Of a stretch of DNA of 64,000 bases, positions 1 to 64,000 are shown one piece after another; positions within the stretch are counted from its first letter, which is position 1, and the number at the start of each line of letters is the position of its first letter. The notes under the pieces are model-generated. The model had not been told where the DNA came from, did no database searches, and worked only from the letters and a program-made list of their open reading frames with translations. The DNA is from a virus. Made by a program: the position numbers and the translations under genes. The stretch lies in the IMG/VR virus record IMGVR_UViG_3300018080_000112, positions 32,001 to 96,000 of that record; one strand, given 5' to 3'.

Positions 1-2147
1 CCTGATCTTCCCCAGACCATCGTTCTTTTCTTTGTAGTTCAGCAACTCCAGTACCTGTTTGATATACTGGTAGTTGAACCGTGACGAGTTGTCTGTCATG
101 TTCTTGTTCTCCCCTGTTCTCGTCATCTTAGTTCATGTCCTTCGGTAACTTCTCCGGTTTCTTGACCCCGTTTGTCTTCAACCGGAAATTCCAGTGGTCC
201 TCATCCTCTTCTGTCATATCCCGCTCAAACTCGCCTTCAAAAGCGGAGTTACACAAGCAAGTACCCACGGGGATCTTCTGACCGTTTCGCTCTTTGTCAG
301 GTTGATTGAAGATCTCTTGCATGTCGTCAATCAGGTTGTTGCTGCAAGATGAGCTACCTGTGAGAAAGAACGCGATGTTTTTTTCATCCCAGAACTCTGG
401 AACCACCATTGGCAACTCAAAGCTGACCTTGACCAGCACAGTCTTCTTTCGACGCACGCATTCTTTCCCATGTTCACGCCCGATCTCTTGCCGACAGTAC
501 ACACAGACCTTCGTGATCGGGTCCACTTCCTTCTCTTGTACCAACCAGGAGTCTTGTCTCATTCTTTGTTCTCCTTTTCACATAACGGGTCTTGTGGATC
601 TACAGGAAGATCCATATCCCCTCCGGCGCAACAAAGCATAGGTTTGCGATCAAAAAAACTACAATTATAACATCTGTATTTCCTATACAATTTTGAATCA
701 TCCTCATGAGGGGGATTGTAAACAAAAGGTGGAACATCAAGTGTAGTATCCCATTCGAATTCATTCTTGCAATCACAGAGAGCACTGTCATTTTGACAAA
801 GAAAGCAAATCCCTTCCCACTCTTGTTTCATTCTTTCACCTCATAATCACTACAGCCGCAATCCACACGCAACTTCCCATGAACCACACACCAGGGGTCA
901 ACTTCTTCCAGGGGGTCATCTGAGTTGTTACATGCGCAAGCCGCCGCTGGTAAGTTATGAACGGGACAGACCTCGATATCCTCATCTTTGTAATAATCTT
1001 CGTTCTCCTTCTGAAGACGCGCTGTTTCCGTTTCCAGAAAGAGAATTTCCGGATCTTTTTCCTCAATAGCTTCCGCCACATCTTTGACTGTATCCAGTGG
1101 CTTTTTGAGCGGCGAACCTGGCGAAGGAACACCCATCAAGCGATCTGTCGGAAAATCAGCAAACTTTGTGAGGTCTGCATTTGGCGGATATTTTGGGGTC
1201 CACTTCCCCTCGACAGGTTTCTTTGTCTCCGCCTTGTCTTCTACAGGCTCAAACAGTGTATTGAACCAACCTTCGTTCATTCCGGGGGTCGCAAAACCAT
1301 CTTCTTTCACCGGCGGAGGGGGAACATTAAAGATACCCCTTCCTGGAACATCTACTGGAAACTCCGCGCCGTCTGGGATCTTGATCCAGACCTTGTAAAT
1401 CTTAATCCCTTTGGCTCTTGGATTACCACGCCCTGCAATCGTGCCCACGGCGTATTCGTATTGCTCCCCATATTTGAACCACGGCATGTTGCCACTCTCA
1501 CATATGCAACGAGCCGTCCTTCTCTCGCCAAAACCGTCCTCAAGAATGGACTCAAAAACACTTGCATCAGACATGTTGTATTCTCCTTCGGATATTGCGC
1601 ATCAATAGACCATTGAAGCACCTGTCTTATGTGGTCATACTCCAGCTTACCTTCTGGGTTCTGGTGTGTTAGAACATAATGCTTATACACCTTTTTCAAC
1701 CACGCTAGATTTTCATCCATGAGTTGCTGATAAGCTCGTTTGTTCATCTGTGTTCCCATATCAGCGACTCCCCAACTTGATTGTGGCGTCACCAAAGCAC
1801 CAAACATCCTTCTGGACCTCTTTCGGTACTACGATGAGACCCTTTTGTCGTTCTCCGCGCTCAAGCTCTTCTATACGCCTCTCTGCACATTCTAGGCGCT
1901 GTTCAACTTCCTTCAAATCTTTTCGTGTGACTCCGATGCAATTATCCAGGTCATTCGGGTCAATCACTTGTGTTTGAAGAACCGTCTCGCACCCCTGCAA
2001 CGGTAACCCTTCGAAAGACCGCGCCGATATACGCTGCATCAGAATCTTATTGTACTTTCTCAAGGTTGGATATCCGGGTTTTATACTTGATCCTCCGGCG
2101 GACATGCTCGCCTCCTGTCAAAATGGTTTCAATACATGACTCCCTTA

Positions 2148-2177
2148 TAGAGACACATCTATTGTCAAAGTTGAACC
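2148..2177 (-). promoter_or_regulatory. Bipartite promoter-like motif GGTWNN-N16-TGTCTCTA (first copy)
   Basis: The same geometry occurs on the minus strand at 7454, 16550, 28226, 31583, 38898, 48412, 51308 and 57427, always upstream of minus-strand ORFs. Confidence 0.7.
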
Positions 2178-2222
2178 GTTTGGGCTTGAAATAAAAAAGT
2201 AGAAGGGTAAGAAACGCTTGTG

Positions 2223-2235
2223 GTTAGGACCTAAC
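2223..2235. promoter_or_regulatory. 13-bp palindrome GTTAGGWCCTAAC (first of 12 perfect copies)
   Basis: Other copies start at 6795, 12338, 20019, 28938, 34510, 36059, 37535, 39789, 43845, 51256 and 56557; a one-mismatch copy is at 31175. Confidence 0.8.
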
Positions 2236-4494
2236 TTTTTTCCTGACTCCGTTTTTCCATCGCCTCAACAAAAGCATCCCACATTTCACGAAGCGGGATC
2301 TTCCAAGTCTCCCCCGTCCCCTTTTGCGAGAAGTACGGCGCTCCGTTGATCCCCCCGTGAACGTGACCAATCTTTGTTTCCCCGTCATCATCAAAAACCT
2401 CTGCGCCGCCCGTGAAAAAGGTCAGAATCCCCTCTGTATGCCTTGGTGACATCACCAGCTTCAATGGAACTTGAATCATGATCTCTTCATCTGGCGGACC
2501 CTTGATGCGCTCCTCATATGGAATACGAACCGGGTCCTCAAGATCGTCATGGTTTCCGTTGTCAACGTCCGGGCTGGTCTCTTCGATCTGTTCCTCTACA
2601 GGTTCCTCTGTTTCCTCTGTGGGGTTTTCTCTTGTCCGTGGTAGGTTGAGAGGATTCGCCGCTTTTGCGGCTCGCGCCAACTCCTCTTGTGACGCTTCGT
2701 ATCCATCTGGGTCCACAAAATGCCACCAAGCAATCGTACCGTCTATGTGTTCAAACAGAACCGCAATATCTGGCGGACCCGGTCGGTGGTCATGTTGAAA
2801 AGGGGGGTTCTTTGTCCATCCCAGAATAGTCCACCCCGCGCCGTGGTCCTCTTTTACCAAGCAAGGTTCTTTCCCCTCATTGAACCGCCACTTGATACGG
2901 AAAGGAGGCAACGGGCTTGCTGTGTGTGGTCCGTAGTTCAGGCGATTAAGCCGAGAACTATTAATCCTTTTTAATCCATCAAAAAGTAACATCTTCTTTC
3001 CCCTCTCCCGTTATATTTTATGTTCTTATGTAGACCCCACCTTTCCACCAATTGAAAAACCTTGCATTTTTGGTTCGCTCACCCCTTTGTAGCAACTGGT
3101 ACAGACCCACAACTCTTGTTGAACCTGAGCCATCGAATCCACAGCCTGGTTCGATGGCATCCCCTGACCGACCATGATTTTCCGCAAAGGAACATTATGA
3201 CTGACGTGGTGATTACTGCACTGTGTGATCGCACACTTTCCGAACTTAACCCCGCTCATGCGTCACCTTCTCGTATCACCTTTTTGTATGCCCAAAACTG
3301 GCGCAGAACTCTCAGATACTCGTCTTGAATCTCACCAATCAAGACCGCATCTTTCTCCGGCGGAACATCATGAGCACCGTCTTCCGGGCTGTCCAAGACA
3401 ATCCCGAACTGAATAGGTTTCAACAGCCGCCAGAGTTCCTCATGTGCTTCTTTGTAGACAGGTCCATTGTAACGATATGGTTTGATATAGTCACGTCCTA
3501 AAGAACTCTCCTCTTCAAGATTAACATTGTATATTTTCAGGTCACAGATCAACTCTGTGATTCGAATTTGTTCCTTCGTGGGGTACTCTTTCGGTAATTC
3601 CTGGTTGTCCGGATTCACAACCTCCAGGCGCGGCTCCTCTTGCACTTCTGATTCCTCATTCAATCGCACATACGGAATCACAGGCTCGCGAGGCATCTTC
3701 TCCTCTTGTGTCGATGCCACACCATTCCCCTTCTTACTTTTCCGCGCTGTGTTCTCCTGGTACATCTTCTGAGCTTTATCCATGATGCTCGCGGCGTTCT
3801 TTGCTCGCTGTTCCTTTTTCTTCTCCCGCGCCATATGAGCCACAGAACCGGGAACCGCATCATCAGCCATCTTAAAGATTGACCGCCACACGTTATCATG
3901 CGCCGGATTACCACAAGAGTACGTTTCGACCGCATCATCCAGGACCTTCTTTTTGTGCTCCTCGATCTGTTCTTCGAACTCCTTTTTGATCCAGATGAAC
4001 GCATCAACGATCTCCCCCATCTTGAACTCTTTGCAGAACTTCGGAAAGTGACGCTTCAAGTTCATAATCGGGACCGCTCGAATAATTTTGTCCTCCGTAT
4101 CAAACTCCACACTACCAATCGGCACAACACCAACCGCCGAAAGCGGACCCGCATAAAAGACCATGATGATCTGCGATTTGAACCCCAGAAAGACGGGAAT
4201 CAACTCTCCGTTTGTCTCTCGCTGGAAACGCTCTTGTTCTGGTCTCAAATCACCAAACAACTCTTCGAAACTCTTCTCTTCCATCTGTTACTTCTCCCCT
4301 GTGTACAGGTTTTCAATCAATTTCTATCGGAATACGGCGAACATTTCGGTTCTTTTTGCGCCGCTGTTTCCTCTTCCTCTTTGTCTGCGGATGTGTTGTG
4401 TGGTGCAACCACTCCTTTGGGATCTCTACGAGTTCGCCGCGCCGCATTCGGTAAAACTTGCCGTCAATTGAAATCAGTGTTCTCTTTCCCATTG

Positions 4495-5301
4495 TCAGAT
4501 ATCCAAACCAGCTTCTGTTGGGATCTGCAGCCCCACAACCTTCTTGATCGATTCTTTCCACTTGATTTTCGGGTGGTCCTTCAACTTCTCATACAGCGAC
4601 AAGATCCGCTCATCGGATTGTGATTGAAGAAGGGTCTTTCCCATCACCTTCATCGCGTGAGTAATCTCCACCCCGTTCCGCTGCAAGCGCTCCTCCAGCC
4701 GGTTCATCTTGCCGATCCAAATTGCATCGGTCACATAATCTTCCAGAGCGCTGACCGTTGCGAGCACCACATCTTCGACCACATCCAGCAAAGGTTCCAT
4801 CGATACAGAGGTTTTGAACCCCTTCTCAAAAGCAAAGCTCAAAGACTCCAGTCGCGACATGAAGGCGGGTGCGTTTGGTTCCCAAAAGCTCAGAACCTCA
4901 TCTAGCCCGGACCCGATTGTGAAGCGAAACAGAATCTGGTCTTTGTACTTCTCGCAAGCTTCGCACATTTCCCAGATCACATGGAGGTTTGGCTTGCTAA
5001 CCACAAGCACCTGGTTTCCAGCTTCCAACATGCGAACCAGCGGTGGTAAGGTATGTTCCAGGTTTGCCAGGGTGAAGTCATGCGTTGTGGGATACATAAT
5101 CGTCCCATCACGCAAACCAAAGACTCGCTTCGCCGCCTTCTCATTGACCTCTTCGTGGGTCCATGTTCCCGGCTCCTTCTGATTGAACCGAATTGCATTG
5201 GCGCAAGCGTAGCAATACAGGCAACCGTTGGCGCAACCTCTCATCACATTGAAGTTGCTGGATGCCCACTCCTTTGTCCCTGACACAGTTTTCTTGCTCA
5301 T
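4495..5301 (-). CDS. Radical-SAM-like protein (DUF5131/Gp37-Gp68 or SPL-like family)
   Basis: N-terminal 'TKEWASSNFNVMRGCANGCLYCYA' contains the CxxxCxxC cluster motif, and 'VSMEPLL' follows later, both typical of phage DUF5131/SPL-like proteins. 268 aa. Confidence 0.7.
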   Translation of the reverse strand: MSKKTVSGTKEWASSNFNVMRGCANGCLYCYACANAIRFNQKEPGTWTHEEVNEKAAKRVFGLRDGTIMYPTTHDFTLANLEHTLPPLVRMLEAGNQVLVVSKPNLHVIWEMCEACEKYKDQILFRFTIGSGLDEVLSFWEPNAPAFMSRLESLSFAFEKGFKTSVSMEPLLDVVEDVVLATVSALEDYVTDAIWIGKMNRLEERLQRNGVEITHAMKVMGKTLLQSQSDERILSLYEKLKDHPKIKWKESIKKVVGLQIPTEAGLDI

Positions 5302-6432
5302 CTCGTATCTCTCTTTCCCTGACCTTATGCTTGGGTTCCCTTACAGGTTTTTGATGATTTCCTCAATGTACATCACAGCCCACTCCAGCCGGTTATCATA
5401 TGCGTCCTGCAACTCTTCGGCTGTAATGAATTCTTTCATCGCTTCCGGATCTTTGGCGGTCTTTCGATAGATTGGTGCTTCCGCCTCGAAACAGGAGTTC
5501 AGCCAGTTTTCAACTAGAATGTCCTGATGGTCCCTCACAACGGTCTCTTTGTGGAAAGGAATTGGGCGACCACTGTCATCTGTCAGTGGTTGAACAACAT
5601 GTGCTTCCAGATCCGCCAGATACTTTTCAAGGGACTCTCTCAGATCCTTTGGGCAATACGGCGCACAACCCCGGTACTTCGTCCCACAATCCACATCGTG
5701 TGTCCAGCGAAGCGGTGTCACATCTTCTCTGAAGTTATCCAGCGGACACCACTCCGGGACGCTCTTCGGCTCTTCGCTTGACCATTCAATATAGCCGCAG
5801 ATCTTCTTGTTTTCCATCGCACCACAGAGCCAATCCGAAGCACACCCGGCTCCTGGTGTCGCCACTGTGACCTTTTTCGGACAATTGGCGCAACTGATGA
5901 TTTTGATCACTTTGATAATAGATGGTTCTGGTGGTGTGGCATGTGTTGCCATCTTTCTTTGAATAGCGGCGAGGTTGTTGATAGAACCGACCTTTGTTCC
6001 GTGGTCTGGCAAGTTTTCATAGACCTCCAACAGATCTGTGATCAACTTCTCCATCTCTTTGAAGGCTTTTCGATCCGTATCCGTGTATTTCTTTTCCGTC
6101 ATCTCCCCTGTTCCTTTCGCTATGTTTCTTCGGTTATGCGTCGATAGAAATCTTGCATGACCGTCTTGATCGCCTTTCTGAACTCTTCATGCTTCATGCG
6201 GTTATGTAATGTCTGAACAACTGGATGTTTCGATTGACGGGTCCAGTAATGCAACCAGTTTCCGTGTAGAATCTTGATTTCATCCGCTGCATTCTCAACC
6301 CCACGAACAAAGAACAAGACCTCCGCCAACTCCAGGATCAGAATCTCCACAATCTTGTAACCACCAAGCATCTCCGGTCTGTTGATTGCATACTGTATCT
6401 TCTCCAGAATCACAGCTTCGATCTTTTCCTGG

Positions 6433-6780
6433 TCAACCATCTTTCTTTCCGCCATCACCACCGCAAAGGGTCACCGAGCCGCCATCATGTAAAGACGGCT
6501 CTTGTTTCTCTTCCTCCGGCTCTTCGTCTTCTGGGAGAACTCCGATATGAGGAATCATCATGGCGTAAATCTCAGCTACCACTTGCGAAATCGTGTCAAT
6601 CGTCGCCTTGGTATCGTCTTTGTGGACGGCATGACCGATCAACAAGATCTCAACCACAGCAAGCAAGCCATAAGCAACCATCGCACCACCAATAGCAATA
6701 AAGAGATAGTGACTCCAAAAGATCCCGAGAAGGAGGAAAAAGACACCAAAAGCAACTGTACTTCGTTCAAGCATCATCAA
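6433..6780 (-). CDS. Hypothetical membrane protein
   Basis: Two hydrophobic N-terminal segments followed by an acidic tail. Confidence 0.5.
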   Translation of the reverse strand: MMMLERSTVAFGVFFLLLGIFWSHYLFIAIGGAMVAYGLLAVVEILLIGHAVHKDDTKATIDTISQVVAEIYAMMIPHIGVLPEDEEPEEEKQEPSLHDGGSVTLCGGDGGKKDG

Positions 6781-7797
6781 CTCCTATTTGCTAGGTTAGG
6801 TCCTAACTATCAGACAAAAAGTTGTGGCTCATCAGATTCGGAGATCATCTGTAACAGTTTGACAATCAAAGAGGTCACAAACAGCCCTCTCCCGTCATCA
6901 GAGCCGTCTTGGAAACACTCTTCATCAATTGCATGCAAGTGATCCAGAACATGCTTGATCCGCGCTTTTGCGTGCTCCTTTCCGTGTTTGACCTCCAGAG
7001 TGCGATGGAACACACCCGCCAGCATCTCCAGGAGCGCTTTGGCGTCACCCACGAGACGGTCCAGATCTACCTCTCCAGCAACGCTGACATAAGAATTGGG
7101 GGAAATATCGGAAGGAAACATCTCCGGCGCTTCTGGCGGCTCCTCCGTTGCTTCTGACACAACCTCCGGCGAAACATCCGCACCGATCTCATCCCCCATG
7201 ACCAGATCATCTTCGAGACCTGGAACCATATGCATCAACATCTCGAATTTCTCTTGCAAGAGGTTCATCTCGCAACGTCCGCAGAGAACGACCCCTTTGT
7301 TGACACAGGACAAACACAAAACCGCGCCGCAATCATCACACTTCGGGAGATCCTCATCTGAAACATGAGAAGGAATCTGTGTGCGACAACCTGAAGCATG
7401 ACAGAGAACTCGATAGCTCATTCTTTCGCCTTTCGCTAAAATGTTTCTACCTACAGAGACACATGTTTTACGGAAGTGTAACCACAAGAAATGATTTTTC
7501 AGAATACTTTGTGAGGACCCCCCAGGACCCGCTCATCTTCTTCTATCCCAAAAATGGTGTCAAAGGTAACCTTGACTTTTCCGACCACTTCGTCACAGGC
7601 ACGACAAACAGCGTCCTGAGTGATGCTGTCGCGGCTCTGTTCTGTCGTTCCGTTCTTTCCTGATACCTGGAACGGCTCGTGTTTGCAAAGCGGACAGGAG
7701 CCATCTACGTCAACCCTTTCGGCGGTCGGAAATTTCAAACTACCGTCCCGGACCTCATCTTCTCCGATGTGAATTGTGATCTTCACCAGACACCTCC

Positions 7798-8181
7798 CTA
7801 CTTTCGTTCTTCCGGGTCACCACAAAACAGACAACCATCCCGCGCCGGATCATTCACAGTGTCATATACACAAGCATTGACCGGCGACGGACCACACTCG
7901 TGATACTCGCTGAATTCGATATTTGACTCGTCCGCCGGATAACGCAGCGTCTCTTCTTTGTCCGCCTTGTACTTGCGCCACTCATCAGAGTCCACAACAA
8001 GCTCAAGACCAATTCCTTCCGCCTCCGACTCGTACTCGTGCTGTTGTAATTCCAGCCGCTCAATAGACTCCTGTACCGTATGAGCACACTCCCGCAAGCG
8101 AGCATGTTCCGCAAGCTTCTCGTCGTATGTCAGCTTCTTTCTTTTCCTCATCCGTTCGTTCTCCTTCTTGTTCTCCGTCAC
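7798..8181 (-). CDS. Hypothetical protein with a C-terminal Cys-rich domain shared with the 21441 ORF
   Basis: C-terminus 'CGPSPVNACVYDTVNDPARDGCLFCGDPEERK'. Confidence 0.55.
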   Translation of the reverse strand: MTENKKENERMRKRKKLTYDEKLAEHARLRECAHTVQESIERLELQQHEYESEAEGIGLELVVDSDEWRKYKADKEETLRYPADESNIEFSEYHECGPSPVNACVYDTVNDPARDGCLFCGDPEERK

Positions 8182-9645
8182 GAGCTAACAACTCCAAAAA
8201 GACCGCTCTTTTCTCTTCGTTGCTCTTCGTGACCATCATCACGTTATAAAAATACTCGATTTGATCTTCCTCTTTGGGGTCAACTCCGTACCGCGCCGCG
8301 ATCTCAGCATAGACAAACATACCTGTCGGCATCAGCTTGCTCCTTTCTTGAGTTCCAACGCTGATTGAAACCTCGCCATGATTTCCTGGCTTGTTCCAGA
8401 CGATTCCAGACAAACCAGCATAATCTTCGCTTCTGTCAAGTTGCGAACCCGACAGTTGCGACCATCTTCCAAGGTCGCACGACCCACCCGGTTCGATTGC
8501 TTTTCGAAGTGTCCTATCTCACAGGTCCAGAACATACCGGAGACCTTAGTCATCTTGAGTTCTTTCGCCCGGTCCAGAACCTCTTGCGGCGTCAAAGCTG
8601 TCGCAACCATGACGACCTCCTATCTGTTCGGGTAAACAATCCACTTTCGGAGGCGATAGCGAGACCCGCCTTCATAAGACGTAAGGATGAACCATTCGCC
8701 GTCACCGACCTCCGGAATACGATCCGGGTTGTCTTTCAGCCACTGTTTGACGGCTGTGATGTTCTTGAGAATTGTGGTCTCAAGATGTACATCCTTCGAT
8801 GGAAAGCTTGTCTTTCCGCCATTCATAACCTTCATCACAGACTCCTCTTTTTGCAGGTTACAAAGTCGAAGCGGGGAGTTGAACCCCGAAACCAGGACCG
8901 CTTTGGGTACACACATTCCTGACTACGGTTGATCATGCCTTAGCCACCCGGTTAATCGACCGCGAATCTTTCTCCGGGTACGGTCACACACTCCTCTTTG
9001 GAGCGTGCGGTTTATGTGCTGGTTGCTCTTCCGTCTGAGCCATCGACAAAAGTGTTCGTCACGACCATGGCGAGGTCAGAATCTATGATTAAGAGACGAA
9101 CACTGCGATCAATTTATCGAGCTTTCTGGACCCACACAGCGCTGTTGAGCTTGCGAGCCAGTTGCTTTTCCGTCATGGGGCGAAGGTCGCTGGTGCTACC
9201 GACCGCGAACCGAACTCCGCGAGCCGTATCGACCTTGAACAACGTGACCGTCTTGTTGTCTTTGTTGGTCACATCCACGCCGCCCTCTTCGAGCCATGCA
9301 TCCAGAACCTCGCGAGAGTAAGGCTGGCTGTATTCAGCGATCCGCGCCAGATGACCTTCGTGCTCATGTTTCCCGCCTTGTGCGTCATCCCGGCAACAAC
9401 CCGCGAGACCCGCGACCATCAGCCCGTTTGTGCTGACGTAACCAAGTTGGCTGTTACCGATCCGGTCGCGGTATGCGTTGATTTTGATGCCTGTAAGAGC
9501 ACAAACACCATCGTATTTCGCTTCAAAGAAGGTCAGGCTGTAACGGTTGTCTTTTTTGTCCGTAAGGGCTTGCGAGAAACGTTCGATGGTATTCATTGTC
9601 TGGCTCCTTTTGCCGTTCGAGAAAATCAATGCGCTTGAAAAAATG

Positions 9646-9667
9646 AGGGCAAGACTTTTTTCTGACT
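9646..9667 (-). promoter_or_regulatory. 22-bp motif AGTCAGAAAAAAGTCTTGCCCT, probable early-promoter upstream element (first of 7 copies)
   Basis: Other copies at 20586, 21403, 30146, 32487, 34196 and 35591, each roughly 40-75 bp upstream of a minus-strand start codon. Confidence 0.72.
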
Positions 9668-11221
9668 GTGATCTGAATCAGACTGGAAAGGGAATTACTC
9701 TTTGGTATCAGATACCAGGAGGGAACCGACAGCAACGGGATCTGGGATGGCAATCTGAACATTTCCCACGCGGGTCAACACATAACAGCGCCAGTTGCCA
9801 GTTTCTTGCTGATCATCTCCGAACTCAATAAGGGTGTCCTGGAACTCATACCTGGCATACCCAACCGCCATCAATTGCAGGAACAACAACTCAAGCTCGT
9901 CCGGGTCCACATAATGCAGGTTGCGCCCGAAGATGCTCTTGATGACCCACTGGTCTCCTTTGAAGACCATCAACAACACATCATATTGCTCAACCAGCTT
10001 ATCAATTGTATTTTCGTCAAATATAGCACAGTCCGTCATCTCAGCACTCCCTTAGAAAGTAATAGTTATCTTTGGTTTCACAAAAGAGAAGACTCGGATG
10101 TTTGTGGGGAGATAGCCTTGCGACATCAGTTCATTTGAGTACTGAATCGCATCCTCTTTCTCATCAAAACCCTGCGCCTTGTCGAAAGCACCATCTGTGT
10201 TAATAGCGACCACAAGCACATCTTTTGACGCCAACATTTCACGAATAGAGCTATCAAGGTCACTCTGGAGATTGCTCAGGTCCCCCACAGAAGATGCAAC
10301 CGTCTCCTGAGACTCGTCATACATCGCACGAGACTCCACTCGTGATTTGTATGTTCCTTCTGTCAAAGCGGTTGTAACAGCCCACTGACCTCCGTATTGT
10401 GTATCTTTGACAACAATCAATTTGATAGGCATAGGCAAACCATTCAGGTCTGTTGGTTCCAGCGTCGCCACAAAGTCATGTTCGCCGCCGGAGATTGGCG
10501 GATAATGTTCCGCTGGCATACCCTTCTTGTGTTCTTCGATAACAGCTTTCGAAATAATATCACGCAACCATCCATCCGAATGTTGCGCTGTTTTGTCCCC
10601 GTCCCCATTTGAATGAACCCTGGAAATCTCCCGAAGCTTCTCTAACGGATGTGTACCAATTGAAACTGGATAGCTATGCGTCTTCATCTTGTTCTCTCCT
10701 CTGTGTCTGTTCTATTCCCTTACTTACCGCGTAAGGACCTAATCTTTCAGAAGGACCGCCATTTCTTCGAAATAAATCTGGACCTCATACAAACCAGCGC
10801 TGTGACCGTACTTCCACGCCAGAGACCACAACTCCGCGAGCTTTGGGTGCAAAGTCAAGCCATGCTTCGCCGCGAGGTCATCCCGGAACTTGACCCGCAT
10901 ATCACGGTCCCCTTTCTCATGATCCTTGAGCGCTTCGTTGAACGCTTGTTGATCGAAACTGTCATTGACAGTGAACCCCTTCTCTTTGTACTTTGCTTTT
11001 ACGATTGCAAAGGTTGAGTCCGGTTCTTTCGAGTCCACCGCAAGGCTAAACTTGTTCGCCCCGTGGTCTATGACTTCCTGAAATGACAAATTGGGGTCCA
11101 CAACACGACCGTCCTTCCAGATGTGATAGATCCGGTGGTCACACTTATTCGGAAACGGTTTCGGGTTCTTATACTTCTTCAAATCCTCTTTTGTGAACAT
11201 TGGGTCCTCTCCTATTACTTA

Positions 11222-11851
11222 TTACCAGCGGCTGTATGATTCCCGCCGAATAATTCTTTTCACCTGATCTCGACTCCAGGAGTCTTGCCAGTCACATCGC
11301 CGACCAAACCGGCGGTGTAGCTTCTTCATCTGTTCGTAGTTTCCAGCACAGATATCGTACCAAATGTCATGCCAGACACAATCCCAGCGCCGTCCCTTCT
11401 CCGGTTTCCAGGTCAGCGCATCTTCTTGGCGGATCTCAAGCTTATCTCCGAACCTCTCAAGATAGGTCGGCGCTACCAGGTCAATCACGTCCTGAGACTT
11501 CTCTATAACCAGGACAGAGGTGACCTCTTCTTTACGAGCCACAGCTTGCAAACACATGCCGATTCCCAGACCATGAATCAACACATCTCCCTGAGCTTGC
11601 CAGATAAAATCGAGATGGTCCTTGATCTCCGCCGGAGTATCAGACATCACAACTTCATACAAACCACGTTGCGGTCCACAGAGCCTCGTGTACGTCCCTT
11701 GTGGCACCGGGCGCAAACCGTCTTGTAAAAGAGATGCAAACGCAGTTTCTGGTCCTACATCAAACTTCTCCACACACCAGTTGTTTTTCTTACCGTCCGG
11801 GATATCCACCTGATACTTGTGGAACCATCGTTCTTTCTTCTTTTGTGTCAT
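11222..11851 (-). CDS. Class I SAM-dependent methyltransferase (spermidine-synthase-like fold)
   Basis: 'DVLIHGLGIG' motif I, acidic 'VLVIEKS' strand, 'QEDA' and 'WDCVWHDIW'. Start moved to MTQKKK (11851) because the track's upstream extension overlaps a small ORF in another frame. Confidence 0.7.
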   Translation of the reverse strand: MTQKKKERWFHKYQVDIPDGKKNNWCVEKFDVGPETAFASLLQDGLRPVPQGTYTRLCGPQRGLYEVVMSDTPAEIKDHLDFIWQAQGDVLIHGLGIGMCLQAVARKEEVTSVLVIEKSQDVIDLVAPTYLERFGDKLEIRQEDALTWKPEKGRRWDCVWHDIWYDICAGNYEQMKKLHRRFGRRCDWQDSWSRDQVKRIIRRESYSRW

Positions 11852-11879
11852 TGAACTCTCCACAGCATGTTGTTGTTTC

Positions 11880-12014
11880 TCAGTCACCACAGCCCCCACC
11901 ACAACCACTGCAACTACTACAACCACCGCCGCCTCCTCCGCCCTTTCCCCCGCTGATTGCCCCGGCTAGTCCACAAAGAATTGCAATACCGATAAAAATC
12001 CAAAACCACGTCAT
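11880..12014 (-). CDS. 44-aa membrane peptide with a Gly/Cys-rich tail (not in the ORF track)
   Basis: Manual translation: MTWFWIFIGIAILCGLAGAISGGKGGGGGGGCSSCSGCGGGCGD*. The start overlaps the stop of ORF 12011..12319 (ATGA). Confidence 0.65.
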   Translation of the reverse strand: MTWFWIFIGIAILCGLAGAISGGKGGGGGGGCSSCSGCGGGCGD

Positions 12015-13330
12015 CGAACACCCCCTGGAACAGAAGCATCTGAGGTGAGAAATATGCTTAGAAGTTTAATGAATTCCAAACTTTGTTCTTCATCCATCAG
12101 GTATGAATCTGGCTTTTCCAGTCCCTTCCACCAAACCAGGATTGTGTAAAGGTCAACATAAGCATCTTTTTCACTGACCTCTTCTGTGGTCTCCGGTTGA
12201 CCTACCACATCCACACGATTTGTTTCTCTACTAGAACGAGCCGAACGAACATCCGACAAAACGATATGTTCCTTCCCTCCCACATCTTTTCTACTAAATG
12301 AAAAAAGTCCCTGTTTCATCTCTCAAAACTCCCAATTGTTAGGTCCTAACTTTTCAAAGCTACGGACGATTACCATTCACTCCTGGACGCTCTCTTTTCG
12401 AGCTTGGAGTGCTTCTTTTTCGACTCCGCCTCTTTCTCTTGCTCCTTTCTCTCCTGGATAGTTACGATCCACTTAGGGCGCTCTTTCATCCAGTCTGTCT
12501 TTGTGTACTTTTCCCACTGATTATTTGTGGGCTGTGTGAAAATCTTCAGATACCACCAGACATAAGACACAGCTAACACATAAATCGAATCATCAACTTC
12601 TTCTCGCTGTCGCCTCAAACACTCCGGGTCCACATCCATGGCACCAGCCAATGTTTCAAGTTCAACACGAACTCCTGGTCTTCTTGAAATTCCAGCTTTG
12701 TGAACTTTATCTCGTATCTGTTCTTTCTCAGCCAACAAGATGGTCTGTACCATCATCAAGAACTGGTTGTAATAATCTGTTGGCGAACTGATATTCATCT
12801 CTCCGCCTTTTCGACTACCCCGCTTTCCAGGTCAACCCAACCAATGAATCCATAACGCCATCCCAACCCAGCCGGAGAATCCGGTATGCGACCCGGCGGC
12901 TCTTTGAATGTATTCTGTGAACCTACGGCAAGGAATTGCATATGACCCACGTTGACCGAATCAAGAGCCATATTTTGATATACAGCCCAACGGGTATCTT
13001 CGTGGTTATACGGCGAGGTTTTCATCTCTTCGAGCGTCTCTGGCTCGACCTGTAGCGTCTTCTCTCCCATCTTATTCTCCCCTGTTACTTCGTTGTTATC
13101 TTTTCCTGAACTTCCTCCCCTTGTCATCCAACCACAACACGGGAAGATTCTCCGGACCCTTGTCCTGAATCATCAGGTCATAATCCGCCGCAAGCGTCAT
13201 CACACCCTCCAGAGTCAACTGAAATGTGTAGATAGAATCTTGCTGGACCGCTCGCGGATGTGGTGGTTTATTCCCCATCCAATGACAAACCTGAAATTTC
13301 ACCATGGCTTTTCCTATCTTAGATTCTCAA

Positions 13331-13541
13331 AGTAAATCCCCATGTATATGGGGAATACTCCAACTCGCTGTCAGAGAAGATCTCCTTGACCGGAATATCC
13401 CCATGTATATGGGGAATACAGCCACAACCGTAAAATGGTGCCAAATAAACATGGAATATCCCCATGTATATGGGGAATACGGTCATCAAGGAGACGAGCG
13501 AAATCGAGCTTGCGGAATATCCCCATGTATATGGGGAATAC
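13331..13541 (-). CRISPR. Mini CRISPR array 1: 4 repeats, 3 spacers, type I-E-like repeat
   Basis: 28-nt repeat GTATTCCCCATATACATGGGGATATTCC (minus strand) at 13514-13541, 13453-13480, 13392-13419 and a degenerate copy at 13331-13358. Three unique 33-nt spacers, 61-bp period. The degenerate copy marks the trailer, so the array reads on the minus strand. Confidence 0.95.
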
Positions 13542-13687
13542 TCTTCTTCTGTTCACCACGCTGTTTCGTATTCCTTTACACATGGATTTTACTGCTTCAC
13601 AGGCTATTGCCGTTAACGGTCTTACATAAGCCTCCACAGTCAGAACCGTCATATTCAGCCGGTTATAGAACTTAATACTCATCTTCT
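13542..13687 (-). ncRNA. TnpB omegaRNA-derived scaffold / tracrRNA-like RNA, copy 1
   Basis: Directly 3' of tnpB. The minus strand reads CTGTGGAGGCT..GTAAGACC..AGCCTGTGAAGCAG, resembling IS605 right-end RNA scaffolds, then an anti-repeat GTAAAATCCATGTGTAAAGGAATAC (13568-13592). Confidence 0.75.
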
Positions 13688-14835
13688 AAAACAGTGACGC
13701 CTTTTTGTTTTAAGATAGACGCCGCTTCTTTCCTTATGTTGATTGCTGCATTGATGTCGCGGTCATGTTTTACACGACAACAAGGACAGGTCCAGTTTCG
13801 AACAGAAAGAGGGAGTTTGTCTAACACCTCGCCGCAAACATAACAAGTTTTGCTGGAAGGAAAAAAACGATCAATTTTCACAAGGTGACCGCCGGTTCTC
13901 TGCATCCGCGTCTCAATTCTAGTTCCAAAAGCGCCCCAACTGGCGTCTGCAATCGCCTTTGACAATTTTCTGTTCTTTTGCATGTTCTTTACTTGCAAGG
14001 TTTCCAATCCCACAGCTTGTACGTCTTTCAATGTTGCTGCAATCATCTGGTGTTGATATGTCTCTCGCTTATTTGCAACCTGTGCTTCTCTCTTTGCGAC
14101 AACAATACGAGCCTTTTCTTGGTTTTTTGACCCCTTCTTCTTTCTGGAGTATTTGCGCTTCTTTCGCCGTAAATTATCTTGCGCTTTCTTCAAGAACTTA
14201 GGATTGTCAACCTTCTCTCCCTCAGACGTAATGAACAAGTGAGTCAAACCAAGGTCAAGACCCACAACATCATCAACTTCCGTTAATTTTTTCGGATACT
14301 TCAAACCATCATCAATCAACAGAGACATGTAATACTTAGCTGTAGAAGCTCTTTTTAGTGTACATGTCTTTATCTTTGCGCCGTCTGGAATATTGCGATA
14401 AACATTTGCCTTTACCCATCCGATCTTTGGAATCCAGACCCGTTTATAATCATCTGATACACGAACACCACAAGGATATCCTGCAGACTGACAATGGTTA
14501 CTTTTTTTCTTGAATTTTGGAAAATTGGCGCGTCCTTCAAAGAAGTTAACAAACGCACGATGGAGATTCATAACAGCCTGATTCATCACATCACGCGGCG
14601 CTTTTCGTAGCCACGGATTCTTTTTAATCAAGTCATTCAACCGCCGCATCATGCTATGTGCGTCTACTTTGACCCGCAAACGAATTTTTTCACCCGTGAA
14701 AGGAGATTCTTTATAGATCATCTTTCGCCATGCCAGCATATTATTAAATACCCAGCGTGACACATCAAAATGGTCCTGGAATTTCAATTTTTGTTCCTCT
14801 GTTGGTTTCAGTGGAACTTTGATTCCATACATCAT
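13672..14835 (-). CDS. tnpB: TnpB-family RNA-guided endonuclease (IS200/IS605 OrfB), CRISPR-associated
   Basis: OrfB N-terminus 'KVPLKPTEEQK..SRWVFN', 'FPKFKKK', RuvC-I 'VGLDLGL', RuvC-II 'GLETLQVKNM', zinc finger CYVC..CPCC, RuvC-III 'HDRDINAAINI'. Start MMYG at 14835 with a GGAGGAG RBS; 387 aa. Confidence 0.95.
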   Translation of the reverse strand: MMYGIKVPLKPTEEQKLKFQDHFDVSRWVFNNMLAWRKMIYKESPFTGEKIRLRVKVDAHSMMRRLNDLIKKNPWLRKAPRDVMNQAVMNLHRAFVNFFEGRANFPKFKKKSNHCQSAGYPCGVRVSDDYKRVWIPKIGWVKANVYRNIPDGAKIKTCTLKRASTAKYYMSLLIDDGLKYPKKLTEVDDVVGLDLGLTHLFITSEGEKVDNPKFLKKAQDNLRRKKRKYSRKKKGSKNQEKARIVVAKREAQVANKRETYQHQMIAATLKDVQAVGLETLQVKNMQKNRKLSKAIADASWGAFGTRIETRMQRTGGHLVKIDRFFPSSKTCYVCGEVLDKLPLSVRNWTCPCCRVKHDRDINAAINIRKEAASILKQKGVTVLEDEY

Positions 14836-14873
14836 AATCTTCGATCTCCTCCGGTTACAAAAGCACATAAAAC

Positions 14874-15084
14874 CTTATATCCCCATGTATATGGGGAATA
14901 CCTCAACCCTTCATCATCTGGGTCAAAGAGTAGGGGAATATCCCCGTGTATATGGGGAATACTCGCCGATTGGCCTGTGTGGTGAAGTCAAGTCGGGAAT
15001 ATCCCCGCGTATATGGGGAATACTTCCTGGTCCACTTTTTGTTCCTCTCGCTGGTCGGAATATCCCCGCGTATATGGGGAATAC
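14874..15084 (-). CRISPR. Mini CRISPR array 2: 4 repeats, 3 spacers
   Basis: Repeats at 15057-15084 and 14996-15023 (GTATTCCCCATATACGCGGGGATATTCC), 14935-14962 (..ATACACGGGG..) and a degenerate copy at 14874-14901. The 33-nt spacers all differ from those of array 1. Confidence 0.95.
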
Positions 15085-15230
15085 TCTTCTTCTGTTCACC
15101 ACGCTGTTTCGTATTCCTTTACACACGGATTTTACTGCTTCACAGGCTATTGCCGTTAACGGTCTTATATAAGCCTCCACAGTCAGAACCGTCATATTCA
15201 GCCGGTTATAGAACTTAATACTCATCTTCT
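15085..15230 (-). ncRNA. TnpB omegaRNA-derived scaffold / tracrRNA-like RNA, copy 2
   Basis: 146-bp direct repeat of 13542-13687 with 2 substitutions. Includes the last tnpB codons (EDEY*) and an anti-repeat at 15111-15135. Confidence 0.75.
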
Positions 15231-16270
15231 TAAACGACCACACCAGGTGCAATACTGTTGACCATACTCACCGGGCGCTCGACTCTTGACCCAACTGTGA
15301 AATCGTCCTGGAACAGGATGGTTCGAACACACCTCGTTATCACAAGGGAAAAAATCATCCACTTTTTCAATTCTTTCCTTCCAGGTCCCATCTGGCTGGA
15401 GTTCCTTGAACACACGCTTTCCTGGCTTGCCTTTAGGTTGTTCAATAGATGCCACCACAGCATCCACAATCTCCGCGTCTTCCATAGGTTCCGTATTCTC
15501 AGCCAGACCAGAAAACGGGTCCGTGTCTCTCGACAAACCGCCGGGTCGGAAATCAAGAGGCATCTGCACCTCTGGCGGCTCGCGGTCTCCAAACAACTCT
15601 CGAATAGGAGCCAGGACCTCGTTAATGTGTGGGCGCACCGCATCTTCCGCTTCACGTAGCACTTGACGCGCCATATCTGCAACTTTCAGGTCCTTGTCTC
15701 CCGGCGGAAACTCACCGCGCCGAGAGAGGCGCTTATAAGCCGCAACAATAGGTTCATCACCGGAAGGGTCTTCTGGTACTTCCCACAACGACAAAGGTCT
15801 CTTAGGAGACTCTGGCGGCTCAATTTTGACCTGTTTCGGTCGTATGAAACGCAGATCAAACTCATCTTTGCCTGTAGAGATCTCATTCATCTCCTTCACC
15901 AGGTCTTCAATCAAAGAACCACTTCTGTTCCGACTCATCTCTCAGGCTCCTTTAGCAATCCAGCGGCTCTTTTGTGAAAAGCAAAACCATTGGCGACTCC
16001 GCTCGCTGTTCTTGCAAAAGCTGATGCAAGACCAGAGCCATAGCACCAGTAAAGACAGGGGGACCAATAAGCTCTCCACACTCATCCACTACATCTTCAC
16101 AAAGCTCATCCAACCGTCGCTGAACACCCTTGATCAATTCTTCAGCTTCGTCCTCTTCCTGGAGTTCTCTCAAGTACACATGAGAAGCACCCAACAACAA
16201 CTTCAAGAGTTCTTGTCCCTCATCCAGGATCTTCTCAATGTCCAGCGCACCGTCATCCAGAGAATACTTG

Positions 16271-16525
16271 TCAGTCACCTTGTTGTCTTTCATGATCACT
16301 TCTCCGCACCGAAAACGATGCACTCTTTGTTTTGCCCACAGTCACTTCATGGTCACCCACCGGTAAAGTCTGACCAAGCTTGGTTATCTTCCGCTGGTCA
16401 ACCGACACAGCGCCTTGTGCAAGCAATCGCCGGGATTGGCTTACACTCTGCGTCAAGCCAATTTCACGAAGCATCTGTTCAAGTATCTGGTCTTCTTCGA
16501 ACTCTTTCTTTTCTTGTTCTGTCAT
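16271..16525 (-). CDS. Stand-alone S4-type RNA-binding domain protein (TyrRS C-terminal-like)
   Basis: 'LREIGLTQSVSQSRRLLAQGAVSVDQRKIT..LPVGDHEVTVGK' matches the S4 pattern GL..S..eARRLI.QGAV.vdg.ki. Confidence 0.65.
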   Translation of the reverse strand: MTEQEKKEFEEDQILEQMLREIGLTQSVSQSRRLLAQGAVSVDQRKITKLGQTLPVGDHEVTVGKTKSASFSVRRSDHERQQGD

Positions 16526-18961
16526 CGTAGAACCTTTCGTTGATGTTAGTAGAGACACACCTTTTTCCAAAGCTCTACCACTAAAAATTCAAAATTATGG
16601 TTTTGGTTGTGGATCATCCCCCCACAACAGATCCGCCGCCTTCTTGATGTTCTCTTGATGTTTCTCCGGTGACCAGTCCTTCTTCTTTCTGGTAATCGGG
16701 TCAAACCAGTCCACACGAAACAGAGAGTTCAACAACATGGCGAGAACAGAACCTTCCTTCTCCGACAACAACAAACGGTCATGAAAAAACCGCAACATTT
16801 TTTTCATCAACCCGTGTGATGGTTCGTCAATTTGCTCGTATAGCTTATACAGCGCATCAGCATCCACCAATAACGACATCGCAGATGATTGCAGTTTTCC
16901 AGACTCCGGGTCTGGCGGAAGCAAGATCGGAACAATCTTGTACGTCGCATTGTCCAGCCCCCGCGAGCCATCCGCGCCGCGATACTCCCGATCCATCCAA
17001 GCAAGCGCATCCTCCGGGCTATCAAACAAACACCGCCGTCCGTGATCGGGTCCGTCATGACCCCAGACACCCTTCCATACCAGCAATAGATACTTCATCT
17101 CGCTCTCCTTTTAGGACCCTATTGATAATAAACACTCTGATCTGGAGAACTAAAGCTTTTGTTTTTCATGAGAATCTCTCTCCAGAATCAAAGTGTTTAT
17201 TTTAGGCTGTTGACTTACCTCTGAATAACAGTCAACCCCGTTCCGTAACACAGACTCCAGGGGGACCAATCCGCCCAATATGCGTCAAGATTTTGATCTT
17301 TGCCTTTGGCGGTTTGGCAAACCCATGCCAGCGCTGGTGGATCTTGCTCAGAACATCCTCTTCGCTCATACAAGCCTCATCTGTGAACTTGTAGCCGCGC
17401 CCTTTTGTGTTCTTCCAGACATGCAAGCCATCATGACCTTCTTTCAACAGACACCGGGTTCCAAACATCCCATGACGGGATTGACACTGTTGATCTGACA
17501 AGCGAGCTTGCTCTTCCTCCTGGTACTTCCCTTTCCAGTTCTCCGGCGTACCTGGAACAAACTGTTCACAGGTCTCACAAACATGACCATTCCCTTCCAT
17601 ATCCCCCATCACAGGACCCGCACAAGTCAAAACTTGGTTCAGCGGTGGTCCCCCCGTCATACGCTCCCCCGTGAAAAAGGGAGACATTCGACAAAACCAT
17701 CGGCTCGGTAATGGTGCGCTCATATCCTCACTCCTGTCTAAAAATGCGTTTGAATTGTTCAAAGGAAATGATGTCGCCAGCTTGCGGACCCACATGGAAA
17801 CGAGATTTGAGAATCTTGACCATCCCGTTGTCATCCAGTGCGCAGACCTCCGCTTTTGCGACAATCTCATAAGAGCCGCCAACATCCACATCTGTGATCT
17901 CTTTCAGCGGTTTGTCTCTTGCAGATTGTCGTAGATCAGACCTGTTCAATAGTTTGAGCGCCATCTTATTTCCTTTCCTTGAATGTATGTGGTTTGTCTT
18001 TCTCCGGTACGATGTGGATTTGATAGTTTCCACGATGTGGCGGAGGCAAGAACACACGGATCACGTCATAGTGTTCCGAAAAGTGTTCGCCGCTCGCTCG
18101 TAAGCTCTCTGTGTCAAAATGAATCCGTTCCAGCAACTCCATCAACAAGCCGCTGAGACGCATTGAATCAGTGATCTTCATCTGATGTTCGTAGGGGCGG
18201 ACCTCCGCGATATCCTCACAGAACTCATCCATCTTCTCTTGAAGTGCAGCTTCGCGCTCTTTGAGACCCGCAAGCTCTCGCTCTTTGTGGCGAATCTCTA
18301 TCTCCATCATCTCGATTTTGTAGCGCTGTGTTCGTATTTCCTGCGCCAAGTGCTTGGAGGTCCTGTGTAATAGATTGATCATGACTTCCTCCCTTCAAAG
18401 AACTGCGACCACTCTTCCAGGTCTCGTTTGACGCAATCAAGAGCACCAGAGTGCCGAAGAGCGCCGCGTAGCTCACCATCCGAGAAGTAGGTCTGAGCGG
18501 TCTCCAGAATCGCCGTCACGATGTTCTGACGGTCTCCTGTGAGGGGATGCGCCTCCATGTGTTGCTTGAACTGTTCTTGAATGGCTTGCAGAGTCTCTTG
18601 ATCAATCATGATCACACCTTTGGTTGATAGTGTTGACAGTTGCAGAGTTCGCCTTCTCCGACCTTCTTCACACAGCCTTGATCCCAATGCGCCACCTTGC
18701 GATGTCCACACTCCGGACACCATTCGTAACCCATAGCGCAAGGACGGGCGCAGATACCGAACACCGTAATTTCTCCCCCGCTCCCTAGCCAGCGGCGTAC
18801 CAGATCGTCACCCTTCCAATGACTCGGCATCTTCAATTGACAGCGGTCCAGCCCGGTCCCAATCTCGACACATAAAGCGTTCGCCGGTCGTCTCTCTGTC
18901 TCCATCGCGAGGCGATATTGACATGTGTTGGCGAACTCACTGAAGGCTTGCGCATCTGGTT

Positions 18962-19189
18962 TCATGACTCGTCATCCTCATCTTTATACGGCGGGGCGAT
19001 CTGCAAGTGAACCAACCCCACTTCATCCGGCTCTTCGTCCGTATATTCCACCAGACCCAACTCTTCATCTGGAAACTTTTCCGCCATGAAAGTATGAGCA
19101 CACGCGGTCATCTTCTCGATCATCTCCCGCGCCAGCGCTTCCTGGTTCTCGGGAAAGTAGAGATAGAGTTGAAACAGCTTGTCTTCCAT
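18962..19189 (-). CDS. Small acidic protein, paralog 3 of a tandem triplet
   Basis: MEDKLFQLYLYFPE..VHLQIAP, similar to the two upstream ORFs. Confidence 0.65.
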   Translation of the reverse strand: MEDKLFQLYLYFPENQEALAREMIEKMTACAHTFMAEKFPDEELGLVEYTDEEPDEVGLVHLQIAPPYKDEDDES

Positions 19190-19416
19190 CAGTTTGACTC
19201 CTCTTCTGGAACGATTTGAAGATGCATAGAACCGGTCTCTTCGCTCTCGTGAAAGGTCAGTGTTAGCCCGTCATGCTCTGGGTTCTTCATCTGTCCACTA
19301 AACACCGGGTCTTCGAACTTGGAGAGGGCATACTGAACCAGGTCATACACCAGTTGGTCACCGGGTCCGCTGTGCTCCTCCGAGAAGCAAACATGGATCT
19401 GAACTGTCCTCTCCAT
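19189..19416 (-). CDS. Small acidic protein, paralog 2 of a tandem triplet
   Basis: MERTVQIHVCFSEE..MHLQIVPEEESN. Confidence 0.65.
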   Translation of the reverse strand: MERTVQIHVCFSEEHSGPGDQLVYDLVQYALSKFEDPVFSGQMKNPEHDGLTLTFHESEETGSMHLQIVPEEESN

Positions 19417-19628
19417 CAGCTTGACTCCTCTTTTGGAACGATCTGCAAGTTGATTGCTTCGTCTTCATCCCTGTGGAAAACCAGCGCATGACCTTCGTTC
19501 TTTTTGTGCGCCGCTGGACCCTTGAACTGAGAGATGGCATAAGCAACCGTCTTGCGAACCAGGTCCTCACCAAGCTCGTTCTGTTCCTCAGAGAAACAAA
19601 TGTTGATCCGAATAACCTTGTCTTCCAT
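19416..19628 (-). CDS. Small acidic protein, paralog 1 of a tandem triplet
   Basis: MEDKVIRINICFSEE..INLQIVPKEESS, with a GAGGAG RBS and TGATG coupling at 19628. Confidence 0.65.
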   Translation of the reverse strand: MEDKVIRINICFSEEQNELGEDLVRKTVAYAISQFKGPAAHKKNEGHALVFHRDEDEAINLQIVPKEESS

Positions 19629-20047
19629 CAGCTTGACTCCTCTTTCAAGAGCTTTCGGCAAACATCCGCGCCATACTTACGATGAAGGTTGTCTCGGTGC
19701 TTCCGGTTCTGGTTCTGATCCCGCTCAACTCGATAGCGCTCTTGTTGGACCTCATACAACCGCTTTTTCAGAATCTCCTCCTTCTCACGAGCCTCATCCA
19801 GATCCTTCTGACTGGTCAAAGATCGACTCATCAACGCGGAGTACTTCAGAGCAACCGCTTGTTCGATCTCGTCCTTCTCCTCCGCGTGATCCTCTGTGAA
19901 CCCCCACGCCGGAACATGGCGCATCTTCCACTGTTGAACCAACTCTTTCCAGCGCTTGTGCTTCTCTGTGACCAGCTTTGTATAACTGATGTTTTTCATC
20001 GTTTCGTCTCCCGCTGATGTTAGGTCCTAACCCCGTGTGTTCGTGTA

Positions 20048-20533
20048 TTACTTTGCTTCCATGATCTGTTGCTGGCGGTCCTCGCTCCATCCCGCCGGGT
20101 AAGCCTGCATGGTACGATGAACCAGCTTTTGGGGGAGATCTTCGGCGAATTCAGCAAAGACACCTTCGAGGCGCTCTTTCAACTCGACAACCCGCTTGTG
20201 GGCGCGAATCTGCGCGTCAATGTAAGGTGCGTATCCCTCGAAGTGTAGCTTGGCGACCGCCTCTTGACCCGTCTCAGTCAGCCGGAAGTAATTAGCGATC
20301 TTTGTGGGGGAGGAGAACTTGCCAGCCTTGAACTCAATCAAGCCGCGTTTGGCGAGAGCTTTCAACGTAGAATCGAGCATCCAGCTTTTCCGACCATGCC
20401 ACAGACCAGGATGAACATGCGTAATCTTGAGAACGTCACGCATGGGTTCCGACAACTTGTGCGCCTTCACGGTGCGCTCGATATGGTTGTGATAAAGCTC
20501 TCGTTTTTGCTGCAGATAATCTTGAAAACTCAT
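20048..20533 (-). CDS. Hypothetical protein with a winged-helix-like motif
   Basis: 'STLKALAKRGLIEF..YFRLTETG'; lies downstream of the motif at 20586. Confidence 0.5.
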   Translation of the reverse strand: MSFQDYLQQKRELYHNHIERTVKAHKLSEPMRDVLKITHVHPGLWHGRKSWMLDSTLKALAKRGLIEFKAGKFSSPTKIANYFRLTETGQEAVAKLHFEGYAPYIDAQIRAHKRVVELKERLEGVFAEFAEDLPQKLVHRTMQAYPAGWSEDRQQQIMEAK

Positions 20534-23388
20534 GACCTGTTCTCCTGTGTCGGTCGGTTACAAAAAAGGAACGCTTAATCAGATGAGGGCAAGACTTTTT
20601 TCTGACTCACCCGGCGAACAACTTTTTGACCAAAGAGCGCCCCTTCTCTGTCAGTGAGAACCCCGGAAGAATACGACTCTCGTGTTTTTCAATCATCCCG
20701 CGCCGAACCAGCGCTTGCACTGTTACTGTCGATGTGCGAACAGGGATCATAATCCAGCCATTCGGATAGCTGTGACCTAATTCCAGAAGCTCAACCATGA
20801 ATTTTGACAGCTTGTTTTCTTTCTGAATTTCCGGGTTCATAACAACCTCCAATATTGTTCTGTGAATCAACCACGAAACAGCGCATCTTGCGCCGGTTCA
20901 AAGGTCGCGGAAGCATCCCAACAAATCTCTGCACAGACCAGATTCCCACGCCGTGACTTGAACTTTGGTGCTCCGCACTCTTCGCAATATTCCGTCTGGC
21001 GAACCGTCCCGTACACATCCCGCATGGTGTCTAATGTGCGCTGTACAATCGCCACGATGTGACCCGTACGATTGATCCGCTTCGTGCTTGCAAGCCCCTT
21101 GTCGCCTCTTGCACTGTGATACACAGCGCAGATCTTGATTGAATCCTGAGCGCAAGAGCGAACGGTGTATGTATTGGCGCGAATGGTCGAATAAACCAGC
21201 ACCTCTACATTATCCATCCCGTGAACCATGCGACCATAAACACGCTCGCGGCTCTTCTTATCTACCTTCTGATCAAAACCAGATTCGACCAGCATACGAT
21301 GAAGGGCGACCGCCAGCTTGCCCCTGTCTGCGCTGTCATGCGGTTTGTATCGGTTCGACATGTTCTTGCTCCCTGGAAAAAATAAATGACTCAACCAAAA
21401 CGAGGGCAAGACTTTTTTCTGACTGGATCGGATCGGCGGGTTATCGGTCTTCTGGCTCGCAACAGAACAAACAAACCTGGTACTCTGGATCATTCAGCGG
21501 ATCAAAGACGCAAACACCAACAGGACTCTCGGAACAACTCACATCAGAGTCCACAAGGTCATCGGGGTCCGGCTCGATCTCCCAATCCTGATATCCCACA
21601 TAGTCCTTCCAGCTATCAGAGTTGACCACAGCTTCCTTCAGGAGGTCATACAACTGTCGCTGGACCCCCTTTACAATTTCCAGACCCCGCTGATACCTGT
21701 TCTTGTAGTTCATCTCGACAGCGCCGTCTCCGTTGCTCCTGGACCCCTCTTCGAACACCTCAAGACCTATCGGCGACAAACGATAGTAACCAAACCCCTT
21801 CTCTTTGTTCTCTTCCACATAACTAAGCTGTTGCAGAAACTTGAATGTGCTGTGTTCCCCGTTGACCAACATCACAACTTGAAGACCATCCGCTTCGTTC
21901 AGCCGCTCCATCAATGACCACATCTGTGCTGTGATGACCCGAATACCACCCCGGTCAAAAACTCGTCTTACTCCGTCACCCGTCTCCGACATCTTTCTTT
22001 CCTTTCTTCCTCTTGTGGCGGTACACAACATGTTCGTTCTTGTACTTCTGCGGGTCCGCCAACTCTTCCCCATGTGCAAATCTGTAGTGGATCAACAACG
22101 CCGCTTCATCCGTCCGCCAGACCTTGCAACGCGGACATTCGTAATAAGTGATTTCGTGGCTCTCTTGTCCCTTGCTCATCCCGAAAACAACCCCTCTTCA
22201 CCTTCCTCTTGCCATTGTTTTGTGACCCCTACCAAAGGCATATCTTTTCCTATGATCTTCTTCACCAGATGATCCGTCACATGATCGTACAGCCTGTCTA
22301 CATCTGGTTGTCCAGGATCACGGTCCACTCCATCCTCCGCTGTGTAACGCCACCGCAATTTTTCGAAATCATACAAGATGATCTCTTCATTGTACGCCTT
22401 CCCATTGACCTGAAAGACCGCCATCAGCGTCTCCCTGGCACACCAGGCAATCACCGGTATATCTCGCGTTCGAAACTTCACCATCAACACCAGCTTGTTC
22501 CCGTCTTCTCGACACTCCTCCAACGTCAACCCGTGCATTCTCAGCTTGTTCTCAAACTGCGCCGTGATCTTCCGGGTGGAGATAGGTCGCCACATACGCC
22601 CCAACCCGTTCCGGAGACACCGCTTGCAGACCCGATACCCCCCTGGTCTTTCCTCTGGGGTCCAAACCTGGTCACCCGGTCGAAAAGCACGGTTTCCGTC
22701 GCACCACAGCGGTTGCCACACTCTCTCTACGTTGAACTCTTTCGGAATGTACGGACCCCAATACGAACCGATGTGAAGAATATCCCCCTTACTTCCCCGT
22801 TGTTTCACAAATACCATCTCTTGTTTGTTCATCTCGCAATCCCCTGTAACAGCATCATATATGCTCCCGCCAAACCAGCGGAACCTCTTCCACACAAACG
22901 CCACGACAAAACATCAACGTACCCGGAGAAACCGGTATATCTGGATAACAGCGCTTCGCGAACTGAATCAGTTGCTTGTAGAACGCACTTTGCTTGTCCA
23001 TATCCTCCGGGTGTTGCGCATCATACTCAGCTTCCCATTGGCGCAAGTCATCCAACAAAGAACCCCACTTGTCCCGCAACTCAAACGCCAACTCCCGATC
23101 TATCGTTGCATAGAAGTGCATACAGGTCTCGTAATCGTATCCGTTCACCAGATAGACCACCGGTCCACTTACGTCTGTTTCTTTCTTGTCCATCACCAGC
23201 TACCCAAAACGCTCTTCAATTCCATCACCGAAATCGAATCCGAAGCGATCTCCTCCGGATAAATCATTCCATCACCCTGGTACATCAACTTGACATTCAA
23301 GGACTGACTCGACATACCACCCTTGTCCAATGAAATCTCCAGTGACAAACTCCGAAAAGCGCTCTTTATCGCTTCTTCCACTTCGTGC

Positions 23389-24570
23389 TCATCCATCTTG
23401 TGCCTCTTTATCTTCCGCAAAGAGGTCTTCCACAGGACAGTCAAACAAAGCAACGAGTGCCTTCTTATGTTTGTCCGCGACTTTACGAGATAATCCGCGT
23501 TCGATTATCGAAAGTTGTCTTGTGGAAATGCCTGTGTGAAAAGTAACTTCGTCCAAAGACATACCGGTTTCATTTCGAATCTTCCGCAGCATCGGGATAA
23601 TGATCTTCGGCAAGCCTTCCTTTCTCGGTATGGTCGGTTTATTCATTTTGTTCTCCTTCCTTGATTTCTTTTTTACAGATTTCTTTTTATGAGATTCTTC
23701 AATCCCGCTTCCTAATCCCCACCTTTGACGATTATCCGGCTCTTCCCACAAACCACCAGCCCCAGGATGAGCCAAAGAAGAAGATGCAACATCACAAGAG
23801 ACACACAAAAAGACCTCTTTGTTGCTGTTCCAAATCAAATGGTCGTCTTGCTCATCCTCCCCACAATACCAACATTTGAAAATTCGACCTCGCGGCTCTC
23901 CATCTTCCTTTGTCATCGGTCGCTTATATGTTTCAACCGCTGCGTCATTCATAATTGTCAAATCACTTACCTGGTCATCCAGCGAACAAAACAATGACTC
24001 GTCTGATACAAAGGGCTTTAAATATTTTGATCGTGATGGATGACGAATCTTGCGTAATGCTCTCGCTCCGACCTGATTGACTCTTCCAGCACCAACACCA
24101 AGAGACTCACCAATCTCTCGCTCCGTTTTTCCAGCAATAAAATAACTTCTTAGAATAAACGCCTCTTTCGGCGACAATGTATCCAATACTTTCTCGATTT
24201 GACTACGTAACTCCAATTTATCAAAAACCTGGTCTGGCGAACTCAACAAGCGCTCCTGGTGCCCCGTTAACATCGGAACTATCTCATCCTTGTTCAGCTT
24301 CGAGCGAATCACGTTCTTCTTTATATCCATCACAGCATCTGGAAATAGTTCCTTCAGAGATACGTGATAGAAATCAGCCAAAGCAACCGCTGCAACACGC
24401 CACACCCCGCGCTTAGTAACCGGAGAAACCTTCAAAAGTTCTAGTTCCGAATAAGACGCCACTGAAACACCCAGAAGACAAGACAACTCTGGTATTGTCA
24501 AACCTAACTTCGTCCGTCTCTCCTTCAGCAAATTACTCCGAATACGGATCTCAACTTCAAGCTCTTTCAT
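23389..24570 (-). CDS. Multidomain transcription regulator: XRE HTH + sigma70 region 4 + CxxC pair + XRE HTH
   Basis: 'LKERRTKLGLTIPELSCLLGVS'; 'VLDTLSPKEAFILRSYF..TEREIGESLGVGAGRVNQVGARALRKIRHPSRSKYLKPF' (RpoD region-4-like); CWYC/CVSC; 'LRKIRNETGMSLDEVTFHTGISTRQLSIIERG'. Confidence 0.8.
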   Translation of the reverse strand: MKELEVEIRIRSNLLKERRTKLGLTIPELSCLLGVSVASYSELELLKVSPVTKRGVWRVAAVALADFYHVSLKELFPDAVMDIKKNVIRSKLNKDEIVPMLTGHQERLLSSPDQVFDKLELRSQIEKVLDTLSPKEAFILRSYFIAGKTEREIGESLGVGAGRVNQVGARALRKIRHPSRSKYLKPFVSDESLFCSLDDQVSDLTIMNDAAVETYKRPMTKEDGEPRGRIFKCWYCGEDEQDDHLIWNSNKEVFLCVSCDVASSSLAHPGAGGLWEEPDNRQRWGLGSGIEESHKKKSVKKKSRKENKMNKPTIPRKEGLPKIIIPMLRKIRNETGMSLDEVTFHTGISTRQLSIIERGLSRKVADKHKKALVALFDCPVEDLFAEDKEAQDG

Positions 24571-25164
24571 GAGCTACCACCACCGGCTCATCCAACACGA
24601 CCTCATCACGAGCCAGAATGAACATGTGGACGGGAACGGACTCCTCAATACCGTCACGCATCATCGATGTGACGCCCAAAGACTGTTCTTTGTCAATTCG
24701 CCACCCCTGGTTAAACAGCGTTTCCAGTTCATCGGCTCGCTCTTTCGTCCCGTGCTCCCCTTGGTAACGACCCGCATAAAACATGAAAACCTTGTACTTC
24801 TTCTTTGTAATCTGTTCCATCTTCCCTTCACTCCTCTTGTTTCTCTTGTTGCTCTTGTTCCAAAACGTCCTCAAAGAACCTCGCATCTACCCGCGACACA
24901 AACGCCAATAGCGATTTGTGCATCTTGTAGCTCTCCAACAAATCATCCCACTTGCGCATCCAGTCCAAAATCCCCTCTTCCGTCACACAGCACATCTGTT
25001 GCCACAGCGCCAGCAAAGTGAACTCCTTGAAAAACTCCTTTGGTAAACCACCAAACTCATACTCCCGCTGAATCTCCGTCACCATCTGCAATACATACGT
25101 CCGCGCATACTTCCGCCGCAACATCAAACGCTGTGTCTCACTTATATCCATCGAACCGGCTCCT

Positions 25165-25363
25165 TCAAGGCTGTTGATCTCTCTACAGAAATACGCTCAA
25201 GGCTGTTGATGCGTCTGTCCAAAGTGGGCGCGGCGGTTGACATTAGACTCCTTTTTCTACCTGGCTGTTGACTCGTGGGAATACCGCTTCAAGACTATTG
25301 ATCCCTCGTCTCTGATTTTTCAAGGCTGTTGACAAGGACAAATCAATGACGCAAGGCTGTTGA
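25165..25363 (+). repeat. Phased TCAAGGCTGTTGA box array A (7 units)
   Basis: 13-bp boxes at 25165, 25197, 25228, 25259, 25289, 25320 and 25351, separated by 17-19-nt variable linkers. Confidence 0.9.
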
Positions 25364-25394
25364 TACCCTTGACGATCCCACGTGGATATTGCTC

Positions 25395-25850
25395 TTATAC
25401 CCTCGGATCTCTCCGCGCTACAGGAACCTCCAGTCCCTTCTCAATGTAATACGCCAGCACACCCTCCGCGACCTTACCCAACTCCTCTACAGCTTCCCCC
25501 GGTGTCTCTCCTGTTTGACTGCATGCGCTGTGACCGAAATCCGGTAGCCACGCCAACCAATAGCTGTCTTCACCGTCCTCCATCCACTGCAAAGAGACCG
25601 GATACAACCTCAAAATCTCATCACCCGTTAACTTCTCCCCGTTGTAAGGGTGCGTACTTTCCGGACATAGCGGCTTGTACTTACCAAAATTGTAACGGTC
25701 ATTGTAGTGCTGCATCGCCGCCGCCCACGAAAGCGCCTCAAAAGACTCTACATGCTTCCGATCCACACCAAAAGCTAAATCCTTCTGTGTGTGATTCTCC
25801 GGGACCAAACCAGCATCACCGTCCGCCGTCTCCCATATCTCAAATTTCAT
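25395..25850 (-). CDS. HicB-like domain protein with an N-terminal extension
   Basis: C-terminal half 'YPVSLQWMEDGEDSYWLAWLPDF..CSQTGETPGEAVEELGKVAEGVLAYYIEKGLEVPV' matches the HicB antitoxin fold pattern. No hicA seen adjacent. Confidence 0.7.
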   Translation of the reverse strand: MKFEIWETADGDAGLVPENHTQKDLAFGVDRKHVESFEALSWAAAMQHYNDRYNFGKYKPLCPESTHPYNGEKLTGDEILRLYPVSLQWMEDGEDSYWLAWLPDFGHSACSQTGETPGEAVEELGKVAEGVLAYYIEKGLEVPVARRDPRV

Positions 25851-25860
25851 CTCTCTTCTC

Positions 25861-26155
25861 CCCAGGCTGTTGACCTCGAAACCGTCTCTGGTTCAAGACT
25901 GTTGACTTTCTGAAACACTGAAACAAAGCTGTTGACCCTTGTGAGATATCTTTTCAAAGCTGTTGACCCTCCGAAACCTCATAGCCCAAGGTTGTTGACA
26001 TTTCGTCTCTTACGCAAACAAAGCTGTTGATATCCTCGATAACGGTTCTCAAGGCTGTTGATCTCTCCACAGAGATACGCGCAAGGCTGTTGACTATCTG
26101 CAGGTTGTCGCTCAAGGCTGTTGATTTCGCCAATGACGGAACTCAAGGCTGTTGA
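25861..26155 (+). repeat. Phased TCAAGGCTGTTGA box array B (10 units)
   Basis: Boxes at 25861, 25893, 25923, 25954, 25986, 26018, 26049, 26081, 26112 and 26143 (period 30-32). Confidence 0.9.
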
Positions 26156-26474
26156 CACAGACAGGAGCTTCACAGCTTCGATACATCCGTCACCACCACA
26201 TCATCTCCCTTCAGATCTGTCCGACAAACGACACGCGGTGACACACCTGCAAACTTCTCCCGATACTCCCGTATAACCGGCGAATCCAACTCCGGATAGA
26301 TCCCGTGAATGTTCCAGAACCCTACATTGTCCGACTCTTTGCGGAACTCTCCGTACAACCCGTAACTCATCTCGATCACCAGGTCACCCTCCGGCGATAC
26401 GTCAGCATCTAAGAACGCCTGCGCGATCACCTCGTGAACTCGATACTTCTCCTGGTTTGTCTGGCTCATCTGAC

Positions 26475-26993
26475 TCATCTGGCTTTTTTGAGAAAATTCC
26501 GATTGTCCGGAAGCGTCTCCATGATCTCCGTCACTTGCTTCAAAGACAACGGAAGATAGTTGTTGTTGTCCACTCCAACATCCCATTGTTTACCAACAGG
26601 AGGCAAACCGCCGTGACTGTGACCGTACAGTTGCCAACTGTTGTAATGAGAAAGACCCCAAACTCGCATCGCGTAATGACAAACCACAATGTGCTGACCC
26701 GAAAGCTTCTTCTCCCAGATCTCATGTGCTGTCTTGTCCAACCACTGGTCGTGACTACCGCGCAAAAAGATGTGCGTCCCGTTCAGAGCCTCCACATACC
26801 TTTGCGCATCTTCGCCCCGTCGTAACGTGAAATCACCAGCATGCACCACAATGTCATTGTCCGTGACCACGCTGTTGTGCAAACGAGCCAACTCCACATC
26901 CATCTCCTCCACCGTCGCAAACGGACGGTCACAGTACTTGATGATGTTCGTGTGTCCGTAGTGCTCGTCCGCTGTGAAAAAATATGTGCTCAT
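26475..26993 (-). CDS. Calcineurin-like metallophosphoesterase
   Basis: Motifs 'ADEHYGH', 'HAGDF', 'RGSHD', 'CHY' and 'YGHSH'. Confidence 0.9.
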   Translation of the reverse strand: MSTYFFTADEHYGHTNIIKYCDRPFATVEEMDVELARLHNSVVTDNDIVVHAGDFTLRRGEDAQRYVEALNGTHIFLRGSHDQWLDKTAHEIWEKKLSGQHIVVCHYAMRVWGLSHYNSWQLYGHSHGGLPPVGKQWDVGVDNNNYLPLSLKQVTEIMETLPDNRNFLKKAR

Positions 26994-27011
26994 CCCCGTA
27001 TCTACTCCGTT

Positions 27012-27270
27012 TCAAGACTGTTGACCTACCTAAAGAACTCAAAAAAGGCTGTTGACGATACATACTTACCTTTTCAAGACCGTTGACCCTGTTATTACGG
27101 GCAAAAAGGCTGTTGACCGTACCCGTCATGAAGCTCAAGGCTGTTGACACCTTCGCTGTTCCGCTCAAGGCTGTTGACAACGGTTTAGCCTTTTCTCAAG
27201 GCTGTTGACTATCAAGATGAGACAATCAAGGCTGTTGACTTGGACTCCCGACATCATTCAAGGTTGTTGA
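27012..27270 (+). repeat. Phased TCAAGGCTGTTGA box array C (9 units)
   Basis: Boxes at 27012, 27043, 27074, 27104, 27135, 27165, 27196, 27226 and 27258. Confidence 0.9.
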
Positions 27271-28719
27271 CTCAGGTGAAACTCCTAACGTCATCAATCT
27301 AACATCCGCTCTAACTCACGTACACGCTCTTGTAACGACGCTCGACCACGAGCCATCACTCCCATCAACTTCCAATACACGTCATGCAAATGATCCGGCA
27401 ATAACTCGCCTTCATCCAACTTACGACCGTCTACATGAAAACCTCCCGGCGATACACGCAACTTCTCCACCTCTGAACCATCATCCGCCAAGATCACAAA
27501 TATCAGGTCCTCGACAGCACCACATCCGTCCAAAAAATCACACATCGCTCGATACACCCGCTTGTCATGCGAACTGTGTACCTTTAAACCCCAAGTCTTA
27601 TCCTCCAACAAAACGTTGTCTGCACAGAAACCGTCCGTACCAACCTCCAACACCACGCGCTCTCCCACCTTCCGCACACGACCATCAGCACCCTCCTTCT
27701 CCACCGGTAATAGAAATCGGACACGATTGCTCTCGCCAACCCCGATCTTCACACCTCCAGACCCCACAACTACTCCCACCGCGTGACGCTCATCATCGAA
27801 ATCACTCCACTGTGCGCCAGCTTCCACTACAAAACCACCACTTCGATCCAACACCCCTGACCCCGCTTCGACCCCGCCTTCCTCACCGGACCCCACAGCG
27901 GAACTCGACCCCGACAACTCACGCGACTCCAACCACTCGTAATACCCCTCCACCAAACATCGAAACTCCACCGGCGTTACCAACAACGCCTCCTCCCTGT
28001 CCGATACAAAAATTCCCTCCTCCACAAATGACTCCGCAGATTGATCCGTCACATACGGTCGCGTGTCCCCTACCTCATCTCGATAATCCGACCAAACTCG
28101 ATCACCACTCACACGCATCACAAACGAATGACCCTTCCCACGTCCACCCCAAACCTGTCCTACCTCCACACGCTGTACCATCTCCCCTACGCTCCTTTCT
28201 ATTTCCCATCCCAAACGTTCACTTATAGAGACACAACTTTTTTCCAAATGTAACCACTACACCCATCATGAACCTATACACCAAGATTTTACCCCGCACA
28301 TATACACCCCCCTCTAACAACACAGACAAACACAGACCCACTTTCGCTGTCTCAATTTTTTCTCTGAAAAACTGACGCCAGAAATAATACATGACTTTTT
28401 TATCCAAATTTTTCTCAGAAAAATGTAGACCTGTTTCTTCACTGTAATTTTTCTCTGAAAAACTGAATTCCCACTAGGGGATACCTTACGATCTGCGTTT
28501 TGTAGTTTGGATAGGGGGGGGCATAAATCGCCGCCGAAAGTCGCCAAAAAGCGACCTAATCAGCGATCTGCGGCGCGTTCTCTGGTGCATGCGGCTGGCG
28601 GCTGGCGTCTCGTCCCTACATGCGTCCTTGCTATTCATTTACACGTTGTCGGCACATTCGCAAACGGCTCTGTATATACGTGTCTCTGGCAAAAGCCCCT
28701 AGCTGTTCAGATCAGCTTA

Positions 28720-28915
28720 TCAATATGAGCTTTATGATACGGCGCAGATGATCGGCGCAACTTGTCAATATGGGCTTTATGATATGACCGTTATGATACG
28801 ACGCTTTTGCAAAACGCTCTGTATGACAACTTGTCAATATGGCGTTTATGATACGGGCTTTATGATACGGCGCTTTTCATAGAGGGCTTTATGATATGGC
28901 GTTTATGATACGGTC
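28720..28915. repeat. Cluster of TTATGATAYG-like short repeats (left border of the island)
   Basis: About 7 TATGATA cores plus a repeated CAACTTGTCAATATG, in non-coding DNA. Confidence 0.75.
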
Positions 28916-28993
28916 GTTTTGGCGACACACAAAAAATGTTAGGACCTAACCCCAAGGCGCTTCCCCTGGCATGACTTTTGACGGCGGTGAAGT

Positions 28994-29111
28994 ACTGAAC
29001 AACTGACCGAAATTCCGAAGTACTGAACAGACCTTGGAAATCTGAGACTACTGAACAACTGACAGAAAAACGGACGGCGCGACTCCGGCGAAGAATCACT
29101 GAACAACTGAC
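28994..29111 (+). repeat. Iteron-like ACTGAACAACTGAC repeats
   Basis: Full copies at 28994, 29050 and 29098; partial ACTGAACA at 29022 (and at 29282, outside this span). Confidence 0.7.
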
Positions 29112-32100
29112 CGAAATTCGTCCGTCCAATTCCTACGCCGGACGTAGGTCAAAAAAAGCGCGAAGTCTTTTATCTCGTAGGGGGAGATTTTTTACCCGAA
29201 GTGACCTAAGTGATTGAAAATACTACGGCGAGATTTTGGCGAGATTCCGCGAGATTTGTAGGACGCGGAGCGGCTCTTGACACTGAACAGAACCGACTAG
29301 TTGCTTTGCGGCTTGCCTAGCAACGGACAACCGGCGGCGCACGGCATCTCGGCGCAGTCCAGATCATGCTCCGCCTGATACTCTTCGGGGTCCACATCAT
29401 CACCAAGGATTGGCGCGGCGTGATCCCGACAAGCACCTTCAGCCGATTCCTCTTGTGCAGCGCAGTGACGATCCCACGCCTCTACGTTATGATCGTAGCT
29501 CATTGGTCAACCTCCATTCTGGCTTGCGTTCTCCGCTTGCTCTTGGTCCTCTTGTTCCAGTTCCTTGGCAAGCTCAACACACTCCTCCAAGGGGTCCTCA
29601 ATGGCATAACACGCGGCGACAGGGTCATAACCGCAAGAGACCTCTCCGACCTTCTCCGCGATCCACTCTAGCTTTTCTCGTAGCTTTTTCGCCTTCATCA
29701 GTCAACCTCCAATCCATTCCGGCTTGAGTTCTTCGGGAATGAAGTCTTCCAGAAACACATCCCACGACCCGTCATCGTACTGACGTTCAAGGATGTAGCT
29801 GTTGGGTCCAAGGACCTTGAAACGAAGCGTCGTGTCCGCCGGAGGGTTCTCTGTGCCGAGATATCCCCACTCCTCCACGTGGTCATTCTCCCAATGATCC
29901 ATAAGCTCGCCAAGGGTGAAGGTCTGCGGCTCCTTCTCAAACGACTCAAGGTGCTCGCACTGTTCCTCGAACTCTCGATCCGCTTCGGGCTGATACAGCG
30001 CTTGGCGTTGCTTGCTATGCTCATCCAGTAGCTCGTTGGCGGTCTTGTGATGCTCGACAAGCATCTTCGCTTCGCCCGGTTTCAGTCCATCCCAGAAATT
30101 GCTCATTGTCCAATCCTCCAATCCGCAAAGGGTTACACTAGATCAAGGGCAAGCCTTTTTTCTGACTACTCTTCAAGCTCTTGCCACTGCAGCACACAAG
30201 GTCCGCCGCGCTCGAAAACAGGTCGCGGAATGGTCGCAAAGATCTTTTCCTGGAACATCATCTCGTCTACTTTGCGCGGACCAGGATCAAGGGTCAGTGA
30301 GTACATCCCGATCATAAAGACCTCGTTGGGGTAACGGGTCTCGAAGATCTGAACAGTCTCCGCCCCGCTTGTGACGTACCCAAACCGGCGGATATCCTCA
30401 AAGGCAATCGAGGGATAATAGCCACGCGGCTCTTTGGCGTAGTTCAGCTTGCCGGGGTCCGGGCTATCCAATAACAGCCTTGCACATTCCTTGAAGTACA
30501 ACCGCCGCTGGATCTGTTTCGCCGCTACGTACCCTTCATCTGTCAAGGTCCCGTGGGAGTCCAGCAAGCCACGGTTCTGAAGTGCTTGGACCTTTTGCTT
30601 GTGGAAGGACGGCTTGACCTTCCAGCCCTTCGAGCGGAGCACCAGCACCGCAAACAACTCTTGTCCCCTGTTCAGCTTTTTCATGTATCTGTTCCTTTCG
30701 CCGGGTTCGTGATATCCCGGTAGATCTCGAAAGCTTTCCGAACCACTTCGGATTGGTCGCCCGGTACGGCTCGCACAACGGTCTCAAACAGCGCATCACT
30801 GTCGTCTTCATCATCACACTCAAAGATATCTTGATCGTGCTCATAGGACCAGTGACGCCCCGTGTTGTGGTCATAGATGTTGATCGTATGACACTTGCCA
30901 GGGAGTTCCAGATCATAGACGTAATCCGTAACATCTGCAAAGGTCTCGAAACCATGAAGGACGGCGTCAGCCTTCAGAGCGCCGTTCACAAATTCGGTGT
31001 TGCCTGTGCTGAAAAGGTACAAAGTAAACCCTTGAAGCTTCGTCATTTTACCATCTCCCGTTGTCTGTTTGTCTGTCCTACTTAGCAAGACGTTAGCCGT
31101 TTCGAGATCTGACAAGGTTTCTGAAAAAGTTAGAAGCGAAGCACCTAAATAGTTAGAAGCGAAGCGCTGAAATAGTTAGGACCTACCCTTTTGGTCCGAT
31201 CTTCGCCAATCCTAACCAATCCTAGTCTTCCAGCAAGGGAAGCTTTTCGATGAATGCAACGGTCTCCGGAAGCGCTGTAAGCCACTTGCGCCGATAGTAG
31301 ACCTTCCAGCCCAAAGTGAGATCTTCAAGGGCACAGAAGGACGCTACAAAGGAACCGTACCAGCGAACATGTTCGGCGGTCTTGTGCTTCGGGTCCGCCT
31401 GATAAATAACCGGGTTGCCGGTACACTGCGACCGGACCTTCTTCAAGTTGTCCAATCCCGTAATCATATCGTGGGCGCGGGTCGCTTCGTGAATGAGTTC
31501 CGGAACAAATTGGGTCTTGCCTTGTTTCTGGTTCGCTTGCAATTTCATCGATCCCGCTCCTACTTCGTTAGGGTCCTGTTGGTAGAGACACACTTTCTAG
31601 CAAAGTGCATCCAGGTAGCTCAGAGAAAACTGTTGTCCGTCCACCACAATCTGATCAATATCAAACGGCGCATGGTACACAACACAGCCACGGCGGACCA
31701 GCTTAGCCAGATTACGAAGCTTCGTTGTGGGCTTGCGCTGGTAGTTCACACAAACGTTCGCCGTGAATCCCAATCCCGCCGCGTTCAACTCCTGAACCAA
31801 TTCCGCCTTCGAAGATGCCTTGCGTCGTTGCCTTGCCATTGTTCCAATCCTCCGCTTGTCTGGGGTCACCTTTCGGCTCCTCCGGGTCTATTGTTGTCTG
31901 TTTGTGTTTCCGTGTCTTGTCGTGGCTCTCTCAGCCATTGATTGCTTCCAGAATGCGAACCTTCAAAGAGAGGTCATACCAGATCTCGTAACCGAACCAG
32001 TAAGCTTTTCCGCAGTAGCTGAGATAGTGATCCTTGATGATCTCTTGAACTTCTTCGACCTTGTCCGCCGGGATCAAAAGCGCGGACTCTTTGATTGTTC

Positions 32101-32589
32101 TTGTATCGACCTGGTAGCCGCTCTTGTGGAAGGTCAAACCGTTTTTGAAAATGTCCGGGTGACACACCGTGGTCTGTTTCGCGCCACTGCGACCGACCTT
32201 CATCAAACCGTGGCAATACAAGAGAACATCGCCAGCCTTCAGCTTGCGCGTGATGTTGGTCGGACAACCGGCGTGCTTCCAAGAAAAGAACGTGGTGTCA
32301 AAACGAAGAGGTTCGCTACCGTAGCGCGGCGACAATCGCGGGGTCACTCCGAGCTTGACGCATGCGGTGTCAAAGAGACGCTTGTGAGTGTATCGAGCGA
32401 TCTCATAATCTTCGGTCGTTTCCAGCTTAGCTTTTTCCATCGATCCAATCCTCCATGAGGGAAAAGGGGTTGCACTTACATAAACAAGGTCAAGACTTTT
32501 TTCTGACTCTGCGCCGGTCAGAAGATCAGCGGAAAAGGGACGGAGAAGAGAGGGACGGGCTTTTTCTGACCCGTCCCCCCCGCCGGTCT

Positions 32590-34143
32590 CTACCAGCCGT
32601 TGCGAGCCTTGCGGACCACGATGGCGCTTTTGACGGCGCGAGTAAGAGCGGTGTAACTCCAGCGGTAAACTTGATCCGCTTCGTTCTCTGCGATGAAGTC
32701 AACCATGTCCGCGACAACAATGATTTCAGCGTACTGAGAACCTTGCGCGGCGTGGCAAGTGATGGCGTAACCACTGTCAAGGCTTGCCAGGTAGTGTTTG
32801 AGGTAAAGAGCGTGTGCGCCGTGTTTCCGTGCTTCCTGAGCGGTCCAGATAGCGACTAACCAGTTGGCGGCTTCTTCGTCCTTGCGAGCTTTCCAAGCGT
32901 CCTGTTTCTCGGCGACCTTGGCATAAATCTTTTCGCCGTGCTTGGCGATATCTTCCGCGATGAACTCTTCCATGTTCTTCTGGATGGAGTAGGGAACCAG
33001 ACCGCGATGTTTGGGCTGACAGTTACCATCCCAAGTTGCGCGGAGAACTGCGACCTCTCGTTCACGACCGTTGGCGACTCTCAAGACCCATCCGTCACCG
33101 AAGTTGGGACCGAAGTCAGCATGCTCAACTGATTTGACAGTGACCACATCGGAGTTGTTGAGACCGCCACCCTTGGCGCGACAGATGAGGCGCTCGCCTA
33201 CTTGCGGACCTTCGTTGCGGCGTGGCATGCCGAGAAAGTAGCGAGTTGCGTCATTCAATTCGGTGCGGGTTGCGTGGGTGCCTACGATTGCAGCGGCGTC
33301 ACCGTTGTTGGCGCGGAACATGTTCGCCAGAGTCTCGCCAGCTTGTCCACTGTCCATCCAGGGGCTACGAACACCGGCGCGGTCCAGAATCGCTTGACCC
33401 GCTTTGAAATCGGCTACGCGGCTGTAGGTGAAGGGGACCTTGCGGTTGCGAATGTTGGTTGCAGCGTTCAGGACCGGGGAAGCTTCCGCTTGGCGGTAGA
33501 CCTTGGAGAGAGTCACGGTTGCTTCGTGCAAGGGGAATCCGGCTTCTTCTTTGACCGGCGGAAGTTGGTGGGGGTCGCCGACCGCGATGATTTTTGTGGT
33601 CTCGGGAAGAGCGTTCCAGATATCGGCGGCGAACTCTTTGCCGACCATTGAAGCTTCGTCAATCACCAGGATGTTGCCGACCTTGGCGGTTCCAGGCTCG
33701 CGGCGATTGAAAGCAAGCTCATCACCGAATTCGGCGACCTTGACGACCTCGTTACCATCTTCGTCAAGCTCAACCTCTTCTTCGCGAATCTCTTCAGCAC
33801 CGGCGTAAACGATGGAGTGGGCGGTGACCACTTTCTTGTCTGCGAAGTCAGCGCCAAGGGCTTCTTGAAAACGACCCGCCGCCTTGTGGGTCGGTGCGGC
33901 GTTGGTGACGGTGTTGCGACAGTCGGTGAGAACCTGAAGGAGAAGCTTGAGAGTGGTGGTTTTGCCAGTGCCTGCAGCGCCGGGGAAGAGACAGAGACGC
34001 TCGCCAGCGGCGATTTGGCGGAGAGTGTGGGCGATGAGGTCACGTTGCTCGCGACCCGGCTCAAAATCAAGATTGTAGATGGAACAAAGAAGAGTTGTAC
34101 TTTCGAAAAGGTCGATTGCGGTTTGAAGGTCGGTCGGTCTCAT
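32590..34143 (-). CDS. Dda/RecD-like superfamily 1B DNA helicase
   Basis: Walker A GAAGTGKTT, 'APTHKAA', DEASM, 'GDPHQLPPV', 'YRQ', 'YAITCHAAQGSQY' and 'YTALTRA'. Confidence 0.92.
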   Translation of the reverse strand: MRPTDLQTAIDLFESTTLLCSIYNLDFEPGREQRDLIAHTLRQIAAGERLCLFPGAAGTGKTTTLKLLLQVLTDCRNTVTNAAPTHKAAGRFQEALGADFADKKVVTAHSIVYAGAEEIREEEVELDEDGNEVVKVAEFGDELAFNRREPGTAKVGNILVIDEASMVGKEFAADIWNALPETTKIIAVGDPHQLPPVKEEAGFPLHEATVTLSKVYRQAEASPVLNAATNIRNRKVPFTYSRVADFKAGQAILDRAGVRSPWMDSGQAGETLANMFRANNGDAAAIVGTHATRTELNDATRYFLGMPRRNEGPQVGERLICRAKGGGLNNSDVVTVKSVEHADFGPNFGDGWVLRVANGREREVAVLRATWDGNCQPKHRGLVPYSIQKNMEEFIAEDIAKHGEKIYAKVAEKQDAWKARKDEEAANWLVAIWTAQEARKHGAHALYLKHYLASLDSGYAITCHAAQGSQYAEIIVVADMVDFIAENEADQVYRWSYTALTRAVKSAIVVRKARNGW

Positions 34144-34617
34144 TGTCTGGCTCCTTGTTGCCGTTTGAGAAAAAATCAGTGCGCTTACAAAAACAAGGGC
34201 AAGACTTTTTTCTGACTCTGATCTTTTTCAGGATCACCAAAGAGGATCACCATGAAATAGGATCACGATCTGGGATTGGAGATCACCAAGGGGGATCAAG
34301 AGCGCCCAAGGGGGTCGGTACAAGCGACACCCTTTCTCTGGGGGTCCTTTTGTTGACCTATAGGTCACAGACAACGAGAAGGGGTCTGGCGAGCCTTTTA
34401 AGGCGTTTTGTGGTTTGCGAGACTTCTGGTATTCATCCCGGTCTCTTTGTGCGTTGTAGGGGTGTTTCTGTGATCCACTTTTGGCGGGTTCCTGGCTCTG
34501 ATCAGAAGGGTTAGGTCCTAACCTTGTTGTGTGGGATTGGAGCGGATTGGAGCGGAGTAGATCGGGTTGTGTGGGATTGATTAGGATCTGTTGGGATTGG
34601 AGCGGAGTGAATCGGAA

Positions 34618-35166
34618 CTATTCGGCGCGGTGCAAAAAGACGTGGACCTCATTCCCATCTTCGACAAAATCAACATCCCCATTGGTCTCGCGGTCGTCTG
34701 CATACTCTTCATAATCGAAGTACAGAGCCAGCTTGCGTTGTGCCTCTTTTGGAAGGGTGCTGAACTCCATCTCAAGAACTTCTTCCGCCCAATGACGCTT
34801 GGAGGGGTAGGTTCCAGCGTAGCGGTCAAGGTATGCTTCCGCTTCATCCAGGTAGTACACACCGCCGCCGTAGTTCAGCGCCGCCGATACTTTTTCAAGA
34901 CCGTGCTCTTGAATCATCTCAGCAAGGCGAACGGCGGAATCAAGACCCGAGTACTCACCTAGCCAGCCGCCGAAACCTTCATGATCGTGAATCGCGATTT
35001 CTTCGGCGAACTCCACCGGCGATCTTGCGAGCAAACCAGCGACCGCCTCTTGTGCAGAGTCAAGGTCATGTTCCGAGAGATCCAGCCAGCAACCATTGTG
35101 ACGACCGGCATTGTAAGCGGCGAGATCAGCAACGTAGATTTTCGGGGTGTCGGTGTTCATGTTCAT
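34618..35166 (-). CDS. ardA: Anti-restriction protein ArdA
   Basis: 'PKIYVADLAAYNAG..GCWLDL', 'EEIAIHDHEGF' and 'YFDYEEYADD'; strongly acidic. Confidence 0.9.
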   Translation of the reverse strand: MNMNTDTPKIYVADLAAYNAGRHNGCWLDLSEHDLDSAQEAVAGLLARSPVEFAEEIAIHDHEGFGGWLGEYSGLDSAVRLAEMIQEHGLEKVSAALNYGGGVYYLDEAEAYLDRYAGTYPSKRHWAEEVLEMEFSTLPKEAQRKLALYFDYEEYADDRETNGDVDFVEDGNEVHVFLHRAE

Positions 35167-35191
35167 TGTTCGGCTCCTTCAAGCGTATTTG

Positions 35192-35518
35192 TTATCGGTT
35201 GTTGGCGGCGGAAGCAATCACGGCGGCGGCGAGTGCAAGGCGATGCTTGCAGAGAAATCCGTTCTTGCTATCGACACATTGACAGACACAAGAACCATCT
35301 TCGCGGAGAGTGGGGCTGTAGGTCTCACCACGCGAACCTTTGAGAGTGATCCAGGCGACCTCACCGAACGCGAACAAGCGGCGATTGTCCATCACCATTT
35401 TGAAGATATCTTTGGCGCGGCGAACGCGGCGACCGTTGGAAGGGTTATTGTCAGCGGCTTGACGCCCACGGTTGCGGATTGTGATGGCGGCTTGTTTAAG
35501 GTCGGTTGAGATGTTCAT
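35192..35518 (-). CDS. SWIM zinc-finger protein
   Basis: 'GSRGETY..CVCQCVD..LCKHRLAL' (CxC..CxH). Confidence 0.75.
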   Translation of the reverse strand: MNISTDLKQAAITIRNRGRQAADNNPSNGRRVRRAKDIFKMVMDNRRLFAFGEVAWITLKGSRGETYSPTLREDGSCVCQCVDSKNGFLCKHRLALAAAVIASAANNR

Positions 35519-36093
35519 GGTCTGGCTCCTGTTTCACGTTGCCGTGCGGCTCCTTGTGCCGGTTAAAAAAACAATTCCCTTGAAATAGTGAGGGCAAGAC
35601 TTTTTTCTGACTCTGATCAGATCACCCTTTTTCTGTGTGTTCAGTATAGGATTGGGGGATTGGCGGGTTCTGTCTTACAAAAACAGTGGGATCGCCCGTT
35701 CTAATAATTTCAGGTATTTGGATATCCAAAAGTGCGCCGGTCTCCCAAGGCGAAACACCAGCCGGGGGCTGTTCAGGTTCGTACAAGATTTGTAGGAGTG
35801 ACGGCTACAAGATTCGACCAAAAACCACTGAACAAAACCACGAAAATAGGTCTCTCCAGCGGGATCGGCGGAGAAGGGTAGTCAAAAACTGTTGACAGGG
35901 GTGCAGGATCTTATAATATACGAAGTGTCATTGAACGTTTCTAGTTCGATCTGTCTGTATTCCCATGAAGCTTCGAAAAAGTCCTTGGCTGGTTGCTCCT
36001 CCCCTGGTGACCAGCCAAGGCACCCCTTTATCTAGCTGATATCATTAGATCCACACTGGTTAGGTCCTAACCTTTTGGGTACAGCGACAAAAC

Positions 36094-36306
36094 GCCCGTA
36101 TTATAAAGGGCATATCATAACGACCTACCTGTAAAATCACCGTATTATATGAGCCGTATCATAATGACCGTATTGTTCGGCGGCGACTCTCATACAGCGC
36201 CGTATGATACGACTGTTTTATCAGGAACTCCTTTATGATATGACGCTTGTCATACAGGACGTTTTACCAGATAGGTCCGTATAATATGAGCTTTATAATA
36301 CGGTCA
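36094..36306. repeat. Cluster of TATNATA short repeats (right border of the island)
   Basis: About 8 CCGTATYATA / TATRATAYG cores in both orientations; same family as 28720-28915. Confidence 0.7.
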
Positions 36307-36574
36307 CTTTGGCGGAACCACGGGCGCGGCGAACTACACTTGCAGAGTCGTCACTTCGGCGGCTAAGCGTGCGCGGCGAATAAAAAATACAGAGGTTGTG
36401 CGAGCGGGGGTGCCGGGGGTCTGGACGGGGGGCACCGTCTTTTTTGTCGTTTAGTGGTCTTTTTGGGTTAGTTTTTGTCGTTTAGTGGTCGTTTAGTGGT
36501 CATTTAGGTTGGGTCATTTTTGGTTGGTTTTGGTTGTTTGTTGTGTATTGGGTTAGTCATTGTGTACGTATCTA

Positions 36575-37312
36575 TCAGTGTTTAAGGAGCACCTTTTCGA
36601 ATCGTGAGTGGTTAGAGTGTTGATAGAAGGCGAGAACTTGTTCCCATACGTTAGAGGCTGGTTGAAATTGATCCCATGGAATAGAGACGGTAGCGGAGAA
36701 AGCTGAGATAGCTTGGAGGAATTGTTGGTAAGCTCTTTCGAGAAGGTAGAGGTATTGGTTATTGGGTTCCAGTAGTTGTTGTTCGAAGGGTCTATTTCTT
36801 TGTTGAATCCTTTCTTTCAGAACGTGTACAGGAACATCTAAGTAGATAATGAGATCGGGGTATGGTCTGATAGATTTCATGATGTTAAAAGTGCGTAGGT
36901 AGAGTTGATAGAGAGTCTTTGACATGTTACCGATTTGGTAATTCAGGAAGGCAAAGACGGAGTCTCCATCGGTGGATCTGTCAGTGATAGCTCCTGGTAT
37001 TTCGTTAGTAGCGATTTGTGTGGTAGCGGATCTTTCGAGTTCGAGTCTGATGGTAAGCATTTGAATTTGCATTGGGAAGGAGAAGGCTTTTTGGTCTCTA
37101 TAGAAATCTTCGAGTAGAGGGTTTTTATGTTTGGAGGTAGGTTCTTCGAAGCATTTGTATTCGAGTAGAGAGGCGAGTTGATTGGCGAAGGTAGTTTTTC
37201 CTGCGCCGATAGGACCTTCAACGGCGATATATTTGGGGAAAGGTTTATTGGGTTCATCCATCCACGAGTGAGTTTGAAGGTCACTGAGGTTATGAAGTGG
37301 TTGTGTAGTCAT
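36575..37312 (-). CDS. Deoxynucleoside kinase
   Basis: 'IAVEGPIGAGKTT', 'FEEP', 'DRS', 'PDLIIYLD' and 'RIQQRNRPFE'. Confidence 0.9.
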   Translation of the reverse strand: MTTQPLHNLSDLQTHSWMDEPNKPFPKYIAVEGPIGAGKTTFANQLASLLEYKCFEEPTSKHKNPLLEDFYRDQKAFSFPMQIQMLTIRLELERSATTQIATNEIPGAITDRSTDGDSVFAFLNYQIGNMSKTLYQLYLRTFNIMKSIRPYPDLIIYLDVPVHVLKERIQQRNRPFEQQLLEPNNQYLYLLERAYQQFLQAISAFSATVSIPWDQFQPASNVWEQVLAFYQHSNHSRFEKVLLKH

Positions 37313-38723
37313 TGAGTGAGTTTCCTTTGTGTGTGGTTGTGATTTTGGTGGTGTAATCCTTGTGTTTGGTGGTGTCTTAGATCATAGCTTGTTTTGTAGT
37401 TTGTGGGCAAGCGGATAAGTAATTTTGTGGTAATTTTGTGGTGGTTGGAGTCGTGGTGTTGAGTATGTTCGGAGCGGGGCGGCTATGGTTAGAGGCGGGA
37501 CGCTGATGGGGTTAGGAGGTGGAACACCGATAGGGTTAGGACCTAACAATTTGGTGTTTCCCATCTAATCTTTCGGTGTTCCACCTCTATGATTTTAGGT
37601 GTTTCAAATGTGTTTTGTGTTCATTTTATCGATTTAGTGGCGTGGTGCTGTATTTACTGCGGGGGAGTTAGATCGTCTTGTGTAGGTGCGGTGGAGGTAT
37701 CTGGCGGTTCATCTGTTTCTGTTTGTTCGGTGGTTTGGTCTTTTGCATATAGGAGTCGATTTGGTGTAAGTAGATAGAGAGTCAATTTGGCGAGAGTTTC
37801 TGGGGTCATATGTGAAGCTGGTATGACGTTGGTTTTGGATTCAATCTGAGCTTTGGAGGGTATTAGCGATTCAGCGTGATCGGGTGTAAACCAGAGAATG
37901 ATGTTGGGTGATATTTGTGTAATTTTGGCGAAGAAGTCTTTGGTGTAATCATCGAGCGGGTGGTAATCTTGGCCGATCATAATGGTCAGATTCGCTTGTG
38001 ATGCGAGTTGAATTTGGTGATTGTAATGGAGGTGTCTGAGTCCATAGATTCGTATCAATTCAGTGGGGAAGAATTGGAGGTCAGAGGGTAGTGAGGAGCG
38101 TAGGAAAGAGAAGGTCAGATCGTGATCTGGCGCGAGTGTATTGTCGATAAATTGTTTAAGCTGGTAGCGAAGTTTTTCGAACCAGTGGTTTGTTTGCGCG
38201 TCACCGAGACACGCAATTTTGAGGGGTTGTTTCATGGGGTTGATCTCCGGGTCATTGTGAAGGTTGTCTGTTTACTTTGTGGGTATTGTTTCTGTTGGGG
38301 GTGGTAGCGGGAACATTTCTTGTTGCGAGATAGCGGGTGCAGCTTGGATGTGATTCGGGGCTTGAGACGGGATGTTTGTGGGTATTTCAGGAAGGCTCAT
38401 TTTCTGTTCTTCGGGGTTCTTTGTGTAGTGATGTTTGAGTTCTTGTCTTCTCCAGGTCATCATTTGAGGGATCAGCATGATGGAGTGTTCGACCGCTTCG
38501 ATGGGTGCGTCAAGAGCGGACGCAATTTCATCTGGTGAGAATCCTCTTGTGATATAGGGTAGAAGTTGTTCGGGGTAGAGTTCTCTTTCGATGGGTTCTC
38601 CGTCGTGAGTGAATCCATCCCATACGGCGCAGAAGGGGCATTTCTTATCTACTAAAGGGGGCATGTTGTTCGTGGCTCCTGTTCAATGTGTTCCATTCGT
38701 TGTTGGGGGTCCGCTGTTCCATT

Positions 38724-39326
38724 TCAAGGCTATTGATCTTGGTTGTAACATCCTGGTTCGAGGTTGTTGATCATTTACACTTCAAGCCGCAAGGTTGTTG
38801 ACTGAAAACGTTGATCTTCGTTCAAGGTTGTTGACTATATGTTATACCAAATCGCAAGGCTGTTTCCCCTATCTCGGGAGTAGTGCAAGGCTATTAATAG
38901 AGACACATGTTTTGTCAAAAGCGTACCGTTTTCGGGTACAAAAGTTTGCAAAGCTGTTGACCATGCGGAACTTCGCTGCAAGGCTGTTGATCGATGTTCC
39001 CGCCATAAACAAGGCTGTTTCCTTCTCGTAGCACCAAGCGAAGGCTGTTGACCGTTCGGAATGCTCTTCAAGGCTGTTGACCATTCGGAATGCTCTTCAA
39101 GGCTGTTGACCATGCGGAACTCCGCTTCAAGGCTGTTAATGATGCGGTTGTAGTTCAAGGCTACTGACTCCAATTGAGGAGCGGTTCAAGGCTTGTTGAC
39201 CGTAATCCTACCCGTGGTCAAGGCTGATGATGATGCTCTCACTTCTTTATCAAGGCTGTTTTCGTTACAGTTCCTTTCCGTCAAAGGCTGTTAACTCCGT
39301 TTGAGGGGCATTTGCAAGGCTATTGA
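38724..39326 (+). repeat. Phased TCAAGGCTGTTGA box array D (~19 units)
   Basis: Boxes from 38724 to 39314 at ~28-34 bp spacing; one 63-bp gap (38885 to 38948) contains a promoter-like motif. Confidence 0.88.
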
Positions 39327-39850
39327 CGAAGGGTGCTAGGGGTCGTCTTCACATTCCACGCCATAATGTACATAAGGGAGAAGCGCGGCTCTTGTGAACT
39401 GGTCAGAGTTGACCAGATCAAGCTGTATCTGGTGTTTGCACCGGGGGCATTCAAGGATTACTTGACTCAAGGGAAAGGGTTGACCGTGTTGTTTCTGGAA
39501 CGCTTTCACGTAGATTTGTTGCATGAATGTTCCGCAACAAAGGACACGGAACAGGGTGCGATTGACCATCGCTTTGGCGGTGACCTTTGGGGGTGTAGCA
39601 AGGAGTTTACTACCGTGGCGCGGTGGTTTCAGAATGGTCTCTTTCATGATCTTACCTATGATTTCAGACAAAACGTTTGGGGGCGTTTGTCAAACGGGTT
39701 GTTACTTAGGAGTAAGCTAAGTAAGCTAAACCGATTCTAATAAAATCGGCATGTTATTGGAAAAAACAAGCTAAAAAGTAAGCTAAAAGTTAGGACCTAA
39801 CCAATTTTAGTTTACTCTGTGAGCTTATCAGAATGAGCTTGCGAGTCTCC

Positions 39851-41602
39851 TTAGAACGAGAATGAGAAACCGCCGCCCTTTCTTTCAGATGCAAACACGG
39901 CGAAATTGAGCGCGTCAAGGCTGTGGGGGTCCATTCCGACCATGTTCCATCTCATTCTATAGCGCCCGGTCTCTTCTTCGACCTCGACCTTCTCACGAAC
40001 AGGACAAGCGAAGTGTGGATATGCGTGGGTTCGCATGATCGGATAGTTGTCTTTGCGACCGCCGCCGTAGGGGTGACACTCTTGTACTTGCTTGTCTGGA
40101 TCAGGCCAAACCATCTTCTTTTTGACAATCAGATTAATGGTGTAGCCAATGGATTTGTAGAGATCCAGGTACACTCGGCGTTTGGCGACTGTTTCCGGGC
40201 GAGCTTTCTTGTGCTTCTTTTTGGTCTTGCCTTCTTCCCACGAGACCATATCGTTGTATTCGTTTGAGTAGGCAAGGATCACCTTTCTGGGATAGTCGTT
40301 GGCGAAGTTCAGCGCGTCGTTACTGTGGGGCATAGCGTCCACCACACAGACCTCAACATCAAACTTTTCTAACAGTTCGCCAGTGCGTTTCCAGGGGTGA
40401 GAATCTTCGATGATCTCGAACCAAACGATCCGCCGCTTGTCGCCTTGTCTGTTTATGATAAACACGTAGTTCATGTTCATCATTTGGTCAACACCCATAT
40501 AGTTCACGCCGATATAATCGCCCCAAACAGCGAGAGGATCAACGTTGTTGTCAAGGTCTTCCTCTTCAATCGGCTTGTTTGTTTTGTCTACAAAGGGGAT
40601 GCCAAGCATATGGTTGTAGAACTCTTTCATGTCCGTGGTGTTCTCGTATTCGAACATGATTTCATCTGGCGTTGTCTTGCTACTGATCAGTTGGCTGATC
40701 TGGAATCCGGAGTTCGCATGTCCGGGGTTGTGTGCGATGTAGCGACCGCGTTGTGTGTTGACCAGTTCCGTTTTGCACTTCTTACACTGGATATAGTACT
40801 GACCTTTCTTCGGTCCCTTGGTGTGTCTCGCCATGCAATTCGGGAATTCCGTTGCCAGTATTTGTTCGCAATTGCAAGCGTGACAACGGGTGTAGAACCA
40901 CTTCTGATCCGTGTTTAGAAAGAGCTTATGAATATCGCCATTGGGATAACCAGCGGTAGAAACGTGATGTTTGTAGCGGTAGGGGACTGACGCAAGCACG
41001 CGAGCGTAGGCTTGAAAGATCTCGCTGATTTTGACAAGGCGGACCTCATCAAAGAAGAGCGCGTTCATGGGGACGGAGTCTTTGGTGGACTGACCACCCA
41101 TGTAGAGGAAATAGAGAGACGATTTCCCCACGGGGCGGAGATCTTGACGCTGTTCCTTGGAGTAGGGGCGTAGGTCGTTGCAAGATTTCATCAGGGGGAC
41201 CACGCGATCCTTGACCACGCGCCCGATACCTTTGGAGTCCGGGAAGTAGAAACCGATCTTGATCGGGTGGTCAAATCCCCACGAAGCGTGAAAGAGAGAC
41301 ATGTGGAAGGCTTTTAGCATCATGTAGATGGTTGCACCCATCTGCGCCGCCTTCATCAGCACAACGTACTCTGAGCGGTCAGAGAAGAGCGGGTACAAAT
41401 AAGCGTGACCGGCAAAAGAGAACGGGTTCTCATCGACCTCCACGCCGCTATGTTCCGCCCACAAGGGGAGTCGTCTCTTCATGTAGGCTTGCATCAGCTT
41501 TGGAGGGATCTGGCTTGCCGTCAAGACCTTCTGTGTCTGTTCTGTTGTTGGTTGTACCACCGGGCTTGCAACCGGTTGAATGAGGGGTGCAGAAGCGGAC
41601 AT
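39851..41602 (-). CDS. terL: Terminase large subunit (lambda gpA-like family)
   Basis: 'VVLMKAAQMGAT' Walker A, 'FFDEVR' Walker B, 'VSTAG' coupling motif, CxxC pairs, 'GFQISQL', 'FYNHMLGIPF' and nuclease 'MGVDQ'. Confidence 0.88.
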   Translation of the reverse strand: MSASAPLIQPVASPVVQPTTEQTQKVLTASQIPPKLMQAYMKRRLPLWAEHSGVEVDENPFSFAGHAYLYPLFSDRSEYVVLMKAAQMGATIYMMLKAFHMSLFHASWGFDHPIKIGFYFPDSKGIGRVVKDRVVPLMKSCNDLRPYSKEQRQDLRPVGKSSLYFLYMGGQSTKDSVPMNALFFDEVRLVKISEIFQAYARVLASVPYRYKHHVSTAGYPNGDIHKLFLNTDQKWFYTRCHACNCEQILATEFPNCMARHTKGPKKGQYYIQCKKCKTELVNTQRGRYIAHNPGHANSGFQISQLISSKTTPDEIMFEYENTTDMKEFYNHMLGIPFVDKTNKPIEEEDLDNNVDPLAVWGDYIGVNYMGVDQMMNMNYVFIINRQGDKRRIVWFEIIEDSHPWKRTGELLEKFDVEVCVVDAMPHSNDALNFANDYPRKVILAYSNEYNDMVSWEEGKTKKKHKKARPETVAKRRVYLDLYKSIGYTINLIVKKKMVWPDPDKQVQECHPYGGGRKDNYPIMRTHAYPHFACPVREKVEVEEETGRYRMRWNMVGMDPHSLDALNFAVFASERKGGGFSFSF

Positions 41603-41634
41603 GAGGACCTTGCTCCATCAGCCGTTGGGGGCTG

Positions 41635-42192
41635 TCATTTAAGTAGCCAAGCGTCTTGTATGAGGACCTGATTGACCACGCCGGGTTCAAACAGACCTTC
41701 AAACGTGACAAGGGACATTTCCTTTTTCCAAACCGTTAGCTGTTCAATCAAGGGGGCGAGTCTTTTGTTTCCAGTGACCAGCATAATGTGATCAATGGTT
41801 GGCGCTATGTTTATGATGTGCATGGTGATGAACATGTCTTGTTTGCCATGTTCCACGACCTCCACTTCATAGCCAAAAGAGCGTAGCGCAGTAATCAGCG
41901 GACCATAGACCTTCTCGCTCCCTTGTTGAACAACAAAGGCTTTCTTTAAAGTATAATCGCCAGTAATGGAGCAATTTTCAAGGGCAAGAGAGGGAAGACG
42001 CAAGAAATCCAGGCGGGATTTTCTTCCGTAGAGTCGGCGTATGCCGTAGGAAAGTGATTGTGCGTCAATAAACAATCCGATTCGTTGTAATTCGCCGGGT
42101 CGTTGGGTCCTTTGTGGTTTTCCGGCTCTTACTTTTTCAGATTGTTGTGTTGACACTTGCACTGTGTCATTAGGTTTTTGCATGTTGGACAC
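41635..42192 (-). CDS. NYN/LabA-like (PIN fold) protein, possibly degenerate
   Basis: 'GLFIDAQSL', 'ALRSFGYEV', 'KQDMFITM' and 'LVTGNKRLAPLIEQL'. Confidence 0.6.
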   Translation of the reverse strand: MSNMQKPNDTVQVSTQQSEKVRAGKPQRTQRPGELQRIGLFIDAQSLSYGIRRLYGRKSRLDFLRLPSLALENCSITGDYTLKKAFVVQQGSEKVYGPLITALRSFGYEVEVVEHGKQDMFITMHIINIAPTIDHIMLVTGNKRLAPLIEQLTVWKKEMSLVTFEGLFEPGVVNQVLIQDAWLLK

Positions 42193-42280
42193 GTTGGAAT
42201 AATTGGATCGTCCTTGTACATATCACCGCCGGGTTGAGTTGCCGGGGGTGCCGTTGTTTCTGGTTTCTGGTTGTCGTTGT

Positions 42281-42835
42281 TCATTCCTTTGTTTCTCCCA
42301 TCCCGAACTGACCAGCCAGTTCTGGGTTCTGGATAATCATATCCATTTTGAGCCAATTTTGTTCGAGTTCTTCACCCCACGCATCACACAGATATTCCGG
42401 CGGGGGTCCGGCGGGTCTCACATAGATACAGATCCGGGGGTAGCTTCCATGTTCTGCGATAAATTTGCGCGTGCGAACCGCCACAATTTGTTTGTCGTCT
42501 TCCCAGAGTGTGCCGTTTAAGCCGTCAAAGACCGCCTTCACAAGGTTGTCAATGTCTTCTCCGATACCGCGCCAGAGAATGTTCTTTCCGTGCTTTGCAG
42601 GGTGCTCTTCCATATCCTTCGGACGCTTGAAAACGAAGTCCAGATCAACCGCCAACGTTTCGCTCAAGATAAAAACGGGGTAATCTTCGCCATAGCCGAG
42701 AGTCCGCTCTATTTCCTTCTTGATCTCTTTCTCGAAGTTGTCCGTTCTTGCGGGTGTATAGGTCGTTCCTGTCTTGCGATTGAAGCGGGGTCGCCCTTTT
42801 GCAACCGGTGCGAGTCGTAGTTCAAATCGAAACAT
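42281..42835 (-). CDS. rusA: RusA-family Holliday junction resolvase
   Basis: 'PVAKGRPRF', 'TYTP' and 'DIDNLVKAVFDGLNGTLWEDDKQIV'. Start set at MFRF (42835) after a GAGGGG RBS. Confidence 0.9.
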   Translation of the reverse strand: MFRFELRLAPVAKGRPRFNRKTGTTYTPARTDNFEKEIKKEIERTLGYGEDYPVFILSETLAVDLDFVFKRPKDMEEHPAKHGKNILWRGIGEDIDNLVKAVFDGLNGTLWEDDKQIVAVRTRKFIAEHGSYPRICIYVRPAGPPPEYLCDAWGEELEQNWLKMDMIIQNPELAGQFGMGETKE

Positions 42836-43969
42836 GGTTATCCCCTCTTTCGACGCACTAGAGTCGGAAGAGAAGAGCGCCTTTGTTGCGTTTGTTGTTG
42901 TGGTTGTGGTGCCGGTTGATTGTCTTGCGGCTGATGGCTGATTCCCATGTTGGGATCTTGCGCTTGTTGTTGTGCCTGTTGTTGCTGAATAAGCGCCGGT
43001 GGTGTGTTGCCCCACGCATCTTGCAAGCGACCGTATTGATCGCGACCTTGCCAGCGGTCCTGATAATCTGAGCGCCGATATCCGCCGCGCTTTCCCTGTA
43101 CAGGTTGTCCGGTGTTCGGGTCTATTGTGATCTCTCCGGTAGGATCTCCAGGAGCACCGGCGTTGAGATCTTCCATCCAGTTTTGTTGTGTGATGTTCTG
43201 CGCCGCCACTTGTGGGTTCCACACTTGCACCGGTTGTGCTTGTTGTATCGGGGTTGTGATGCTCTTTGTCACTTGATCAAAAGGCATACCAGATTGCTGG
43301 TTCGCCATCATGTGCTGGTCAATAGGAGAGTTCTGAACAATCTGGTTATTTTGTCCGCTTCGTGGTCGTGGGTCGAAATTGGCAAAGTGCGGCTTTCCGC
43401 CCTCCTGTACTATCTTTTCTGAACCTCTTTCGAAGCGGTCACGGGGTCTCTCGTTGAGCTTGGCTTGCAGTTCTGGGGGAATAGGGGGACGCGCATGTTG
43501 TTCGCCGTAGGGGTCTTGATAGGCTCGCTGTTGGGTCTGTTGTTGCGATACCTGGTCACGTCTTGCACTACGAGAGAGCGCCCTTCCTTGAACAATCTTC
43601 ATCTTGACCTTGGTTTGTCCGCCGCCTTGCCCGAGTATTTTCTCGACAGCACCGACAGAACCGGGCGCAAAATGTGATTCAGGAAGGTTGAATTGTTCCC
43701 CGATAAACGTAACACCGGGAATTGGTATGATAACCCTTCCTTCTCGGATTATGATGCTCATAGCTCTTTCTCTCCTTCCGGAGATCGTAGCACATCTCTT
43801 TTGCGGGGTAACAATTTTTGTTGTTTTAGGGTCCAAACGTGATTGTTAGGACCTAACCTTTGGATGGCAATTGCGCCAAATAATCTTTGTCGCATGGAAA
43901 AAACCTCCATTTCTATCCCTTGGTGTGTAAAAGATTAGCGAAACAAAAGAAGTGATGGGAGTTTGTAAC

Positions 43970-45979
43970 CTACACACCAAAACAGCAAGATGATCCGTTC
44001 ACATCTCGTTCAACCACTATACCGTGATTAAATCGCTGATTCAACTGTTCATTGTGGGTGACTACAATTGTGGTGTTGATCCCTTTTCTCTTTGAGACAC
44101 AATGAAGCAACTCCATCATGTTCTCAACTCCCGCCTCATCGACGTTTTCGAACACTTCGTCCAGTAGACTCAAGCCGAGACCTTGACCACGCGCCAAGCT
44201 GAGATCTTGCAACGCCAGCGCAAGGGGAACATCCAGCCGCCGCTGTTCGCCACTACTACAGCTTTCATAACGCACGTTCTCACCGGTCTTTGTCTGCACT
44301 ATGATGCTGATCTTTTCCCGCTTCTCACCCTTGGCGGTCTCGCTCTGAATGGACAACTGCGCCACAAGCTCGCCGCTGGTCATAATGTCGGCATACTCGA
44401 ACAGTCTCTCGTTCACCTCTGGAAGTAGATTTTCCAGGAGAAAAGAGCGGATTCCTTTGGTCCCGAACACATTCACAAGCACGTTCAGCTTTTTGATCTC
44501 CTGGTCAACTGCGTCTCTCTCTTTGCGGGTCTCTTCTTCCTTCCGAACGTGCTGTTCAAGCTCTTTTCTCTCGCTCGCCAATAGCTCTTCAAAGGGGGAT
44601 ATTTCTTCTCGTGTTTGCTGTACACGCTCTTTCAGCGCATCAATTTCGTGTTGTTTATGCTCCTGTTTAAAAGCCCATTGGTCATAGTTGATCTTTCCCT
44701 TGTACAGGGTGTCATGTTGCTGATCCAGTTCCCAATAACGCTTGGAGAAGCGCTCTTTCTCCGCCTCTATTTCCCTCTCAATATTGCGCTTATTCACCGG
44801 GAGTGTTTGACAAACGGTGTACTGTTTGGATTGTTGGTCAACCAAAGAATCTATTTGTTCGTTTAGTTCCGTAGAACCGGGAAAAACAGCATCATCCACC
44901 GTTTGTCCACAAGTAGGACACGAACCGCTATCAATGAGCTTTGACCGGCGATTCACTTCCTTCTCTAGCCCACTTCGTTCCGCTGTTATTCGAGCGTACT
45001 CTTTATCAGCGTCGCGGATCTGTTTTTCCAACGGGGGGATCTTCTCTTGTAGCTCTTTGATTGTCTCCTGATGGTTATCATTCTCCGCCGCCAATTGTTT
45101 CTTCGCTGCATCGATTTGCTCTTGTGTCACACACGGCGGCTCCTTCTCCGTCGTTCTTTCCAGGTCTCGGATCTGGTTGCCAAGCGCTTCAAACTTGGCG
45201 CTTCTGTCACGGGTCCACTGGTCTTGTCGTTGTACCAGGTCAATCAACCGGCTCCTCTTTTGGTCGATAATCTCCAATTGTTGGATTCGCTTGTTTGCCA
45301 GTACCCTGAGTTCTTCCTTCTCCTCTTTGCGCCGATCCTTGGCGATCTTTTCCGCCTTCGTGTAGAGATGAATCTGCAAAATCTCTTCCAGTAGCTGTTT
45401 TTTTGCGGTGTCAGATAGCCCGGAAAAGCACGGCATTCCGCCTTTACCGAACAAGGTCACTTGACGGAACATGTCACGAGACAAGCCGATCAGCTTGATA
45501 ATCTTCCGCTGTGTTTCGTCCTTGTCTGCGCCGCGTAGATCTTGAGCCACTAGGGTGGGTTTATCCATCAGCGCAATCGGCTCCTCTGTGAGTTCTGGCG
45601 CGTCCGGGTCATTGTACAGCCACAAGAACAGTTCGTTCTTGAGCTTTGGATGGGAGTGGAAGCGTTCAACCTGGTAGATCTCTTTTGTCTGGGAGTTGAC
45701 AAAGGAGACAATCGAGAATGTCCCTTTTGTCTTCTCGCCAGCTTGCTCCAGGATTGACGCTCGTGTGGGTATTTCCTTCGAAAGGATGTTCCGAAGCATC
45801 TTTCCATAGAGCGCGAAATAAAGCGCCTCAAACAACGCGGATTTGCCAGCACCGTTATTGTTCTGACTGGTAGATCGGTGGTTGATACCGTACAAGCTTA
45901 TCAGCCCAAGATCTAACAGGTCCAATTGCATCTTTATGAAGCACAAGAAATTCTGTGCAAGGACACGAATAATGTACAT
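43970..45979 (-). CDS. sbcC: SbcC/Rad50 (T4 gp46-like) SMC-family ATPase
   Basis: 'NGAGKS' Walker A, coiled coil with a CPTC zinc hook, 'SSGEQRR' signature, 'LLDEVFENVD' and 'VVTH'. Confidence 0.92.
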   Translation of the reverse strand: MYIIRVLAQNFLCFIKMQLDLLDLGLISLYGINHRSTSQNNNGAGKSALFEALYFALYGKMLRNILSKEIPTRASILEQAGEKTKGTFSIVSFVNSQTKEIYQVERFHSHPKLKNELFLWLYNDPDAPELTEEPIALMDKPTLVAQDLRGADKDETQRKIIKLIGLSRDMFRQVTLFGKGGMPCFSGLSDTAKKQLLEEILQIHLYTKAEKIAKDRRKEEKEELRVLANKRIQQLEIIDQKRSRLIDLVQRQDQWTRDRSAKFEALGNQIRDLERTTEKEPPCVTQEQIDAAKKQLAAENDNHQETIKELQEKIPPLEKQIRDADKEYARITAERSGLEKEVNRRSKLIDSGSCPTCGQTVDDAVFPGSTELNEQIDSLVDQQSKQYTVCQTLPVNKRNIEREIEAEKERFSKRYWELDQQHDTLYKGKINYDQWAFKQEHKQHEIDALKERVQQTREEISPFEELLASERKELEQHVRKEEETRKERDAVDQEIKKLNVLVNVFGTKGIRSFLLENLLPEVNERLFEYADIMTSGELVAQLSIQSETAKGEKREKISIIVQTKTGENVRYESCSSGEQRRLDVPLALALQDLSLARGQGLGLSLLDEVFENVDEAGVENMMELLHCVSKRKGINTTIVVTHNEQLNQRFNHGIVVERDVNGSSCCFGV

Positions 45980-48461
45980 GATTTGTTCTCCGAATTAGAT
46001 CAGGTGAGTGTGGTAGCAAGAAAGGATAGAGACCGTTGTTAGAGCGCTTCCGGCTCTTGATACAGGAACCAGTTAGCGGTGATACCACGCTCCTTTTGTT
46101 CCTTTGTTGGAGGGGGGCTTGTCAGTACATACCAGCCGGTCATGTTGCGACCTACGCCAGTTTTCCACGCCTTTGCTCTGTGGATTGCCTTGGCGATATC
46201 CTCTATATCACCGGTTGCTTTGTACCATTCATCTTGTTTCCGCAAGTTGTTGACCAACTCCGGGTCCGCTGGAAAGAGTTGCAGGGGGTAATCGATCCCT
46301 TTGACCTCCAGGAAGAGACCAAACTGAGAATCATCCCCAGAAGAGACCATGGACTTCTCTTTTTCATCGATCTGAGCGGGTTCTGTGGTGGAAGACAAGA
46401 GGATTGGCGAGAACTCCATCTCTTTGTTCGGGTCAATCTCTTCCTCCATCAGAAGCGTACAAGAGGGACACCTGATGTAGTTCGGATCGTCCTTGTCTTG
46501 TGCGCCGCCGATCTTTGCAGCGTTGAGACCCAACATTTGACACCGGGCGTTGAACTCAATACAGCACGGGGGACGTTGTTGTTCAATCCCGCTATAGACC
46601 GCTTGAAAGACCACATAACGCGGGTCAGATAAGACGCCAAGAACATCAATTTGCATCTCTTGAAGCTCTTCCATGGTCTTGTTTGCAAGTTCGTCAAGCA
46701 TCGCTTTCTTCTGTTCTTTGGTGAGAATCTTCGAGGTATCTGGAACCTCTTGTGCTTCCGCTTCTGCGGGGGGTGCAGGTTCTGGATCATCATCCCCTTC
46801 CGCCAGCTTTGCAATCTCGGGGCTGAAAATGGTGTTCCAAATCTTGTTGACTTCTTCGTTCTCACCGCCGACTTCGTCAATGAGGAAATCAGCCAGTTCT
46901 TGCAGCATAAGTTTCCCGGTTTCCGGTGCGGCGAAACTAACAGATTGCCAGATCTTGTTCAACTGTTTCGCTGCATCTTTCGGGACATGTTCAGATGCTT
47001 TCTCGCAAAACTCTGCAATCTTCTCCAGCAAGGTCGGCTTGTTCTCTGGTAGTTCGCCACGGGTCACCGTCATGCTCGACATCTTCGGGATCTCATCTTC
47101 CTCAAAAGACTCCTCCAGATATTCGATCTTCAATTCTTCACCAGGGTCTGAACCGACCTTATCCAGCGTAACGCCGTCCTCTCGTGCGTGACCTTCTGCA
47201 ACCAGCCGCTGGACCTCTTTCGCCTGTTTTGCAAGATCTTCGGGGGAGTCGCCCACAAAGAAATTGGCGGAGTCTTCATACTCTTGTTGTAACCGCGCTT
47301 CTGTTGCAGCGCTCTCCTTCTGTGCGTCCTTCACAACCTGGTTGTCTTTGGGGCGCAAAAAGATATCCGCCGGGATCTCCGTCTCTTGCTTCACCGGCTC
47401 TTCAGGCATAAAACCACCGCCGTACACTGGAACAGGCTTTTCTTTCTCTGGGGGCGGAACTTCATCACTTTTCAGTGCTGTTTTGAGCTTTTCATGTTCC
47501 GGGGTGGTCTCTTCTTTGGGCTTGATCTTCGATGGGATCTCAGACGGCGTCATGGTGTGGAATTGCGTATCGCTTGCGCCGCGTTCATCCACAATCCCGC
47601 CGTGATTGTTTAACCAGCGAATGAGGTCATTCATGTCCTTGTCAGAGGTAGAACCGAGCATAATCATCCACGGCTCGCTGGTTCCAATCCTGTTCATCCC
47701 CAACAAGGAAAGGGTGGATTTCCCTTGCTCCACAAACTTCAACTCTGGGGGTCCTTTTTTCTTCTTCATCTCTCTGTGTTCTCCTTCTGTGTTCGCCGTG
47801 TTATCGGCTCGCTTATTGATGCATCTTCGCAAGCTCTTCGTATGTTCTTTCGATCAGTTCCACGAGATAAGCCACCGCTTCCTTGAAGTAATCCTGTCCA
47901 AATATCATGGGGAGTTCTTGTGTGTCTGGTAACACATACCACGGGTGTACATGGAAACAGTAATCGGCGGGGGCTAATCGAGGGACATCAACTCTGTGCA
48001 GTCGCCGATCTGGTACAATCTCGACACTCCCGATTGGCAACATTCCGCCGTCTTCTTGCTTCGGATTTGTCCAGTACACAAGGAAAGAACTGGCGCAGTT
48101 CCCCATGTAGACTATGACTGCATTCAGTTCTTCTCCGAAGTATTGCCCCAATTTCAGTGACCCCTGGACCGCTTGTTGAAGGTAATGATCATCTGTGGAT
48201 TGACCAGCCATAGGCTCGATTTCAGGAGCCGTTGTTTCACCGTCCGCAACTACTTTGTTCCATTTTTCCTTGAACACATCTAGTTGTTCTGGTGTTAGGT
48301 CTCCTTTTACATTCAACATCCCCTTGACTGTCCCGTCCTCTTTCTTTTCCATTCTATCCTCTCCATGTTCAAAGCTATCGAAAATTGTTCTTTACGCCAT
48401 AACCATGTTTATAGAGACACACCTTTTGTCAAAAGCGTACCGTTTCACAATAAAAAAGTTT

Positions 48462-48652
48462 TCAAGGTTGTTGACTAGGGGTGGTTCAAGACTGTTGACT
48501 AGTGTGACTTACAAGGTCAAGGCTATTGACCGAGTCAGAATCTAAGTTCAAGGCTGTTGATATCGGTCGGATACGGTTTCAAGGCTGTTGATATCGAGCC
48601 GCATACAGGTCAAGACTGTTAACAAAATGCGGATTGGGTTCGTAGCTGTTGA
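48462..48652 (+). repeat. Phased TCAAGGCTGTTGA box array E (7 units)
   Basis: Boxes at 48462, 48486, 48517, 48548, 48579, 48610 and 48640. Further pairs at 49166/49197 and 51181/51214. Confidence 0.85.
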
Positions 48653-48667
48653 CCTTCTCGAAAAGAG

Positions 48668-49153
48668 TCACGGTTTCGCCATTATCTTTTTGATCTTACG
48701 CATAAGGACAGGTGTCTTCATGCGCATGGGGCGTCTCTTCCGGGCTGGTGGAAAAGGCATGTTTTTGACTACCTTGTTTGCGAATCGTTTATCCGGTAGA
48801 CCTGCGGCGGATTTGTTTGCTTCAGCAAAGAGGCGAAACAACCGCATTGTCTTCTCTTCAGAACTGACCTTGTGGTACTTTTCAATAAGAGATTTTATCT
48901 TGTCGTAGTTCTTTCCATAAACGCGCATCCCCAACAAATCAACCTTTTGGTCAATGGCAATCATCTGGTTCTGTTGTGACCGCAACAAACGGAATGCTGC
49001 AACTGACATTTTGTGTTGCTTCTTCATGTTGTCAGAGACTACTTTCACGTAATATCCGACCATTGTGACAACCAGGAAACCGATAATACTGAAAGCTGTT
49101 GTTGCCCAAAACTTCCAGGACGGACCTCGTTTTGTGGTCTCTTCATCGCTCAT
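48668..49153 (-). CDS. Single-pass membrane protein with a basic C-terminus
   Basis: Hydrophobic 'FWATTAFSIIGFLVVTMVGYYV' near the N-terminus. Confidence 0.5.
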   Translation of the reverse strand: MSDEETTKRGPSWKFWATTAFSIIGFLVVTMVGYYVKVVSDNMKKQHKMSVAAFRLLRSQQNQMIAIDQKVDLLGMRVYGKNYDKIKSLIEKYHKVSSEEKTMRLFRLFAEANKSAAGLPDKRFANKVVKNMPFPPARKRRPMRMKTPVLMRKIKKIMAKP

Positions 49154-49224
49154 CTTGTTCTCCTTTCAAGGCTATTAATATAATACGCATCACATTTCAA
49201 AACTGTTGACTGGATCGCCTAAAG

Positions 49225-50592
49225 TTACCCGATAAAGAACTTGATCAACGATTCTACATTGACGCCGAACTGATTGCCAAGGGACTGCGCCAGCCGGAAC
49301 ACGACACCCTTTCCGATTCCTTTGCCGACCGCCGCCGCCAACTTTATCGCGATCTGCATCTTGCTCATGCCATGCAGAACAGGCATCACTTCAGTTTGTT
49401 CCAGCGCCTCCATCTCTTCCATGACCTCTGGGGTCTGTTCCTTGTTCTCAAGCTCGTCAAGGCGCTTCAAGACCTGTTCAAAGCTCATGTTAAGCGTGGC
49501 GGTCTGTTGCGCGTTCTCGGCAAGCTCTTGTTGAAGCGCTTCGTTCTCCGCCTTCATGCGCCGAAGTTGTTCCTCTTGTTCCTCTCTCTCCTTCTCCTTC
49601 TTTGCCTGTTCTTGCTCCTCCTGGTAGTTTTGCAGAACATGAAGATACTCTGATAACGGTATCCGCGACAACTTACGATAGTCGATTTCTTCCAGCGGAT
49701 AATTTAAGTTGTCTGGACTCACTTCATCCACAAGGTCAACCGAAGGGGGAATATCAGCGCAAACCTTCCAGTCTACACGAACAATGACCGCACCCGGCTC
49801 CTGGTCTTGTAAGACAACGCCGTACCAGTCCGGGAAATGAAGCGGCGAATAAACGGGATCTCCAACCTTGAAATCCTCATTTTTCACCTTGTTGTGTTCT
49901 TCTAAGAGAGACAAATACTCTGTTAAGGGGACACGTTCAAGCTGGTTCGAATCAATGTATATAAGCGGATATGCTGCAGACTCGATAATTTTCCAATCCA
50001 CGTTCACAAAGGTGTCATATTCGGCTTGATCGTCCTGTATAACGCCGTAACTTCCGGGATAGTAGTTGGGAGAACAAACAGGATCTCCCTTTTTGTAGGG
50101 GGTATTCTCTGGCGTGCCGTTCTTCTGCATCGCGATAACAAATTCGTGAAGCGGCGCTCTTTCCAGGTTATAAGTTTGTTCGCAATCCGAAGGGTAATAA
50201 AGAGGATCTTTTGCACACCAGTCAATGGTCACATTAAACTGGTCTTGCATCATCGTGACCACACCCATGCTGGTTCCGTAGGATGTGAACTTATGGCGGA
50301 CCACGTCACCGACAGAGAGGTTTTGACCTTCTGTCTTTTCATACCTCTCTTGTTCCTTTTGCTGTTCTAGTCGCTCTTGTTGCTGTTCCAGGTCTCGGAT
50401 CTTCAAGAGCACTTCATCAGAGACCACATCTTTCAGCGCGTTTAGTTGCGCCACGACTTCCGCCGTTTTGTCTACTGATCCGGTCACCTCGTGTTTTTGG
50501 CTATCAGAAGCAACCAAGTCTACGTATTCTTGTCCTGTTAGGTGTCCATCTTTGTCATATGTGTATGCTTTTGTTGTTGCCATGTTCTTCAT
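49225..50592 (-). CDS. Protein with three tandem KOW/SH3-like repeats and coiled coils
   Basis: 'LSVGDVVRH..MGVV..IDW..LER', 'YKKGDPVCSP..YGVI..VDW..LER' and 'FKVGDPVYSP..YGVV..VDW..LSR'. Confidence 0.6.
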   Translation of the reverse strand: MKNMATTKAYTYDKDGHLTGQEYVDLVASDSQKHEVTGSVDKTAEVVAQLNALKDVVSDEVLLKIRDLEQQQERLEQQKEQERYEKTEGQNLSVGDVVRHKFTSYGTSMGVVTMMQDQFNVTIDWCAKDPLYYPSDCEQTYNLERAPLHEFVIAMQKNGTPENTPYKKGDPVCSPNYYPGSYGVIQDDQAEYDTFVNVDWKIIESAAYPLIYIDSNQLERVPLTEYLSLLEEHNKVKNEDFKVGDPVYSPLHFPDWYGVVLQDQEPGAVIVRVDWKVCADIPPSVDLVDEVSPDNLNYPLEEIDYRKLSRIPLSEYLHVLQNYQEEQEQAKKEKEREEQEEQLRRMKAENEALQQELAENAQQTATLNMSFEQVLKRLDELENKEQTPEVMEEMEALEQTEVMPVLHGMSKMQIAIKLAAAVGKGIGKGVVFRLAQSLGNQFGVNVESLIKFFIG

Positions 50593-51469
50593 CTCCCCTG
50601 ATGAATAAAACCGGTCAATATTGTAACGGCGCTCCTCTTGTGCGCCTTTTAATCAGTCAACACCATCTCTGACCTTGTTCGCCTCAAGGAACGCCTTCAC
50701 GTCTTCCGGATTGGCTCTGGCGCGGTCTCGCATGGTCTCGAACTCATGATCTGTCATAAGCAACACTTCTTCTTCCCCGGTGCTGGTGTCTTTGATCGCC
50801 TTTCCATCATGTTCTACTTGCACCACGAGATAGTTCTGATCGGACCCAAAACGGCGCTCTTTGTTATCGATACGCATCACACGACCCAAAAGACCCAACG
50901 ACTGACCCATAAAATTCCAAAAACCCATTGTCTTGATCCTTTCGGCTGTTCAGGTTATTTTTGTTCCTTTTCCATGGTGATTCTTGCAGATCGTTTGTTC
51001 TCTCCAGGAACAACTTCGCGAATTGTGCGCTCCACTTCCTTCTCCTGGATGTAATTCAAGCCACACCCAAGCTCGATACCGACCACACTGAAAAAATCCT
51101 TCAGGTCTTCACGAGAAGAACCGTCCGGAACATCGATCTCACCGTATATTCTGACCTTCATAACAACTCCTTTTGTTGTTTCAAGACTGTTAACTGATGC
51201 TCGTTTCTGGGGTGCAAGGCTGTTGAAGATTGTTGTCTCCTGACACCCGGAAAAGGTTAGGACCTAACTATCAGCACGCGAGCATGAAAACAAACAGCGT
51301 TACCTATTAGAGACACATTTTTATCCGAAAACGAACCGTTTTCCAGTGAAATAAAACCACCTTTTGACAACTACGACCTGAAACCCCAACAAAATCAAGG
51401 AAAAAGGTCCGCTCACAAAAGAGTAACCAGAAGCACCCCATAAAAAGCACCAAGAAATCAAACACAAAT

Positions 51470-51499
51470 GGTTGCATTTCTACATTTTTCTTGTCTCTA
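51470..51499 (+). promoter_or_regulatory. Same bipartite promoter motif on the + strand upstream of nrdJ
   Basis: GGTTGC-N16-TGTCTCTA; the orientation follows the only + strand gene. Confidence 0.7.
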
Positions 51500-51647
51500 T
51501 TAAAGAAAGCATCTAAAATGTAAGACCACCTCGCACAGTGGGCGGTAGCGTCTACCGAACAGACGACAGACCGAATACAGACCGATGATAGGGGATACAA
51601 GATAGGACAGTTTTTTTCGCCTCAAAACCATAGGAGAAGAACGTTCA

Positions 51648-53528
51648 ATGACAACACACACCAACCTTTCAACCCAAACCATGGCGCGGCTCATCCATCA
51701 CATGAAGTACGCCAAATACCTACCAGACCAGCAAAGAAGGGAAGAGTACAAAGAAACCGTTAGCCGGAACTTGATGATGCATGTCAAGAAATTTCCCCGG
51801 CTCGCACAAGAGATCTCAGAGGCTTACAAGTACGTTTTTGACCGAAAAGTACTCCCCGCGATGCGATCAATGCAGTTTGCAGGGGAAGCAATCGAGCGCA
51901 ACAACTGCAGGCTGTACAACTGTTCTTTTACCCACATCGACCATCCAGACGTGTTTCAAGAGATTATGTTCCTCTTGTTGTCTGGTTGCGGCGTTGGGTA
52001 CAGCGTGCAACAACAACACGTGGCGAAGCTTCCAAAGATACAAAAGCCAGACGAACCCTTCACGTACAAAGTACCTGATTCAATCGAGGGATGGTCCCTT
52101 GCTGTGGGGAAGTTGATCGATGCTTTTTTGCGGGGTAAGCGCTTTCCAATCTTCGATTTTAGCGGAGTCAGACCAGCCGGATCACCAATCGTTACCAGCG
52201 GGGGGATCGCGCCTGGTCCTGGTCCTTTAAGCACTGCGCTTGTTGAGATACAGAACATACTGGTGAACAAGGCTCCTGGTTCGAAATTATCAACACTGGA
52301 GTGTCACGACATTCTTTGTCACCTTGCGCACGCCGTTCTCTCTGGCGGTGTCCGTCGTTCCTCTTATATCGCCCTTTTCAGCATTGACGACAAAGAGATG
52401 TTGGAGTGTAAGAGCGGCGAATGGTGGAAAGACAACCTCCAGCGCTCGCTTGCAAACAACTCCGCCGTGGTCTTGCGCAGTGAACTCCACGACCGAAGAG
52501 ATCAAGTCAATGCAATCTGGGATCTCTTGGAAAACTCCCTAAGCGGCGAACCGAACATTTTCTTGACGAATGATCTTGATTGGGGTTGCAACCCTTGTGG
52601 TGAAATTGGCGGACCTAGCAACTTCTTTTGCAACCTGGATGAGATCAACGCGAGCAACGTCAAGAACCAGACAGACCTCGACCAGCGAGCGCTGATTGCT
52701 TCAAGGCTGGCGACCATTCAAGGCACATACACAGACTTCCCCTTCCTTCGCCCCATCTGGAAAGAAAGAGCCGAGCAAGCGGGTCTTATTGGCGTGGGAA
52801 TGACCGGTATTTCTCGCGGGAACATTTTGGGTCTCAACCTCAAACGCGCCGCAAAAATTGTGCTGGCTGAAAATAAGCGTCTGGCGAAGCTTCTCGGCAT
52901 TACAAAAGCGGAACGGTCCACAACCATTAAGCCATCTGGAACGTCCTCTCTTGCCCTCTCAAATGGTCTTGTCGTGTCTTCTGGCATCCACCCCTACCAC
53001 AGTCCCTTCTGGAAACGACGGATCACCGTCACACACACCGAACCAGTCTACCAATATTTGATGAATGAACACCCCTGGCTTGTTGAGCCGTCCGCGTATC
53101 GACCAGAGAGGGAATCTGTGATTACTCTCCCGCAAGCCGCGCCAGATGGTGCAATCATGCGTGATGAGGGAGCCATGGCTCTTTTAGAGCGCGTCAAGTA
53201 CTTCTATGACAACTGGATCTCCCCCGGTCACGTCACCGGAAAGAACACAAACAACATAAGCTGTACCGTATCTGTCAAAAAACATGAATGGCAAATGGTT
53301 CGGGATTGGTGGTGGAACAACACAGACTCTTTTGTGTCTCTCACCTTCATGAACTATGACGGCGGTGTCTACAAGCAAATGCCAATGGAAGAATGCAGCG
53401 AGAAAGAGTACAAGCGACTCGTCAAACAACTCCGACCCATGGATTTAAGAAGTGTGGTAGAGGAAAAGGATACAACGACAAGATCTCAAACTGTGGCTTG
53501 TGCTGGCGGTGCTTGCGAGCTAGTCTAA
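51648..53528 (+). CDS. nrdJ: Class II (adenosylcobalamin-dependent) ribonucleotide reductase
   Basis: 'LYNCSF', 'GCGVGYS', 'GGVRRSS', 'NPCGEI', 'FCNL', 'TTIKPSGT' and C-terminal 'CAGGACEL'. No beta subunit seen. Confidence 0.92.
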   Translation: MTTHTNLSTQTMARLIHHMKYAKYLPDQQRREEYKETVSRNLMMHVKKFPRLAQEISEAYKYVFDRKVLPAMRSMQFAGEAIERNNCRLYNCSFTHIDHPDVFQEIMFLLLSGCGVGYSVQQQHVAKLPKIQKPDEPFTYKVPDSIEGWSLAVGKLIDAFLRGKRFPIFDFSGVRPAGSPIVTSGGIAPGPGPLSTALVEIQNILVNKAPGSKLSTLECHDILCHLAHAVLSGGVRRSSYIALFSIDDKEMLECKSGEWWKDNLQRSLANNSAVVLRSELHDRRDQVNAIWDLLENSLSGEPNIFLTNDLDWGCNPCGEIGGPSNFFCNLDEINASNVKNQTDLDQRALIASRLATIQGTYTDFPFLRPIWKERAEQAGLIGVGMTGISRGNILGLNLKRAAKIVLAENKRLAKLLGITKAERSTTIKPSGTSSLALSNGLVVSSGIHPYHSPFWKRRITVTHTEPVYQYLMNEHPWLVEPSAYRPERESVITLPQAAPDGAIMRDEGAMALLERVKYFYDNWISPGHVTGKNTNNISCTVSVKKHEWQMVRDWWWNNTDSFVSLTFMNYDGGVYKQMPMEECSEKEYKRLVKQLRPMDLRSVVEEKDTTTRSQTVACAGGACELV

Positions 53529-56500
53529 CCCTTCTTACTTCCGAATCTCCCCTTCATATACTCTTCATACGGAACAGAACCAACTTGCTCTTCTATCTCT
53601 TGTCTCTTTGCTGATTCTATCGCCGCCTTGTGGGATGCCTTTGACCGCTCCACCGGACTCATAGACTCTTCCGCCGCAATCTGTTCTCTCCTCTTTGCCT
53701 GATACTCTTCGACCTCTTTTTGTGTAATATCAGAGAGACTCTTCAACGTGATACCAGTCGATACACTAGCGGGAATCCCAATACCTGTTCCGCTCAAAAT
53801 AGCGCTCAAACCTGATAGGAATCCCTCTATATCACCTGTCCACGTCGTTTTCCCCCGCAGTGGTGAGAGAATACCATCCAGGAAAACACGCAAACGAGAG
53901 GTTGGCTCAAGATCCGCACTCGGTAGCCGTTCCCTCACTTTCGTCATGATCTGTTCGTAAATGTCTGGCTCTTCCTCTGGCTCTTCCCGTTCAGAGAAAC
54001 CTTCTCCCTTCGTTGTCTCTGTCGGTGGTGGAAACGTACCTTCTGAGACAAACGCGCCACCCGCTGCGCTGAGTTCTTGACTGGCTGTAGAAAACGGCAC
54101 TTCTTCTTTCACCATGCTTGTGCTCGTTCGCTCTACTTGTATCCGACAATCAATCCCAAATTCACTCATAAACATTCGAGGTAGCTCACCAGACACCACA
54201 AAGTGACTCACAATCTTAAAGGACCGCCTTGAATAGGTGTTCGCACAAGTAAACCCAAGGCGAAGTTTCTGGGGTGCTACTTCCTCAACAATAGCGTATG
54301 TAAGAGCGTTCCCAAGCTGTTCATTTCTGATCTGAACACGAGAAACAATGTTGCTCCAGTCATAACCCCACATCGTTGCTGTTTGACTCTCCAGATGAAC
54401 CCACGTCGGCGGTACTTGCAGCGTTGTAGGGTCCGGCTCCTCGATTGTCTCCGCCGGTACTACAACAACGGGAACAGGCTCCTTTGTACCCGTCTTTTTG
54501 ATCACAGACTCCCGCAACAAAAACGCATTAGTTGAACACGCCTCCAACCGTGGTGAGTTTTCCAGTTCAGGACACGCCTGAACATCCTTGATGATATCGT
54601 CACAGATCTCCACCGTTCGCTCTTGACTCACCGCCTGGATGCACTGCGCCGCATTTAAGAGACACTCTTGCTGTTGGATGATGGTATCGTTGAGACGGTG
54701 CATTCGAGCCGCTTCAATGTAACAAGCATACGCCATCACCTGGTTACACTCGTCACGGTACTTCTTACCAAAATTCGACAGATGGATTCCCATCATAAAC
54801 GGGTCAAGCTGAGCGCGTAACTGGTCTGTAATCACTTTCGCCTTTAGGTCAGACACAAGACCGGAAACGGATTGCTCTTCTCGGATATATGGTTTCTTGA
54901 GACCCCAAAGGTCATTCTCCAGCGTCTTGAGAACATCTTGAACCACAAACGACTCCGTCTCTTGTCGTTCTCGCAACTTCTTTGTCCAGTCCTCCAGCGG
55001 TTCACTCCAGGCTTGTTCTTCCTGGTCTTGTTCAAGCTGAATGATCCAATCCCGCAACCGCACCCGTTCCTGCAATAGGTCACGAAAACACTGCGAAACG
55101 CCCGTAAAAGCTTGCCCTATGAACACCCGCTGAAGAGAGATGATACCAGCCCCTACAAGCTTCACCTCCATCGAATGTTCTGCACCCGATGATTTCACCG
55201 TCACAGACTGCGCCGTTACTTGTTCCAGTCCCGAGAGGATCTTTGCTGTTCTCGCTTCTGTCTTTGATAGTTTCTTTGTGTCCAGCGGCACAGCTTTCTC
55301 AGACCAGATCGGCGGGACCTCTTTCGGGATCTCTTTCGGCTCTTCTTTCTTTAGTGGTTCCTTAGCTAACTCCGCTCTGTTTCGGTCCCTTATCAGCCGC
55401 TTGAACGCCTCCAATGTTTTCGCATCTTTGGGAACATTAGAGAACAACACCCGAAAAATCTCGGTTTCATCTGGCGTCATTTCAACGTAGCCGTCTTCTG
55501 TTGGGAAAGAGACCGAGAAAGGTTTTGGCTCCTCCACTACAGGACTCGCTTCGAAGGGGATCTTCCCCACTCCGCCGCATGTCTTACATTGTTCCTCGCC
55601 AAACAAAGAATAACCTCTCCCTTGACAGTCGTGACAAGGAACCAGCGGCTCTTCTTTGACTGGTTCTCTTTCCTTCCAGCCCTCGCCATCACAAGAGTTA
55701 CAATCGATCCCCATATCATCTGTACCGACTCCGTCACACCAGGAACAAAGCACGACGTTTGGTTTTGTAGGTATGACACCATAGCCGCGACACCGCGAAC
55801 ATGTGATGTGTACGCCTACTTCGGTTGTTTCCCCGTTACCCGCGCAAATAGGACACTCTTTGGTCAACCCTTCTTCTGGTTCTTCTTCCACGTAATGCCA
55901 GCCCATTCCGTCACAATCTGGGCACTTATAAGGACTCCCCGCATAACTTGTTTCACCCGTCCCCTTGCACCGAACACACCACTCTGTTTCTCTTTTTGTT
56001 ATCTCTGGCTCTTCTTTTGCTGCAAAAGGAGAGAAGACAGTTCCTTCTCCCTGGCAAGAAGGACAAACACCAGTAACAGCGCCGCGCTTCTCCACGACTC
56101 TACCAAACCCTTGGCAGTACTCGCACTCTTCCACATACCACCACCCCAAACCGCCACATGTTGAACACTCTTCTGTGTATGTTTTTGCGCTCTGTACGTG
56201 ACCAATCCCATCACAATCAGGACACTCTTTCTTCCGCTTTCCGTACTTCTCTGCATCCACAGAGCCAGTTCCCAAGCAACCATTACAATCAATCTCGTGA
56301 CCAGAGACGGACAAAACACCCGTACCACCACAATCTGGACAATCCTTCTGTGCTTTCTTCTCTGGTTCTCTCGCCTTTACCTTTTTGGGGTACTTCACTT
56401 CCTTGGTGCGCGTCCCTTTCCCCAAACACGGGACACAAAAGAGCGAACTATCATGCGCCGCTCTTCCAGTCCCTTTACAAGCGGAACACTCCACGGATTC

Positions 56501-56542
56501 AAAAACAGGCTGTTTTCTCTTTTCTATTCCTTTCCACGCCAT
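53525..56542 (-). CDS. 1005-aa protein with 16 DnaJ-type CxxCxGxG zinc-finger repeats
   Basis: Sixteen CxxCxGxG motifs counted in the N-terminal third; no HPD J-domain. Confidence 0.8.
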   Translation of the reverse strand: MAWKGIEKRKQPVFESVECSACKGTGRAAHDSSLFCVPCLGKGTRTKEVKYPKKVKAREPEKKAQKDCPDCGGTGVLSVSGHEIDCNGCLGTGSVDAEKYGKRKKECPDCDGIGHVQSAKTYTEECSTCGGLGWWYVEECEYCQGFGRVVEKRGAVTGVCPSCQGEGTVFSPFAAKEEPEITKRETEWCVRCKGTGETSYAGSPYKCPDCDGMGWHYVEEEPEEGLTKECPICAGNGETTEVGVHITCSRCRGYGVIPTKPNVVLCSWCDGVGTDDMGIDCNSCDGEGWKEREPVKEEPLVPCHDCQGRGYSLFGEEQCKTCGGVGKIPFEASPVVEEPKPFSVSFPTEDGYVEMTPDETEIFRVLFSNVPKDAKTLEAFKRLIRDRNRAELAKEPLKKEEPKEIPKEVPPIWSEKAVPLDTKKLSKTEARTAKILSGLEQVTAQSVTVKSSGAEHSMEVKLVGAGIISLQRVFIGQAFTGVSQCFRDLLQERVRLRDWIIQLEQDQEEQAWSEPLEDWTKKLRERQETESFVVQDVLKTLENDLWGLKKPYIREEQSVSGLVSDLKAKVITDQLRAQLDPFMMGIHLSNFGKKYRDECNQVMAYACYIEAARMHRLNDTIIQQQECLLNAAQCIQAVSQERTVEICDDIIKDVQACPELENSPRLEACSTNAFLLRESVIKKTGTKEPVPVVVVPAETIEEPDPTTLQVPPTWVHLESQTATMWGYDWSNIVSRVQIRNEQLGNALTYAIVEEVAPQKLRLGFTCANTYSRRSFKIVSHFVVSGELPRMFMSEFGIDCRIQVERTSTSMVKEEVPFSTASQELSAAGGAFVSEGTFPPPTETTKGEGFSEREEPEEEPDIYEQIMTKVRERLPSADLEPTSRLRVFLDGILSPLRGKTTWTGDIEGFLSGLSAILSGTGIGIPASVSTGITLKSLSDITQKEVEEYQAKRREQIAAEESMSPVERSKASHKAAIESAKRQEIEEQVGSVPYEEYMKGRFGSKKG

Positions 56543-59500
56543 CTTGTTCCCCTAATGTTAGGACCTAACCTTGATCAAAGGCTGTCAATTTCTCTACAAA
56601 TGAGTGACCTGGTTTCTCGTCATTCAGTTCGATTTCCACTTCTTTTAGCGGCTTACCTATCAGCGGTGTCAGCTTTGTAGGGTCCGGCGGTCTCACCGGT
56701 GCCTTTTGGCGCTTCCTTCGCGGCTTACCGTTCTGTTTCGCTGCAATCATTGGCGGAGTTGGGGCTTGCCGTGGTCTTGAAGCGGTCACATCTTCTTCTT
56801 TCAGTGGTTCATTCTGGTAGCGCTTTCCAGTGGGGTCCTTTTGTTGCGCCTTGATCTCTTCGGTCAAGACCTCCAGATAATGATCCGCCGTCTCTTTTGA
56901 TACCCCTAACTGTTCCGCAGACACTTCCGCCTTGAACTCTTGTGGGGGTCGTGGCTTGCCTTGTGGCTTGCCAACCGTCACTGGCACACTTTCCTCTTGC
57001 GCCGGTTGTGGTTTGCCTACAGGAGCGCTCTCGGGTGCCTTCTCGGGTGCCTCTTGTGGTTTTGTTGTGTCGTGTGGCTCAACATCTGGTTCACCTGGAT
57101 TCCGCCGGTATCGACCAGAACAGTACGCCGCAAAATGCATAATCGTGAACTGATCTGATTTGTGCAACTGGTTGAGATGGTGTTTCACATCTTCGTCTTG
57201 GCGTTCTGGATATCGGTAAAAATAGCACGCACCGAGAACACCCAACATCCGGAACGTGAGAATTTTCTGGTCATACGCTTTGAACAGGTCACACATGGAG
57301 TATTTGATCTCCACTGTCCCTTCGTAATCTTCGCCGTCCATTGTCTTGAAGGCAATAGCGATCTCATCTTTGTTCGGTTTCATCCGCCGCACTCCTCTTT
57401 TGTGTCATTGTGAAACGGTCTACTAATAGAGTCACACTTTGAAGGGAAACGTAACCGGTAGAAGGAAGAAATCAGGAAGGAGAAGACTCAGTTTGTTGTT
57501 TCTCTTGCGCATCTTCAGCGGCGATATAAAGCTGAACAAACTTCTTCAAAGCAAAGTACTGGTGAAGAAGTTGAGAGTTCCAATCCGAACAATCGATCCC
57601 TTCTGTGTCCTTGTACACATCGAAATATGCCTCATACCAGGCTTGTTCCGCCGGACAATAGCCGCCGCATAACCGACTCTCGTACTCATCCCACAACTCT
57701 CGCCAGCGGGTCCGCAGTCCCTTGATCTTCTCCAGTGCTGCAAGCGCTTCTTCCGCCTGCAGATCGATATCTTCTTCCTCCAGAAGCAACTCAAAGTTCT
57801 TGTCCTTGAGTTCTGCAATCTGGTTGTCAAGCTCAATTACGTCCGGTGATTCGTCCGTCTCGCCTTGCTTGAAAAGAACATCGATCCCGCACGAAAGGTC
57901 ATGCATTTTCTCCTGCACTTCCTGGATCGCTTTTTGGGTCTCCATCACCACTTCGTGATCTTCTCGCAAGTGTTCGAGATGCAACTCCGCCTCTTTGATC
58001 AAAAACGTCTTCTGTCTGTGAACCGGCGTCACCTTCTCCATGAAATAATCAAGGTGATCGTGCTTGCTGTTCAGCGTGCTCAGGAGCCACGAGAGCGCAT
58101 CCGGACCACTCGGGACAACGCAGAGGTCTTGCAGATCTCCATGGAAGAGTATCGTGTTCGCAGACACTACCACGCGAAAGCTGTACATGCTGGTTCCTGG
58201 TTTCTGACAATACCAGCGTCCTTCCCCCTCTTTGATCAGAATATGATCCTTGAGAGAGGGATCTGAGAGCGCCTTCATATGCGCTCGCCACTCTTTCGAG
58301 TTATATTTTTCCTCATACTGTGACATGCAATTCTTCCCCTGTCTTTTGTTCGATGGTTGTCAACATCTTCCGCGCCGCATCTGTAAGACGCCACTTCTTT
58401 TGTCCTGAACAGTCGCCGCACACCTCGATCAGTCCCTTTGTGACCAATGAGGGAAGAGAACCCGCCCCTCTCTTTTGGGATACCGTTGCAGGTTCCTCCT
58501 TGCACTTCAGGAAAATGAGCGCCTTTTGTTCTCCCATTGTCAAATCAATCCAGCGGTATCGCTTCGTGACCTTCGCCTTCTTTGTTCCCTTCTCGATACA
58601 AGAGGGACACAACGCCTTTGGAAAGGGTGTGAGACCTTTACAGCCCGGACACTTCATTGGAGTAACGGAAGGACCATTCAACGACCAGCCAGAGCCAGCC
58701 GGATAATGACGCGCCCAACCAGCCGCGCCGCAAAGCTCACATACATAATAGCCGTTAGAAGGGTCTTGTTTCCATTTGTGATCTTTTCGGTCCTTGCAAG
58801 GATTCCAATCCGCCACGTTCATCGTGCTTGCTCCACTTGTTGTTCCTGACTTCGCTTCTGGTGCTCTTCAATCTCCGCCATGTTCAGATGGATCTTTTTG
58901 GCGTGGTCTTGTGTCACATAACCCGGTGTTGCATCTTCCCCATAAGACTCACACCAGCGACAAGACGCCTCTTTGCTTCCTGTCTGTGCGTCTTCAGAGA
59001 CTCCGGTCCCTTTGCAGATCGGACAAGGAACCCGCATCATATCTCCGCCCACAACCGCCATTTTGACCGTCTTTGCGATCAAAAATAGGTCCTTGGGGAC
59101 ACGCGGACCCGCCTTCTTCAAACAAGCAAACAATGCATTCGCATGCTTTGCAGCTTGCACCAATTCCATCGCTTCATTCGTCACCTTTTCAGTCTGTTCT
59201 GTCTGTTCCATCTGTCTTCTCCTTTGTCCCGTTATTACGGTGTGTTTACAACTCCATAACCTCTAAATGTGCCTCACATAAACCATACTCGACACAGTCC
59301 GGATTGGCGGTCTCCACAAGCGCATGACACTCATGACAACGCAACCCATCATCCAACTGACGGTGAAACCGGTCCAAACAATACTGACCAAACTCCCCAA
59401 TGGTCAGATCTTCGACCTGGCTTGTATCCACCTCCATACCGCCGACCTCGACAGACTCACCCGCCGCCTTGCACAACTTACCAAAAAGCTCTTCATCCGC

Positions 59501-59714
59501 CTCGTGAAGGTTCTCAAGGTAGTACATGACACAGAGCGCCCCGAAAGCAGTCAACGGGTCAGTCTTTTCTTCTGAATCGTCCGCACTTGGCGCAAAATAC
59601 CCATCATCGAACAAGGAAACCAGGTTCTGAAAATCAACCATTTCGTAATCAATGGTGACCTGTTTTCCGTTATCACCTTCCATGTCCATCTTCATCGTAT
59701 GCTCTCCCTTATAT

Positions 59715-60623
59715 TTACCACTCTGTTTTCTCTTCTCTCCGTCGCATGGACTCTTTCAACTTGCGTCGCTTCTCTTCCCGCTCTTGTTCTTCCTCTGACA
59801 ACGTCATACCGTCCACAGCTAACGGACCATCATGGAAACCTGGAATCCCGCCGGAAACTAGGGAAGCACTGTCAAACTCCGCATCATCGATCCTTGTGAA
59901 ATCTTCCAGCACGGACGTGAATTCAGGATTGATCTCATGAGAATCATCCCTTGGACAGTGTTGCGGGGGTCCATCCGCTGTTTCCCCGATAACCTCGAAG
60001 AATCGCTGTTCCGTAACACAGAAGACCTCATATTTGGTCATTTCTGTGCTTTTCTTGATCCTGCCAGACATGCCGACCCCAACACCCGGCGACCCCAGAG
60101 AAAAATCGGGTGGTCTGGATGGGTCAGATGTACCTGATTTTATCGTTACAGCGCCTGTTGTACCGCCTCCGAAGTGACCACCACGACCCGCACTGGCTCG
60201 CAGTGCGCTACTTGTTTCAAAGTTAGGAAGAGACGTTTTTGGTGCTGGTATGTGCGATTCCTCCAGCCCCTGTTCTCCCACTTTAGTCCACTTGCCTTTG
60301 GCGAAAATATACAAGAGACCCGCACTTGTATCCATGCACAAAGACCCTTCTTCGGCATCATCAGGGAACTCTCCTGTACCTTTTGCAATCTCCACAGACA
60401 CACGGCGTGTTCCTAGTGGTGCAAATGGTCTCGCTTCCGGGTCAAAAAGCGCGTCCTCATCTTCCTCTTCATCAAAAGGAAATCCGCGCTCTTCATCCAC
60501 CATAACGACCTGGATGGCTCTTCTCTCCTCTTTCGCCCTTTTCTCTCGTTCTTTTCGTCTCTTCATGATTCTCTCAATTGTAGCTTGCGCAAACGGATTT
60601 GGTTTCTTTCCTGTGCTCACCAC
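59715..60623 (-). CDS. Hypothetical protein sharing motifs with 60617..62449
   Basis: Shared 'P.DA..G....D' motif and C-terminal 'K.S..RREE..EW'. Confidence 0.5.
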   Translation of the reverse strand: MVSTGKKPNPFAQATIERIMKRRKEREKRAKEERRAIQVVMVDEERGFPFDEEEDEDALFDPEARPFAPLGTRRVSVEIAKGTGEFPDDAEEGSLCMDTSAGLLYIFAKGKWTKVGEQGLEESHIPAPKTSLPNFETSSALRASAGRGGHFGGGTTGAVTIKSGTSDPSRPPDFSLGSPGVGVGMSGRIKKSTEMTKYEVFCVTEQRFFEVIGETADGPPQHCPRDDSHEINPEFTSVLEDFTRIDDAEFDSASLVSGGIPGFHDGPLAVDGMTLSEEEQEREEKRRKLKESMRRREEKTEW

Positions 60624-62449
60624 TCTGAATCTTCTTCGCGTCGCTTAATTGACGCCTTCAACAAGCGCTTCTTCTTTTGTTCCTCTGTCTCTTGTGTAGA
60701 CCAGTCAACACCGACGTGAGCTTGACTCCCGTCTATCATACGAACAAGGTCCGTCATATCAGCAAGCGGAACATCAAAGGAGTTGTTTTTGATCGGCGGT
60801 AACCCTTCCGCTTCCCGAATCTCGTTGATCGTTCGAACATCTTGACCATATCTGTCCATGTATTGCCCCCACAGAACTTCGTCTTGTTGTGTTGGAGCGG
60901 GAACTGTAACAAATGCTTCGCCATACCTCTCCTGTTGTTTCTCGTGCTTCTCCAGTATTTTCATCTGTTCAGGAGTAAAAAACGACGCTGGTACAATAGG
61001 TTTTTTCTCTTCTTCCTTGCGCAAACCAGAGGTCTCTTTCGCCTGTTCTGGAGTAAAAAAGGATTCCGAGCCACTGTGTAAAATATCTCCCCACACATCT
61101 ACAATAGGCTTTTCACTACTTGGTGTCAGTCCCCCCACAACGGGGTCAAGGCGCACAAAATCACGAACAACTTGATTCAACCGGTCTAATTCTTGCGCCG
61201 ACAAATCACCAGAGAACACAACTTCCATCCTTCCGGTGGTCTCATATACACGAATCAAAACAGGCTTAGGAACACCAGCCTCCACAATCTTTTTTCGCAA
61301 AAGCGCTTGATCAATGATTGTGCTTCGAGGAACCTTATAGTCATAAGAGCGCCTTCTCACCGGGCTTTCTTCCTTGAAAGCATCAAGAAATTTTTCCGCT
61401 TCCGGCGTCTCAAAGAAATCACGTGCTTCTTCTATTGTCTTGAAGACACGAACCTCACCCGGCTTGCCAAGCTGCACTGCGCTTCCTGCAGCAACTGGAA
61501 CTCTGGTTCCATCCTCTTGCTCAATGGTCATCGTTACCGGGTCAAACGAACCCGGTATCACCTCAGAACTCATCACGGACTCACCGGGATTCAAGGACTC
61601 AGAAACCCGTATAGGTCCCGTGGGATGTGTCGGAGAATGTCGCCAAGGATCGTCTGGTCCCACTGTACTATCCTCCTGGTTTGGGTCTCCCGCGTTGGTT
61701 CGATCATCATCCTCAAAGAAAACAGGACGACCTTGAACCTCTGACTGGAACTCTGGTTCGGAAGAATGCGCACGTTTCCGCATGCCGGTCACCATTTCCG
61801 CGTGTCTCTCATTCGGTGACTCTGTCTTGATCATACTGGACTGGATTGCAAAAGCTTGCGCCATAGCCGCGTGGTCAATCTCCATGTGATCGATGTTCAA
61901 TTGACCCTTGTAACCGGGCGGAACAAACTCAAGAGCCTCTGCACGTGGAAAAGAAATCGGGTGTATGAACTCTTTTTGTGTTCCGAGAAATTTGACCGTT
62001 TGGGTGGTCTTCTCTTTTCTCCGCTCCATTCGTGACTTTACTGCGTTCTTTACAGCGGGAACAGCGTGCTTCATATCCACCCACCCAAAGACAGCGTCCT
62101 TCGTCCACATCGTTTCTGTGTTCTCATCGAAGTACTGTGTGCCTTGCGGAGCATCTGACGGCACTTGCTCCCGTCCCTCGAACCCTCGACCTATGTAGAA
62201 CGGACTCTCGTCTTTTGTGCCACTTATCAGCGCTCCTGGAAGAGCTTTTGTCTCCGTCATTTCCTTGATCAAATTGTCCACCTTGGAAACATCCTCTGAC
62301 GAATCTGTGGGCGCAACCCCCACGCCACGAGACTCAAAGTGTTTACTCGTGGGGATCTCCGGGCTGTCTTGTTTTCTCCTCTTCTTCATGGGAAGCAACT
62401 CCTTTGCCTTCGCCAGTAACATCCGCAGTGCGACACTTACATCAGCCAT
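60617..62449 (-). CDS. Hypothetical 610-aa protein
   Basis: Long ORF coupled to both neighbours; contains 'TINEIREAEGLPPI'. Confidence 0.55.
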   Translation of the reverse strand: MADVSVALRMLLAKAKELLPMKKRRKQDSPEIPTSKHFESRGVGVAPTDSSEDVSKVDNLIKEMTETKALPGALISGTKDESPFYIGRGFEGREQVPSDAPQGTQYFDENTETMWTKDAVFGWVDMKHAVPAVKNAVKSRMERRKEKTTQTVKFLGTQKEFIHPISFPRAEALEFVPPGYKGQLNIDHMEIDHAAMAQAFAIQSSMIKTESPNERHAEMVTGMRKRAHSSEPEFQSEVQGRPVFFEDDDRTNAGDPNQEDSTVGPDDPWRHSPTHPTGPIRVSESLNPGESVMSSEVIPGSFDPVTMTIEQEDGTRVPVAAGSAVQLGKPGEVRVFKTIEEARDFFETPEAEKFLDAFKEESPVRRRSYDYKVPRSTIIDQALLRKKIVEAGVPKPVLIRVYETTGRMEVVFSGDLSAQELDRLNQVVRDFVRLDPVVGGLTPSSEKPIVDVWGDILHSGSESFFTPEQAKETSGLRKEEEKKPIVPASFFTPEQMKILEKHEKQQERYGEAFVTVPAPTQQDEVLWGQYMDRYGQDVRTINEIREAEGLPPIKNNSFDVPLADMTDLVRMIDGSQAHVGVDWSTQETEEQKKKRLLKASIKRREEDSEW

Positions 62450-63710
62450 CTTTGATCCCGGATTGTTGTGCTTCCACTAGAATCTCTTTTCCTAGCGGAA
62501 CAAGGTCTTTCGGCTCGAACCCATCTAAGGAAACAAAACCCGAACACAAAACAGAATCCAGTATCTCTTCAGGAGATTGCTCGGAAGATAGTTGTACCCG
62601 AACAGGAGTAGACGAAAAGCGATCTGTATCCTTATCAGGCGATAGTAGCTCAACATATACGGCTCCTTTCTGGTAGAAGGCATCCATGGCTCTGTTTATA
62701 GCCGACCGGAGCACCTTCACAGAGTCTGGTTGCACCAGCACAATATTACCTGATGCACGAGCCGCCATTGATTCAATTGTTGGATCTTGTATGCTGTCAA
62801 CGTATCTCAGATTCCCATCGATACCGATCCGATACTTCACAAAAACGGGCGATGTTGGTAAGTAGTAGAACTCCAGGTCAACCGCTTTTTTCGTCTCTGT
62901 ACTTGCTGCAGATTTGCTTGTTGGCGCTGTCTTAATCGACACCGTCCAGACACCGCGTTGTTGTTTGATCTCGTGGGGGTGTTGTTGCCACGGTTGTCCC
63001 GGTATCAAGACCTTTGTTCCAGATACATAGGTGATTTGTGGCATGTGTATGTGACCGGAGATCACCAGGTCAAAACCACGGACCCACTTCTTTGAGATAA
63101 TCGAGCTTTCTCGAATCACGATCCCCTCGTGATCTACAAGCTCATCCTTGGCGAGACTATCCACCGGAACATTGTGCTCATTGAGAACAGAGCCAGACAC
63201 CATTCCATGCGTCACACAGATGGTTGGTTGACCTTCTGTAAGCGCATAAGGCTTGAACCATTCTTTCTTGAACTGGTCTCGATAGGGAACGGCACACACC
63301 GAAATCTTTTGACCATCCGCCAGCCGCCAATCAATCACTTCCGGTTCATGGGCAACCTGGAAACCAGGAAGGTCTGCAAAAATCTGAAGCGCATGCTGTT
63401 CGCCAGAGCGGACCACAAAATCGTGGTTACCCGGTACGAGTAACACATTCAAGCCAGCATCTGACCACTTCCGAAACTCTGCATAAACCGCATTGAACAC
63501 ATTGATTGTCACCTTGCTCTTTGCATCAAATACGTCACCCGAGATCACTACATTCTTGATCCTGAGTTGTTCAGAGAGTTGGAGGACCCCGTCAAGGCTA
63601 TCAAGAGCCGTTTTAAGGCGCGAATTAATTCCGTTGATAAGACGACCATACCGCTTATGGTTGTGTGCGTGTATATCGCTGATAACGATAAATTCAACCG
63701 ATGTTGTCAT
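62442..63710 (-). CDS. sbcD: SbcD/Mre11 (T4 gp47-like) nuclease
   Basis: 'ISDIH', 'SGDVFD', 'PGNHD', 'VTHG', 'SGHIH' and 'PGQPWQ'. Confidence 0.88.
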   Translation of the reverse strand: MTTSVEFIVISDIHAHNHKRYGRLINGINSRLKTALDSLDGVLQLSEQLRIKNVVISGDVFDAKSKVTINVFNAVYAEFRKWSDAGLNVLLVPGNHDFVVRSGEQHALQIFADLPGFQVAHEPEVIDWRLADGQKISVCAVPYRDQFKKEWFKPYALTEGQPTICVTHGMVSGSVLNEHNVPVDSLAKDELVDHEGIVIRESSIISKKWVRGFDLVISGHIHMPQITYVSGTKVLIPGQPWQQHPHEIKQQRGVWTVSIKTAPTSKSAASTETKKAVDLEFYYLPTSPVFVKYRIGIDGNLRYVDSIQDPTIESMAARASGNIVLVQPDSVKVLRSAINRAMDAFYQKGAVYVELLSPDKDTDRFSSTPVRVQLSSEQSPEEILDSVLCSGFVSLDGFEPKDLVPLGKEILVEAQQSGIKDG

Positions 63711-64000
63711 GTTCGTCTCCCAGATATTTCAAGGATTCTTCTGTTACCAGATAATTCCAGCGCTTTGATGGGATCTGTTGAGAGGGGTCGTCAAGAACAA
63801 GGACCTCCGCCGGATAACCAGCATACCGACACTTCCAGTCAAGTAACTCCTTCAAAAAGAATTCAACAATCGAACCCTTGTTATAAGCGACCACTATCTT
63901 ATCCAGAGTAACCAGCGGATCATTCTTGAGAAAGAGACCCACACCGATCTGACAAATGGATTGTTTTGGGAAAGCAAGCCCGGATCGAATCAACCGAAAC

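Follow-up and report, generated by a model that had tools for sequence, protein, structure and literature searches.

Intermediates between transposons and CRISPR systems, named TranC, have reportedly been described by Jin et al. in Cell in 2025. Whether the arrays of type V systems arose by duplication of an omegaRNA segment or by the joining of an existing array was left open by Altae-Tran et al. 2023 (PMC10691335). Activity has been shown for the phage-encoded CauTranC9, whose spacers match phages (bioRxiv 10.64898/2026.03.27.714800). Cas12r of Thermus Lalka phages uses 29-bp repeats resembling those of the host type I-E system together with spacers of 31-33 nt, targets other mobile elements and was proposed to depend on host I-E adaptation (bioRxiv 10.64898/2026.04.20.719267). 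Both a phage-borne TranC of TnpB size and an effector that a phage combines with I-E-like repeats are thus already published.

We analysed a window of 64,000 nt (positions 32,001 to 96,000 of IMG/VR record IMGVR_UViG_3300018080_000112) in which a tnpB gene stands between two CRISPR mini-arrays, each headed by an RNA scaffold. The source record is a linear virus genome of 143,941 bp, 89% complete, which encodes terminase, PolA, RecA and gp32, and DNA of the locus is present in sediment and seawater metagenomes. Since RecA matches proteins of several groups, Desulfobacteraceae and Oligoflexia among them (62-66%), and the terminase matches lie below 30%, the phage was not assigned to a host. The minus-strand order is a 238-aa upstream gene, scaffold 2, array 2, tnpB, scaffold 1 and array 1, and the layout given in the first-pass annotation was confirmed. 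Scaffold and first repeat of each module lie in a direct repeat, and because the stop codon of the upstream gene falls inside this duplicated block, transcription of the phage operon may run on into both modules; a promoter scan returned matches at chance level. Profiles for Cas1, Cas4, Cas6e and Cas7e and for Y1 TnpA and resolvase had no match in the 143,941-bp record (89% complete), while the positive controls matched. The two arrays adjoin tnpB with none of the tested cas families elsewhere in the record, and the absence of tnpA, cas1, cas6 and cascade genes, noted earlier for the window, extends across the 144 kb.

Table. Features of the tnpB locus, in the order in which they are read on the minus strand (positions are those of the window; E-values are rough).
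Feature	Position	Strand	Remarks
Upstream gene, 238 aa, function not known	15222..15938	-	stop codon within duplicated block
180-bp direct repeat (scaffold + first repeat), copy 2	15056-15235	-	97% identical to copy 1
Scaffold 2, omegaRNA core	15135..15210	-	covariance model E 8.2e-7; alignment
Scaffold 2 parts: 5' stem-loop with pseudoknot loop GAATAT; stems 2/3	15199-15194 (loop)	-	
Anti-repeat 2, in place of IS605 right-end hairpin	15111..15129	-	duplex -22.6 kcal/mol, 2/2000 shuffles
26-nt linker or leader 2, anti-repeat 2 to first repeat	15085..15110	-	putative natural single-guide loop; in-cis fold
Mini-array 2: four 28-nt repeats, three 33-nt spacers	14874..15084	-	last repeat degenerate
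Array 2 spacers	15024-15056, 14963-14995, 14902-14934	-	
tnpB, 387 aa, IS605 type	13672..14835	-	RBS GGAGG at 14852-14848
180-bp direct repeat, copy 1	13513..13692	-	97% identical to copy 2
Scaffold 1, omegaRNA core	13592..13667	-	covariance model E 1.1e-7; pseudoknot loop GAATAT at 13656-13651
Anti-repeat 1	13568..13586	-	duplex -21.6 kcal/mol, 2/2000 shuffles
26-nt linker or leader 1	13542..13567	-	identical to module 2 linker
Mini-array 1: four 28-nt repeats, three 33-nt spacers	13331..13541	-	last repeat degenerate
Array 1 spacers	13481-13513, 13420-13452, 13359-13391	-	

The protein is of the IS200/IS605 type with HTH, OrfB_IS605 and zinc-ribbon domains, and its RuvC residues (D194/E278/D360) and zinc-finger cysteines (C331/C334/C350/C353) are invariant in the family alignment, being kept on a branch of 1.3 changes per site. 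Its AlphaFold model (pLDDT 87) shows no added domains and comes closest to the folds of ISFba1 and ISDra2 TnpB, the best Foldseek matches being 8IAZ and 8H1J (TM ~0.78). Scores of 38 bits with the Cas12f2 model (cut-off 450) and 79 bits with C2c8 (cut-off 350) place it outside Cas12f and Cas12n, and the match to LaTranC, the sole TranC compared, covers the RuvC end only and is weaker (E 2e-29) than that to ISDra2 TnpB (E 2e-49). In a quick IQ-TREE phylogeny without bootstrap, made from the retrieved homologs only and holding no named Cas12 or TranC sequences, the protein nests with IS605 TnpBs (SH-aLRT 99), and no branch of this clade is longer than its own (1.31 changes per site). The nearest protein, P0122, is 50% identical and lies inside a complete IS605 element (locus L091), which has a normal right end and carries a tnpA of the Y1 type, though a divergent one; the search for relatives of 50-99% identity found none. 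CRISPR arrays were absent at relatives P0003, P0005, P0122 and P0123, and a type I-E-like array was found at 0 of 80 viral tnpB loci. Phylogeny and homolog neighbourhoods, proposed as a check by the first-pass annotation, thus gave IS605 TnpBs without arrays as the closest relatives within this tree. The protein deviates at 27% of the columns conserved in the family, where the median is 6%; this contrast is inflated because the relatives are closer to each other, and the excess could also reflect decay. Among the departures, R81/D82/N85 align with the TAM-reading helix residues K76/F77/Q80 of ISDra2, where the family has S/Q/Q, from which we infer a changed TAM. Among the other viral tnpB loci, one that is 37% identical (L030:2193-2448, IMGVR_UViG_3300010281_000249) has four repeats of 38-39 nt with a period of 71-73 nt, which stop ~50 nt before the start of the tnpB match, and keeps its normal omegaRNA end; it is a candidate for a separate TnpB-CRISPR link. 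Another (L032, about 3550-3730) has a second, tandem copy of the omegaRNA start behind tnpB.

As Rfam returned no match to the scaffolds, we built a covariance model from the omegaRNAs of 27 relatives, with the sequence of the window excluded. In 96 kb it found exactly the two scaffolds, and the terminal hairpin (stem 4) of the model was unmatched in both. In close relatives the omegaRNA overlaps the tail of tnpB (LKAxGxTVSAxGGLRK). Here the protein ends in KGVTVLEDEY without overlap with the core, which lies just 3' of the stop codon, and the downstream scaffold still reads DCGGLCKT (compare ACGGLDKS in the tail of relatives); the omegaRNA has thus become uncoupled from the reading frame. Neither a right-end hairpin nor a TCAC/TCAA end of IS605 type was found at the locus, and the 38 nt that precede the tnpB start contain no left-end hairpin, so that of an IS605 element the HTH, RuvC D/E/D and zinc finger of TnpB are present, and tnpA and the transposon ends are missing. 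Two earlier claims are borne out here: the origin of the scaffolds from an omegaRNA, as the model of the relatives' omegaRNAs matches both, and the replacement of the transposon-end hairpin, in whose place an anti-repeat is found with the transposon parts gone.

This 19-nt anti-repeat pairs with nt 1-7 and 11-20 of the repeat, and shuffled duplexes have a mean of ~-10 kcal/mol. The two scaffold copies differ at two internal sites. A13583 pairs with U17 of the array-1 repeats and G15126 with C17 of array-2 repeats 1-3, so that the change from A13583 to G15126 matches that from U17 to C17 (A-U to G-C), a change present in separate assemblies. When scaffold 1 is paired with array 2, the duplex reaches -19.1, ~3.5 kcal/mol worse than the cognate pairing. 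The difference between the modules is suggestive of a compensatory change, and since relatives between 50% and 99% identity are lacking, it represents one event and not covariation at the family level. In addition, the scaffold loop GAATAT pairs with repeat nt 22-27 through 6/6 Watson-Crick pairs, which ~1% of shuffles do. Provided that the scaffold extends one base into the spacer, this pairing sits in the -3 to -8 register in which the loop of the relatives pairs with their transposon end, and it leads to a repeat/spacer register of 29+32; the pseudoknot architecture of ISDra2 has the same geometry (PMC10097598). As in TranC, computation thus gives a tracr part derived from the reRNA, with an anti-repeat, and a pseudoknot completed by the repeat. 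In the predicted fold of the naked RNA, the anti-repeat helix of module 2 reaches 0.9-1.0, and in module 1 the I-E hairpin stands at 0.63 versus 0.36 for the anti-repeat helix.

Both arrays have a period of 61 nt, and their six spacers are all distinct; the hairpin of the last repeat of array 1 with its U-rich tail looks like a terminator. The repeat is identical at 21-23 of 28 positions to those of GTDB arrays which share the 61-nt period, one of them adjoining cas3 and cse1, and the earlier description of the arrays as type I-E-like stands on this ground. A hairpin repeat of 28-29 nt and this period are those of type I-E, and of the cascade and cas1 genes that such a system has in the same genome, Cas1, Cas6e and Cas7e are absent. 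The CCCC/GGGG hairpin and the 8-nt handle are retained. Since natural I-E-like arrays that lack TnpB can also have a handle of the TTC type, few changes to the repeat were needed, and host Cas6e and Cascade may still be able to use it; a reading of the TTC handle as adapted to TnpB was dropped on this ground. The A at repeat position 24 is absent from the other retrieved I-E-like arrays except for one degenerate copy, and no exact copy of the repeat was found in other DNA. At six viral loci with TTC-handle I-E-like arrays, the stretches examined gave no tnpB match and no convincing omegaRNA. Further phage contigs (L103, L105/L107, L108) carry several type I-E-like arrays with no tnpB in the stretch examined, and in L103 (252 kb) at least three mini-arrays follow a repeated leader. 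Exact 18-21 nt seeds of four spacers had no target in IMG/VR, neither array had a significant blastn match among phages and plasmids, and self-targeting by the spacers was not above the shuffled background. One spacer had 18 seed matches in JGI metagenomes, the best at 26/33, which were judged to be chance.

The locus resembles TranC in an effector of TnpB size (~300-600 aa in TranC), an IS605/IS607 origin, an adjoining array and a reRNA split into tracr-like and crRNA parts (PMC13565253; bioRxiv 10.1101/2025.09.28.678669, 10.64898/2026.03.27.714800). In contrast to the TranC clades, whose repeats are given as 32-38 bp and mostly of unknown subtype in the TranC preprint, the repeat here is 28/29 nt and I-E-like. 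A further difference from TranC as described in these sources is that the first repeat is linked in cis to the scaffold, which is present twice and flanks the gene. With 387 aa and its place in the IS605 clade, the protein is a RuvC effector of TnpB size from an IS605/IS607 TnpB. The locus thus has the sequence-level features of a TranC and is predicted to work like one. It resembles CauTranC9 in being phage-encoded and TnpB-sized, without added domains and with a short array (bioRxiv 10.64898/2026.03.27.714800); compared by description, CauTranC9 has 38-bp repeats, five in number, and a clade mean of 414 aa, whereas here two scaffold-array modules accompany a protein of 387 aa. With Cas12r it shares a TnpB-derived phage effector and the lack of adaptation genes (bioRxiv 10.64898/2026.04.20.719267), but Cas12r has ~564 aa, needs crRNA only and no tracrRNA, and its array lies 15 bp after the gene, whereas here the omegaRNA core and anti-repeat are kept in the scaffold and the protein has not grown. 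Domains, fold, omegaRNA core and pseudoknot register are those of IS605 TnpBs (ISDra2, ISFba1, P0122), from which the locus differs in having no tnpA or ends, an uncoupled omegaRNA, a stem 4 split into anti-repeat and repeat, and an altered TAM-reading helix. Viral CRISPR mini-arrays that work with host Cas proteins and have repeats of the host type (PMC11656645) are short, phage-borne and free of cas genes, as are the arrays here, whose I-E-like repeats may likewise be of a host type; here three spacers per array adjoin an own nuclease and scaffold. The locus falls outside IS605 elements, type I-E systems, Cas12r and Cas12f.

The two-module locus, whole or in part, was found with identical spacers in separate ENA, JGI and Logan assemblies, which rules out a mis-assembly of the window, and no spacer turnover was seen among these assemblies. 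Runs X2 and X5 and L112-L115 contain contigs in which the two scaffolds are joined and the 1543 bp with array 2 and tnpB are missing. These deletion forms carry either allele at the anti-repeat site, and in two of the TnpB-less forms the anti-repeat of module 2 stands before array 1, with which it pairs by way of a G-U wobble. Their origin is explained most simply by recombination that recurs between the direct repeats, and individual deletion contigs may be assembly collapses.

We consider it probable that the locus is a nascent TranC-like type V system, most plausibly fed by host I-E adaptation. The phage would have domesticated an IS605 TnpB, which became a minimal CRISPR nuclease of type V (TranC-like), the type I-E-like repeat supplying the partner strand of stem 4 and the 3' strand of the pseudoknot. 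In each module, scaffold, linker, first repeat and first spacer would form a natural single guide whose start lies near spacer nt 2, in the 29+32 register known from type I-E, and the cis position of the first spacer of each array, via the 26-nt linker, may explain why the scaffold is duplicated. Of the six guides proposed at first pass, this geometry accommodates the first spacer of each array, and the other four would have to load by trans or looped pairing. Spacers may be inserted by host I-E Cas1-Cas2, as proposed for Cas12r, because of spacer length and repeat type. TnpB would cut DNA beside an altered TAM during infection, and by analogy its targets would most likely be competing mobile elements. 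Against this reading we counted the empty spacer searches, the lack of turnover, the restriction to a single lineage, the TnpB-less forms, the hairpin preference of module 1 and the departures at 27% of columns. A modest chance is given to a bolder version, in which an active 387-aa type V effector that has not outgrown its transposon ancestor arose through capture of a class 1 (I-E) repeat and not through duplication of its own RNA end, with arrays of dual use. By switching between two folds, the anti-repeat helix and the Cas6e hairpin, the RNA would then direct the same spacers to phage TnpB or host Cascade, and host Cas1-Cas2 would supply new guides.

The retained CCCC/GGGG hairpin, 61-nt period and 8-nt handle, and the natural occurrence of TTC handles without TnpB, would also suit arrays that serve, also or only, the host type I-E Cascade as viral mini-arrays do, an established mechanism (PMC11656645), TnpB being a partial or former user. 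Host Cas6e would cut the repeat hairpin and Cascade-Cas3 would destroy competitors; module 1 favours the hairpin in silico, and the TnpB-less forms keep array 1. Such arrays, however, need no omegaRNA core, anti-repeat or pseudoknot loop, all of which are kept in both modules with one co-varying position, the anti-repeat nearly abolishes the hairpin in the predicted fold of module 2, and A24 of the repeat is not seen in the other retrieved I-E-like arrays bar the degenerate copy, so we regard service to Cascade as rather unlikely.

The intact reading frame, RBS, catalytic triad and zinc finger, the confident protein model and scaffold copies that are 97% identical with a pairing-preserving change make it quite improbable that a once-functional TnpB-CRISPR system is now decaying, with frozen arrays, a drifting protein and tnpB repeatedly deleted between the scaffolds. 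Decay would account for the identical spacers in all assemblies, the deletion forms that several of them contain, in which the anti-repeat site has one or the other of two alleles, and the many substitutions at conserved positions (e.g. YK to TR at 309-310); all samples may nevertheless come from one young population, in which no spacer turnover is expected. Less probable still is an ordinary IS605 or non-autonomous tnpB that inserted by chance into an existing array and uses a conventional single omegaRNA guide. The protein does nest among IS605 TnpBs and its nearest relative sits in an intact IS605, but right-end hairpin, TCAC end, left-end hairpin and tnpA are all lacking, and the scaffold is duplicated before both arrays with an anti-repeat that chance would rarely give; this anti-repeat already largely refutes such an insertion.

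If the reading as a TranC-like system holds, the locus would be a clear example of an already described step from transposon to CRISPR-Cas12. It would offer a readable case of the second of the two routes to type V arrays, the joining of a pre-existing array, because repeat and scaffold can still be recognised as type I-E and as an IS605 omegaRNA, respectively, and the junction is visible base by base. In a literature search whose scope did not include the main TranC paper, we found no paper on an omegaRNA scaffold with an anti-repeat to an I-E repeat in two flanking modules. The 50%-identical, intact IS605 of P0122 provides a control of the ancestral type, and the two modules, as a natural pair, lend themselves to swaps. 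Should the protein be active, it would rank with the smallest nucleases associated with CRISPR, and its TAM may have changed.

The same phage encodes, outside the window, a protein of 464 aa in which an RRXRR domain of the IscB type was recognised (E 3e-68; G000:C1:3072-4466, minus strand), and may therefore carry a second RNA-guided nuclease. Its DNA polymerase A contains an intein (L008:4312-7797; G000:C1:100312-103797). Moreover, a 12-nt box (CAAGGCTGTTGA, at most 1 mismatch) occurs in 55 copies, all on one strand, in arrays of ~31-nt period with variable linkers, at 25165-27270, 38724-39326, 48462-49200 and 51215 of the window and also at G000:C1 7417-22755 and 96316. The window further holds two dispersed motif families (AGAGACACA core; GGCAAGACTTTTTTCTGACT) and a repeated GTTAGGACCTAAC palindrome (2141, 16543, 28219, 38891, 48405, 51301; 9637, 20577, 21394, 30137, 32478, 34187, 35582), which are probably phage promoters or operators.

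What the first reader, a model, noticed from the sequence alone, without database searches (positions are those of the whole stretch)
13568..15135. Anti-repeat co-varies with its own array's repeat
Seen: 26 nt upstream of each first repeat is an anti-repeat (13568-13592 and 15111-15135). Copy 1 RNA GUAAAAUCCAUGUGUAAAGGAAUAC pairs with the repeat GUAUUCC-CCA-UAUACAUGG (7 bp, internal loop, then 9 bp with one G-U). In copy 2 the anti-repeat has CCGUGUGUA and the non-terminal repeats have UAUACACGG or UAUACGCGG, so an A-U pair has become G-C. This is one of only two differences between the 146-bp scaffold copies. The same repeat change puts an A.C mismatch into the repeat's own UCCCCAU/AUGGGGA hairpin, the structure Cas6e would read. 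Inference: selection preserves the tracr:repeat duplex rather than the I-E hairpin, and the first repeat could fold in cis as a natural single guide.
Basis: partly seen in the sequence, partly recalled or inferred. Interest (0 to 1): 0.9.

Follow-up and report, generated by a model that had tools for sequence, protein, structure and literature searches.

The report
Phage TnpB with split guide RNA
A marine phage carries a small transposon-type RNA-guided nuclease (TnpB) whose one-piece guide RNA has been split into a helper scaffold plus two tiny CRISPR arrays.

Summary
On the minus strand there are two near-identical about 150-nt scaffolds (13692-13542 and 15235-15085). Each ends in a 25-nt anti-repeat, 26 nt before a four-repeat array with a 61-nt period. 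The scaffolds flank an intact 387-aa TnpB gene.

A covariance model built only from omegaRNAs of other TnpBs hits both scaffolds (E 8e-12 and 4e-11). It stops exactly where the anti-repeat starts. So the anti-repeat is the 5' arm of omegaRNA "stem 4", repeat nt 1-20 are the 3' arm, and the repeat's last 8 nt are the tail before the guide.

I found a second contact. The hairpin-1 loop GAAUAU is a 6-bp complement of the repeat tail AUAUUC. This matches the omegaRNA pseudoknot, which co-varies in relatives.

The A-U to G-C switch is real. It stabilises the cognate duplex by about 4 kcal/mol, and I estimate its chance probability at about 1%. It is still one event, and metagenome contigs could not phase it.

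Some natural variants have lost tnpB and array 2 by recombination between the scaffolds. No targets, host array or phage cas genes were found.

Verdict: an independently arisen TranC-like TnpB-to-Cas12 intermediate using I-E-like repeats. The scan has noted similar phage loci on other DNA.

The parts
13672..14835 (-). tnpB gene, 387 aa. An in-frame ATG at 14868 would give 398 aa, but the RBS GGAGGAG favours the start at 14835.
   Evidence: Pfam HTH_OrfB_IS605, OrfB_IS605 and Cas12f1-like_TNB. RuvC residues D194/E278/D360 and four zinc-finger Cys are conserved. Full-length match to ISDra2 TnpB structures, E 1e-48. Nearest other proteins are 44-49% identical ordinary TnpBs.
13542..13692 (-). Scaffold 1: omegaRNA-derived tracr-like RNA. 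It overlaps the last ~6 codons of tnpB.
   Evidence: A covariance model built from 22 other TnpB omegaRNA cores hits 13681-13589 at E 8e-12. Scaffold 1 is 98% identical to scaffold 2.
13651..13656 (-). Hairpin-1 loop GAAUAU: the proposed pseudoknot strand, pairing with the repeat tail AUAUUC.
   Evidence: It is a 6-bp Watson-Crick complement of repeat nt 22-27. In relatives the loop co-varies with the tail (permutation p<0.0002). The ISDra2 pseudoknot is described in PMC10097598.
13568..13592 (-). Anti-repeat 1 (GUAAAAUCCAUGUGUAAAGGAAUAC): 5' arm of the split stem 4. The variable base is at 13583 (A in the RNA).
13542..13567 (-). 26-nt linker between the anti-repeat and the first repeat. It takes the place of the stem-4 tetraloop in the cis fold.
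13331..13541 (-). Array 1: four 28-nt repeats (R1 13514-13541, R2 13453-13480, R3 13392-13419, degenerate terminal R4 13331-13358) and three 33-nt spacers.
15085..15235 (-). Scaffold 2: a duplicated copy placed after an unrelated 238-aa ORF. It still carries the last tnpB codons.
   Evidence: Covariance-model hit at 15224-15132, E 4e-11. Alignment.
15194..15199 (-). Hairpin-1 loop GAAUAU of scaffold 2 (pseudoknot strand).
15111..15135 (-). Anti-repeat 2 (…CCGUGUGUA…). The variable base is at 15126 (G in the RNA).
14874..15084 (-). Array 2: R1 15057-15084 and R2 14996-15023 (..ACGCGG), R3 14935-14962 (..ACACGG), terminal R4 14874-14901 (..ACAUGG, degenerate 3' end), and three 33-nt spacers.
15222..15938 (-). 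238-aa ORF of unknown function. Its stop codon lies inside the duplicated scaffold-2 sequence. Context only.

Best explanation
This is a TranC-like system: a TnpB-to-Cas12 intermediate carried by a ~144-kb marine phage.

Components. A catalytically intact IS605-type TnpB (387 aa) has lost its transposon context. Its omegaRNA has been cut open in the terminal helix (stem 4).
- The 5' part survives as a ~125-nt tracr-like scaffold that ends in the anti-repeat.
- The 3' part (3' arm of stem 4, an 8-nt tail, and the guide) is now supplied by each repeat-spacer unit of a mini CRISPR array. The 28-nt repeats have the architecture of type I-E repeats.

Contacts. Scaffold and repeat are held together by two contacts inherited from the omegaRNA:
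- the anti-repeat:repeat duplex (10 bp, an internal loop, then 7 bp), equivalent to stem 4 and to Cas12f R:AR-2;
- a pseudoknot between the hairpin-1 loop GAAUAU and the repeat tail AUAUUC, equivalent to Cas12f R:AR-1.

Guides. Scaffold and array are co-oriented with only 26 nt between them. The first repeat and spacer can therefore fold in cis as a natural single guide. Later units would pair in trans.

History. The scaffold plus first repeat was duplicated upstream of tnpB and seeded a second array. In that copy the leader-proximal repeat changed U->C and then A->G, and the anti-repeat changed A->G. This restored a Watson-Crick pair, which is most simply read as compensatory evolution of stem 4.

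What is shown: the sequence anatomy, the homology of the scaffold to omegaRNA, both complementarities, the intact catalytic residues, and the energy gain.

What is inferred: transcription, processing, TnpB loading, DNA cleavage, spacer uptake by a host I-E Cas1-Cas2, and anti-phage (inter-phage) use.
For: (1) Effector. The gene has Pfam TnpB domains. RuvC D-E-D and the zinc-finger Cys are conserved. It matches ISDra2 TnpB over its full length, E 1e-48.

(2) Scaffold homology. A covariance model built from 22 relatives' omegaRNA cores, with the window excluded, hits both scaffolds at E 8e-12 and 4e-11. The hits end at CAGUAA, directly before the anti-repeat.

(3) Positional equivalence. At that position relatives have stem 4, then an 8-10-nt tail, then the guide. 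In 24 relatives all 8 stem-4 pairs show compensatory changes: 76.9% of cells are paired against 54.8% when shuffled, 0 of 500 shuffles as high.

(4) Anti-repeat specificity. Only the two anti-repeats reach 16/16 pairs in 128 kb of sequence. The cis hairpin is both MFE and centroid, z = -2.4 and -2.0.

(5) Pseudoknot.
- In ISDra2, tail positions -5..-3 pair with -103..-105 (PMC10097598).
- In relatives the loop and tail co-vary: GGAAC with GUUC, GGAAU with AUUC, GGAAA with UUUC, GGACU with AGUC. The cognate Watson-Crick run averages 2.97 against 2.28 permuted, p<0.0002.
- The window's loop GAAUAU matches its repeat tail AUAUUC over 6 bp in the same register.

(6) Cognate energies in kcal/mol: anti-G x c2R1 -23.0 and x c2R3 -23.4; anti-A x c2R1 -19.1; anti-A x c1 -22.0; anti-G x c1 -21.6.

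(7) Strand. Both non-Watson-Crick positions of the duplex are G-U on the minus-strand RNA. On the other strand they would be A-C.

(8) Independent analogue. L061 is a 42%-identical TnpB with a downstream 61-nt-period array. Its loop AACA matches the tail UGUU, and its arm CC..GCGUG matches CACGC..GG, with quite different sequences.

(9) The kind is published: TranC (Jin et al., Cell 2025, cited in PMC13565253) and the phage-borne TnpB-sized CauTranC9 (bioRxiv 10.64898/2026.03.27.714800).
Against: There are no expression or processing data.

No protospacer was found, so there is no TAM/PAM and no proof that the spacers are used.

The compensatory change is a single event.

By duplex energy alone the anti-repeat is unremarkable.

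The repeat's own hairpin plus the 8-nt tail could also mimic stem 4 plus tail. The extended duplex is therefore favoured, not proven.

Natural variants have deleted tnpB and array 2 while keeping scaffold and array 1. This is the only form seen in run X4 and is mixed with the full form in X2. The nuclease is therefore dispensable for phage persistence.

The 61-nt period and the I-E-like repeat would also fit use by a host Cascade.
Confidence: 0.65

Rival explanations
1. The arrays are host-dependent type I-E mini-arrays. The phage borrows the host's Cas6e/Cascade (and Cas1-Cas2) to target competitors or to interfere with host immunity. TnpB is a neighbouring relic, the scaffold merely serves as a leader, and the anti-repeat has no RNA function.
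For: The repeat has I-E architecture (TTCCCC-N8-GGGGATA..CC; compare the enterobacterial repeat string found), and the 28+33 = 61-nt period matches I-E. Repeat variants are polarised in array 2, as expected from leader-proximal acquisition. Variants lacking tnpB but keeping scaffold and array 1 exist. The phage record has no cas1 or cas6e.
Against: The 'leader' is a full omegaRNA core by covariance model. Both omegaRNA contacts to the guide-proximal part are complementary to this repeat, at the right positions and in the right register. The scaffold was duplicated together with the repeat. The derived repeats weaken the Cas6e-type hairpin while the anti-repeat compensates. No host array with this repeat was found in 185,579 species genomes or in IMG/VR.
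Confidence: 0.12
2. The system may well be TranC-like, but the A-U to G-C 'co-variation' is not a product of selection. It could be chance. It could also be a templated mutation: anti-repeat and first repeat form a quasi-palindrome 26 nt apart, so intramolecular template switching or short-patch conversion could copy the repeat change into the anti-repeat.
For: There is only one compensated pair. My own calculation puts chance near 1%: two scaffold differences in 146 nt and two partner positions give P = 0.027, multiplied by 0.33-0.5 for the right base. Quasi-palindrome correction is an established mutational route (general knowledge). All four metagenome runs yield a scaffold with the A-type base at site A combined with cassette 2's base at site B. 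That is compatible with an ancestor in which C-type repeats coexisted with an A-type anti-repeat.
Against: The adjacent position stays U opposite G in R1 and R2. At DNA level that is a mismatch and a templated patch would tend to correct it, while at RNA level it is a tolerated wobble. Both non-Watson-Crick positions are G-U only on the transcribed strand. The change lies in a helix that co-varies across the whole family. The energy gain is about 4 kcal/mol.
Confidence: 0.25
3. The locus is a decaying remnant. TnpB and its RNA parts are no longer used, and the direct repeats simply promote deletions.
For: The deletion form is seen in two studies. No targets were found. No TnpA or transposon ends are present.
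Against: The ORF is intact with all catalytic residues. The two scaffolds are 98% identical. Pseudoknot and stem-4 complementarity are kept. Array 2 has grown by ordered acquisitions. The same sequence was recovered in an independent assembly (L009, 99.97% identical).
Confidence: 0.08

Closest known systems
TranC systems (transposon-CRISPR intermediates). Source: Jin et al., Cell 2025;188:6283, known to me through PMC13565253 and bioRxiv 10.1101/2025.09.28.678669. LaTranC structures are PDB 9jfo and 9jfq.
   Same: A TnpB-derived nuclease sits next to a CRISPR array. The transposon right-end/omegaRNA is functionally split into a tracrRNA and crRNAs. Such systems arose independently several times.
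   Different: This protein is not close to LaTranC: only the C-terminal third aligns, E 2e-29. Its nearest relatives are ordinary TnpBs at 49% identity or less. The repeats are I-E-like, 28 nt with 33-nt spacers. There are two tracr+array cassettes flanking the gene. Assignment to a published clade was not tested.
CauTranC9, a TranC clade 9 member in a Caudoviricetes genome (bioRxiv 10.64898/2026.03.27.714800)
   Same: It is phage-borne, TnpB-sized (about 414 aa) without REC/WED expansions, lacks the ISDra2-type C-terminal domain, and has a short array.
   Different: CauTranC9 has 38-bp repeats, and its native spacers match phages. Here the repeats are 28 nt and I-E-like, and no targets were found. 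The two proteins were not compared.
ISDra2 TnpB-omegaRNA (PDB 8exa, 8h1j; Nakagawa et al. 2023, PMC10097598)
   Same: The protein is similar over its full length (E 1e-48). The RNA has the same layout: pseudoknot between the 5' region and tail -5..-3, stem 4 next to the tail, and a 3' guide.
   Different: In ISDra2 the RNA is one piece closed by a UUUA tetraloop and carries a single guide defined by the transposon end. Here stem 4 is opened and lengthened, and its 3' arm, tail and guide are supplied by CRISPR repeat-spacer units. There is no TnpA and there are no transposon ends.
Cas12f (type V-F) tracrRNA:crRNA
   Same: There are two repeat:anti-repeat contacts, R:AR-1 (the pseudoknot) and R:AR-2 (the stem next to it), as stated in PMC10097598.
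   Different: Cas12f proteins are only marginally similar (E 1e-4 to 1e-3). They have expanded REC/WED domains and work as dimers. Cas12f repeats are not I-E-like.
Phage-encoded mini-arrays / solitary repeat units that exploit host CRISPR-Cas (general knowledge)
   Same: A short array with host-type repeats sits in a phage that has no cas adaptation genes.
   Different: Here the array is physically and structurally coupled to a TnpB guide scaffold.

Membership tests
TranC / tracr-dependent TnpB-derived type V-like system | TnpB/Cas12-type effector with an intact RuvC catalytic triad | tested here: met
   Pfam domains. D194/E278/D360 and four Cys conserved. ISDra2 TnpB E 1e-48.
TranC / tracr-dependent TnpB-derived type V-like system | CRISPR array next to the effector | tested here: met
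   Two 4-repeat arrays with a 61-nt period lie directly up- and downstream of the gene.
TranC / tracr-dependent TnpB-derived type V-like system | tracrRNA derived from the reRNA/omegaRNA, with an anti-repeat complementary to the repeat | tested here: met
   The covariance model of relatives' omegaRNA hits both scaffolds. The anti-repeat reaches 16/16 pairs and is unique in the window. Pseudoknot complementarity spans 6 bp.
TranC / tracr-dependent TnpB-derived type V-like system | crRNA- and tracrRNA-dependent DNA targeting | not testable with these tools
   No RNA runs hold the locus and no protospacers were found.
TranC / tracr-dependent TnpB-derived type V-like system | Placement in a published TranC clade | tested here: inconclusive
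   Only LaTranC was available for comparison, and it gives a partial C-terminal match.
IS200/IS605 TnpB-omegaRNA transposon | One-piece omegaRNA ending in a single guide at the transposon right end | tested here: not met
   Relatives have stem 4, tail and guide in one piece. Here the 3' arm, tail and guide are replaced by repeat-spacer units.
IS200/IS605 TnpB-omegaRNA transposon | TnpA (Y1) transposase or a mobile-element context | tested here: not met
   No PF01797 match in the 144-kb record. There is a single tnpB copy.
Type I-E CRISPR array | 28-29-nt repeat with a CCCC-N8-GGGG hairpin and an AUA..CC 3' handle; 32-33-nt spacers | tested here: met
   Repeat GTATTCCCCATATACATGGGGATATTCC with a 61-nt period. 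It shares its architecture with the enterobacterial repeat string retrieved. The subtype label rests on my own knowledge.
Type I-E CRISPR array | Cognate cas genes (cas1, cas6e ...) in the genome | tested here: not met
   No PF01867 or PF08798 match in the phage record, which is 89% complete. The host is unknown, and no matching host array was found.
Type I-E CRISPR array | Ordinary leader upstream of the first repeat | tested here: not met
   The upstream 150 nt are an omegaRNA core.
Cas12f (type V-F) | Cas12f-type protein with expanded REC/WED domains | tested here: not met
   Cas12f structures match only marginally (E 1e-4 to 1e-3), against 1e-48 for TnpB. The length of 387 aa equals that of TnpB.

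The most novel reading that the evidence does not exclude
The arrays are dual-use hybrids. A phage TnpB has captured a host type I-E array so that the host's Cas1-Cas2 keeps feeding it spacers, as the polarised repeat history and 33-nt spacers suggest, while the phage nuclease reads the transcripts through an omegaRNA-derived scaffold. Cassette 2 would then be caught in the act of drifting away from Cas6e/Cascade recognition towards TnpB-only use. That would be a live example of how a class 1 array is handed over to a nascent class 2 effector.
Probability: 0.15. Interest if true: 0.75.

Novelty: new member of a known kind. Interest (0 to 1): 0.45.

Why it matters
The locus is a very clean natural snapshot of the omegaRNA-to-tracrRNA/crRNA split. 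The effector is still an unexpanded 387-aa TnpB, and its closest relatives are ordinary transposon copies. The split point can be mapped to the nucleotide against those relatives, and both RNA-RNA contacts (pseudoknot and stem 4) are identifiable.

The twin cassettes provide a built-in natural experiment: matched versus mismatched anti-repeat/repeat pairs. That could be used to measure how much stem-4 pairing matters.

The I-E-like repeats raise the testable idea that nascent type V systems start by borrowing arrays and adaptation from class 1 systems.

In practice it is a very compact candidate editor with a short scaffold of about 125 nt.

It does not change the current picture, because TranC systems, including a phage-borne TnpB-sized one, are already published.

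Tried and rejected
Protospacers:
- No credible match in GenBank phages (only E ~3-9 noise).
- None in PLSDB plasmids.
- None elsewhere in the phage's own genome.
- Exact 20-mers of five of the six spacers gave no match in IMG/VR.
- So no TAM/PAM could be derived.

Host array. The pattern GTATTCCCC-N8-GGGGATATTCC gave 0 hits in IMG/VR and one non-array chance hit (an Alteromonas genome) in the species genomes.

Close homologous cassettes for a true covariation test. None exist in the collections searched. The nearest protein other than the same phage is 49% identical. The search for related loci with the single protein found nothing in IMG/VR. Of 160 TnpB-relative loci, only L061 has a downstream array.

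Rfam. No family matched at gathering or at E<=10, apart from noise.

Promoter/terminator scan. Nothing informative.

Whole-scaffold folds (220 nt). z-scores of -0.7 and -1.2 are not significant.

RNAduplex energy ranking. It is not discriminating, because G/C-rich windows score higher.

RNA evidence. No RNA holder was listed among public runs.

Population phasing.
- The C>T at 15126 seen in X1 and X3 contigs cannot be assigned to cassette 2. The scaffold is a collapsed repeat, and the two variable sites are 42 nt apart, which is more than the word length.
- X3 shows no cover of array 1. This is not interpretable.

L061 anti-repeat energy is no better than shuffles. Only its positional pairing was used.

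The arrays upstream of tnpB in L054, L068, L130 and L133 are not split-guide cases, because their omegaRNA is intact.

The genome search 'relatives' is not available for virus records.
Full report
ANATOMY

The window is part of a 143,941-bp IMG/VR virus record, estimated 89% complete. It is found in marine sediment and seawater metagenomes from five studies.

All parts lie on the minus strand, in this order:
- a 238-aa ORF of unknown function (15938->15222);
- scaffold 2 (15235->15085);
- array 2, with four repeats and three 33-nt spacers (15084->14874);
- tnpB, with an RBS and a start at 14835, ending at 13672 (387 aa);
- scaffold 1 (13692->13542), which overlaps the last ~6 codons of tnpB;
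- array 1 (13541->13331).

The 28-nt repeat is GTATTCCCCATATACATGGGGATATTCC, with a 61-nt period. The last repeat of each array is degenerate at its 3' end. That fixes the orientation: the scaffold is on the leader side.

Scaffold 2 still carries the last tnpB codons behind an unrelated ORF. Cassette 2 was therefore copied from cassette 1.

An independent ENA assembly (L009) is 99.97% identical and has the same variable bases.

THE OBSERVATION

In a scan of both strands for the two-helix geometry, only the two anti-repeats reach 16/16 pairs outside the arrays themselves. The background maximum is 14/16. Duplex energy alone does not single them out.

WHAT THE SCAFFOLD IS

The gene is a bona fide TnpB:
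- it carries the Pfam OrfB_IS605, TNB and HTH domains;
- the RuvC D-E-D triad and the zinc-finger cysteines are conserved;
- it aligns over its full length to ISDra2 TnpB structures at E 1e-48, while LaTranC aligns only in the C-terminal third.

Apart from the same phage, the nearest proteins among 5.8 billion are 44-49% identical ordinary TnpBs.

I fetched loci of such relatives. Their 3' regions share one omegaRNA layout:
- hairpin 1;
- CUGUGGAG..GUAAG-hairpin..GAAGCAGGAA;
- a terminal hairpin (stem 4, usually closed by a UUUA-type tetraloop);
- an 8-10-nt tail ending in UCAC or UCAA;
- then the guide.

A covariance model built from 22 of these cores, without the window, hits the window only at the two scaffolds with a significant E-value (E 8e-12 and 4e-11). 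Both hits end at ...GAAGCAGUAA, immediately before the anti-repeat.

So the anti-repeat occupies the 5' arm of stem 4. Repeat nt 1-20 are the 3' arm. Repeat nt 21/22-28, plus the variable 29th base, form the tail.

Stem 4 is a selected helix in this family. In 24 relatives all 8 pairs show double changes. 76.9% of cells are paired against 54.8% in shuffles (0 of 500 shuffles as high), and the covariation score is 0.53 against 0.19.

A SECOND CONTACT

Nakagawa et al. (PMC10097598) show several points for ISDra2:
- tail nucleotides -5..-3 pair with -103..-105 to form a pseudoknot;
- the pseudoknot and stem 4 correspond to Cas12f R:AR-1 and R:AR-2;
- the omegaRNA is a natural sgRNA closed by a tetraloop.

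In the relatives collected here, the hairpin-1 loop co-varies with the tail. GGAAC goes with GUUC, GGAAU with AUUC, GGAAA with UUUC, and GGACU or GGGCU with AGUC. Cognate pairs have longer Watson-Crick runs than permuted pairs (2.97 against 2.28; p<0.0002; 37 distinct pairs). Relatedness inflates such tests, but the pattern is plain to the eye.

The window's hairpin-1 loop is GAAUAU (13656-13651 and 15199-15194). It is a 6-bp Watson-Crick complement of the repeat tail AUAUUC. If the 29th base is counted as -1, UUC falls at -5..-3, as in relatives that end in UUCAC.

Both RNA-RNA contacts that tie the crRNA-like end to the rest of an omegaRNA are therefore kept with this repeat. This is the strongest argument that the repeat-spacer units are read by TnpB through the scaffold.

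THE CO-VARIATION ITSELF

The polarity of array 2 is R4 AU, R3 AC, R2 and R1 GC. This fits successive changes in the leader-proximal repeat, each copied at the next spacer uptake (an inference from how I-E-type acquisition duplicates the first repeat). AU is thus ancestral and matches cassette 1.

Cofold energies in kcal/mol:

| Anti-repeat | Repeat | Energy |
|---|---|---|
| A | cassette 1 | -22.0 |
| A | cassette 2 R1 | -19.1 |
| A | cassette 2 R3 | -19.5 |
| G | cassette 2 R1 | -23.0 |
| G | cassette 2 R3 | -23.4 |
| G | cassette 1 | -21.6 |

The G anti-repeat therefore costs little with U repeats and rescues about 4 kcal/mol with C repeats.

My estimate of the chance probability runs as follows. 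There are two scaffold differences in 146 nt and two partner positions. This gives 1-(144x143)/(146x145) = 0.027 for position, times roughly 0.33-0.5 for the right base. The result is about 0.01.

Both non-Watson-Crick positions are G-U on the minus-strand RNA, which agrees with the transcribed strand.

Caveats:
- it is one event;
- anti-repeat and R1 form a quasi-palindrome, so a templated mutation could mimic compensation;
- the repeat's own hairpin is weakened (-10.5 to -8.6), not destroyed;
- the own-hairpin conformer would leave an 8-nt tail that also fits the family geometry.

I favour the long duplex for two reasons. Its 5' arm starts 2-3 nt after the conserved GUAA, as stem 4 does in relatives. 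The compensated position also lies in that arm.

POPULATION DATA

Contigs of four runs were laid on the locus.

X4 (the only form there) and X2 (mixed with the full form) contain a precise 1,543-bp deletion joining 13583 to 15127. This is recombination between the two 180-bp direct repeats. It removes tnpB and array 2 and leaves one scaffold (A-type anti-repeat) with array 1.

The C>T at 15126 reported for X1 and X3 cannot be assigned to cassette 2. The scaffold is a collapsed repeat in these word-based contigs, and the two variable sites are 42 nt apart.

The data therefore neither confirm nor break the linkage. They do show that the twin-cassette layout is unstable and that tnpB-less variants circulate.

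CONTEXT AND ORIGIN OF THE ARRAY

The phage record has no Cas1, no Cas6e, no TnpA, and only one tnpB. Neighbouring ORFs are uncharacterised.

The repeat shares the TTCCCC-N8-GGGGATA..CC architecture and the 61-nt period of enterobacterial I-E arrays (plus my own knowledge). No host array with this repeat was found.

Spacer uptake by a host I-E Cas1-Cas2 is thus an inference.

No protospacers were found.

AN INDEPENDENT ANALOGUE

Among the 160 relative loci from the two collection scans, one (L061, a metagenome contig) has a downstream 61-nt-period mini-array. Its TnpB is 42% identical.

There the hairpin-1 loop AAACA matches the repeat tail UGUU at -6..-3. The arm CC-AC-GCGUG matches CACGC-AG-GG. 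The first 'repeat' is repeat-like only in its 3' half, that is, in the omegaRNA-derived part.

The sequences are different and the architecture is the same. This is cross-locus support for the model, but weak on its own.

COMPARISON WITH THE KNOWN

TranC systems are TnpB-to-Cas12 intermediates created by splitting the reRNA into tracrRNA and crRNA. They arose many times (Jin et al., Cell 2025, via PMC13565253 and bioRxiv 10.1101/2025.09.28.678669). A TnpB-sized, phage-borne member (CauTranC9) has been reported (bioRxiv 10.64898/2026.03.27.714800).

The present locus meets the computable defining features and is best filed as a new, independently derived member.

Its particular points are:
- I-E-like palindromic repeats;
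- two tracr+array cassettes flanking the gene;
- a nucleotide-level map of the split;
- a retained and extended pseudoknot;
- one compensatory switch;
- near-complete uncoupling of the coding sequence from the scaffold, since relatives' ORFs run through the omegaRNA as far as the stem-4 loop.

Earlier notes of this scan describe similar phage loci on other DNA.

VERDICT

This is a new member of a known kind, of moderate interest.

Noticed in passing
window 13583 joined to 15127 (runs X2, X4): Natural deletion variant. A precise 1,543-bp loss of tnpB plus array 2, by recombination between the two 180-bp scaffold+R1 direct repeats. It is the only form in one sediment metagenome and is mixed with the full form in another.
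   Followed up: partly
L061:917-1211 (metagenome contig Ga0265293_10129333): A second, unrelated-lineage TnpB (42% identical) with an omegaRNA core followed by a 61-nt-period mini-array (repeat GTTGTTCCCACGCACGCAGGGATGTTGC). The first repeat is repeat-like only in its 3' half. The loop AAACA is complementary to the tail UGUU. A tRNA-like gene follows the array.
   Followed up: partly
L054:1193-1448, L068:30-213, L130 and L133 (same repeat family): TnpB relatives with 36-39-nt repeats at a 72-nt period lying directly UPSTREAM of tnpB, while their downstream omegaRNA (stem 4 + tail UAGUUCAAC) is intact. The purpose of these arrays is unknown.
   Followed up: partly
window 13672-13692 versus relatives L010, L027, L029: The window's tnpB ORF stops about 25 codons earlier than in relatives, whose ORFs run through hairpin 1 and the omegaRNA core into the stem-4 loop. 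Here protein coding and scaffold RNA are almost fully uncoupled.
   Followed up: partly
window 9370-9435 (-): Weak third hit of the omegaRNA-core covariance model (14.1 bits, E 0.016, GC 0.65). Probably spurious.
   Followed up: no
window 13250-13663 in run X3: A seawater run covers tnpB and array 2 but not array 1. It may carry different spacers there, or coverage may simply be low.
   Followed up: no
same genome, outside and inside the window (earlier notes e1-5878558, e1-5878575): Other readers noted an IscB, an orphan omegaRNA and many short TCAAGGCTGTTGA-box arrays in this phage. If real, the phage carries more than one RNA-guided system.
   Followed up: no

What the first reader, a model, noticed from the sequence alone, without database searches (positions are those of the whole stretch)
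13593..13671. The array 'leader' is a recognisable TnpB omegaRNA core, not an AT-rich CRISPR leader
Seen (minus strand): AACCG-GCTGAATATGA-CGGTT hairpin, then ACTG-TGG-AGGCT-TATGTAAGA-CCGTTAACGG-CAAT-AGCCT-GTGAAG-CAGT, which gives nested helices ACTG/CAGT, AGGCT/AGCCT and CCGT/ACGG. From my recollection of IS605-family right ends, CTGTGGAG..GTAAGAC..GAAGCAG is their typical pattern, normally followed by the terminal hairpin and the transposon end. Here the anti-repeat follows at exactly that position. Inference: this is a snapshot of an omegaRNA splitting into tracrRNA and crRNA.
Basis: partly seen in the sequence, partly recalled or inferred. Interest (0 to 1): 0.8.

Follow-up and report, generated by a model that had tools for sequence, protein, structure and literature searches.

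The report
Phage TnpB tracrRNA derived from omegaRNA
The stretch in front of this phage's small CRISPR array is the guide-RNA scaffold of a transposon nuclease (TnpB) whose last hairpin has been swapped for a sequence that pairs with the repeats, a clear natural example of the recently described step from transposon guide RNA to CRISPR.

Summary
Observation confirmed. They are not unusually stable (z -0.4). The support comes from homology. A covariance model built only from the 3' ends of 13 ordinary TnpB genes hits the 64-kb window twice: here (47 bits, E 3e-11) and at a near-identical second copy at 15104-15232.

Stems 1-3 of the omegaRNA are kept: 23 of 26 pairs, 10 through changes on both sides. 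The terminal stem 4 and the transposon end are gone. In their place is an anti-repeat that forms a 17-bp duplex with the CRISPR repeat. The loop of stem 1 (GAAUAU) is complementary to the repeat's 3' tail (AUAUUC), which recreates the omegaRNA pseudoknot.

The effector is a 387-aa TnpB with an intact active site, 40-49% identical to ordinary TnpBs. None of 160 related loci has a coupled array.

The repeats are in type I-E format (28 nt, 61-bp period, 16-20 of 28 identical to I-E repeats). The crRNA half therefore looks captured, not split off the omegaRNA.

The principle is published (TranC, Cell 2025; Cas12r preprint). This scan has noted similar phage loci on other DNA. I class it as a new variant of a known kind.

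The parts
13672..14835 (-). tnpB-like effector gene, 387 aa from the ATG at 14835 (GGAGG ribosome site upstream). The longest ORF starts at 14868 (398 aa).
   Evidence: Pfam HTH_OrfB_IS605, OrfB_IS605 and Cas12f1-like_TNB. PHROG 506, E 6e-109. RuvC D205/E289/D371 and four zinc-finger Cys fall in invariant or nearly invariant columns. Homologues start at residue 12. P0002 is the 387-aa form.
13561..13688 (-). tracrRNA gene 1: an omegaRNA-derived scaffold plus anti-repeat (extent of the covariance-model match)
   Evidence: R1 hit at 47.3 bits, E 2.8e-11. 23 of 26 pairs of stems 1-3 are kept, 10 of them by double changes.
13644..13664 (-). Stem 1 (AACCG / CGGTT). Its 11-nt loop holds GAATAT (13656-13651), the proposed pseudoknot strand that pairs with repeat nt 22-27 (ATATTC).
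   Evidence: Loop-tail complement: p about 0.003 for random 7-mers and 0.02 for permuted tails. Relatives pair loop GGACU or GGAACU with tail AGUCAC or AGUUCAC. ISDra2 architecture from PMC10097598.
13591..13640 (-). Stems 2, 3a and 3b of the scaffold (ACTG/CAGT, AGGCT/AGCCT, CCGT/ACGG), with the conserved GGAGGC, GTAAGAC and GAAGCAG boxes
13568..13586 (-). Anti-repeat. 13586-13577 pairs with repeat nt 11-20 (10 bp, the position of omegaRNA stem 4). 13574-13568 pairs with repeat nt 1-7 (7 bp).
   Evidence: Duplex of -21.6 kcal/mol against -10.5 for the repeat's own hairpin. Model stem 4 is not formed in cis.
13542..13567 (-). 26-nt linker between the anti-repeat and the first repeat. No terminator-like site, so tracr and array are probably one primary transcript.
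13331..13541 (-). CRISPR array 1: four 28-nt repeats (the last one degenerate in its 3' tail) and three 33-nt spacers, period 61
15104..15232 (-). tracrRNA gene 2, a duplicate that includes the last tnpB codons. Its anti-repeat reads CCGTGT instead of CCATGT.
   Evidence: R1 hit at 45.8 bits, E 7e-11. Sequence. The cognate duplex is about 3.5 kcal/mol better than the non-cognate one.
14874..15084 (-). CRISPR array 2: four repeats (variants ACGC, ACGC, ACAC, ACAT from leader to trailer) and three 33-nt spacers
15222..15938 (-). Upstream ORF of 238 aa with no known family. Its stop codon comes from the duplicated tnpB 3' remnant.

Best explanation
Window 13561-13688 (minus strand) encodes a tracrRNA that descends from the omegaRNA of an ISDra2-like TnpB.

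Shown:
- Stems 1, 2, 3a and 3b of the omegaRNA scaffold are retained and now lie downstream of a shortened tnpB reading frame.
- Stem 4 and the transposon right end are absent.
- In the place of stem 4 stands an anti-repeat complementary to the adjacent CRISPR repeat.
- The loop of stem 1 is complementary to the last bases of the repeat.

Inferred mechanism:
- The locus is transcribed as one unit: ORF238, tracr2, array 2, tnpB, tracr1, array 1.
- The anti-repeat pairs with repeat nt 1-20. This rebuilds stem 4 in trans, with a 7-bp extension that could be a processing site.
- Repeat nt 22-27 pair with the stem-1 loop and rebuild the pseudoknot.
- The 387-aa TnpB (intact RuvC and zinc finger) binds this two-piece guide as it would an omegaRNA and cuts DNA matching the 33-nt spacer, probably using its first 16-20 nt.
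- For the first spacer of each array, the same pairing can form in cis, like a natural single guide.

Origin of the arrays:
- They have type I-E format, and the phage record holds no cas1 or cas2.
- The crRNA half was most likely taken over from a pre-existing I-E-type array, and spacers were added by a host I-E Cas1-Cas2.
- The scaffold's two contact sites then adapted to that repeat.
For: - Homology of the scaffold: model R1, built without the window, gives only two hits in 144 kb, E 3e-11 and 7e-11. The same model hits the 3' end of tnpB in 38 of 80 viral relatives and nowhere else but one weak place.
- Structure kept by covariation: 23 of 26 pairs in stems 1-3, 10 of them changed on both sides against the commonest pair. 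In relatives this region is translated; here it lies after the stop codon, so protein constraint cannot explain it.
- Stem 4 is lost and replaced: only 4 of 8 forced pairs form. The anti-repeat:repeat duplex has 17 bp at -21.6 kcal/mol.
- One compensatory change separates the two cassettes: CCAUGU with ACAUGG, and CCGUGU with ACGCGG or ACACGG.
- Pseudoknot: loop GAAUAU against tail AUAUUC, p 0.003-0.02. Across 69 relatives, loop-tail complementarity exceeds shuffles (mean 4.17 against 3.47 +/- 0.11). The ISDra2 structure places the pseudoknot and stem 4 at these positions and calls the stem-4 loop a natural sgRNA linker (PMC10097598).
- The effector looks active and is closest to ISDra2 TnpB (E 2.5e-49 over nearly the full length).
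- I-E format: E. coli and 12 further I-E arrays all have period 61, and 12 of these 13 repeats share 16-20 of 28 positions with the window repeat in the same register.
- No Cas1, Cas2 or Y1 TnpA in the record.
- The locus layout is confirmed by a separate 3284-nt contig with one mismatch and by a run X1 contig spanning 13658-15099.
Against: - There are no expression or processing data, and the ends of the RNAs are unknown.
- No protospacer was found, so no target and no TAM/PAM is known.
- Folding energy alone is not significant.
- The anti-repeat covariation rests on a single change between two copies.
- The pseudoknot complement is AT-rich, and its p-value depends on the null used: 0.09 if the whole 91-nt scaffold is allowed.
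- The alignment used for the pair counts was fitted to the model's structure.
- No host and no matching I-E array were found, so the capture scenario and host-driven adaptation are inferences.
- All runs laid carry the same spacers, so ongoing acquisition is not shown.
Confidence: 0.82

Rival explanations
1. Pure splitting: the array arose de novo by serial duplication of the omegaRNA 3' segment (stem 4 3' strand, pseudoknot strand and guide). The likeness to I-E repeats is convergence on a CCCC...GGGG hairpin.
For: Relatives' stem 4 also reads GCCCCGC..GCGGGGAG, followed by 7-9 nt before the guide, so the two formats are alike by nature. De novo origin is the scenario that PMC10691335 leans towards. 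The array lies downstream of the gene, as an omegaRNA does.
Against: The repeat matches I-E repeats far above shuffles but matches relatives' stem 4 plus tail no better than shuffles. All six spacers are exactly 33 nt with a 61-bp period, as in 13 of 13 I-E arrays. The repeat's 5' third (GTATTCC) has no counterpart in the omegaRNA.
Confidence: 0.15
2. The I-E-format arrays serve the host's Cascade, as a phage mini-array that borrows host interference. The TnpB scaffold beside them is a decaying transposon remnant with no role as tracrRNA.
For: The repeat format is I-E and the phage has no cas genes. A natural variant lacks tnpB but keeps one scaffold and array 1.
Against: Two separate complementarities link the scaffold to the repeat, at the positions of the omegaRNA's stem 4 and pseudoknot, with one compensatory change. 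Stems 1-3 are kept by double changes outside any reading frame. The whole scaffold-plus-array cassette was duplicated as a unit. In array 2 the repeat's own hairpin is weakened to 5 pairs, which would not help recognition of a hairpin.
Confidence: 0.07
3. An ordinary mobile IS605-family element: the scaffold is a normal omegaRNA and the repeats are unrelated neighbours.
For: The protein is a typical TnpB. One relative, L030, does sit beside an unrelated array.
Against: Stem 4 and the conserved GTCAC or GTTCAC end are missing. There is no TnpA in the record. The record holds one tnpB copy. The repeat starts 26 nt after the anti-repeat.
Confidence: 0.02
4. Chance resemblance: the stretch is a plain CRISPR leader.
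For: Folding energy is not above shuffles. There is no Rfam hit.
Against: E 3e-11 with a model built without the window. Near-identical boxes occur in the nearest TnpB tails.
Confidence: 0.01

Closest known systems
TranC, transposon-CRISPR intermediates (Jin et al., Cell 2025, doi 10.1016/j.cell.2025.09.004; known to me only through PMC13565253 and bioRxiv 10.64898/2026.03.27.714800)
   Same: A TnpB-sized or TnpB-like nuclease next to a short CRISPR array without adaptation genes. The transposon right-end RNA works as a tracrRNA paired with crRNA. Some members are phage-borne (CauTranC9) and lack the TnpB C-terminal tail.
   Different: TranC repeats reported there are 32-38 nt; here they are 28 nt in I-E format. 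The solved LaTranC matches only the RuvC part (E 2e-29), while ISDra2 TnpB matches nearly the full length (E 2.5e-49). Here two scaffold-plus-array cassettes flank the gene. I could not test clade membership, because the paper and its sequences are not held.
ISDra2 TnpB with its omegaRNA (PDB 8H1J, 8EXA; PMC10097598)
   Same: Nearly full-length protein similarity. The same RNA plan: stem 1 with a pseudoknot strand in its loop, stems 2 and 3, then stem 4 and a short tail before the guide.
   Different: Stem 4 is made in trans by two RNAs. There is no transposon end and no TnpA. The scaffold lies outside the reading frame. Guides come from an array.
Cas12r-CRISPR of Thermus Lalka phages (bioRxiv 10.64898/2026.04.20.719267)
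   Same: A phage-encoded, TnpB-derived effector followed by a short array of I-E-like 29-bp repeats with 31-33-nt spacers and no adaptation genes. The authors propose that the host's I-E module adds the spacers.
   Different: Cas12r has 564 aa, works with crRNA alone (no tracrRNA found) and has only a 15-bp gap between gene and array. Here the effector has 387 aa and a 130-nt omegaRNA-derived scaffold with an anti-repeat. Protein relatedness was not tested.
Cas12f (type V-F) with its tracrRNA
   Same: A miniature effector. The dual guide has two repeat:anti-repeat contacts, one of which is the pseudoknot (PMC10097598).
   Different: Only weak protein similarity (E 1e-3 to 1e-6). Cas12f acts as a dimer with longer repeats, from my own knowledge of the family.

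Membership tests
TnpB / OrfB_IS605 protein family | HTH_OrfB, OrfB_IS605 (RuvC) and zinc-ribbon domains with a D-E-D triad and a CxxC..CxxC motif | tested here: met
   40-49% identity to thousands of TnpBs.
OMEGA system (TnpB with omegaRNA inside an IS200/IS605 element) | omegaRNA scaffold at the 3' end of tnpB | tested here: met
   Stems 1-3: R1 hit E 2.8e-11, 23 of 26 pairs
OMEGA system (TnpB with omegaRNA inside an IS200/IS605 element) | Terminal stem 4 and conserved right end (GTCAC or GTTCAC) directly followed by the guide | tested here: not met
   Stem 4 is not formed in cis and the end motif is absent
OMEGA system (TnpB with omegaRNA inside an IS200/IS605 element) | Mobile element: TnpA or several copies | tested here: not met
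   No Y1 TnpA in the 144-kb record (89% complete). One tnpB copy. A serine-recombinase TnpA was not searched for.
TranC (transposon-CRISPR intermediate) | TnpB-like nuclease adjacent to a CRISPR array, with a tracrRNA homologous to the right-end RNA | tested here: met
TranC (transposon-CRISPR intermediate) | Cleavage guided by the tracrRNA:crRNA pair (and by a fused right-end RNA) | not testable with these tools
   Needs expression and interference assays
TranC (transposon-CRISPR intermediate) | Placement in one of the published clades | not tested
   The paper and its sequences are not held. LaTranC is more distant than ISDra2 TnpB.
Type I-E CRISPR array format | 28-29-nt repeat of the form GT.TTCCCC-N8-GGGGAT..CC with a 61-bp period | tested here: met
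Type I-E CRISPR array format | Repeat hairpin with a 6-7-bp stem; cas genes of type I-E nearby | tested here: not met
   The hairpin is intact in array 1 but weakened to 5 pairs in the non-terminal repeats of array 2. No Cas1 or Cas2 found.
Rfam families (including HEARO and IS605-orfB) | Match to any Rfam model | tested here: not met
   No relevant hit at E up to 10. The control shows that relatives' omegaRNAs are not covered by Rfam either.

The most novel reading that the evidence does not exclude
This locus records a route to type V CRISPR that the literature leaves open (PMC10691335: insertion near a pre-existing array 'cannot be ruled out'). An otherwise ordinary 387-aa TnpB kept its omegaRNA scaffold. 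It rewired only the scaffold's two contact sites, the stem-4 strand and the stem-1 loop, so that it reads crRNAs from class 1, type I-E-format arrays that the host's Cas1-Cas2 fills. Array capture plus retuning of the RNA, rather than duplication of the omegaRNA, would then have made the CRISPR system, with no change in the protein's architecture.
Probability: 0.45. Interest if true: 0.7.

Novelty: new variant of a known kind. Interest (0 to 1): 0.55.

Why it matters
The origin of Cas12 guide RNAs from TnpB omegaRNA is now an accepted idea. Examples in which the tracrRNA can still be aligned, helix by helix, with the omegaRNAs of ordinary TnpBs are rare and useful. Here every element can be assigned: stems 1-3 are kept, the stem-4 loop is opened, and the pseudoknot is retuned. 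The effector is still TnpB-sized and close to the well-studied ISDra2 enzyme. That makes concrete experiments possible, such as fusing the two RNAs back together or swapping the two contact sites. The I-E-format repeats bear on whether type V arrays arose de novo or by capture. The system is also a very compact candidate nuclease with a short, well-defined dual guide.

Tried and rejected
- Rfam scans of the locus gave only chance-level hits. Scans of related TnpB loci also gave nothing. Rfam CRISPR-DR models barely see even the E. coli I-E repeats (14.5 bits) and gave nothing for array 2. Rfam therefore cannot decide anything here.
- No close relatives of the protein were found in IMG/VR by exact peptide patterns.
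- Exact and degenerate repeat patterns found nothing in IMG/VR. In JGI metagenomes they gave five single, non-array matches, taken as chance.
- Spacer targets: no self-match beyond 16 nt in the 144-kb record, nothing credible in GenBank phages, and no exact 22-mers of spacers S1 and S4 in IMG/VR.
- No RNA holder was listed among public runs, so expression could not be examined.
- A first pseudoknot test used a fixed 5-mer in a fixed distance window. It was poorly designed for scaffolds of variable length (14 of 71 loci against 4.2 expected) and was replaced by the test.
- Folding-energy z-scores are not significant.
- The Cell 2025 TranC paper and the supplement of the 2026 preprint are not held, so clade assignment was not possible.

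Full report
**Setting.** The window is part of a 144-kb IMG/VR virus record, 89% complete. It is found in marine sediment and seawater metagenomes. On the minus strand the locus reads as follows:
- ORF of 238 aa (15938-15222)
- scaffold 2 (15232-15104)
- array 2 (15084-14874)
- tnpB (14835-13672)
- scaffold 1 (13688-13561)
- array 1 (13541-13331)

A separately assembled 3284-nt contig carries the whole arrangement with one mismatch.

**The observation.** Their stability is ordinary: z is -0.39 for the core and -0.95 and -0.51 for longer stretches. By folding energy alone the finding would not stand.

**Homology to omegaRNA.**
- The protein is a typical TnpB, 40-49% identical to thousands of others.
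- I fetched the 3' ends of its nearest relatives and of 80 genomic and 80 viral relatives.
- The nearest relatives carry almost the same string as the window (GGAGGC, GTAAG.C, a variable hairpin, GCCTG.GAAGCA). In them it is followed by GAAGCCCC-loop-GGGGAG.AGTCAC and the element's end.
- An alignment of 13 such ends gives a consensus structure of 34 pairs, 20 with compensatory changes.
- The covariance model built from it, without the window, hits the window only twice: 13561-13688 (47.3 bits, E 2.8e-11) and 15104-15232 (45.8 bits). The same holds for the whole record.
- The model hits the same position at the end of tnpB in 38 of 80 viral relatives.
- Rfam has no family for this RNA.

**What is kept and what is replaced.**
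- Aligned to the model, the window keeps 23 of 26 pairs of stems 1-3. Ten of these differ on both sides from the commonest pair in relatives (the alignment is fitted to the model, which favours pairing).
- In relatives this region is the translated 3' end of tnpB. Here the frame stops 7 nt before stem 1, and the protein lacks the last 25-35 residues. The conservation is therefore at the RNA level.
- Model positions for stem 4 and the GTCAC end are not satisfied.
- The ISDra2 structure paper describes stem 1, a pseudoknot between the stem-1 loop and nt -5 to -3, stems 2 and 3, and stem 4. It calls the stem-4 UUUA loop a natural link between a tracr-like and a crRNA-like half (PMC10097598).
- In the window, the bases at the position of the stem-4 5' strand (13586-13577) pair with repeat nt 11-20. 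A further 7 nt (13574-13568) pair with repeat nt 1-7. Together this is 17 bp at -21.6 kcal/mol, against -10.5 for the repeat's own hairpin.
- The two cassettes differ here by one compensatory change: CCAUGU with ACAUGG, and CCGUGU with ACGCGG or ACACGG. This is worth about 3.5 kcal/mol.
- The stem-1 loop contains GAAUAU, the exact complement of repeat nt 22-27 (AUAUUC), which end one base before the spacer. Relatives pair loop GGACU or GGAACU with tail AGUCAC or AGUUCAC. The chance of the window's match is 0.003 for random tails and 0.02 for permuted tails. The terminal, degenerate repeats lose this tail.

Both contacts that an omegaRNA makes with its own 3' end are thus made here with the CRISPR repeat.

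**The crRNA half.**
- The repeat has 28 nt. All six spacers have 33 nt, so the period is 61.
- The E. coli K-12 I-E array and 12 arrays next to I-E-type cas2 genes in sampled Gammaproteobacteria all have period 61.
- Twelve of these 13 repeats share 16-20 of 28 positions with the window repeat in the same register. The mean is 18, against 7.1 +/- 1.9 for shuffles, and no shuffle in 5000 reaches the observed value.
- The repeat does not resemble relatives' stem 4 plus tail above shuffles.
- The record has no Cas1, Cas2 or Y1 TnpA.

I therefore read the arrays as I-E-format arrays taken over by the TnpB, with spacers probably added by a host module. This part is inference: no host array was found, and all runs laid carry the same spacers.

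I reached the I-E reading before looking at earlier notes (note).

**Uniqueness among relatives.** Of 160 related TnpB loci, none has a coupled array. One, L030, lies next to an unrelated array and keeps a complete omegaRNA. The nearest solved structures are ISDra2 TnpB over nearly the full length. LaTranC, Cas12n and Cas12f are more distant.

**Population variant.** Contigs from two runs of two studies join 13583 to 15127. This removes tnpB and array 2 by recombination between the two scaffold copies. Another run carries the full form.

**Comparison with what is known.** The principle, right-end RNA becoming tracrRNA plus crRNA, is published as TranC (Jin et al., Cell 2025). It was foreseen from the ISDra2 structure. 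Phage-borne TnpB-sized members exist (CauTranC9). I-E-like repeats with a phage TnpB derivative are described for Cas12r, which needs no tracrRNA.

This locus combines the two: an omegaRNA-derived tracrRNA that reads I-E-format repeats, in duplicate. It is still alignable with canonical omegaRNAs. This scan has noted similar phage loci on other DNA.

**Verdict.** The reading is right about the scaffold and needs adjusting about the origin of the repeats. It is a new variant of a known kind, of moderate interest.

Noticed in passing
window 13583 joined to 15127: In contigs of two public runs from two studies, the 1543 bp between the two scaffold copies (tnpB and array 2) are missing. This leaves ORF238, one hybrid scaffold and array 1. 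It is a natural deletion variant, or possibly an assembly path through the 146-nt repeat.
   Followed up: partly
window 15222-15236: The duplicated cassette begins with the last codons of tnpB (GAAGATGAGTATTAA). These now supply the stop codon of the unrelated 238-aa ORF upstream.
   Followed up: partly
window 13337-13354: The degenerate last repeat of array 1, followed by TTTACTTTGA, scores as a terminator-like site. It may end the transcript of the locus.
   Followed up: no
window 14874-15084: Repeat variants in array 2 run ACGC, ACGC, ACAC, ACAT from leader to trailer. The leader-proximal form is the one closest to the I-E consensus (GCGGGG) and weakens the repeat's own hairpin.
   Followed up: partly
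L030 2946-3990: A Spirulina subsalsa TnpB with a complete omegaRNA lies about 350 nt from a 15-repeat CRISPR array of about 72-bp period. This looks like a plain insertion next to an array, that is, the raw material for capture.
   Followed up: no
window 12370-13127 and 15952-17098: The ORFs flanking the locus have no PHROG family. The tnpB region has a lower G+C content (0.40-0.44) than its surroundings (about 0.47-0.57).
   Followed up: no
I did not examine it.
   Followed up: no

Follow-up and report, generated by a model that had tools for sequence, protein, structure and literature searches.

IscB nucleases are small ancestors of Cas9. Their guide of 16-17 nt is followed immediately by a guide-adaptor strand of ~14 nt (PMC9640706). 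The guide-adaptor hairpin of IscB has 14 bp and corresponds to the repeat:anti-repeat duplex of Cas9 (PMC9640706). CRISPR-associated IscB, with a repeat, a spacer and an anti-repeat, has been published and is active, and such systems (e.g. DelIscB; Altae-Tran et al. 2021) are seen as intermediates on the way from IscB to Cas9 (PMC12660989). The phage described here carries an iscB gene and many short repeated boxes, and the geometry of its repeat units fits IscB, with a spacer of 16-19 nt located 5' of the repeat against the 16-17 nt of an IscB guide (PMC9640706, PMC12660989). An earlier note on this DNA had called the geometry neither CRISPR nor TIGR, which is fair; the geometry of the IscB ωRNA does match (PMC9640706). 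On balance, we lean towards reading the boxes as the repeats of ~20 dispersed mini arrays that give trans guides to the phage IscB, a variant of CRISPR-associated IscB.

The window, a 64-kb stretch, starts at position 32001 of a record of 143,941 bp from an uncultured phage; the record is 89% complete. It contains 53 matches to TCAAGGCTGTTGA(Y) with at most two mismatches, 51 of them on the + strand and spaced at 31±1 bp, which bears out the earlier description of more than 50 co-oriented boxes with a ~31-bp phase. Shuffled sequence gave a mean of 2.1 and a maximum of 8 such matches to TCAAGGCTGTTGA. PWM matches over the whole record number 98 forward and 8 reverse, and the genome-wide total is ~95-110 copies, many of them degenerate, in ~20 dispersed arrays with ~100 units across at least 90 kb of the phage genome. 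Nearly every gene is encoded on the minus strand. The motif spans 14-15 nt; the Y that follows the box on the + strand is the R that precedes it in the RNA sense, and on the minus (gene) strand, in the transcript sense, the unit runs 5'-(16-18 nt variable)-R-UCAACAGCCUUGA-3'. The boxes lie mostly (84 of 109) outside minus-strand ORFs, though such ORFs cover 78% of the genome. Box spacings are 31 bp (25 cases), 32 bp (15), 30 bp (10), 29 bp (4) and 33-34 bp (4). Gaps of 61-63 bp equal two periods; one of them, the 63-bp gap in array D that had already been noticed, contains a promoter-like motif, and the other has a box carrying a 1-nt insertion. The variable segments between the 13-nt boxes are 16-19 nt long, with a mode of 18 that includes the purine at -1. 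The UCAA-CAGCC-UUGA mini-hairpin proposed for the boxes is not conserved: all four TCAA/TTGA pairs are intact in only 46 of the 109 boxes, and compensatory changes are absent.

The arrays, with boxes counted at a PWM score of at least 9, include all those listed in the earlier note and are all given here on the minus strand. Array A (25165..25363) has six clear boxes plus one or two degenerate ones and is located between two minus-strand genes. A triple-HTH protein is encoded at window 23389-24570; no link between it and the boxes was found. Array B (25861..26155) has 10 boxes and array C (27012..27270) has 9, both with spacings of 30-32 bp, and neither a terminator nor a sigma-70 promoter above chance was found between the genes flanking array B. 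Array D (38724..39326) has 17-18 boxes and contains a phage promoter-like motif (..GGTACGCTTTTGACAAAACATGTGTCTCTA) at 38895..38940 on the minus strand, so that the next gene would have ~6 units in its 5' leader. The motif GGTACGCTTTTGACAAAACATGTGTCTCTA has ~20 copies on the gene strand genome-wide, and the same motif lies near the downstream end of array E (48369..48652, 8 boxes), around 48420. Two short arrays follow, F (49090..49209) with 3 boxes and G (51181..51236) with 2-3. The scan for the motif that the earlier note had called for recovered motif and period across the genome and the motif in its relatives; the arrays are not confined to the window, since the PWM scan found further ones at genome 7.3, 9.0, 10.2, 16.8, 17.6, 22.7 and 96.3 kb. 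Six to seven boxes occur within 300 bp upstream of the promoter-like motif at genome 17526, 70906 and 80420. Terminators were not found between the genes flanking the arrays, and the boxes sit in untranslated stretches.

The iscB gene lies outside the window, at genome 3072-4466 on the minus strand. Its product has an RRXRR domain (E=3e-68) and an HNH domain, shares 55-59% identity with IscBs of cyanobacteria and Chloroflexota, and retains every residue that is invariant in 15 other IscBs (D79, E176, the HNH Cys/His/Asn set and H329/D332 among them). The dN/dS against relatives is 0.04-0.06, with dS of 1.2-2.0. By residue conservation and substitution rate, IscB is intact and under strong purifying selection. 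A cis ωRNA was not found: only ~40 nt are present upstream of iscB, and a HEARO match is absent in genome 1-14000. An orphan ωRNA (HEARO) is located 12.6 kb from iscB, at genome 17074-17257 on the minus strand, with a conserved 3' extension to about 16950. HEARO aligns to it over the full length at 58 bits (E=3.6e-10), which is under the Rfam gathering score of 83 bits, and both pseudoknot strands (GCCUC/GAGGC) are present. The counterpart in relative L035 scores 52.8 bits, and both L035 and L023 retain the ωRNA, with compensatory changes in its stems. Beyond HEARO it has a 3' module of an extra conserved ~115 nt. In a small RNA operon, the ωRNA comes after a tRNA-like gene, and the variable linker of 8-10 nt between them leaves the ωRNA without room for a 16-nt cis guide. 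Assuming that the tRNA-like gene is processed, the scaffold would be guide-less and the guide would have to arrive in trans. In the phage itself (G000) and in L035 the ωRNA operon has box arrays on either side; in L023 an array lies downstream of the ωRNA, and the contig stops inside the ωRNA. The arrays do not adjoin iscB, and most units are far from the ωRNA.

Three transposon relatives, like the HEARO consensus, start with GUCA(A)... and close with ...UGAC-CAG. The guide-adaptor region of the phage ωRNA reads AUCAGC, a 5-nt loop and then GUUGAC-CAGCC; its hairpin has collapsed, and the 3' strand GUUGAC is retained. The box begins (G/A)UCAAC right after the variable segment, and the 5' strand of the consensus hairpin is GUCAAC. 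The resulting 7-nt complement, GUCAACA:UGUUGAC, falls at the expected guide-adaptor position and makes a short, weak duplex; the box is identical in all relatives. A conserved 3' hairpin of the ωRNA has the loop GGCUGUUGA, which is perfectly complementary to the box core over 9 nt. The loop with this 9-mer does not vary among three lineages, whereas one pair of its stem does (G.U / U-A / U.G). Full 9-nt pairing with the loop is possible for 74 of the 109 boxes, where most changes are C-to-U and G.U pairs are kept, and it is broken by a change in about one-third. A further 8-nt box complement is internal to the ωRNA. No other 330-nt stretch of the genome matches the ωRNA transcript in carrying three box complements of 7 nt or longer (here 7, 8 and 9 nt; p=0.0016, Poisson). 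Predicted box:ωRNA binding energies are weak and variable, from -2 to -15 kcal/mol, and the duplex shuffle test gave only p=0.018. Neither pairing accounts for the purine before the box. The repeat and anti-repeat are the same across all relatives and so offer no variation in which covariation could show.

Relatives at 65-80% nucleotide identity retain the box. The homologue of array D in L025 has 7 boxes vs 18, with unrelated spacers and conserved flanks, and most spacers differ between homologous arrays. Identity reaches 88-100% in ten spacer pairs, which make up eight families (six common to G000 and to a relative); some of these pairs sit in non-homologous arrays. The array A spacer GTCATTGATTTGTCCTTG (RNA sense) is 18/18 identical in relative L028, and the array E spacer CCTTGTAAGTCACACTAG is 17/18 identical in L027, but in a different array there. 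Synonymous and neutral sites are saturated among the lineages that share the identical box and near-identical spacers. Comparison between lineages shows that a few spacers are selected. The recurring linkers pointed out in the earlier note are real; spacer pairs are duplicated within array D and are diverging, and they have the look of an array that grows by duplication and not by taking up foreign DNA. Cas1, Cas2 and RNase III were not found in the phage, and without Cas1 or Cas2 the route of spacer acquisition is not evident. Spacer targets were found neither in the phage itself nor in ~40 kb of relatives. Five spacers compared with IMG/VR gave one 18/18 match, about chance level, in a contig matched by no other spacer. 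A target search with guides of 16-18 nt calls for bulk sequence and controls; in the little sequence covered, the proposed search of the linkers against phage sequences gave no matches beyond chance.

If the boxes are the repeats of trans guides, the arrays would be co-transcribed with the neighbouring genes. The repeat start (G/A)UCAACA would pair with UGUUGAC of the ωRNA, rebuilding the guide-adaptor helix from two molecules and placing the variable segment where a one-piece ωRNA has its guide. The loop could base-pair with 9 nt of the repeat, perhaps capturing or presenting it, and IscB would go on to cleave DNA with a match to the variable segment. We infer array transcription and processing, pairing, guide use and targets. 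The earlier note had offered a repeat-spacer RNA array with ~31-nt guides as its second choice; this is better supported than the DNA lattice it preferred, in modified form, with IscB and a trans ωRNA outside the window as partners and with no conserved mini-hairpin. We suggest, tentatively, that the phage has built a minimal two-part guide system that lacks CRISPR adaptation genes and has one trans scaffold, one IscB, ~100 units, a 13-14 nt repeat and a guide repertoire made and timed by ordinary phage gene transcription. Such a system may be an independent, compact re-run of the change from one-piece ωRNA to crRNA + tracrRNA.

The preference for a DNA lattice gained no added support. In this reading, which we consider unlikely, the boxes would be phased sites for a cooperative phage or host DNA protein, such as an activator, a silencer, or a nucleoid or packaging scaffold, the linkers would be filler and the likeness to the ωRNA a coincidence. 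The spacing is as tight as such a protein would suggest, 31±1 bp or about three helical turns, with the register kept across two-period gaps, but a 16-18 nt guide joined to a repeat of 13-14 nt predicts it equally well. In several cases the phage promoter-like motif comes just after the end of an array, and the triple-HTH protein encoded next to array A is 393 aa long and combines sigma-70 region 4 with two more HTH domains. The box contains TTGAC, but the + strand TTGAC boxes yield promoter-like sites no more often than chance, and a ParB_N or Rep3_N match was not found in the 89% complete record. Phased protein sites also leave unexplained why the box starts as a strand of the ωRNA hairpin, why the ωRNA locus is uniquely rich in box complements, why arrays flank it in three lineages, why an intact IscB is guide-less, and why a subset of linkers is 88-100% identical despite saturated neutral sites.

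The repeat could also act in RNA with spacers that are not guides, as sites in mRNA leaders or trailers at which the ωRNA 3' loop or an RNA-binding protein docks, timing or titrating the IscB RNP, punctuating or stabilising polycistronic transcripts, or serving as a sponge. The boxes are co-oriented with transcription in untranslated stretches that lack terminators, most of them can pair fully with the conserved loop, with changes that are mainly C-to-U, and the duplicated, diverging spacers suggest that the unit, not the spacer, multiplies; the lack of spacer targets in the sequence covered points the same way. We hold this to be quite unlikely: it leaves IscB guide-less despite strong purifying selection, it requires neither the narrow spacer length of 16-19 nt nor selected spacers, and the mini-hairpin that was the candidate for protein recognition is not conserved. 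A selfish or neutral minisatellite, a functionless short unit spread between genes by slippage and recombination, would account for the differing unit numbers of homologous arrays (18 vs 7), for units that recur in non-homologous arrays and for the many degenerate copies. It is highly improbable, as the box is identical between lineages with saturated synonymous sites, the strand bias is strong, and the spacers are narrow in length yet unique in sequence, unlike slippage repeats.

If the units are guides, an RNA-guided transposon nuclease becomes a multi-guide weapon with almost no added machinery: the scaffold sheds the 5' strand of one hairpin, the 14-nt strand is multiplied with the guides, and operon transcription delivers them. 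Such a system would bear on the origin of crRNA + tracrRNA and would set a natural lower bound on the length of the repeat:anti-repeat handle, suggesting very short handles for multiplexed IscB editing. It would also show a new means by which phages can maintain a large repertoire of guides. If the boxes are a DNA lattice instead, they are a striking but more ordinary regulatory repeat.

Iteron and centromere-like arrays are phased direct repeats with cooperative binding, and the phage boxes, as direct repeats phased at 31±1 bp, resemble them; unlike in those systems, a cognate ParB or Rep protein was not found in the phage. Mycobacteriophage stoperators are short asymmetric intergenic sites that are co-oriented with transcription, but they are single and not 31-bp phased. 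Neither iterons nor stoperators predict complements in an ωRNA. TranC, or TnpB with captured CRISPR arrays, was reportedly described by Jin and colleagues in 2025, and is similar in that a transposon-type RNA-guided nuclease is rewired to arrays. The phage also has a CRISPR-like locus next to TnpB (window about 13.3-15.2 kb) with 29-nt type I-E-like repeats at a 61-bp period, to which the boxes are unrelated in sequence and geometry. A canonical CRISPR-Cas locus was rejected for the boxes, as their repeat is 13-14 nt vs well over 20 nt and Cas1 and Cas2 are absent.

As proposed, the phage system would resemble Cas9 crRNA:tracrRNA in its two-part guide, with spacer-repeat units and a trans scaffold at the helix equivalent to the guide adaptor (PMC9640706). 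Unlike type II CRISPR, it lacks Cas1, Cas2 and RNase III, and its arrays are dispersed and lie within operons. The transposon IscB-ωRNA (OMEGA; HEARO RF02033; OgeuIscB, PMC9640706) shares the whole-model ωRNA alignment and the geometry of guide then GUCAAC. The phage differs in having no cis ωRNA before iscB and no guide on its ωRNA, and its hairpin has collapsed to a 5-nt loop, with the 5' strand multiplied ~100x elsewhere. In CRISPR-associated IscB the repeat:anti-repeat duplex is long and the units form one locus upstream of iscB, whereas the phage has a 13-14 nt repeat with 7-9 nt of complementarity and units in ~20 intergenic arrays. The putative phage scaffold also differs in its location, 12.6 kb away from iscB within a tRNA operon, and in its extra ~115-nt 3' module. 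As proposed, the phage system would share with CRISPR-associated IscB an ncRNA split into repeat-spacer units and an anti-repeat scaffold, as well as a guide of ~16 nt; neither has a transposase.

The ~31-bp box repetition seen in the window is real and far above chance. With up to two mismatches allowed, the window contains 53 matches to TCAAGGCTGTTGA where 2.1 are expected, and the plus strand carries 51 of them. The box described in the earlier note therefore stands, except for its length: it is followed on the plus strand by one more conserved position, a pyrimidine. Nor are the boxes confined to the window. Scanned with a weight matrix built from the box copies, the source record (143,941 bp, IMG/VR, judged 89% complete) has 98 boxes in forward and 8 in reverse orientation, with further arrays at genome 7.3, 9.0, 10.2, 16.8, 17.6, 22.7 and 96.3 kb. 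The spacing is most often 31 bp (n = 25), followed by 32 (n = 15), 30 (n = 10) and 29 bp (n = 4), with additional gaps of 61-63 bp. Although minus-strand ORFs make up 78% of the genome, 84 of 109 boxes lie outside them. The UCAA-CAGCC-UUGA mini-hairpin that the same note had drawn within the box is not conserved, with all four pairs present in only 46 of the 109 boxes and compensatory change absent. When box changes are examined for wobble compatibility with RNA pairing, C-to-U predominates and G-to-A is also common.

Nearly every gene of the phage is on the minus strand, so the unit in transcripts reads variable segment-R-UCAACAGCCUUGA. Among the very few plus-strand genes is a B12-dependent ribonucleotide reductase (window 51648-53528); the minus-strand genes include a 1005-aa protein with five DnaJ-type CXXCXGXG zinc-finger repeats (window 53525-56542) and an SbcC/Rad50-like ATPase (window 43970-45979). 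Terminators or sigma-70-type promoters do not occur above chance between arrays A-D (window 25165-25363, 25861-26155, 27012-27270 and 38724-39326) and the adjoining genes, and these arrays should thus be co-transcribed with their neighbors. Tandem sigma-70 promoters starting from the TTGAC of each box were also considered, and rejected because promoter-like sites are found only at chance level.

A phage-specific promoter-like motif, roughly GTGGT-N5-TTTG-N2-AAAA-N2-3-TGTGTCTCTA, has about 20 copies genome-wide, always on the gene (minus) strand (e.g. window 38895-38940, 48410-48455, 28234, 16558, 7462 and 2156). These copies probably represent a promoter class of the phage itself. The motif lies inside several arrays or at their downstream end, and the promoter-like sequence that had been noted in a gap of array D is a member of this class, which accounts for that gap. 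Another copy, at genome 17526, is predicted to drive the tRNA-ωRNA operon (see below).

The variable segments between boxes are 16-19 nt long (mode 18, counting the purine of the repeat), in agreement with the guide length of IscB, a small Cas9-ancestor RNA-guided nuclease (PMC9640706; PMC12660989). Their inner composition is unbiased. The box is unchanged in related phages whose flanking genes have 65-80% nucleotide identity. Homologous arrays have conserved flanks and nearly all of their spacers are different; array D has 18 units and its counterpart in a relative has 7. Ten spacer pairs share at least 13 positions, compared to 0-1 in shuffles. These form eight families, six of which are common to the phage and a relative (88-100% identical), and at least three of the six sit in non-homologous arrays. 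Because these lineages are saturated at synonymous sites, the shared spacers are either under selection or the product of recent exchange, which fits poorly with inert linkers. Array D also has duplicated, diverging spacers, which suggests that it grew by unit duplication. Two near-duplicate spacer pairs in this array (window 38960-39125), GCGGAGTTCCGC / GCGAAGTTCCGC and CATTCCGAATG / CATTCCGAACG, have internal dyad symmetry; they may be small structured elements and not guides, or they may record a recent duplication of units. Cas1, Cas2 and RNase III were not found in the phage.

The phage IscB (464 aa, genome 3072-4466, minus strand, outside the window) has RRXRR (E = 3e-68) and HNH domains and retains all residues that are invariant in 15 other IscBs. 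It is under strong purifying selection, with a dN/dS of 0.04-0.06 at dS 1.2-2.0 relative to its two closest metagenomic relatives. An ωRNA, the scaffold RNA of IscB, is not detectable 5' of iscB, where the gap to the upstream gene is only ~40 nt; the same gap is 25 nt in the relative L016 and 14 nt in L017. A phage-like Logan contig, L034 (SRR33230361; features at 215-1734 and 8826-11016), encodes an IscB 58% identical to that of the phage and retains a canonical cis ωRNA (103 bits) beside it. L034 may represent the state before guide and scaffold were split; it has no short-repeat arrays like those of the phage. This contig additionally carries a Ro60/TROVE gene and a YrlA-like RNA.

An ωRNA is instead found 12.6 kb from iscB, where the minus strand at genome 17074-17257 aligns end to end with HEARO (the Rfam model of IscB ωRNA). 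With 58 bits (E = 3.6e-10), the alignment does not reach the gathering score of 83. L035, a relative, carries the ωRNA too (52.8 bits) and L023 carries its 3' part; compensatory stem changes and one expanded hairpin are seen across relatives. Only 8-10 nt, variable in sequence, separate the tRNA-like gene from the ωRNA start, leaving no space for a 16-nt guide. Box arrays lie on either side of this tRNA-ωRNA operon in the phage and L035, and on the downstream side in L023. The ωRNA shares its small-RNA region with a tmRNA (133 bits; L009 14912-15323), a weak Y RNA-like (YrlA) match (15436-15536) and the tRNA-like gene, which is unusually long at 110 nt (17268-17377), all on the minus strand. 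A palindrome, GTTAGGWCCTAAC, is inside or adjoining box arrays in all lineages (genome ~16810-16825 in the phage, ~590-605 in L017, and the downstream arrays of L023 and L035).

The box resembles a part that this ωRNA lacks. The HEARO consensus and three transposon relatives have a scaffold that starts with GUCA(A) and a helix that ends in UGAC, followed by CAG. This helix is the guide-adaptor hairpin, which in OgeuIscB is 14 bp long, lies directly 3' of the guide, and corresponds to the repeat:anti-repeat duplex of Cas9 (PMC9640706). What is left of it in the phage ωRNA is AUCAGC, a 5-nt loop and GUUGAC-CAGCC, a stretch identical in L035. The box starts with (G/A)UCAAC directly 3' of the variable segment and thus resembles the missing 5' strand; it could pair with UGUUGAC of the ωRNA over 7 bp. 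A second box complement in the transcript, UUCAAGGC, is within a 41-nt insertion, which has one base difference between the phage and L035. The third, GGCUGUUGA, is in the loop of a hairpin of 13 bp that belongs to a conserved ~115-nt 3' extension; the loop is invariant in three lineages, and one stem pair is G.U, U-A or U.G. The ωRNA locus is the sole 330-nt window of the genome with three box-complementary segments (Poisson p = 0.0016), and the best box-to-ωRNA duplex outscores 98% of shuffled boxes. The pairings are short, with weak predicted energies and one box common to all relatives, and roughly one box in three has a change that disrupts the 9-nt pairing. When single units are cofolded with the ωRNA, the interactions are weak and inconsistent.

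Protospacers were not found beyond chance in the phage itself or in ~40 kb of its relatives outside the arrays. Scanning five spacers against IMG/VR gave one exact 18-nt match, a rate compatible with chance, in an unrelated 27.6-kb viral contig (L069; 3120-3137 of IMGVR_UViG_3300030372_005099, inside a 228-aa ORF). This only candidate protospacer corresponds to a conserved array A spacer, whose version in the relative L028 matches at 19 of 20 positions; no second spacer from arrays A-D matches the contig. Neither DNA searches nor peptide scans with TerL or IscB found close relatives among cultured phages or in IMG/VR. TerL is <30% identical to those of myoviruses of Proteobacteria, and a TerL search for prophage relatives in genomes found none. 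A metagenome scan for box pairs returned 13 contigs, of which seven (L023-L029) are true relatives and six (L018-L022 and L030) were discarded as unrelated coding tandem repeats. Five other samples contain strain-level copies of the phage, with 99.98-100% identity and hence no information on array dynamics. Two four-repeat arrays at window 13320-15084, associated with TnpB, are built on a 29-nt type I-E-like repeat that recurs every 61 bp. Arrays in Vibrio ruber, Proteus hauseri and some lactobacilli contain near-identical repeats, a distribution too scattered for a host guess.

The main rival explanation, preferred in the earlier note, is that the boxes form a DNA lattice of sites for a DNA-binding protein. 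A lattice would fit both the phasing at three helical turns and the fact that several arrays lie upstream of promoter-like motifs, and a 393-aa protein with HTH_31, sigma-70 region 4 and HTH_3 domains, encoded beside array A (window 23389-24570, minus strand), is a candidate regulator and would be the obvious candidate binder. However, a ParB or Rep3-type protein is absent from the phage, and a lattice does not account for the links to the ωRNA, for an IscB that lacks a guide or for the selected spacers, making it unlikely. If the boxes instead served at the RNA level as docking sites or a sponge, with no guide use, the complementarity of the ωRNA loop to the box would be accounted for, but IscB would be left without a guide, and we consider this quite unlikely. 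That the boxes are a neutral minisatellite is very improbable, being contradicted by their absolute strand bias and by their conservation over saturated divergence.

CRISPR-associated IscB with repeats, spacers and an anti-repeat has been described and is active (PMC12660989). On balance, the sequence evidence suggests that the phage arrays, ωRNA and IscB are probably a new variant of this system. A full-text literature search found no paper describing such a dispersed short-repeat/trans-scaffold arrangement. Compared with CRISPR-associated IscB, the phage has a repeat of only 13-14 nt and ~100 units in ~20 intergenic arrays genome-wide. Its single scaffold RNA is in a tRNA operon distant from iscB and has an extra 3' module displaying the repeat complement. 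The differences are thus ones of scale and minimalism.

Follow-up and report, generated by a model that had tools for sequence, protein, structure and literature searches.

In an uncultivated phage of ~145–160 kb we have found a 7.1-kb island of early genes flanked on either side by a control module rich in repeats, the two copies being mutually inverted; just beyond each border module the strand running outward is nearly devoid of C. The locus has a definite anatomy (Table 1), its skew has a polarity that is conserved in related phages, and the bias is positional. Plausibly, though we would not yet call it probable, this is an origin-type zone in which iteron modules launch outward strand-displacing DNA synthesis. 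Coordinates are those of the window, i.e., the whole stretch of 64,000 nt analyzed (positions 32,001 to 96,000 of the 143,941-bp record IMGVR_UViG_3300018080_000112). Origins and physical ends are not known for almost all uncultivated phages, and if the proposal is confirmed, a sharp keto-skew dipole that is independent of gene orientation and lies beside inverted iterons would reveal from sequence alone where strand opening begins.

Table 1. Features of the island, its borders and the flanking skew blocks (window coordinates).
Feature	Position	Strand	Remarks
Left box array	27010..27272	+	~9 AAGGCTGTTGAC-type boxes, ~31-bp period; outer edge of left skew block
295-aa protein gene (left extreme-skew block)	27294..28181	-	Coding strand G/T-rich
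Left border, outer part	28226..28480	-	Promoter-like TGTGTCTCTATAA element, G-run, G/T-rich stretch (- strand)
GC-rich element, ~110 nt	28495..28610		GGTCGC-TTTTTG-GCGAC hairpin, C8 run, CAAACTAC word
Left iteron array	28720..28915	+	Seven TATGATAYG-type 14-bp repeats, single orientation
Left arm of 78-nt inverted repeat	28874..28951		Iterons and GTTAGGACCTAAC palindrome at 28938
Five ACTGAACA words	28994..29289	+	Inner flank of left border
Island genes	29297..35518	-	Synteny kept in four lineages
Seven small ORFs (63–172 aa)	29297–32440	-	In island
Four promoter-like AGGGCAAGAC-N6-CTGACT elements	30137, 32478, 34187, 35582		In island
Dda/RecD-like SF1 helicase	32590–34143	-	In island
ArdA	34618–35166	-	In island
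SWIM zinc-finger protein	35192–35518	-	In island
Rightward promoter and hairpin	35892..36023	+	TTGACA-16-TAATAT, then stable hairpin with loop CUCCCCUGG
Right arm of 78-nt inverted repeat	36058..36135		Palindrome at 36059 and reverse-oriented iterons
Right iteron palindrome	36085..36314		Four reverse copies (36097–36163) opposite forward copies at 36203–36302
Outer right border	36303..36545	+	Two GTCACTT(C/T)GGCGG..GCGGCGAA boxes, three G5–6 runs, G/T tandem repeats
Right extreme-skew block	36575..38664	-	dNK, 60-aa ORF, 193-aa protein, 130-aa protein
Deoxynucleoside kinase (dNK)	36575–37312	-	Right block
Right box array	38724..39330	+	~19 boxes; outer edge of right skew block
111-aa gene and large terminase terL (GpA type, 39851–41602)	39336..41602	-	Tail of reversed skew

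The island and its flanking skew blocks

A sequence-only reading had placed ArdA, a SWIM protein and a Dda-like helicase inside the island, with terL nearby, and all of these positions were confirmed; it was also right that the island holds four of the seven copies of the AGTCAG..TTGCCCT promoter-like motif in the window (11 genome-wide). The same reading described strongly skewed genes on both sides, and these blocks turned out to be the sole sustained extremes in the entire record. The GC skew on the + strand was -0.47 to -0.58 at 27300–28500 and +0.35 to +0.52 at 36300–38700, over a genome mean of -0.13 (sd 0.14). On both sides the G/T-rich strand runs 5'→3' outward from the island, despite all genes being on the minus strand. 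GC and AT skews move jointly in the blocks (keto skew), which fits C→T loss on an exposed strand.

The bias decays outward. Adjoining the left border the GC3 skew of the + strand was -0.64; to the right it went from +0.68 in the dNK gene to +0.21 in terL and 0 by 43 kb, reaching about -0.1 at 44–51 kb and about -0.3 past 53 kb. Read on their coding strand, the 111-aa gene and terL had a GC3 skew of -0.2. There is a sign change of strand asymmetry at the site, as in iteron origins, and the flip of GC skew suggested earlier is real as a local event, but no genome-wide step of the replichore type was present in the record. Within the island the skew is mild and changes sign near 32.5 kb, which may reflect the C3-rich codon use of the genes behind the AGGGCAAGAC promoter class. 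The island midpoint (32505) was considered as a meaningful skew switch; it matches in the window and is absent in the related lineage L038, so that we attribute it to chance. The search for 7-mers and 8-mers switching orientation at the locus gave no convincing case.

The skew reaches into the encoded proteins. Gly, Val, Arg, Trp and Cys make up 55% of the residues of the 295-aa protein, the C-terminal half of which has G/T-rich homologues in lineages L041 and L038; Pfam, PHROG and Atlas gave no lead on its function. In the right block the coding strand is C/A-rich and G accounts for 6–15% at codon positions 2 and 3. Here the 193-aa protein showed a weak fold resemblance to nucleoside 2-deoxyribosyltransferases and no further lead, and the function search with the 130-aa protein gave none. 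In most block genes (dNK, and ChlI in lineage L035) the bias is strongest at third codon positions, the genes of the 193-aa, 130-aa and 295-aa proteins being the exceptions.

Architecture of the border modules

The arms of the 78-nt inverted repeat are 77% complementary. The TATNATA clusters reported on both sides were confirmed, since 18 of the 21 copies of TATNATAYG in the whole window (0.8 expected) fall at 28733–28912 and 36097–36302. These 18 iterons are phased at 14-bp steps in two clusters, when at least three phased repeats are the mark of an iteron origin. The right iteron palindrome has 52-nt arms with 126 nt between them, and two of its copies are readable on both strands. The ACTGAACA words, seven in total, are confined to the inner border flanks. 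The border-specific features are the 14-bp TATNATAYG iterons, the ACTGAACA words and the 78-nt inverted repeat.

Two other elements had been taken as mirrored border signs. The GTTAGGWCCTAAC palindrome does occur at 28938 and 36059 but is no border marker, because its 28 copies are dispersed over the genome (also at 34510, 37535, 39789 and 43845). The box arrays are mirrored in position, ending at 27272 and resuming at 38724, but not in orientation: they are co-oriented, all 20 exact boxes being on the + strand, and boxes appear at many other intergenic sites too.

At the left border alone, three or four AT-rich TTTTTCAGAGAAAAA repeats (28355–28470) form a candidate unwinding element, in a stretch (28201–28500) with a GC content of 0.38; an adjacent AT-rich unwinding element is typical of iteron origins. 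On the right side, the promoter at 35892–35919 is the sole conserved one opposing the direction of the genes, and it is aimed into the right iteron palindrome. The hairpin behind it has a folding energy of -26 to -28 kcal/mol (z -3.9 to -5.2). Farther out, the G-runs (36405–36435) end in a terminator-like hairpin (36423–36440), followed by five GTCGTTTAGTGG-type G/T tandem repeats. A promoter directed into the repeats together with a G-rich transcript element (35892–35919, hairpin and G-runs) is the arrangement of transcription-primed origins. The Rfam search of 26–40 kb returned no match.

Conservation and positional nature of the bias

The synteny of the island is retained in lineages L012, L038, L041 and L042, with variation in the small genes, and the right skew block is conserved in L012 and L038, the right box array being far shorter in L012. 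The outer left-border elements, including the AT-rich repeats, are conserved in L038 and L041 (three lineages with the window), and in these three the ~110-nt GC-rich element is near-invariant over sequences otherwise ~70% identical. Scanning metagenomes with the conserved left-border word gave 47 matches and one further true relative (L155), found by means of this element. The hexamers of the 35892 promoter are invariant in three lineages. In L012 the stem of the hairpin differs in sequence while complementarity is kept, and the right iteron palindrome has a similar layout with a diverged repeat sequence. The cultured-phage collection held no near-identical phage DNA; an IMG/VR scan with terL gave no match, and one with a helicase profile recovered distant helicases alone (24–36% identity).

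Two kinds of comparison bear on the origin of the skew. In L031 and L032 other genes, in other orientations, lie within the same extreme block, and in the distant lineage L035 the two blocks directly adjoin each other, their meeting point being a palindromic iteron centre with 48-nt arms of 90% complementarity, where the skew passes from -0.45 to +0.84; the latter value extends over 1.2 kb of G/T-only tandem repeats with only doubtful ORF calls. Orthologues of the 130-aa, 111-aa, terL and helicase genes have coding-strand GC3 skews of +0.2 to +0.5 or near zero in L033, L034 and L010, where the locus is absent, and of -0.2 to -0.5 in the lineages carrying it. The 130-aa gene orthologues in L033 and L034 are of normal skew, and in these more distant lineages terL adjoins the helicase and the borders are absent. 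As the skew is reversed solely in locus-bearing lineages, the bias is positional, being imposed on genes where they lie. The locus also illustrates how far proteins can be reshaped by a local DNA transaction, the same family being Gly/Val/Arg-rich or Pro/Thr/Gln-rich depending on its position.

A possible replication-initiation zone

The two borders are inverted copies of one cis-acting module that reads, from the island outward, palindrome, 14-bp iterons, conserved GC-rich element, AT-rich or G/T-rich repeats and G-runs. At these modules a putative iteron-binding protein would open the DNA or nick it, with synthesis then proceeding outward; at the right border, the promoter facing the iteron palindrome could supply an activating or priming transcript. 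The displaced strand would stay single-stranded over the first 1–2.4 kb, where its C would be deaminated to T and the resident genes recoded. Given this proposed outward synthesis, we read the locus as a replication-initiation zone around ArdA, the SWIM protein and the Dda-type helicase; if true, an anti-restriction gene and a helicase sit at the strand-opening site. What we infer is that one strand is exposed single-stranded, that synthesis runs outward and that a transcript primes it; the build of the borders is origin-like by observation, with iterons, AT-rich repeats, a conserved sigma-70-type promoter and hairpin directed toward the iterons, and G-runs.

The earlier idea that the borders delimit the origin gains from the skew polarity, its outward decay, its imposition in place and this origin-like build, but no initiator gene was recognized: searches of the island and flanking proteins with Pfam and PHROGs gave no initiator of the Rep, O, DnaA or wHTH kind, and several of these proteins lack any assignment. 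In favour of the reading, the replication genes are of the T7/T5 type (PolA, DnaB-like helicase, Mre11/SbcC), and no protein-primed (PolB-type) polymerase was seen among the large ORFs scanned. Also against an origin, there are two or three iteron arrays and not one, the record lacks a replichore-type skew step, and the interior sign change is unlike what two bidirectional border origins would give. Skews of 0.5–0.84 are far above ordinary replication skew, so selection may be needed too. A more speculative version, about which we are doubtful, is that a family of large marine and sediment phages uses a mitochondria-like strand-displacing start at a palindromic iteron centre with selected C-free "launch pads". 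The displaced strand would there be single-stranded for kilobases, nearly all C would be stripped and every resident gene recoded, and the C-free stretches would be a functional part of the origin or genome-end machinery. To our knowledge, tailed phages have not been reported to carry anything of this sort.

Genome ends and terminal repeats

The origin reading is compatible with the island being terminally repeated as well. The main rival, possible if rather unlikely, takes the island (~28.9–36.1 kb) on its own as a long direct terminal repeat that assembly has collapsed, and as a first-entering early region. The borders would then be terminase processing sites recognized with two-fold symmetry and without origin function, and the skew would arise as a side effect of end processing. 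Among cultured phages the closest TerL relatives are Felix O1-like and Herelleviridae phages, which package by terminal repeats (581 bp in Pr103Blw, PMC8303462; 7.6 kb in vB_SauM-515A1, PMC7596081), but TerL identity to cultured phages is only ~29%. As the borders do here, inverted repeats bracket the Twort-like LTRs (verified in phage K), where they measure 12 bp (PMC7596081), and the genes of those LTRs are the earliest expressed (PMC11598898); our island holds ArdA and four of the 11 early-type promoter motifs. That terL closes the upstream module is the T7-like order.

Assembly data point partly the same way. Public contigs number 8–9 per island gene and 2–6 just right of the border, and one sample yielded a 10,006-nt contig over 27813–37818 with just a 984-nt contig for the adjacent DNA. 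On the left flank, however, the counts drop gradually to 5–6 and not at the border, and the higher island counts fit a copy-number peak as well as they fit a terminal repeat. Contig ends, clustered at 32554–32694, 36868–37818 and 39720–39743, were tried as a proxy for physical ends and deemed unreliable because a number of them stem from re-assemblies, probably of the same samples, or lie at G/C homopolymer hairpins, the latter being probably sequencing breaks. Both record ends interrupt genes, so that the physical ends must be within the record or in the unassembled ~11%.

What a terminal repeat alone does not predict is the mirrored skew beyond the borders. Ends at the borders with 5'→3' resection were rejected since the skew would have the opposite sign, as were ends at the box arrays, which leave the reversed skew of terL and its neighbours unexplained. 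The analogy with T5 and SPO1 offered earlier fails as an account of the skew: in T5 and phage K the borders of the LTR have nothing comparable, with no skew independent of gene orientation.

Transcription, selection and mobility

Very strong outward transcription or R-loop formation seems unlikely to us as the source of the bias; here deamination would strike the non-template strand, the box arrays would serve as roadblocks or insulators and DNA replication would have no role. The conserved rightward promoter at 35892 does face the right block, the left-block gene is read outward and has a promoter-like element to itself, and in the classic R-loop layout, likewise, G-runs precede a non-template strand rich in G. 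But the terminator-like hairpin at 36423–36440 stands between promoter and right block, any transcript covering dNK through the 130-aa gene would run antisense to genes that are real and conserved, the reversed skew trails on beyond the box array as far as terL, and no matching promoter was found at the L035 centre.

Less credible still is that depletion of C on one strand was selected, and not mutational, to protect or ease the handling of a critical stretch. If G is present on one strand only, DNA has no room for G/C-containing palindromes or for most restriction sites, and it cannot fold when single-stranded; mutation alone is an unlikely builder of the +0.84 stretch of L035, and the amino-acid content of the coding blocks is reshaped. 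ArdA and the early genes are themselves without such protection, however, and the predominance of third-position bias in most block genes is what mutation pressure would give. A mobile or invertible element with terminal inverted repeats is very improbable: a 78-nt inverted repeat composed of several sub-repeats does surround the island, and L033 and L034 have terL beside the helicase without borders, but Pfam and PHROGs gave no transposase, integrase or invertase, the public contigs examined were all in the same orientation at 100% identity, the island helicase is the ancestral neighbour of terL and not cargo, and a simple inversion was rejected because it would switch the strand of the genes, which remain on the minus strand.

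Comparison with known systems

Iteron and transcription-activated origins are known in lambda ori, plasmid iteron origins, ColE1, the T7 primary origin and T4 oriF/oriG. Our locus shares with them phased iterons, AT-rich repeats, a promoter into the iterons, a G-rich transcript-sense stretch and the skew sign change, and differs in the lack of a recognized initiator gene, in having inverted modules 7 kb apart and in a skew that is far stronger and local. In vertebrate mtDNA, strand-displacement replication is accompanied by a strong silent-site asymmetry attributed to single-stranded time, and the primer transcript stops at a G-run (CSBII). The very strong strand asymmetry is alike, although the system is unrelated and the effect here is limited to a few kb either side of a phage locus.

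Among phages, the Twort-like Herelleviridae LTRs (phage K, vB_SauM-515A1) resemble the island in having ~7–8 kb of early genes, inverted-repeat borders and a distantly related terminase; theirs are without iteron arrays and with a skew that tracks gene orientation, and redundancy is only a candidate here. In the T5 left terminal repeat, or first-step-transfer DNA, early genes are likewise followed by a ~1-kb repeat-rich non-coding region (the injection stop signal region), shortly past which is a phosphoesterase gene, and the replication and recombination set is similar (PolA, SbcCD-like). The edge of the T5 LTR is, however, without extreme or mirrored skew, and the terminases are unrelated. 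Finally, in GRINS, which are sequence elements present in repeated copies and linked to gene conversion, intense GC and AT skew recodes proteins (PMC8256042). The recoding is alike, but the only matches between the left and right blocks are two short complementary ones (19 and 21 nt), and the blocks are fixed in position.

A strand-bias dipole at the borders of the early-gene island

We have found that this locus is a real, conserved and positional strand-bias dipole, tied to two inverted iteron modules (the borders) that surround an early-gene island of small ORFs, a Dda-like helicase, ArdA and a SWIM protein. All the elements named in the sequence-only reading are present, and the finding is now better defined than it was there. 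The full IMG/VR record (143,941 bp, rated 89% complete), of which the window is bases 32001-96000, carries nearly all of its genes on the minus strand, with a plus-strand mean GC skew of -0.13. The strand-skew flip proposed at the island was borne out, the blocks immediately outside the borders (27300-28500 and 36300-38700) being the sole sustained extremes in the whole record. GC and AT skew move together, the plus strand being C/A-rich at the left block and G/T-rich at the right one, so that on both sides the G/T-rich strand points outward from the island in its 5'->3' direction, and this although the two blocks have their genes on the minus strand. On the right, the plus-strand GC3 skew decays outward, from +0.68 in the deoxynucleoside kinase gene (dNK) to +0.21 in the large terminase gene (terL), falling to 0 by 43 kb and returning to the baseline at about 53 kb.

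The genes located in the blocks are real. The dNK product gave a Pfam match at 3.6e-38, and the left-block frame runs for 317 codons without a stop on a strand where stop codons are not scarce. Their proteins are recoded: Gly, Arg, Trp, Cys and Val account for 55% of the left-block protein versus 6-12% of the right-block proteins, and in the right block guanine is down to 6-15% at the second and third codon positions. The 193-aa protein has a weak predicted-fold likeness to nucleoside 2-deoxyribosyltransferases (TM 0.54), and on this modelled fold it may form with dNK a nucleotide-salvage pair.

Structure of the borders

Three features are specific to the borders: 14-bp TATNATAYG iterons, ACTGAACA words and a 78-nt inverted repeat. 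The window has 21 of the iterons where 0.8 would be expected, and 18 of them fall within two clusters; the ACTGAACA words (7/7) are all found in the inner flanks. The right border also forms a palindrome of its own, with four reverse iterons opposite forward copies (52-nt arms, 126 nt apart). Outward of the iterons, both borders share related GC-rich boxes, G-runs and G/T-rich repeats. The comparison of relatives gave four conserved non-coding elements, among them the AT-rich TTTTTCAGAGAAAAA repeats. The GC-rich element of the left border is nearly invariant in three lineages whose DNA is otherwise about 70% identical, and it has no match in Rfam. Just 3' of the conserved promoter there is a stable, conserved hairpin (-26 to -28 kcal/mol) in which the stem sequence has changed in the related contig L012 with pairing kept; possible identities are a small non-coding RNA and a DNA cruciform.

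Coordinates in the window of the features of the locus
Feature	Position	Strand	Remarks
Phosphoesterase gene (phrog_547)	26475-26993	-	just outside left box array
GC-rich non-coding element, ~110 nt	28495-28610		left border; hairpin, C8 run, CAAACTAC
Border inverted repeat	28874-28951 / 36058-36135		78-nt arms, 77% complementary; 7,106 nt enclosed
Conserved sigma-70-type promoter	35892-35919	+	sole promoter directed against genes
Promoter with downstream hairpin	35892-36023	+	hairpin loop CUCCCCUGG invariant
193-aa protein gene	37654-38235	-	adjoins dNK
GTTAGGWCCTAAC palindrome	2223, 6795, 12338, 20019, 28938, 34510, 36059, 37535, 39789, 43845, 51256, 56557

Two other repeats given as part of the mirror arrangement fared differently. 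The GTTAGGWCCTAAC palindrome, taken as a border mark, lost this role, since this 13-nt sequence has 28 copies along the 144 kb, mostly intergenic and spaced by about 1.5-13 kb. It probably serves as an operator or terminator specific to its lineage, and the lineage of the related contig L035 has an analogous dispersed palindrome of another sequence (TCTTTAGAGTCTAAAGA). As for the mirrored box arrays, the mirroring holds in position and not in orientation: exact AAGGCTGTTGAC boxes, found at many intergenic sites, number 20 on the plus strand and 0 on the minus strand, and being co-oriented the arrays mirror each other in position alone.

The locus in related phages

In two close relatives (one seen in L012, L038 and L040, with about 73% DNA identity, the other in L041 and L042, with a helicase protein 84% identical), the gene order terL, dNK, SWIM, ArdA, helicase and small genes is kept, together with both border modules and the skew blocks. 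The iteron sequence diverges among these close lineages under a constant layout, as expected of sites that co-evolve with a binding protein. The genes adjoining the left border vary: the 295-aa gene is absent there in L038, and L041 has two genes. The greatest insight comes from the more distant relatives. In L033 and L034 (terL 48-51% identical) terL, the 111-aa gene, the 130-aa gene and the helicase gene are contiguous, with a nucleotide kinase also in the run in L034, and the border modules and the skew reversal are both absent from this region. The 130-aa, 111-aa, terL and helicase orthologues have a coding-strand GC3 skew of -0.2 to -0.5 in lineages with the locus, and of +0.2 to +0.5 or about 0 in those that lack it. 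The bias thus tracks the locus and is a property of position, imposed in place; the skew did not arrive with the genes.

In L035 (helicase 59% identical) two extreme blocks abut, one C-rich (5 kb, skew about -0.45, with a ChlI gene of GC3 skew -0.81 inside) and the other a 1.2-kb G/T-only stretch (skew +0.84). They join at a palindromic iteron centre whose 48-nt arms are 90% complementary and lie 163 nt apart. Two strains of this lineage hold different genes, in different orientations, within the same extreme block.

Replication origin or terminal repeat

The dipole locus may serve as an origin, form the edges of a terminal repeat, or combine the two. Skew polarity, keto character and outward decay fit one picture, and for this reason we rank first, tentatively, an origin-type zone from which strand-displacing synthesis moves outward. 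The strand running 5'->3' outward on each side would be repeatedly exposed as single-stranded DNA, as expected if leading-strand synthesis proceeds outward from the iteron modules. In their build, with iterons, AT-rich repeats, a conserved promoter directed into the palindrome and G-runs starting each block, the borders resemble an origin activated or primed by transcription. Its weak points are that no initiator gene was recognised, that there are several iteron arrays and not one, and that a mild sign change of the skew appears at about 32.5 kb inside the island, which may instead derive from C3-rich codons in the genes that follow promoters of the AGGGCAAGAC class. The skew is also larger than replication asymmetry normally gives, so selection may contribute, a possibility to which the G/T-only tandem arrays of L035 point.

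The serious rival, compatible with origin activity and in our judgement somewhat less likely, is that the island is a long terminal repeat (LTR) with the borders at its edges. ORFs are cut at both ends of the contig, so the physical genome ends must be elsewhere. The large terminase is of GpA type, its closest cultured relatives being those of Felix O1-like phages and Herelleviridae (about 29% identity), and these package with terminal repeats. Twort-like LTRs are of about 8 kb, with inverted repeats on both sides and the earliest genes inside; here ArdA comes directly after a border and terL ends the upstream module. Every island gene, including that of the 517-aa helicase, was found on 8-9 public contigs, with counts on the right side of 3 for dNK, 2-3 for terL, 6 for NYN and 6 for RusA, and on the left, going outward, of 8, 8, 7 and then 5-6. 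One sample gave a 10,006-nt contig spanning 27813-37818 but a contig of just 984 nt for the adjoining DNA. A copy-number peak at an origin would look alike, so these indirect signs of over-representation do not discriminate. Against the rival, T5 and phage K have no orientation-independent skew at their LTR borders, and such skew is therefore not general to terminal-repeat edges.

Three further explanations are less likely: outward transcription or R-loops, selection for DNA free of restriction sites, and an island that is mobile or invertible. The public contigs of this phage are all 100% identical across the island and in one orientation. Resection 5'->3' from a break at the borders was rejected because it would expose the opposite strands, genome ends at the box arrays because they leave the reversed skew of terL unexplained, and membership in GRINS because the skew blocks are not repeats.

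Other observations

Several contig ends from independent assemblies fall on strong hairpins with C7-C8 runs (window 32540-32582 and 28560-28570), and these are probably sequencing or assembly breaks and not biology. Besides the phosphoesterase gene (phrog_547) outside the left box array here, T5 likewise carries one a few kb past its left terminal repeat. The gene set of the phage also includes a family A DNA polymerase with an intein, DnaB-like and SNF2 helicases, an RNR insertion-domain protein, two Mre11-like phosphoesterases, SbcC and RusA. At 26.8-29.4 kb of the genome (2.5-5.2 kb before the window start) there are three AGGGCAAGAC-N6-CTGACT motifs and two of the dispersed palindromes, with short local skew extremes of -0.54 and +0.33 and one gene of GC3 skew -0.69; this may be a second early-gene cluster. 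Finally, window 25638-26028, which covers a HicB-like 151-aa gene with the gap behind it, is a local diversity hot spot, with 15 substitutions in about 370 nt and a 27-nt insertion at 26028 in other samples, the adjoining 10 kb being identical across samples.
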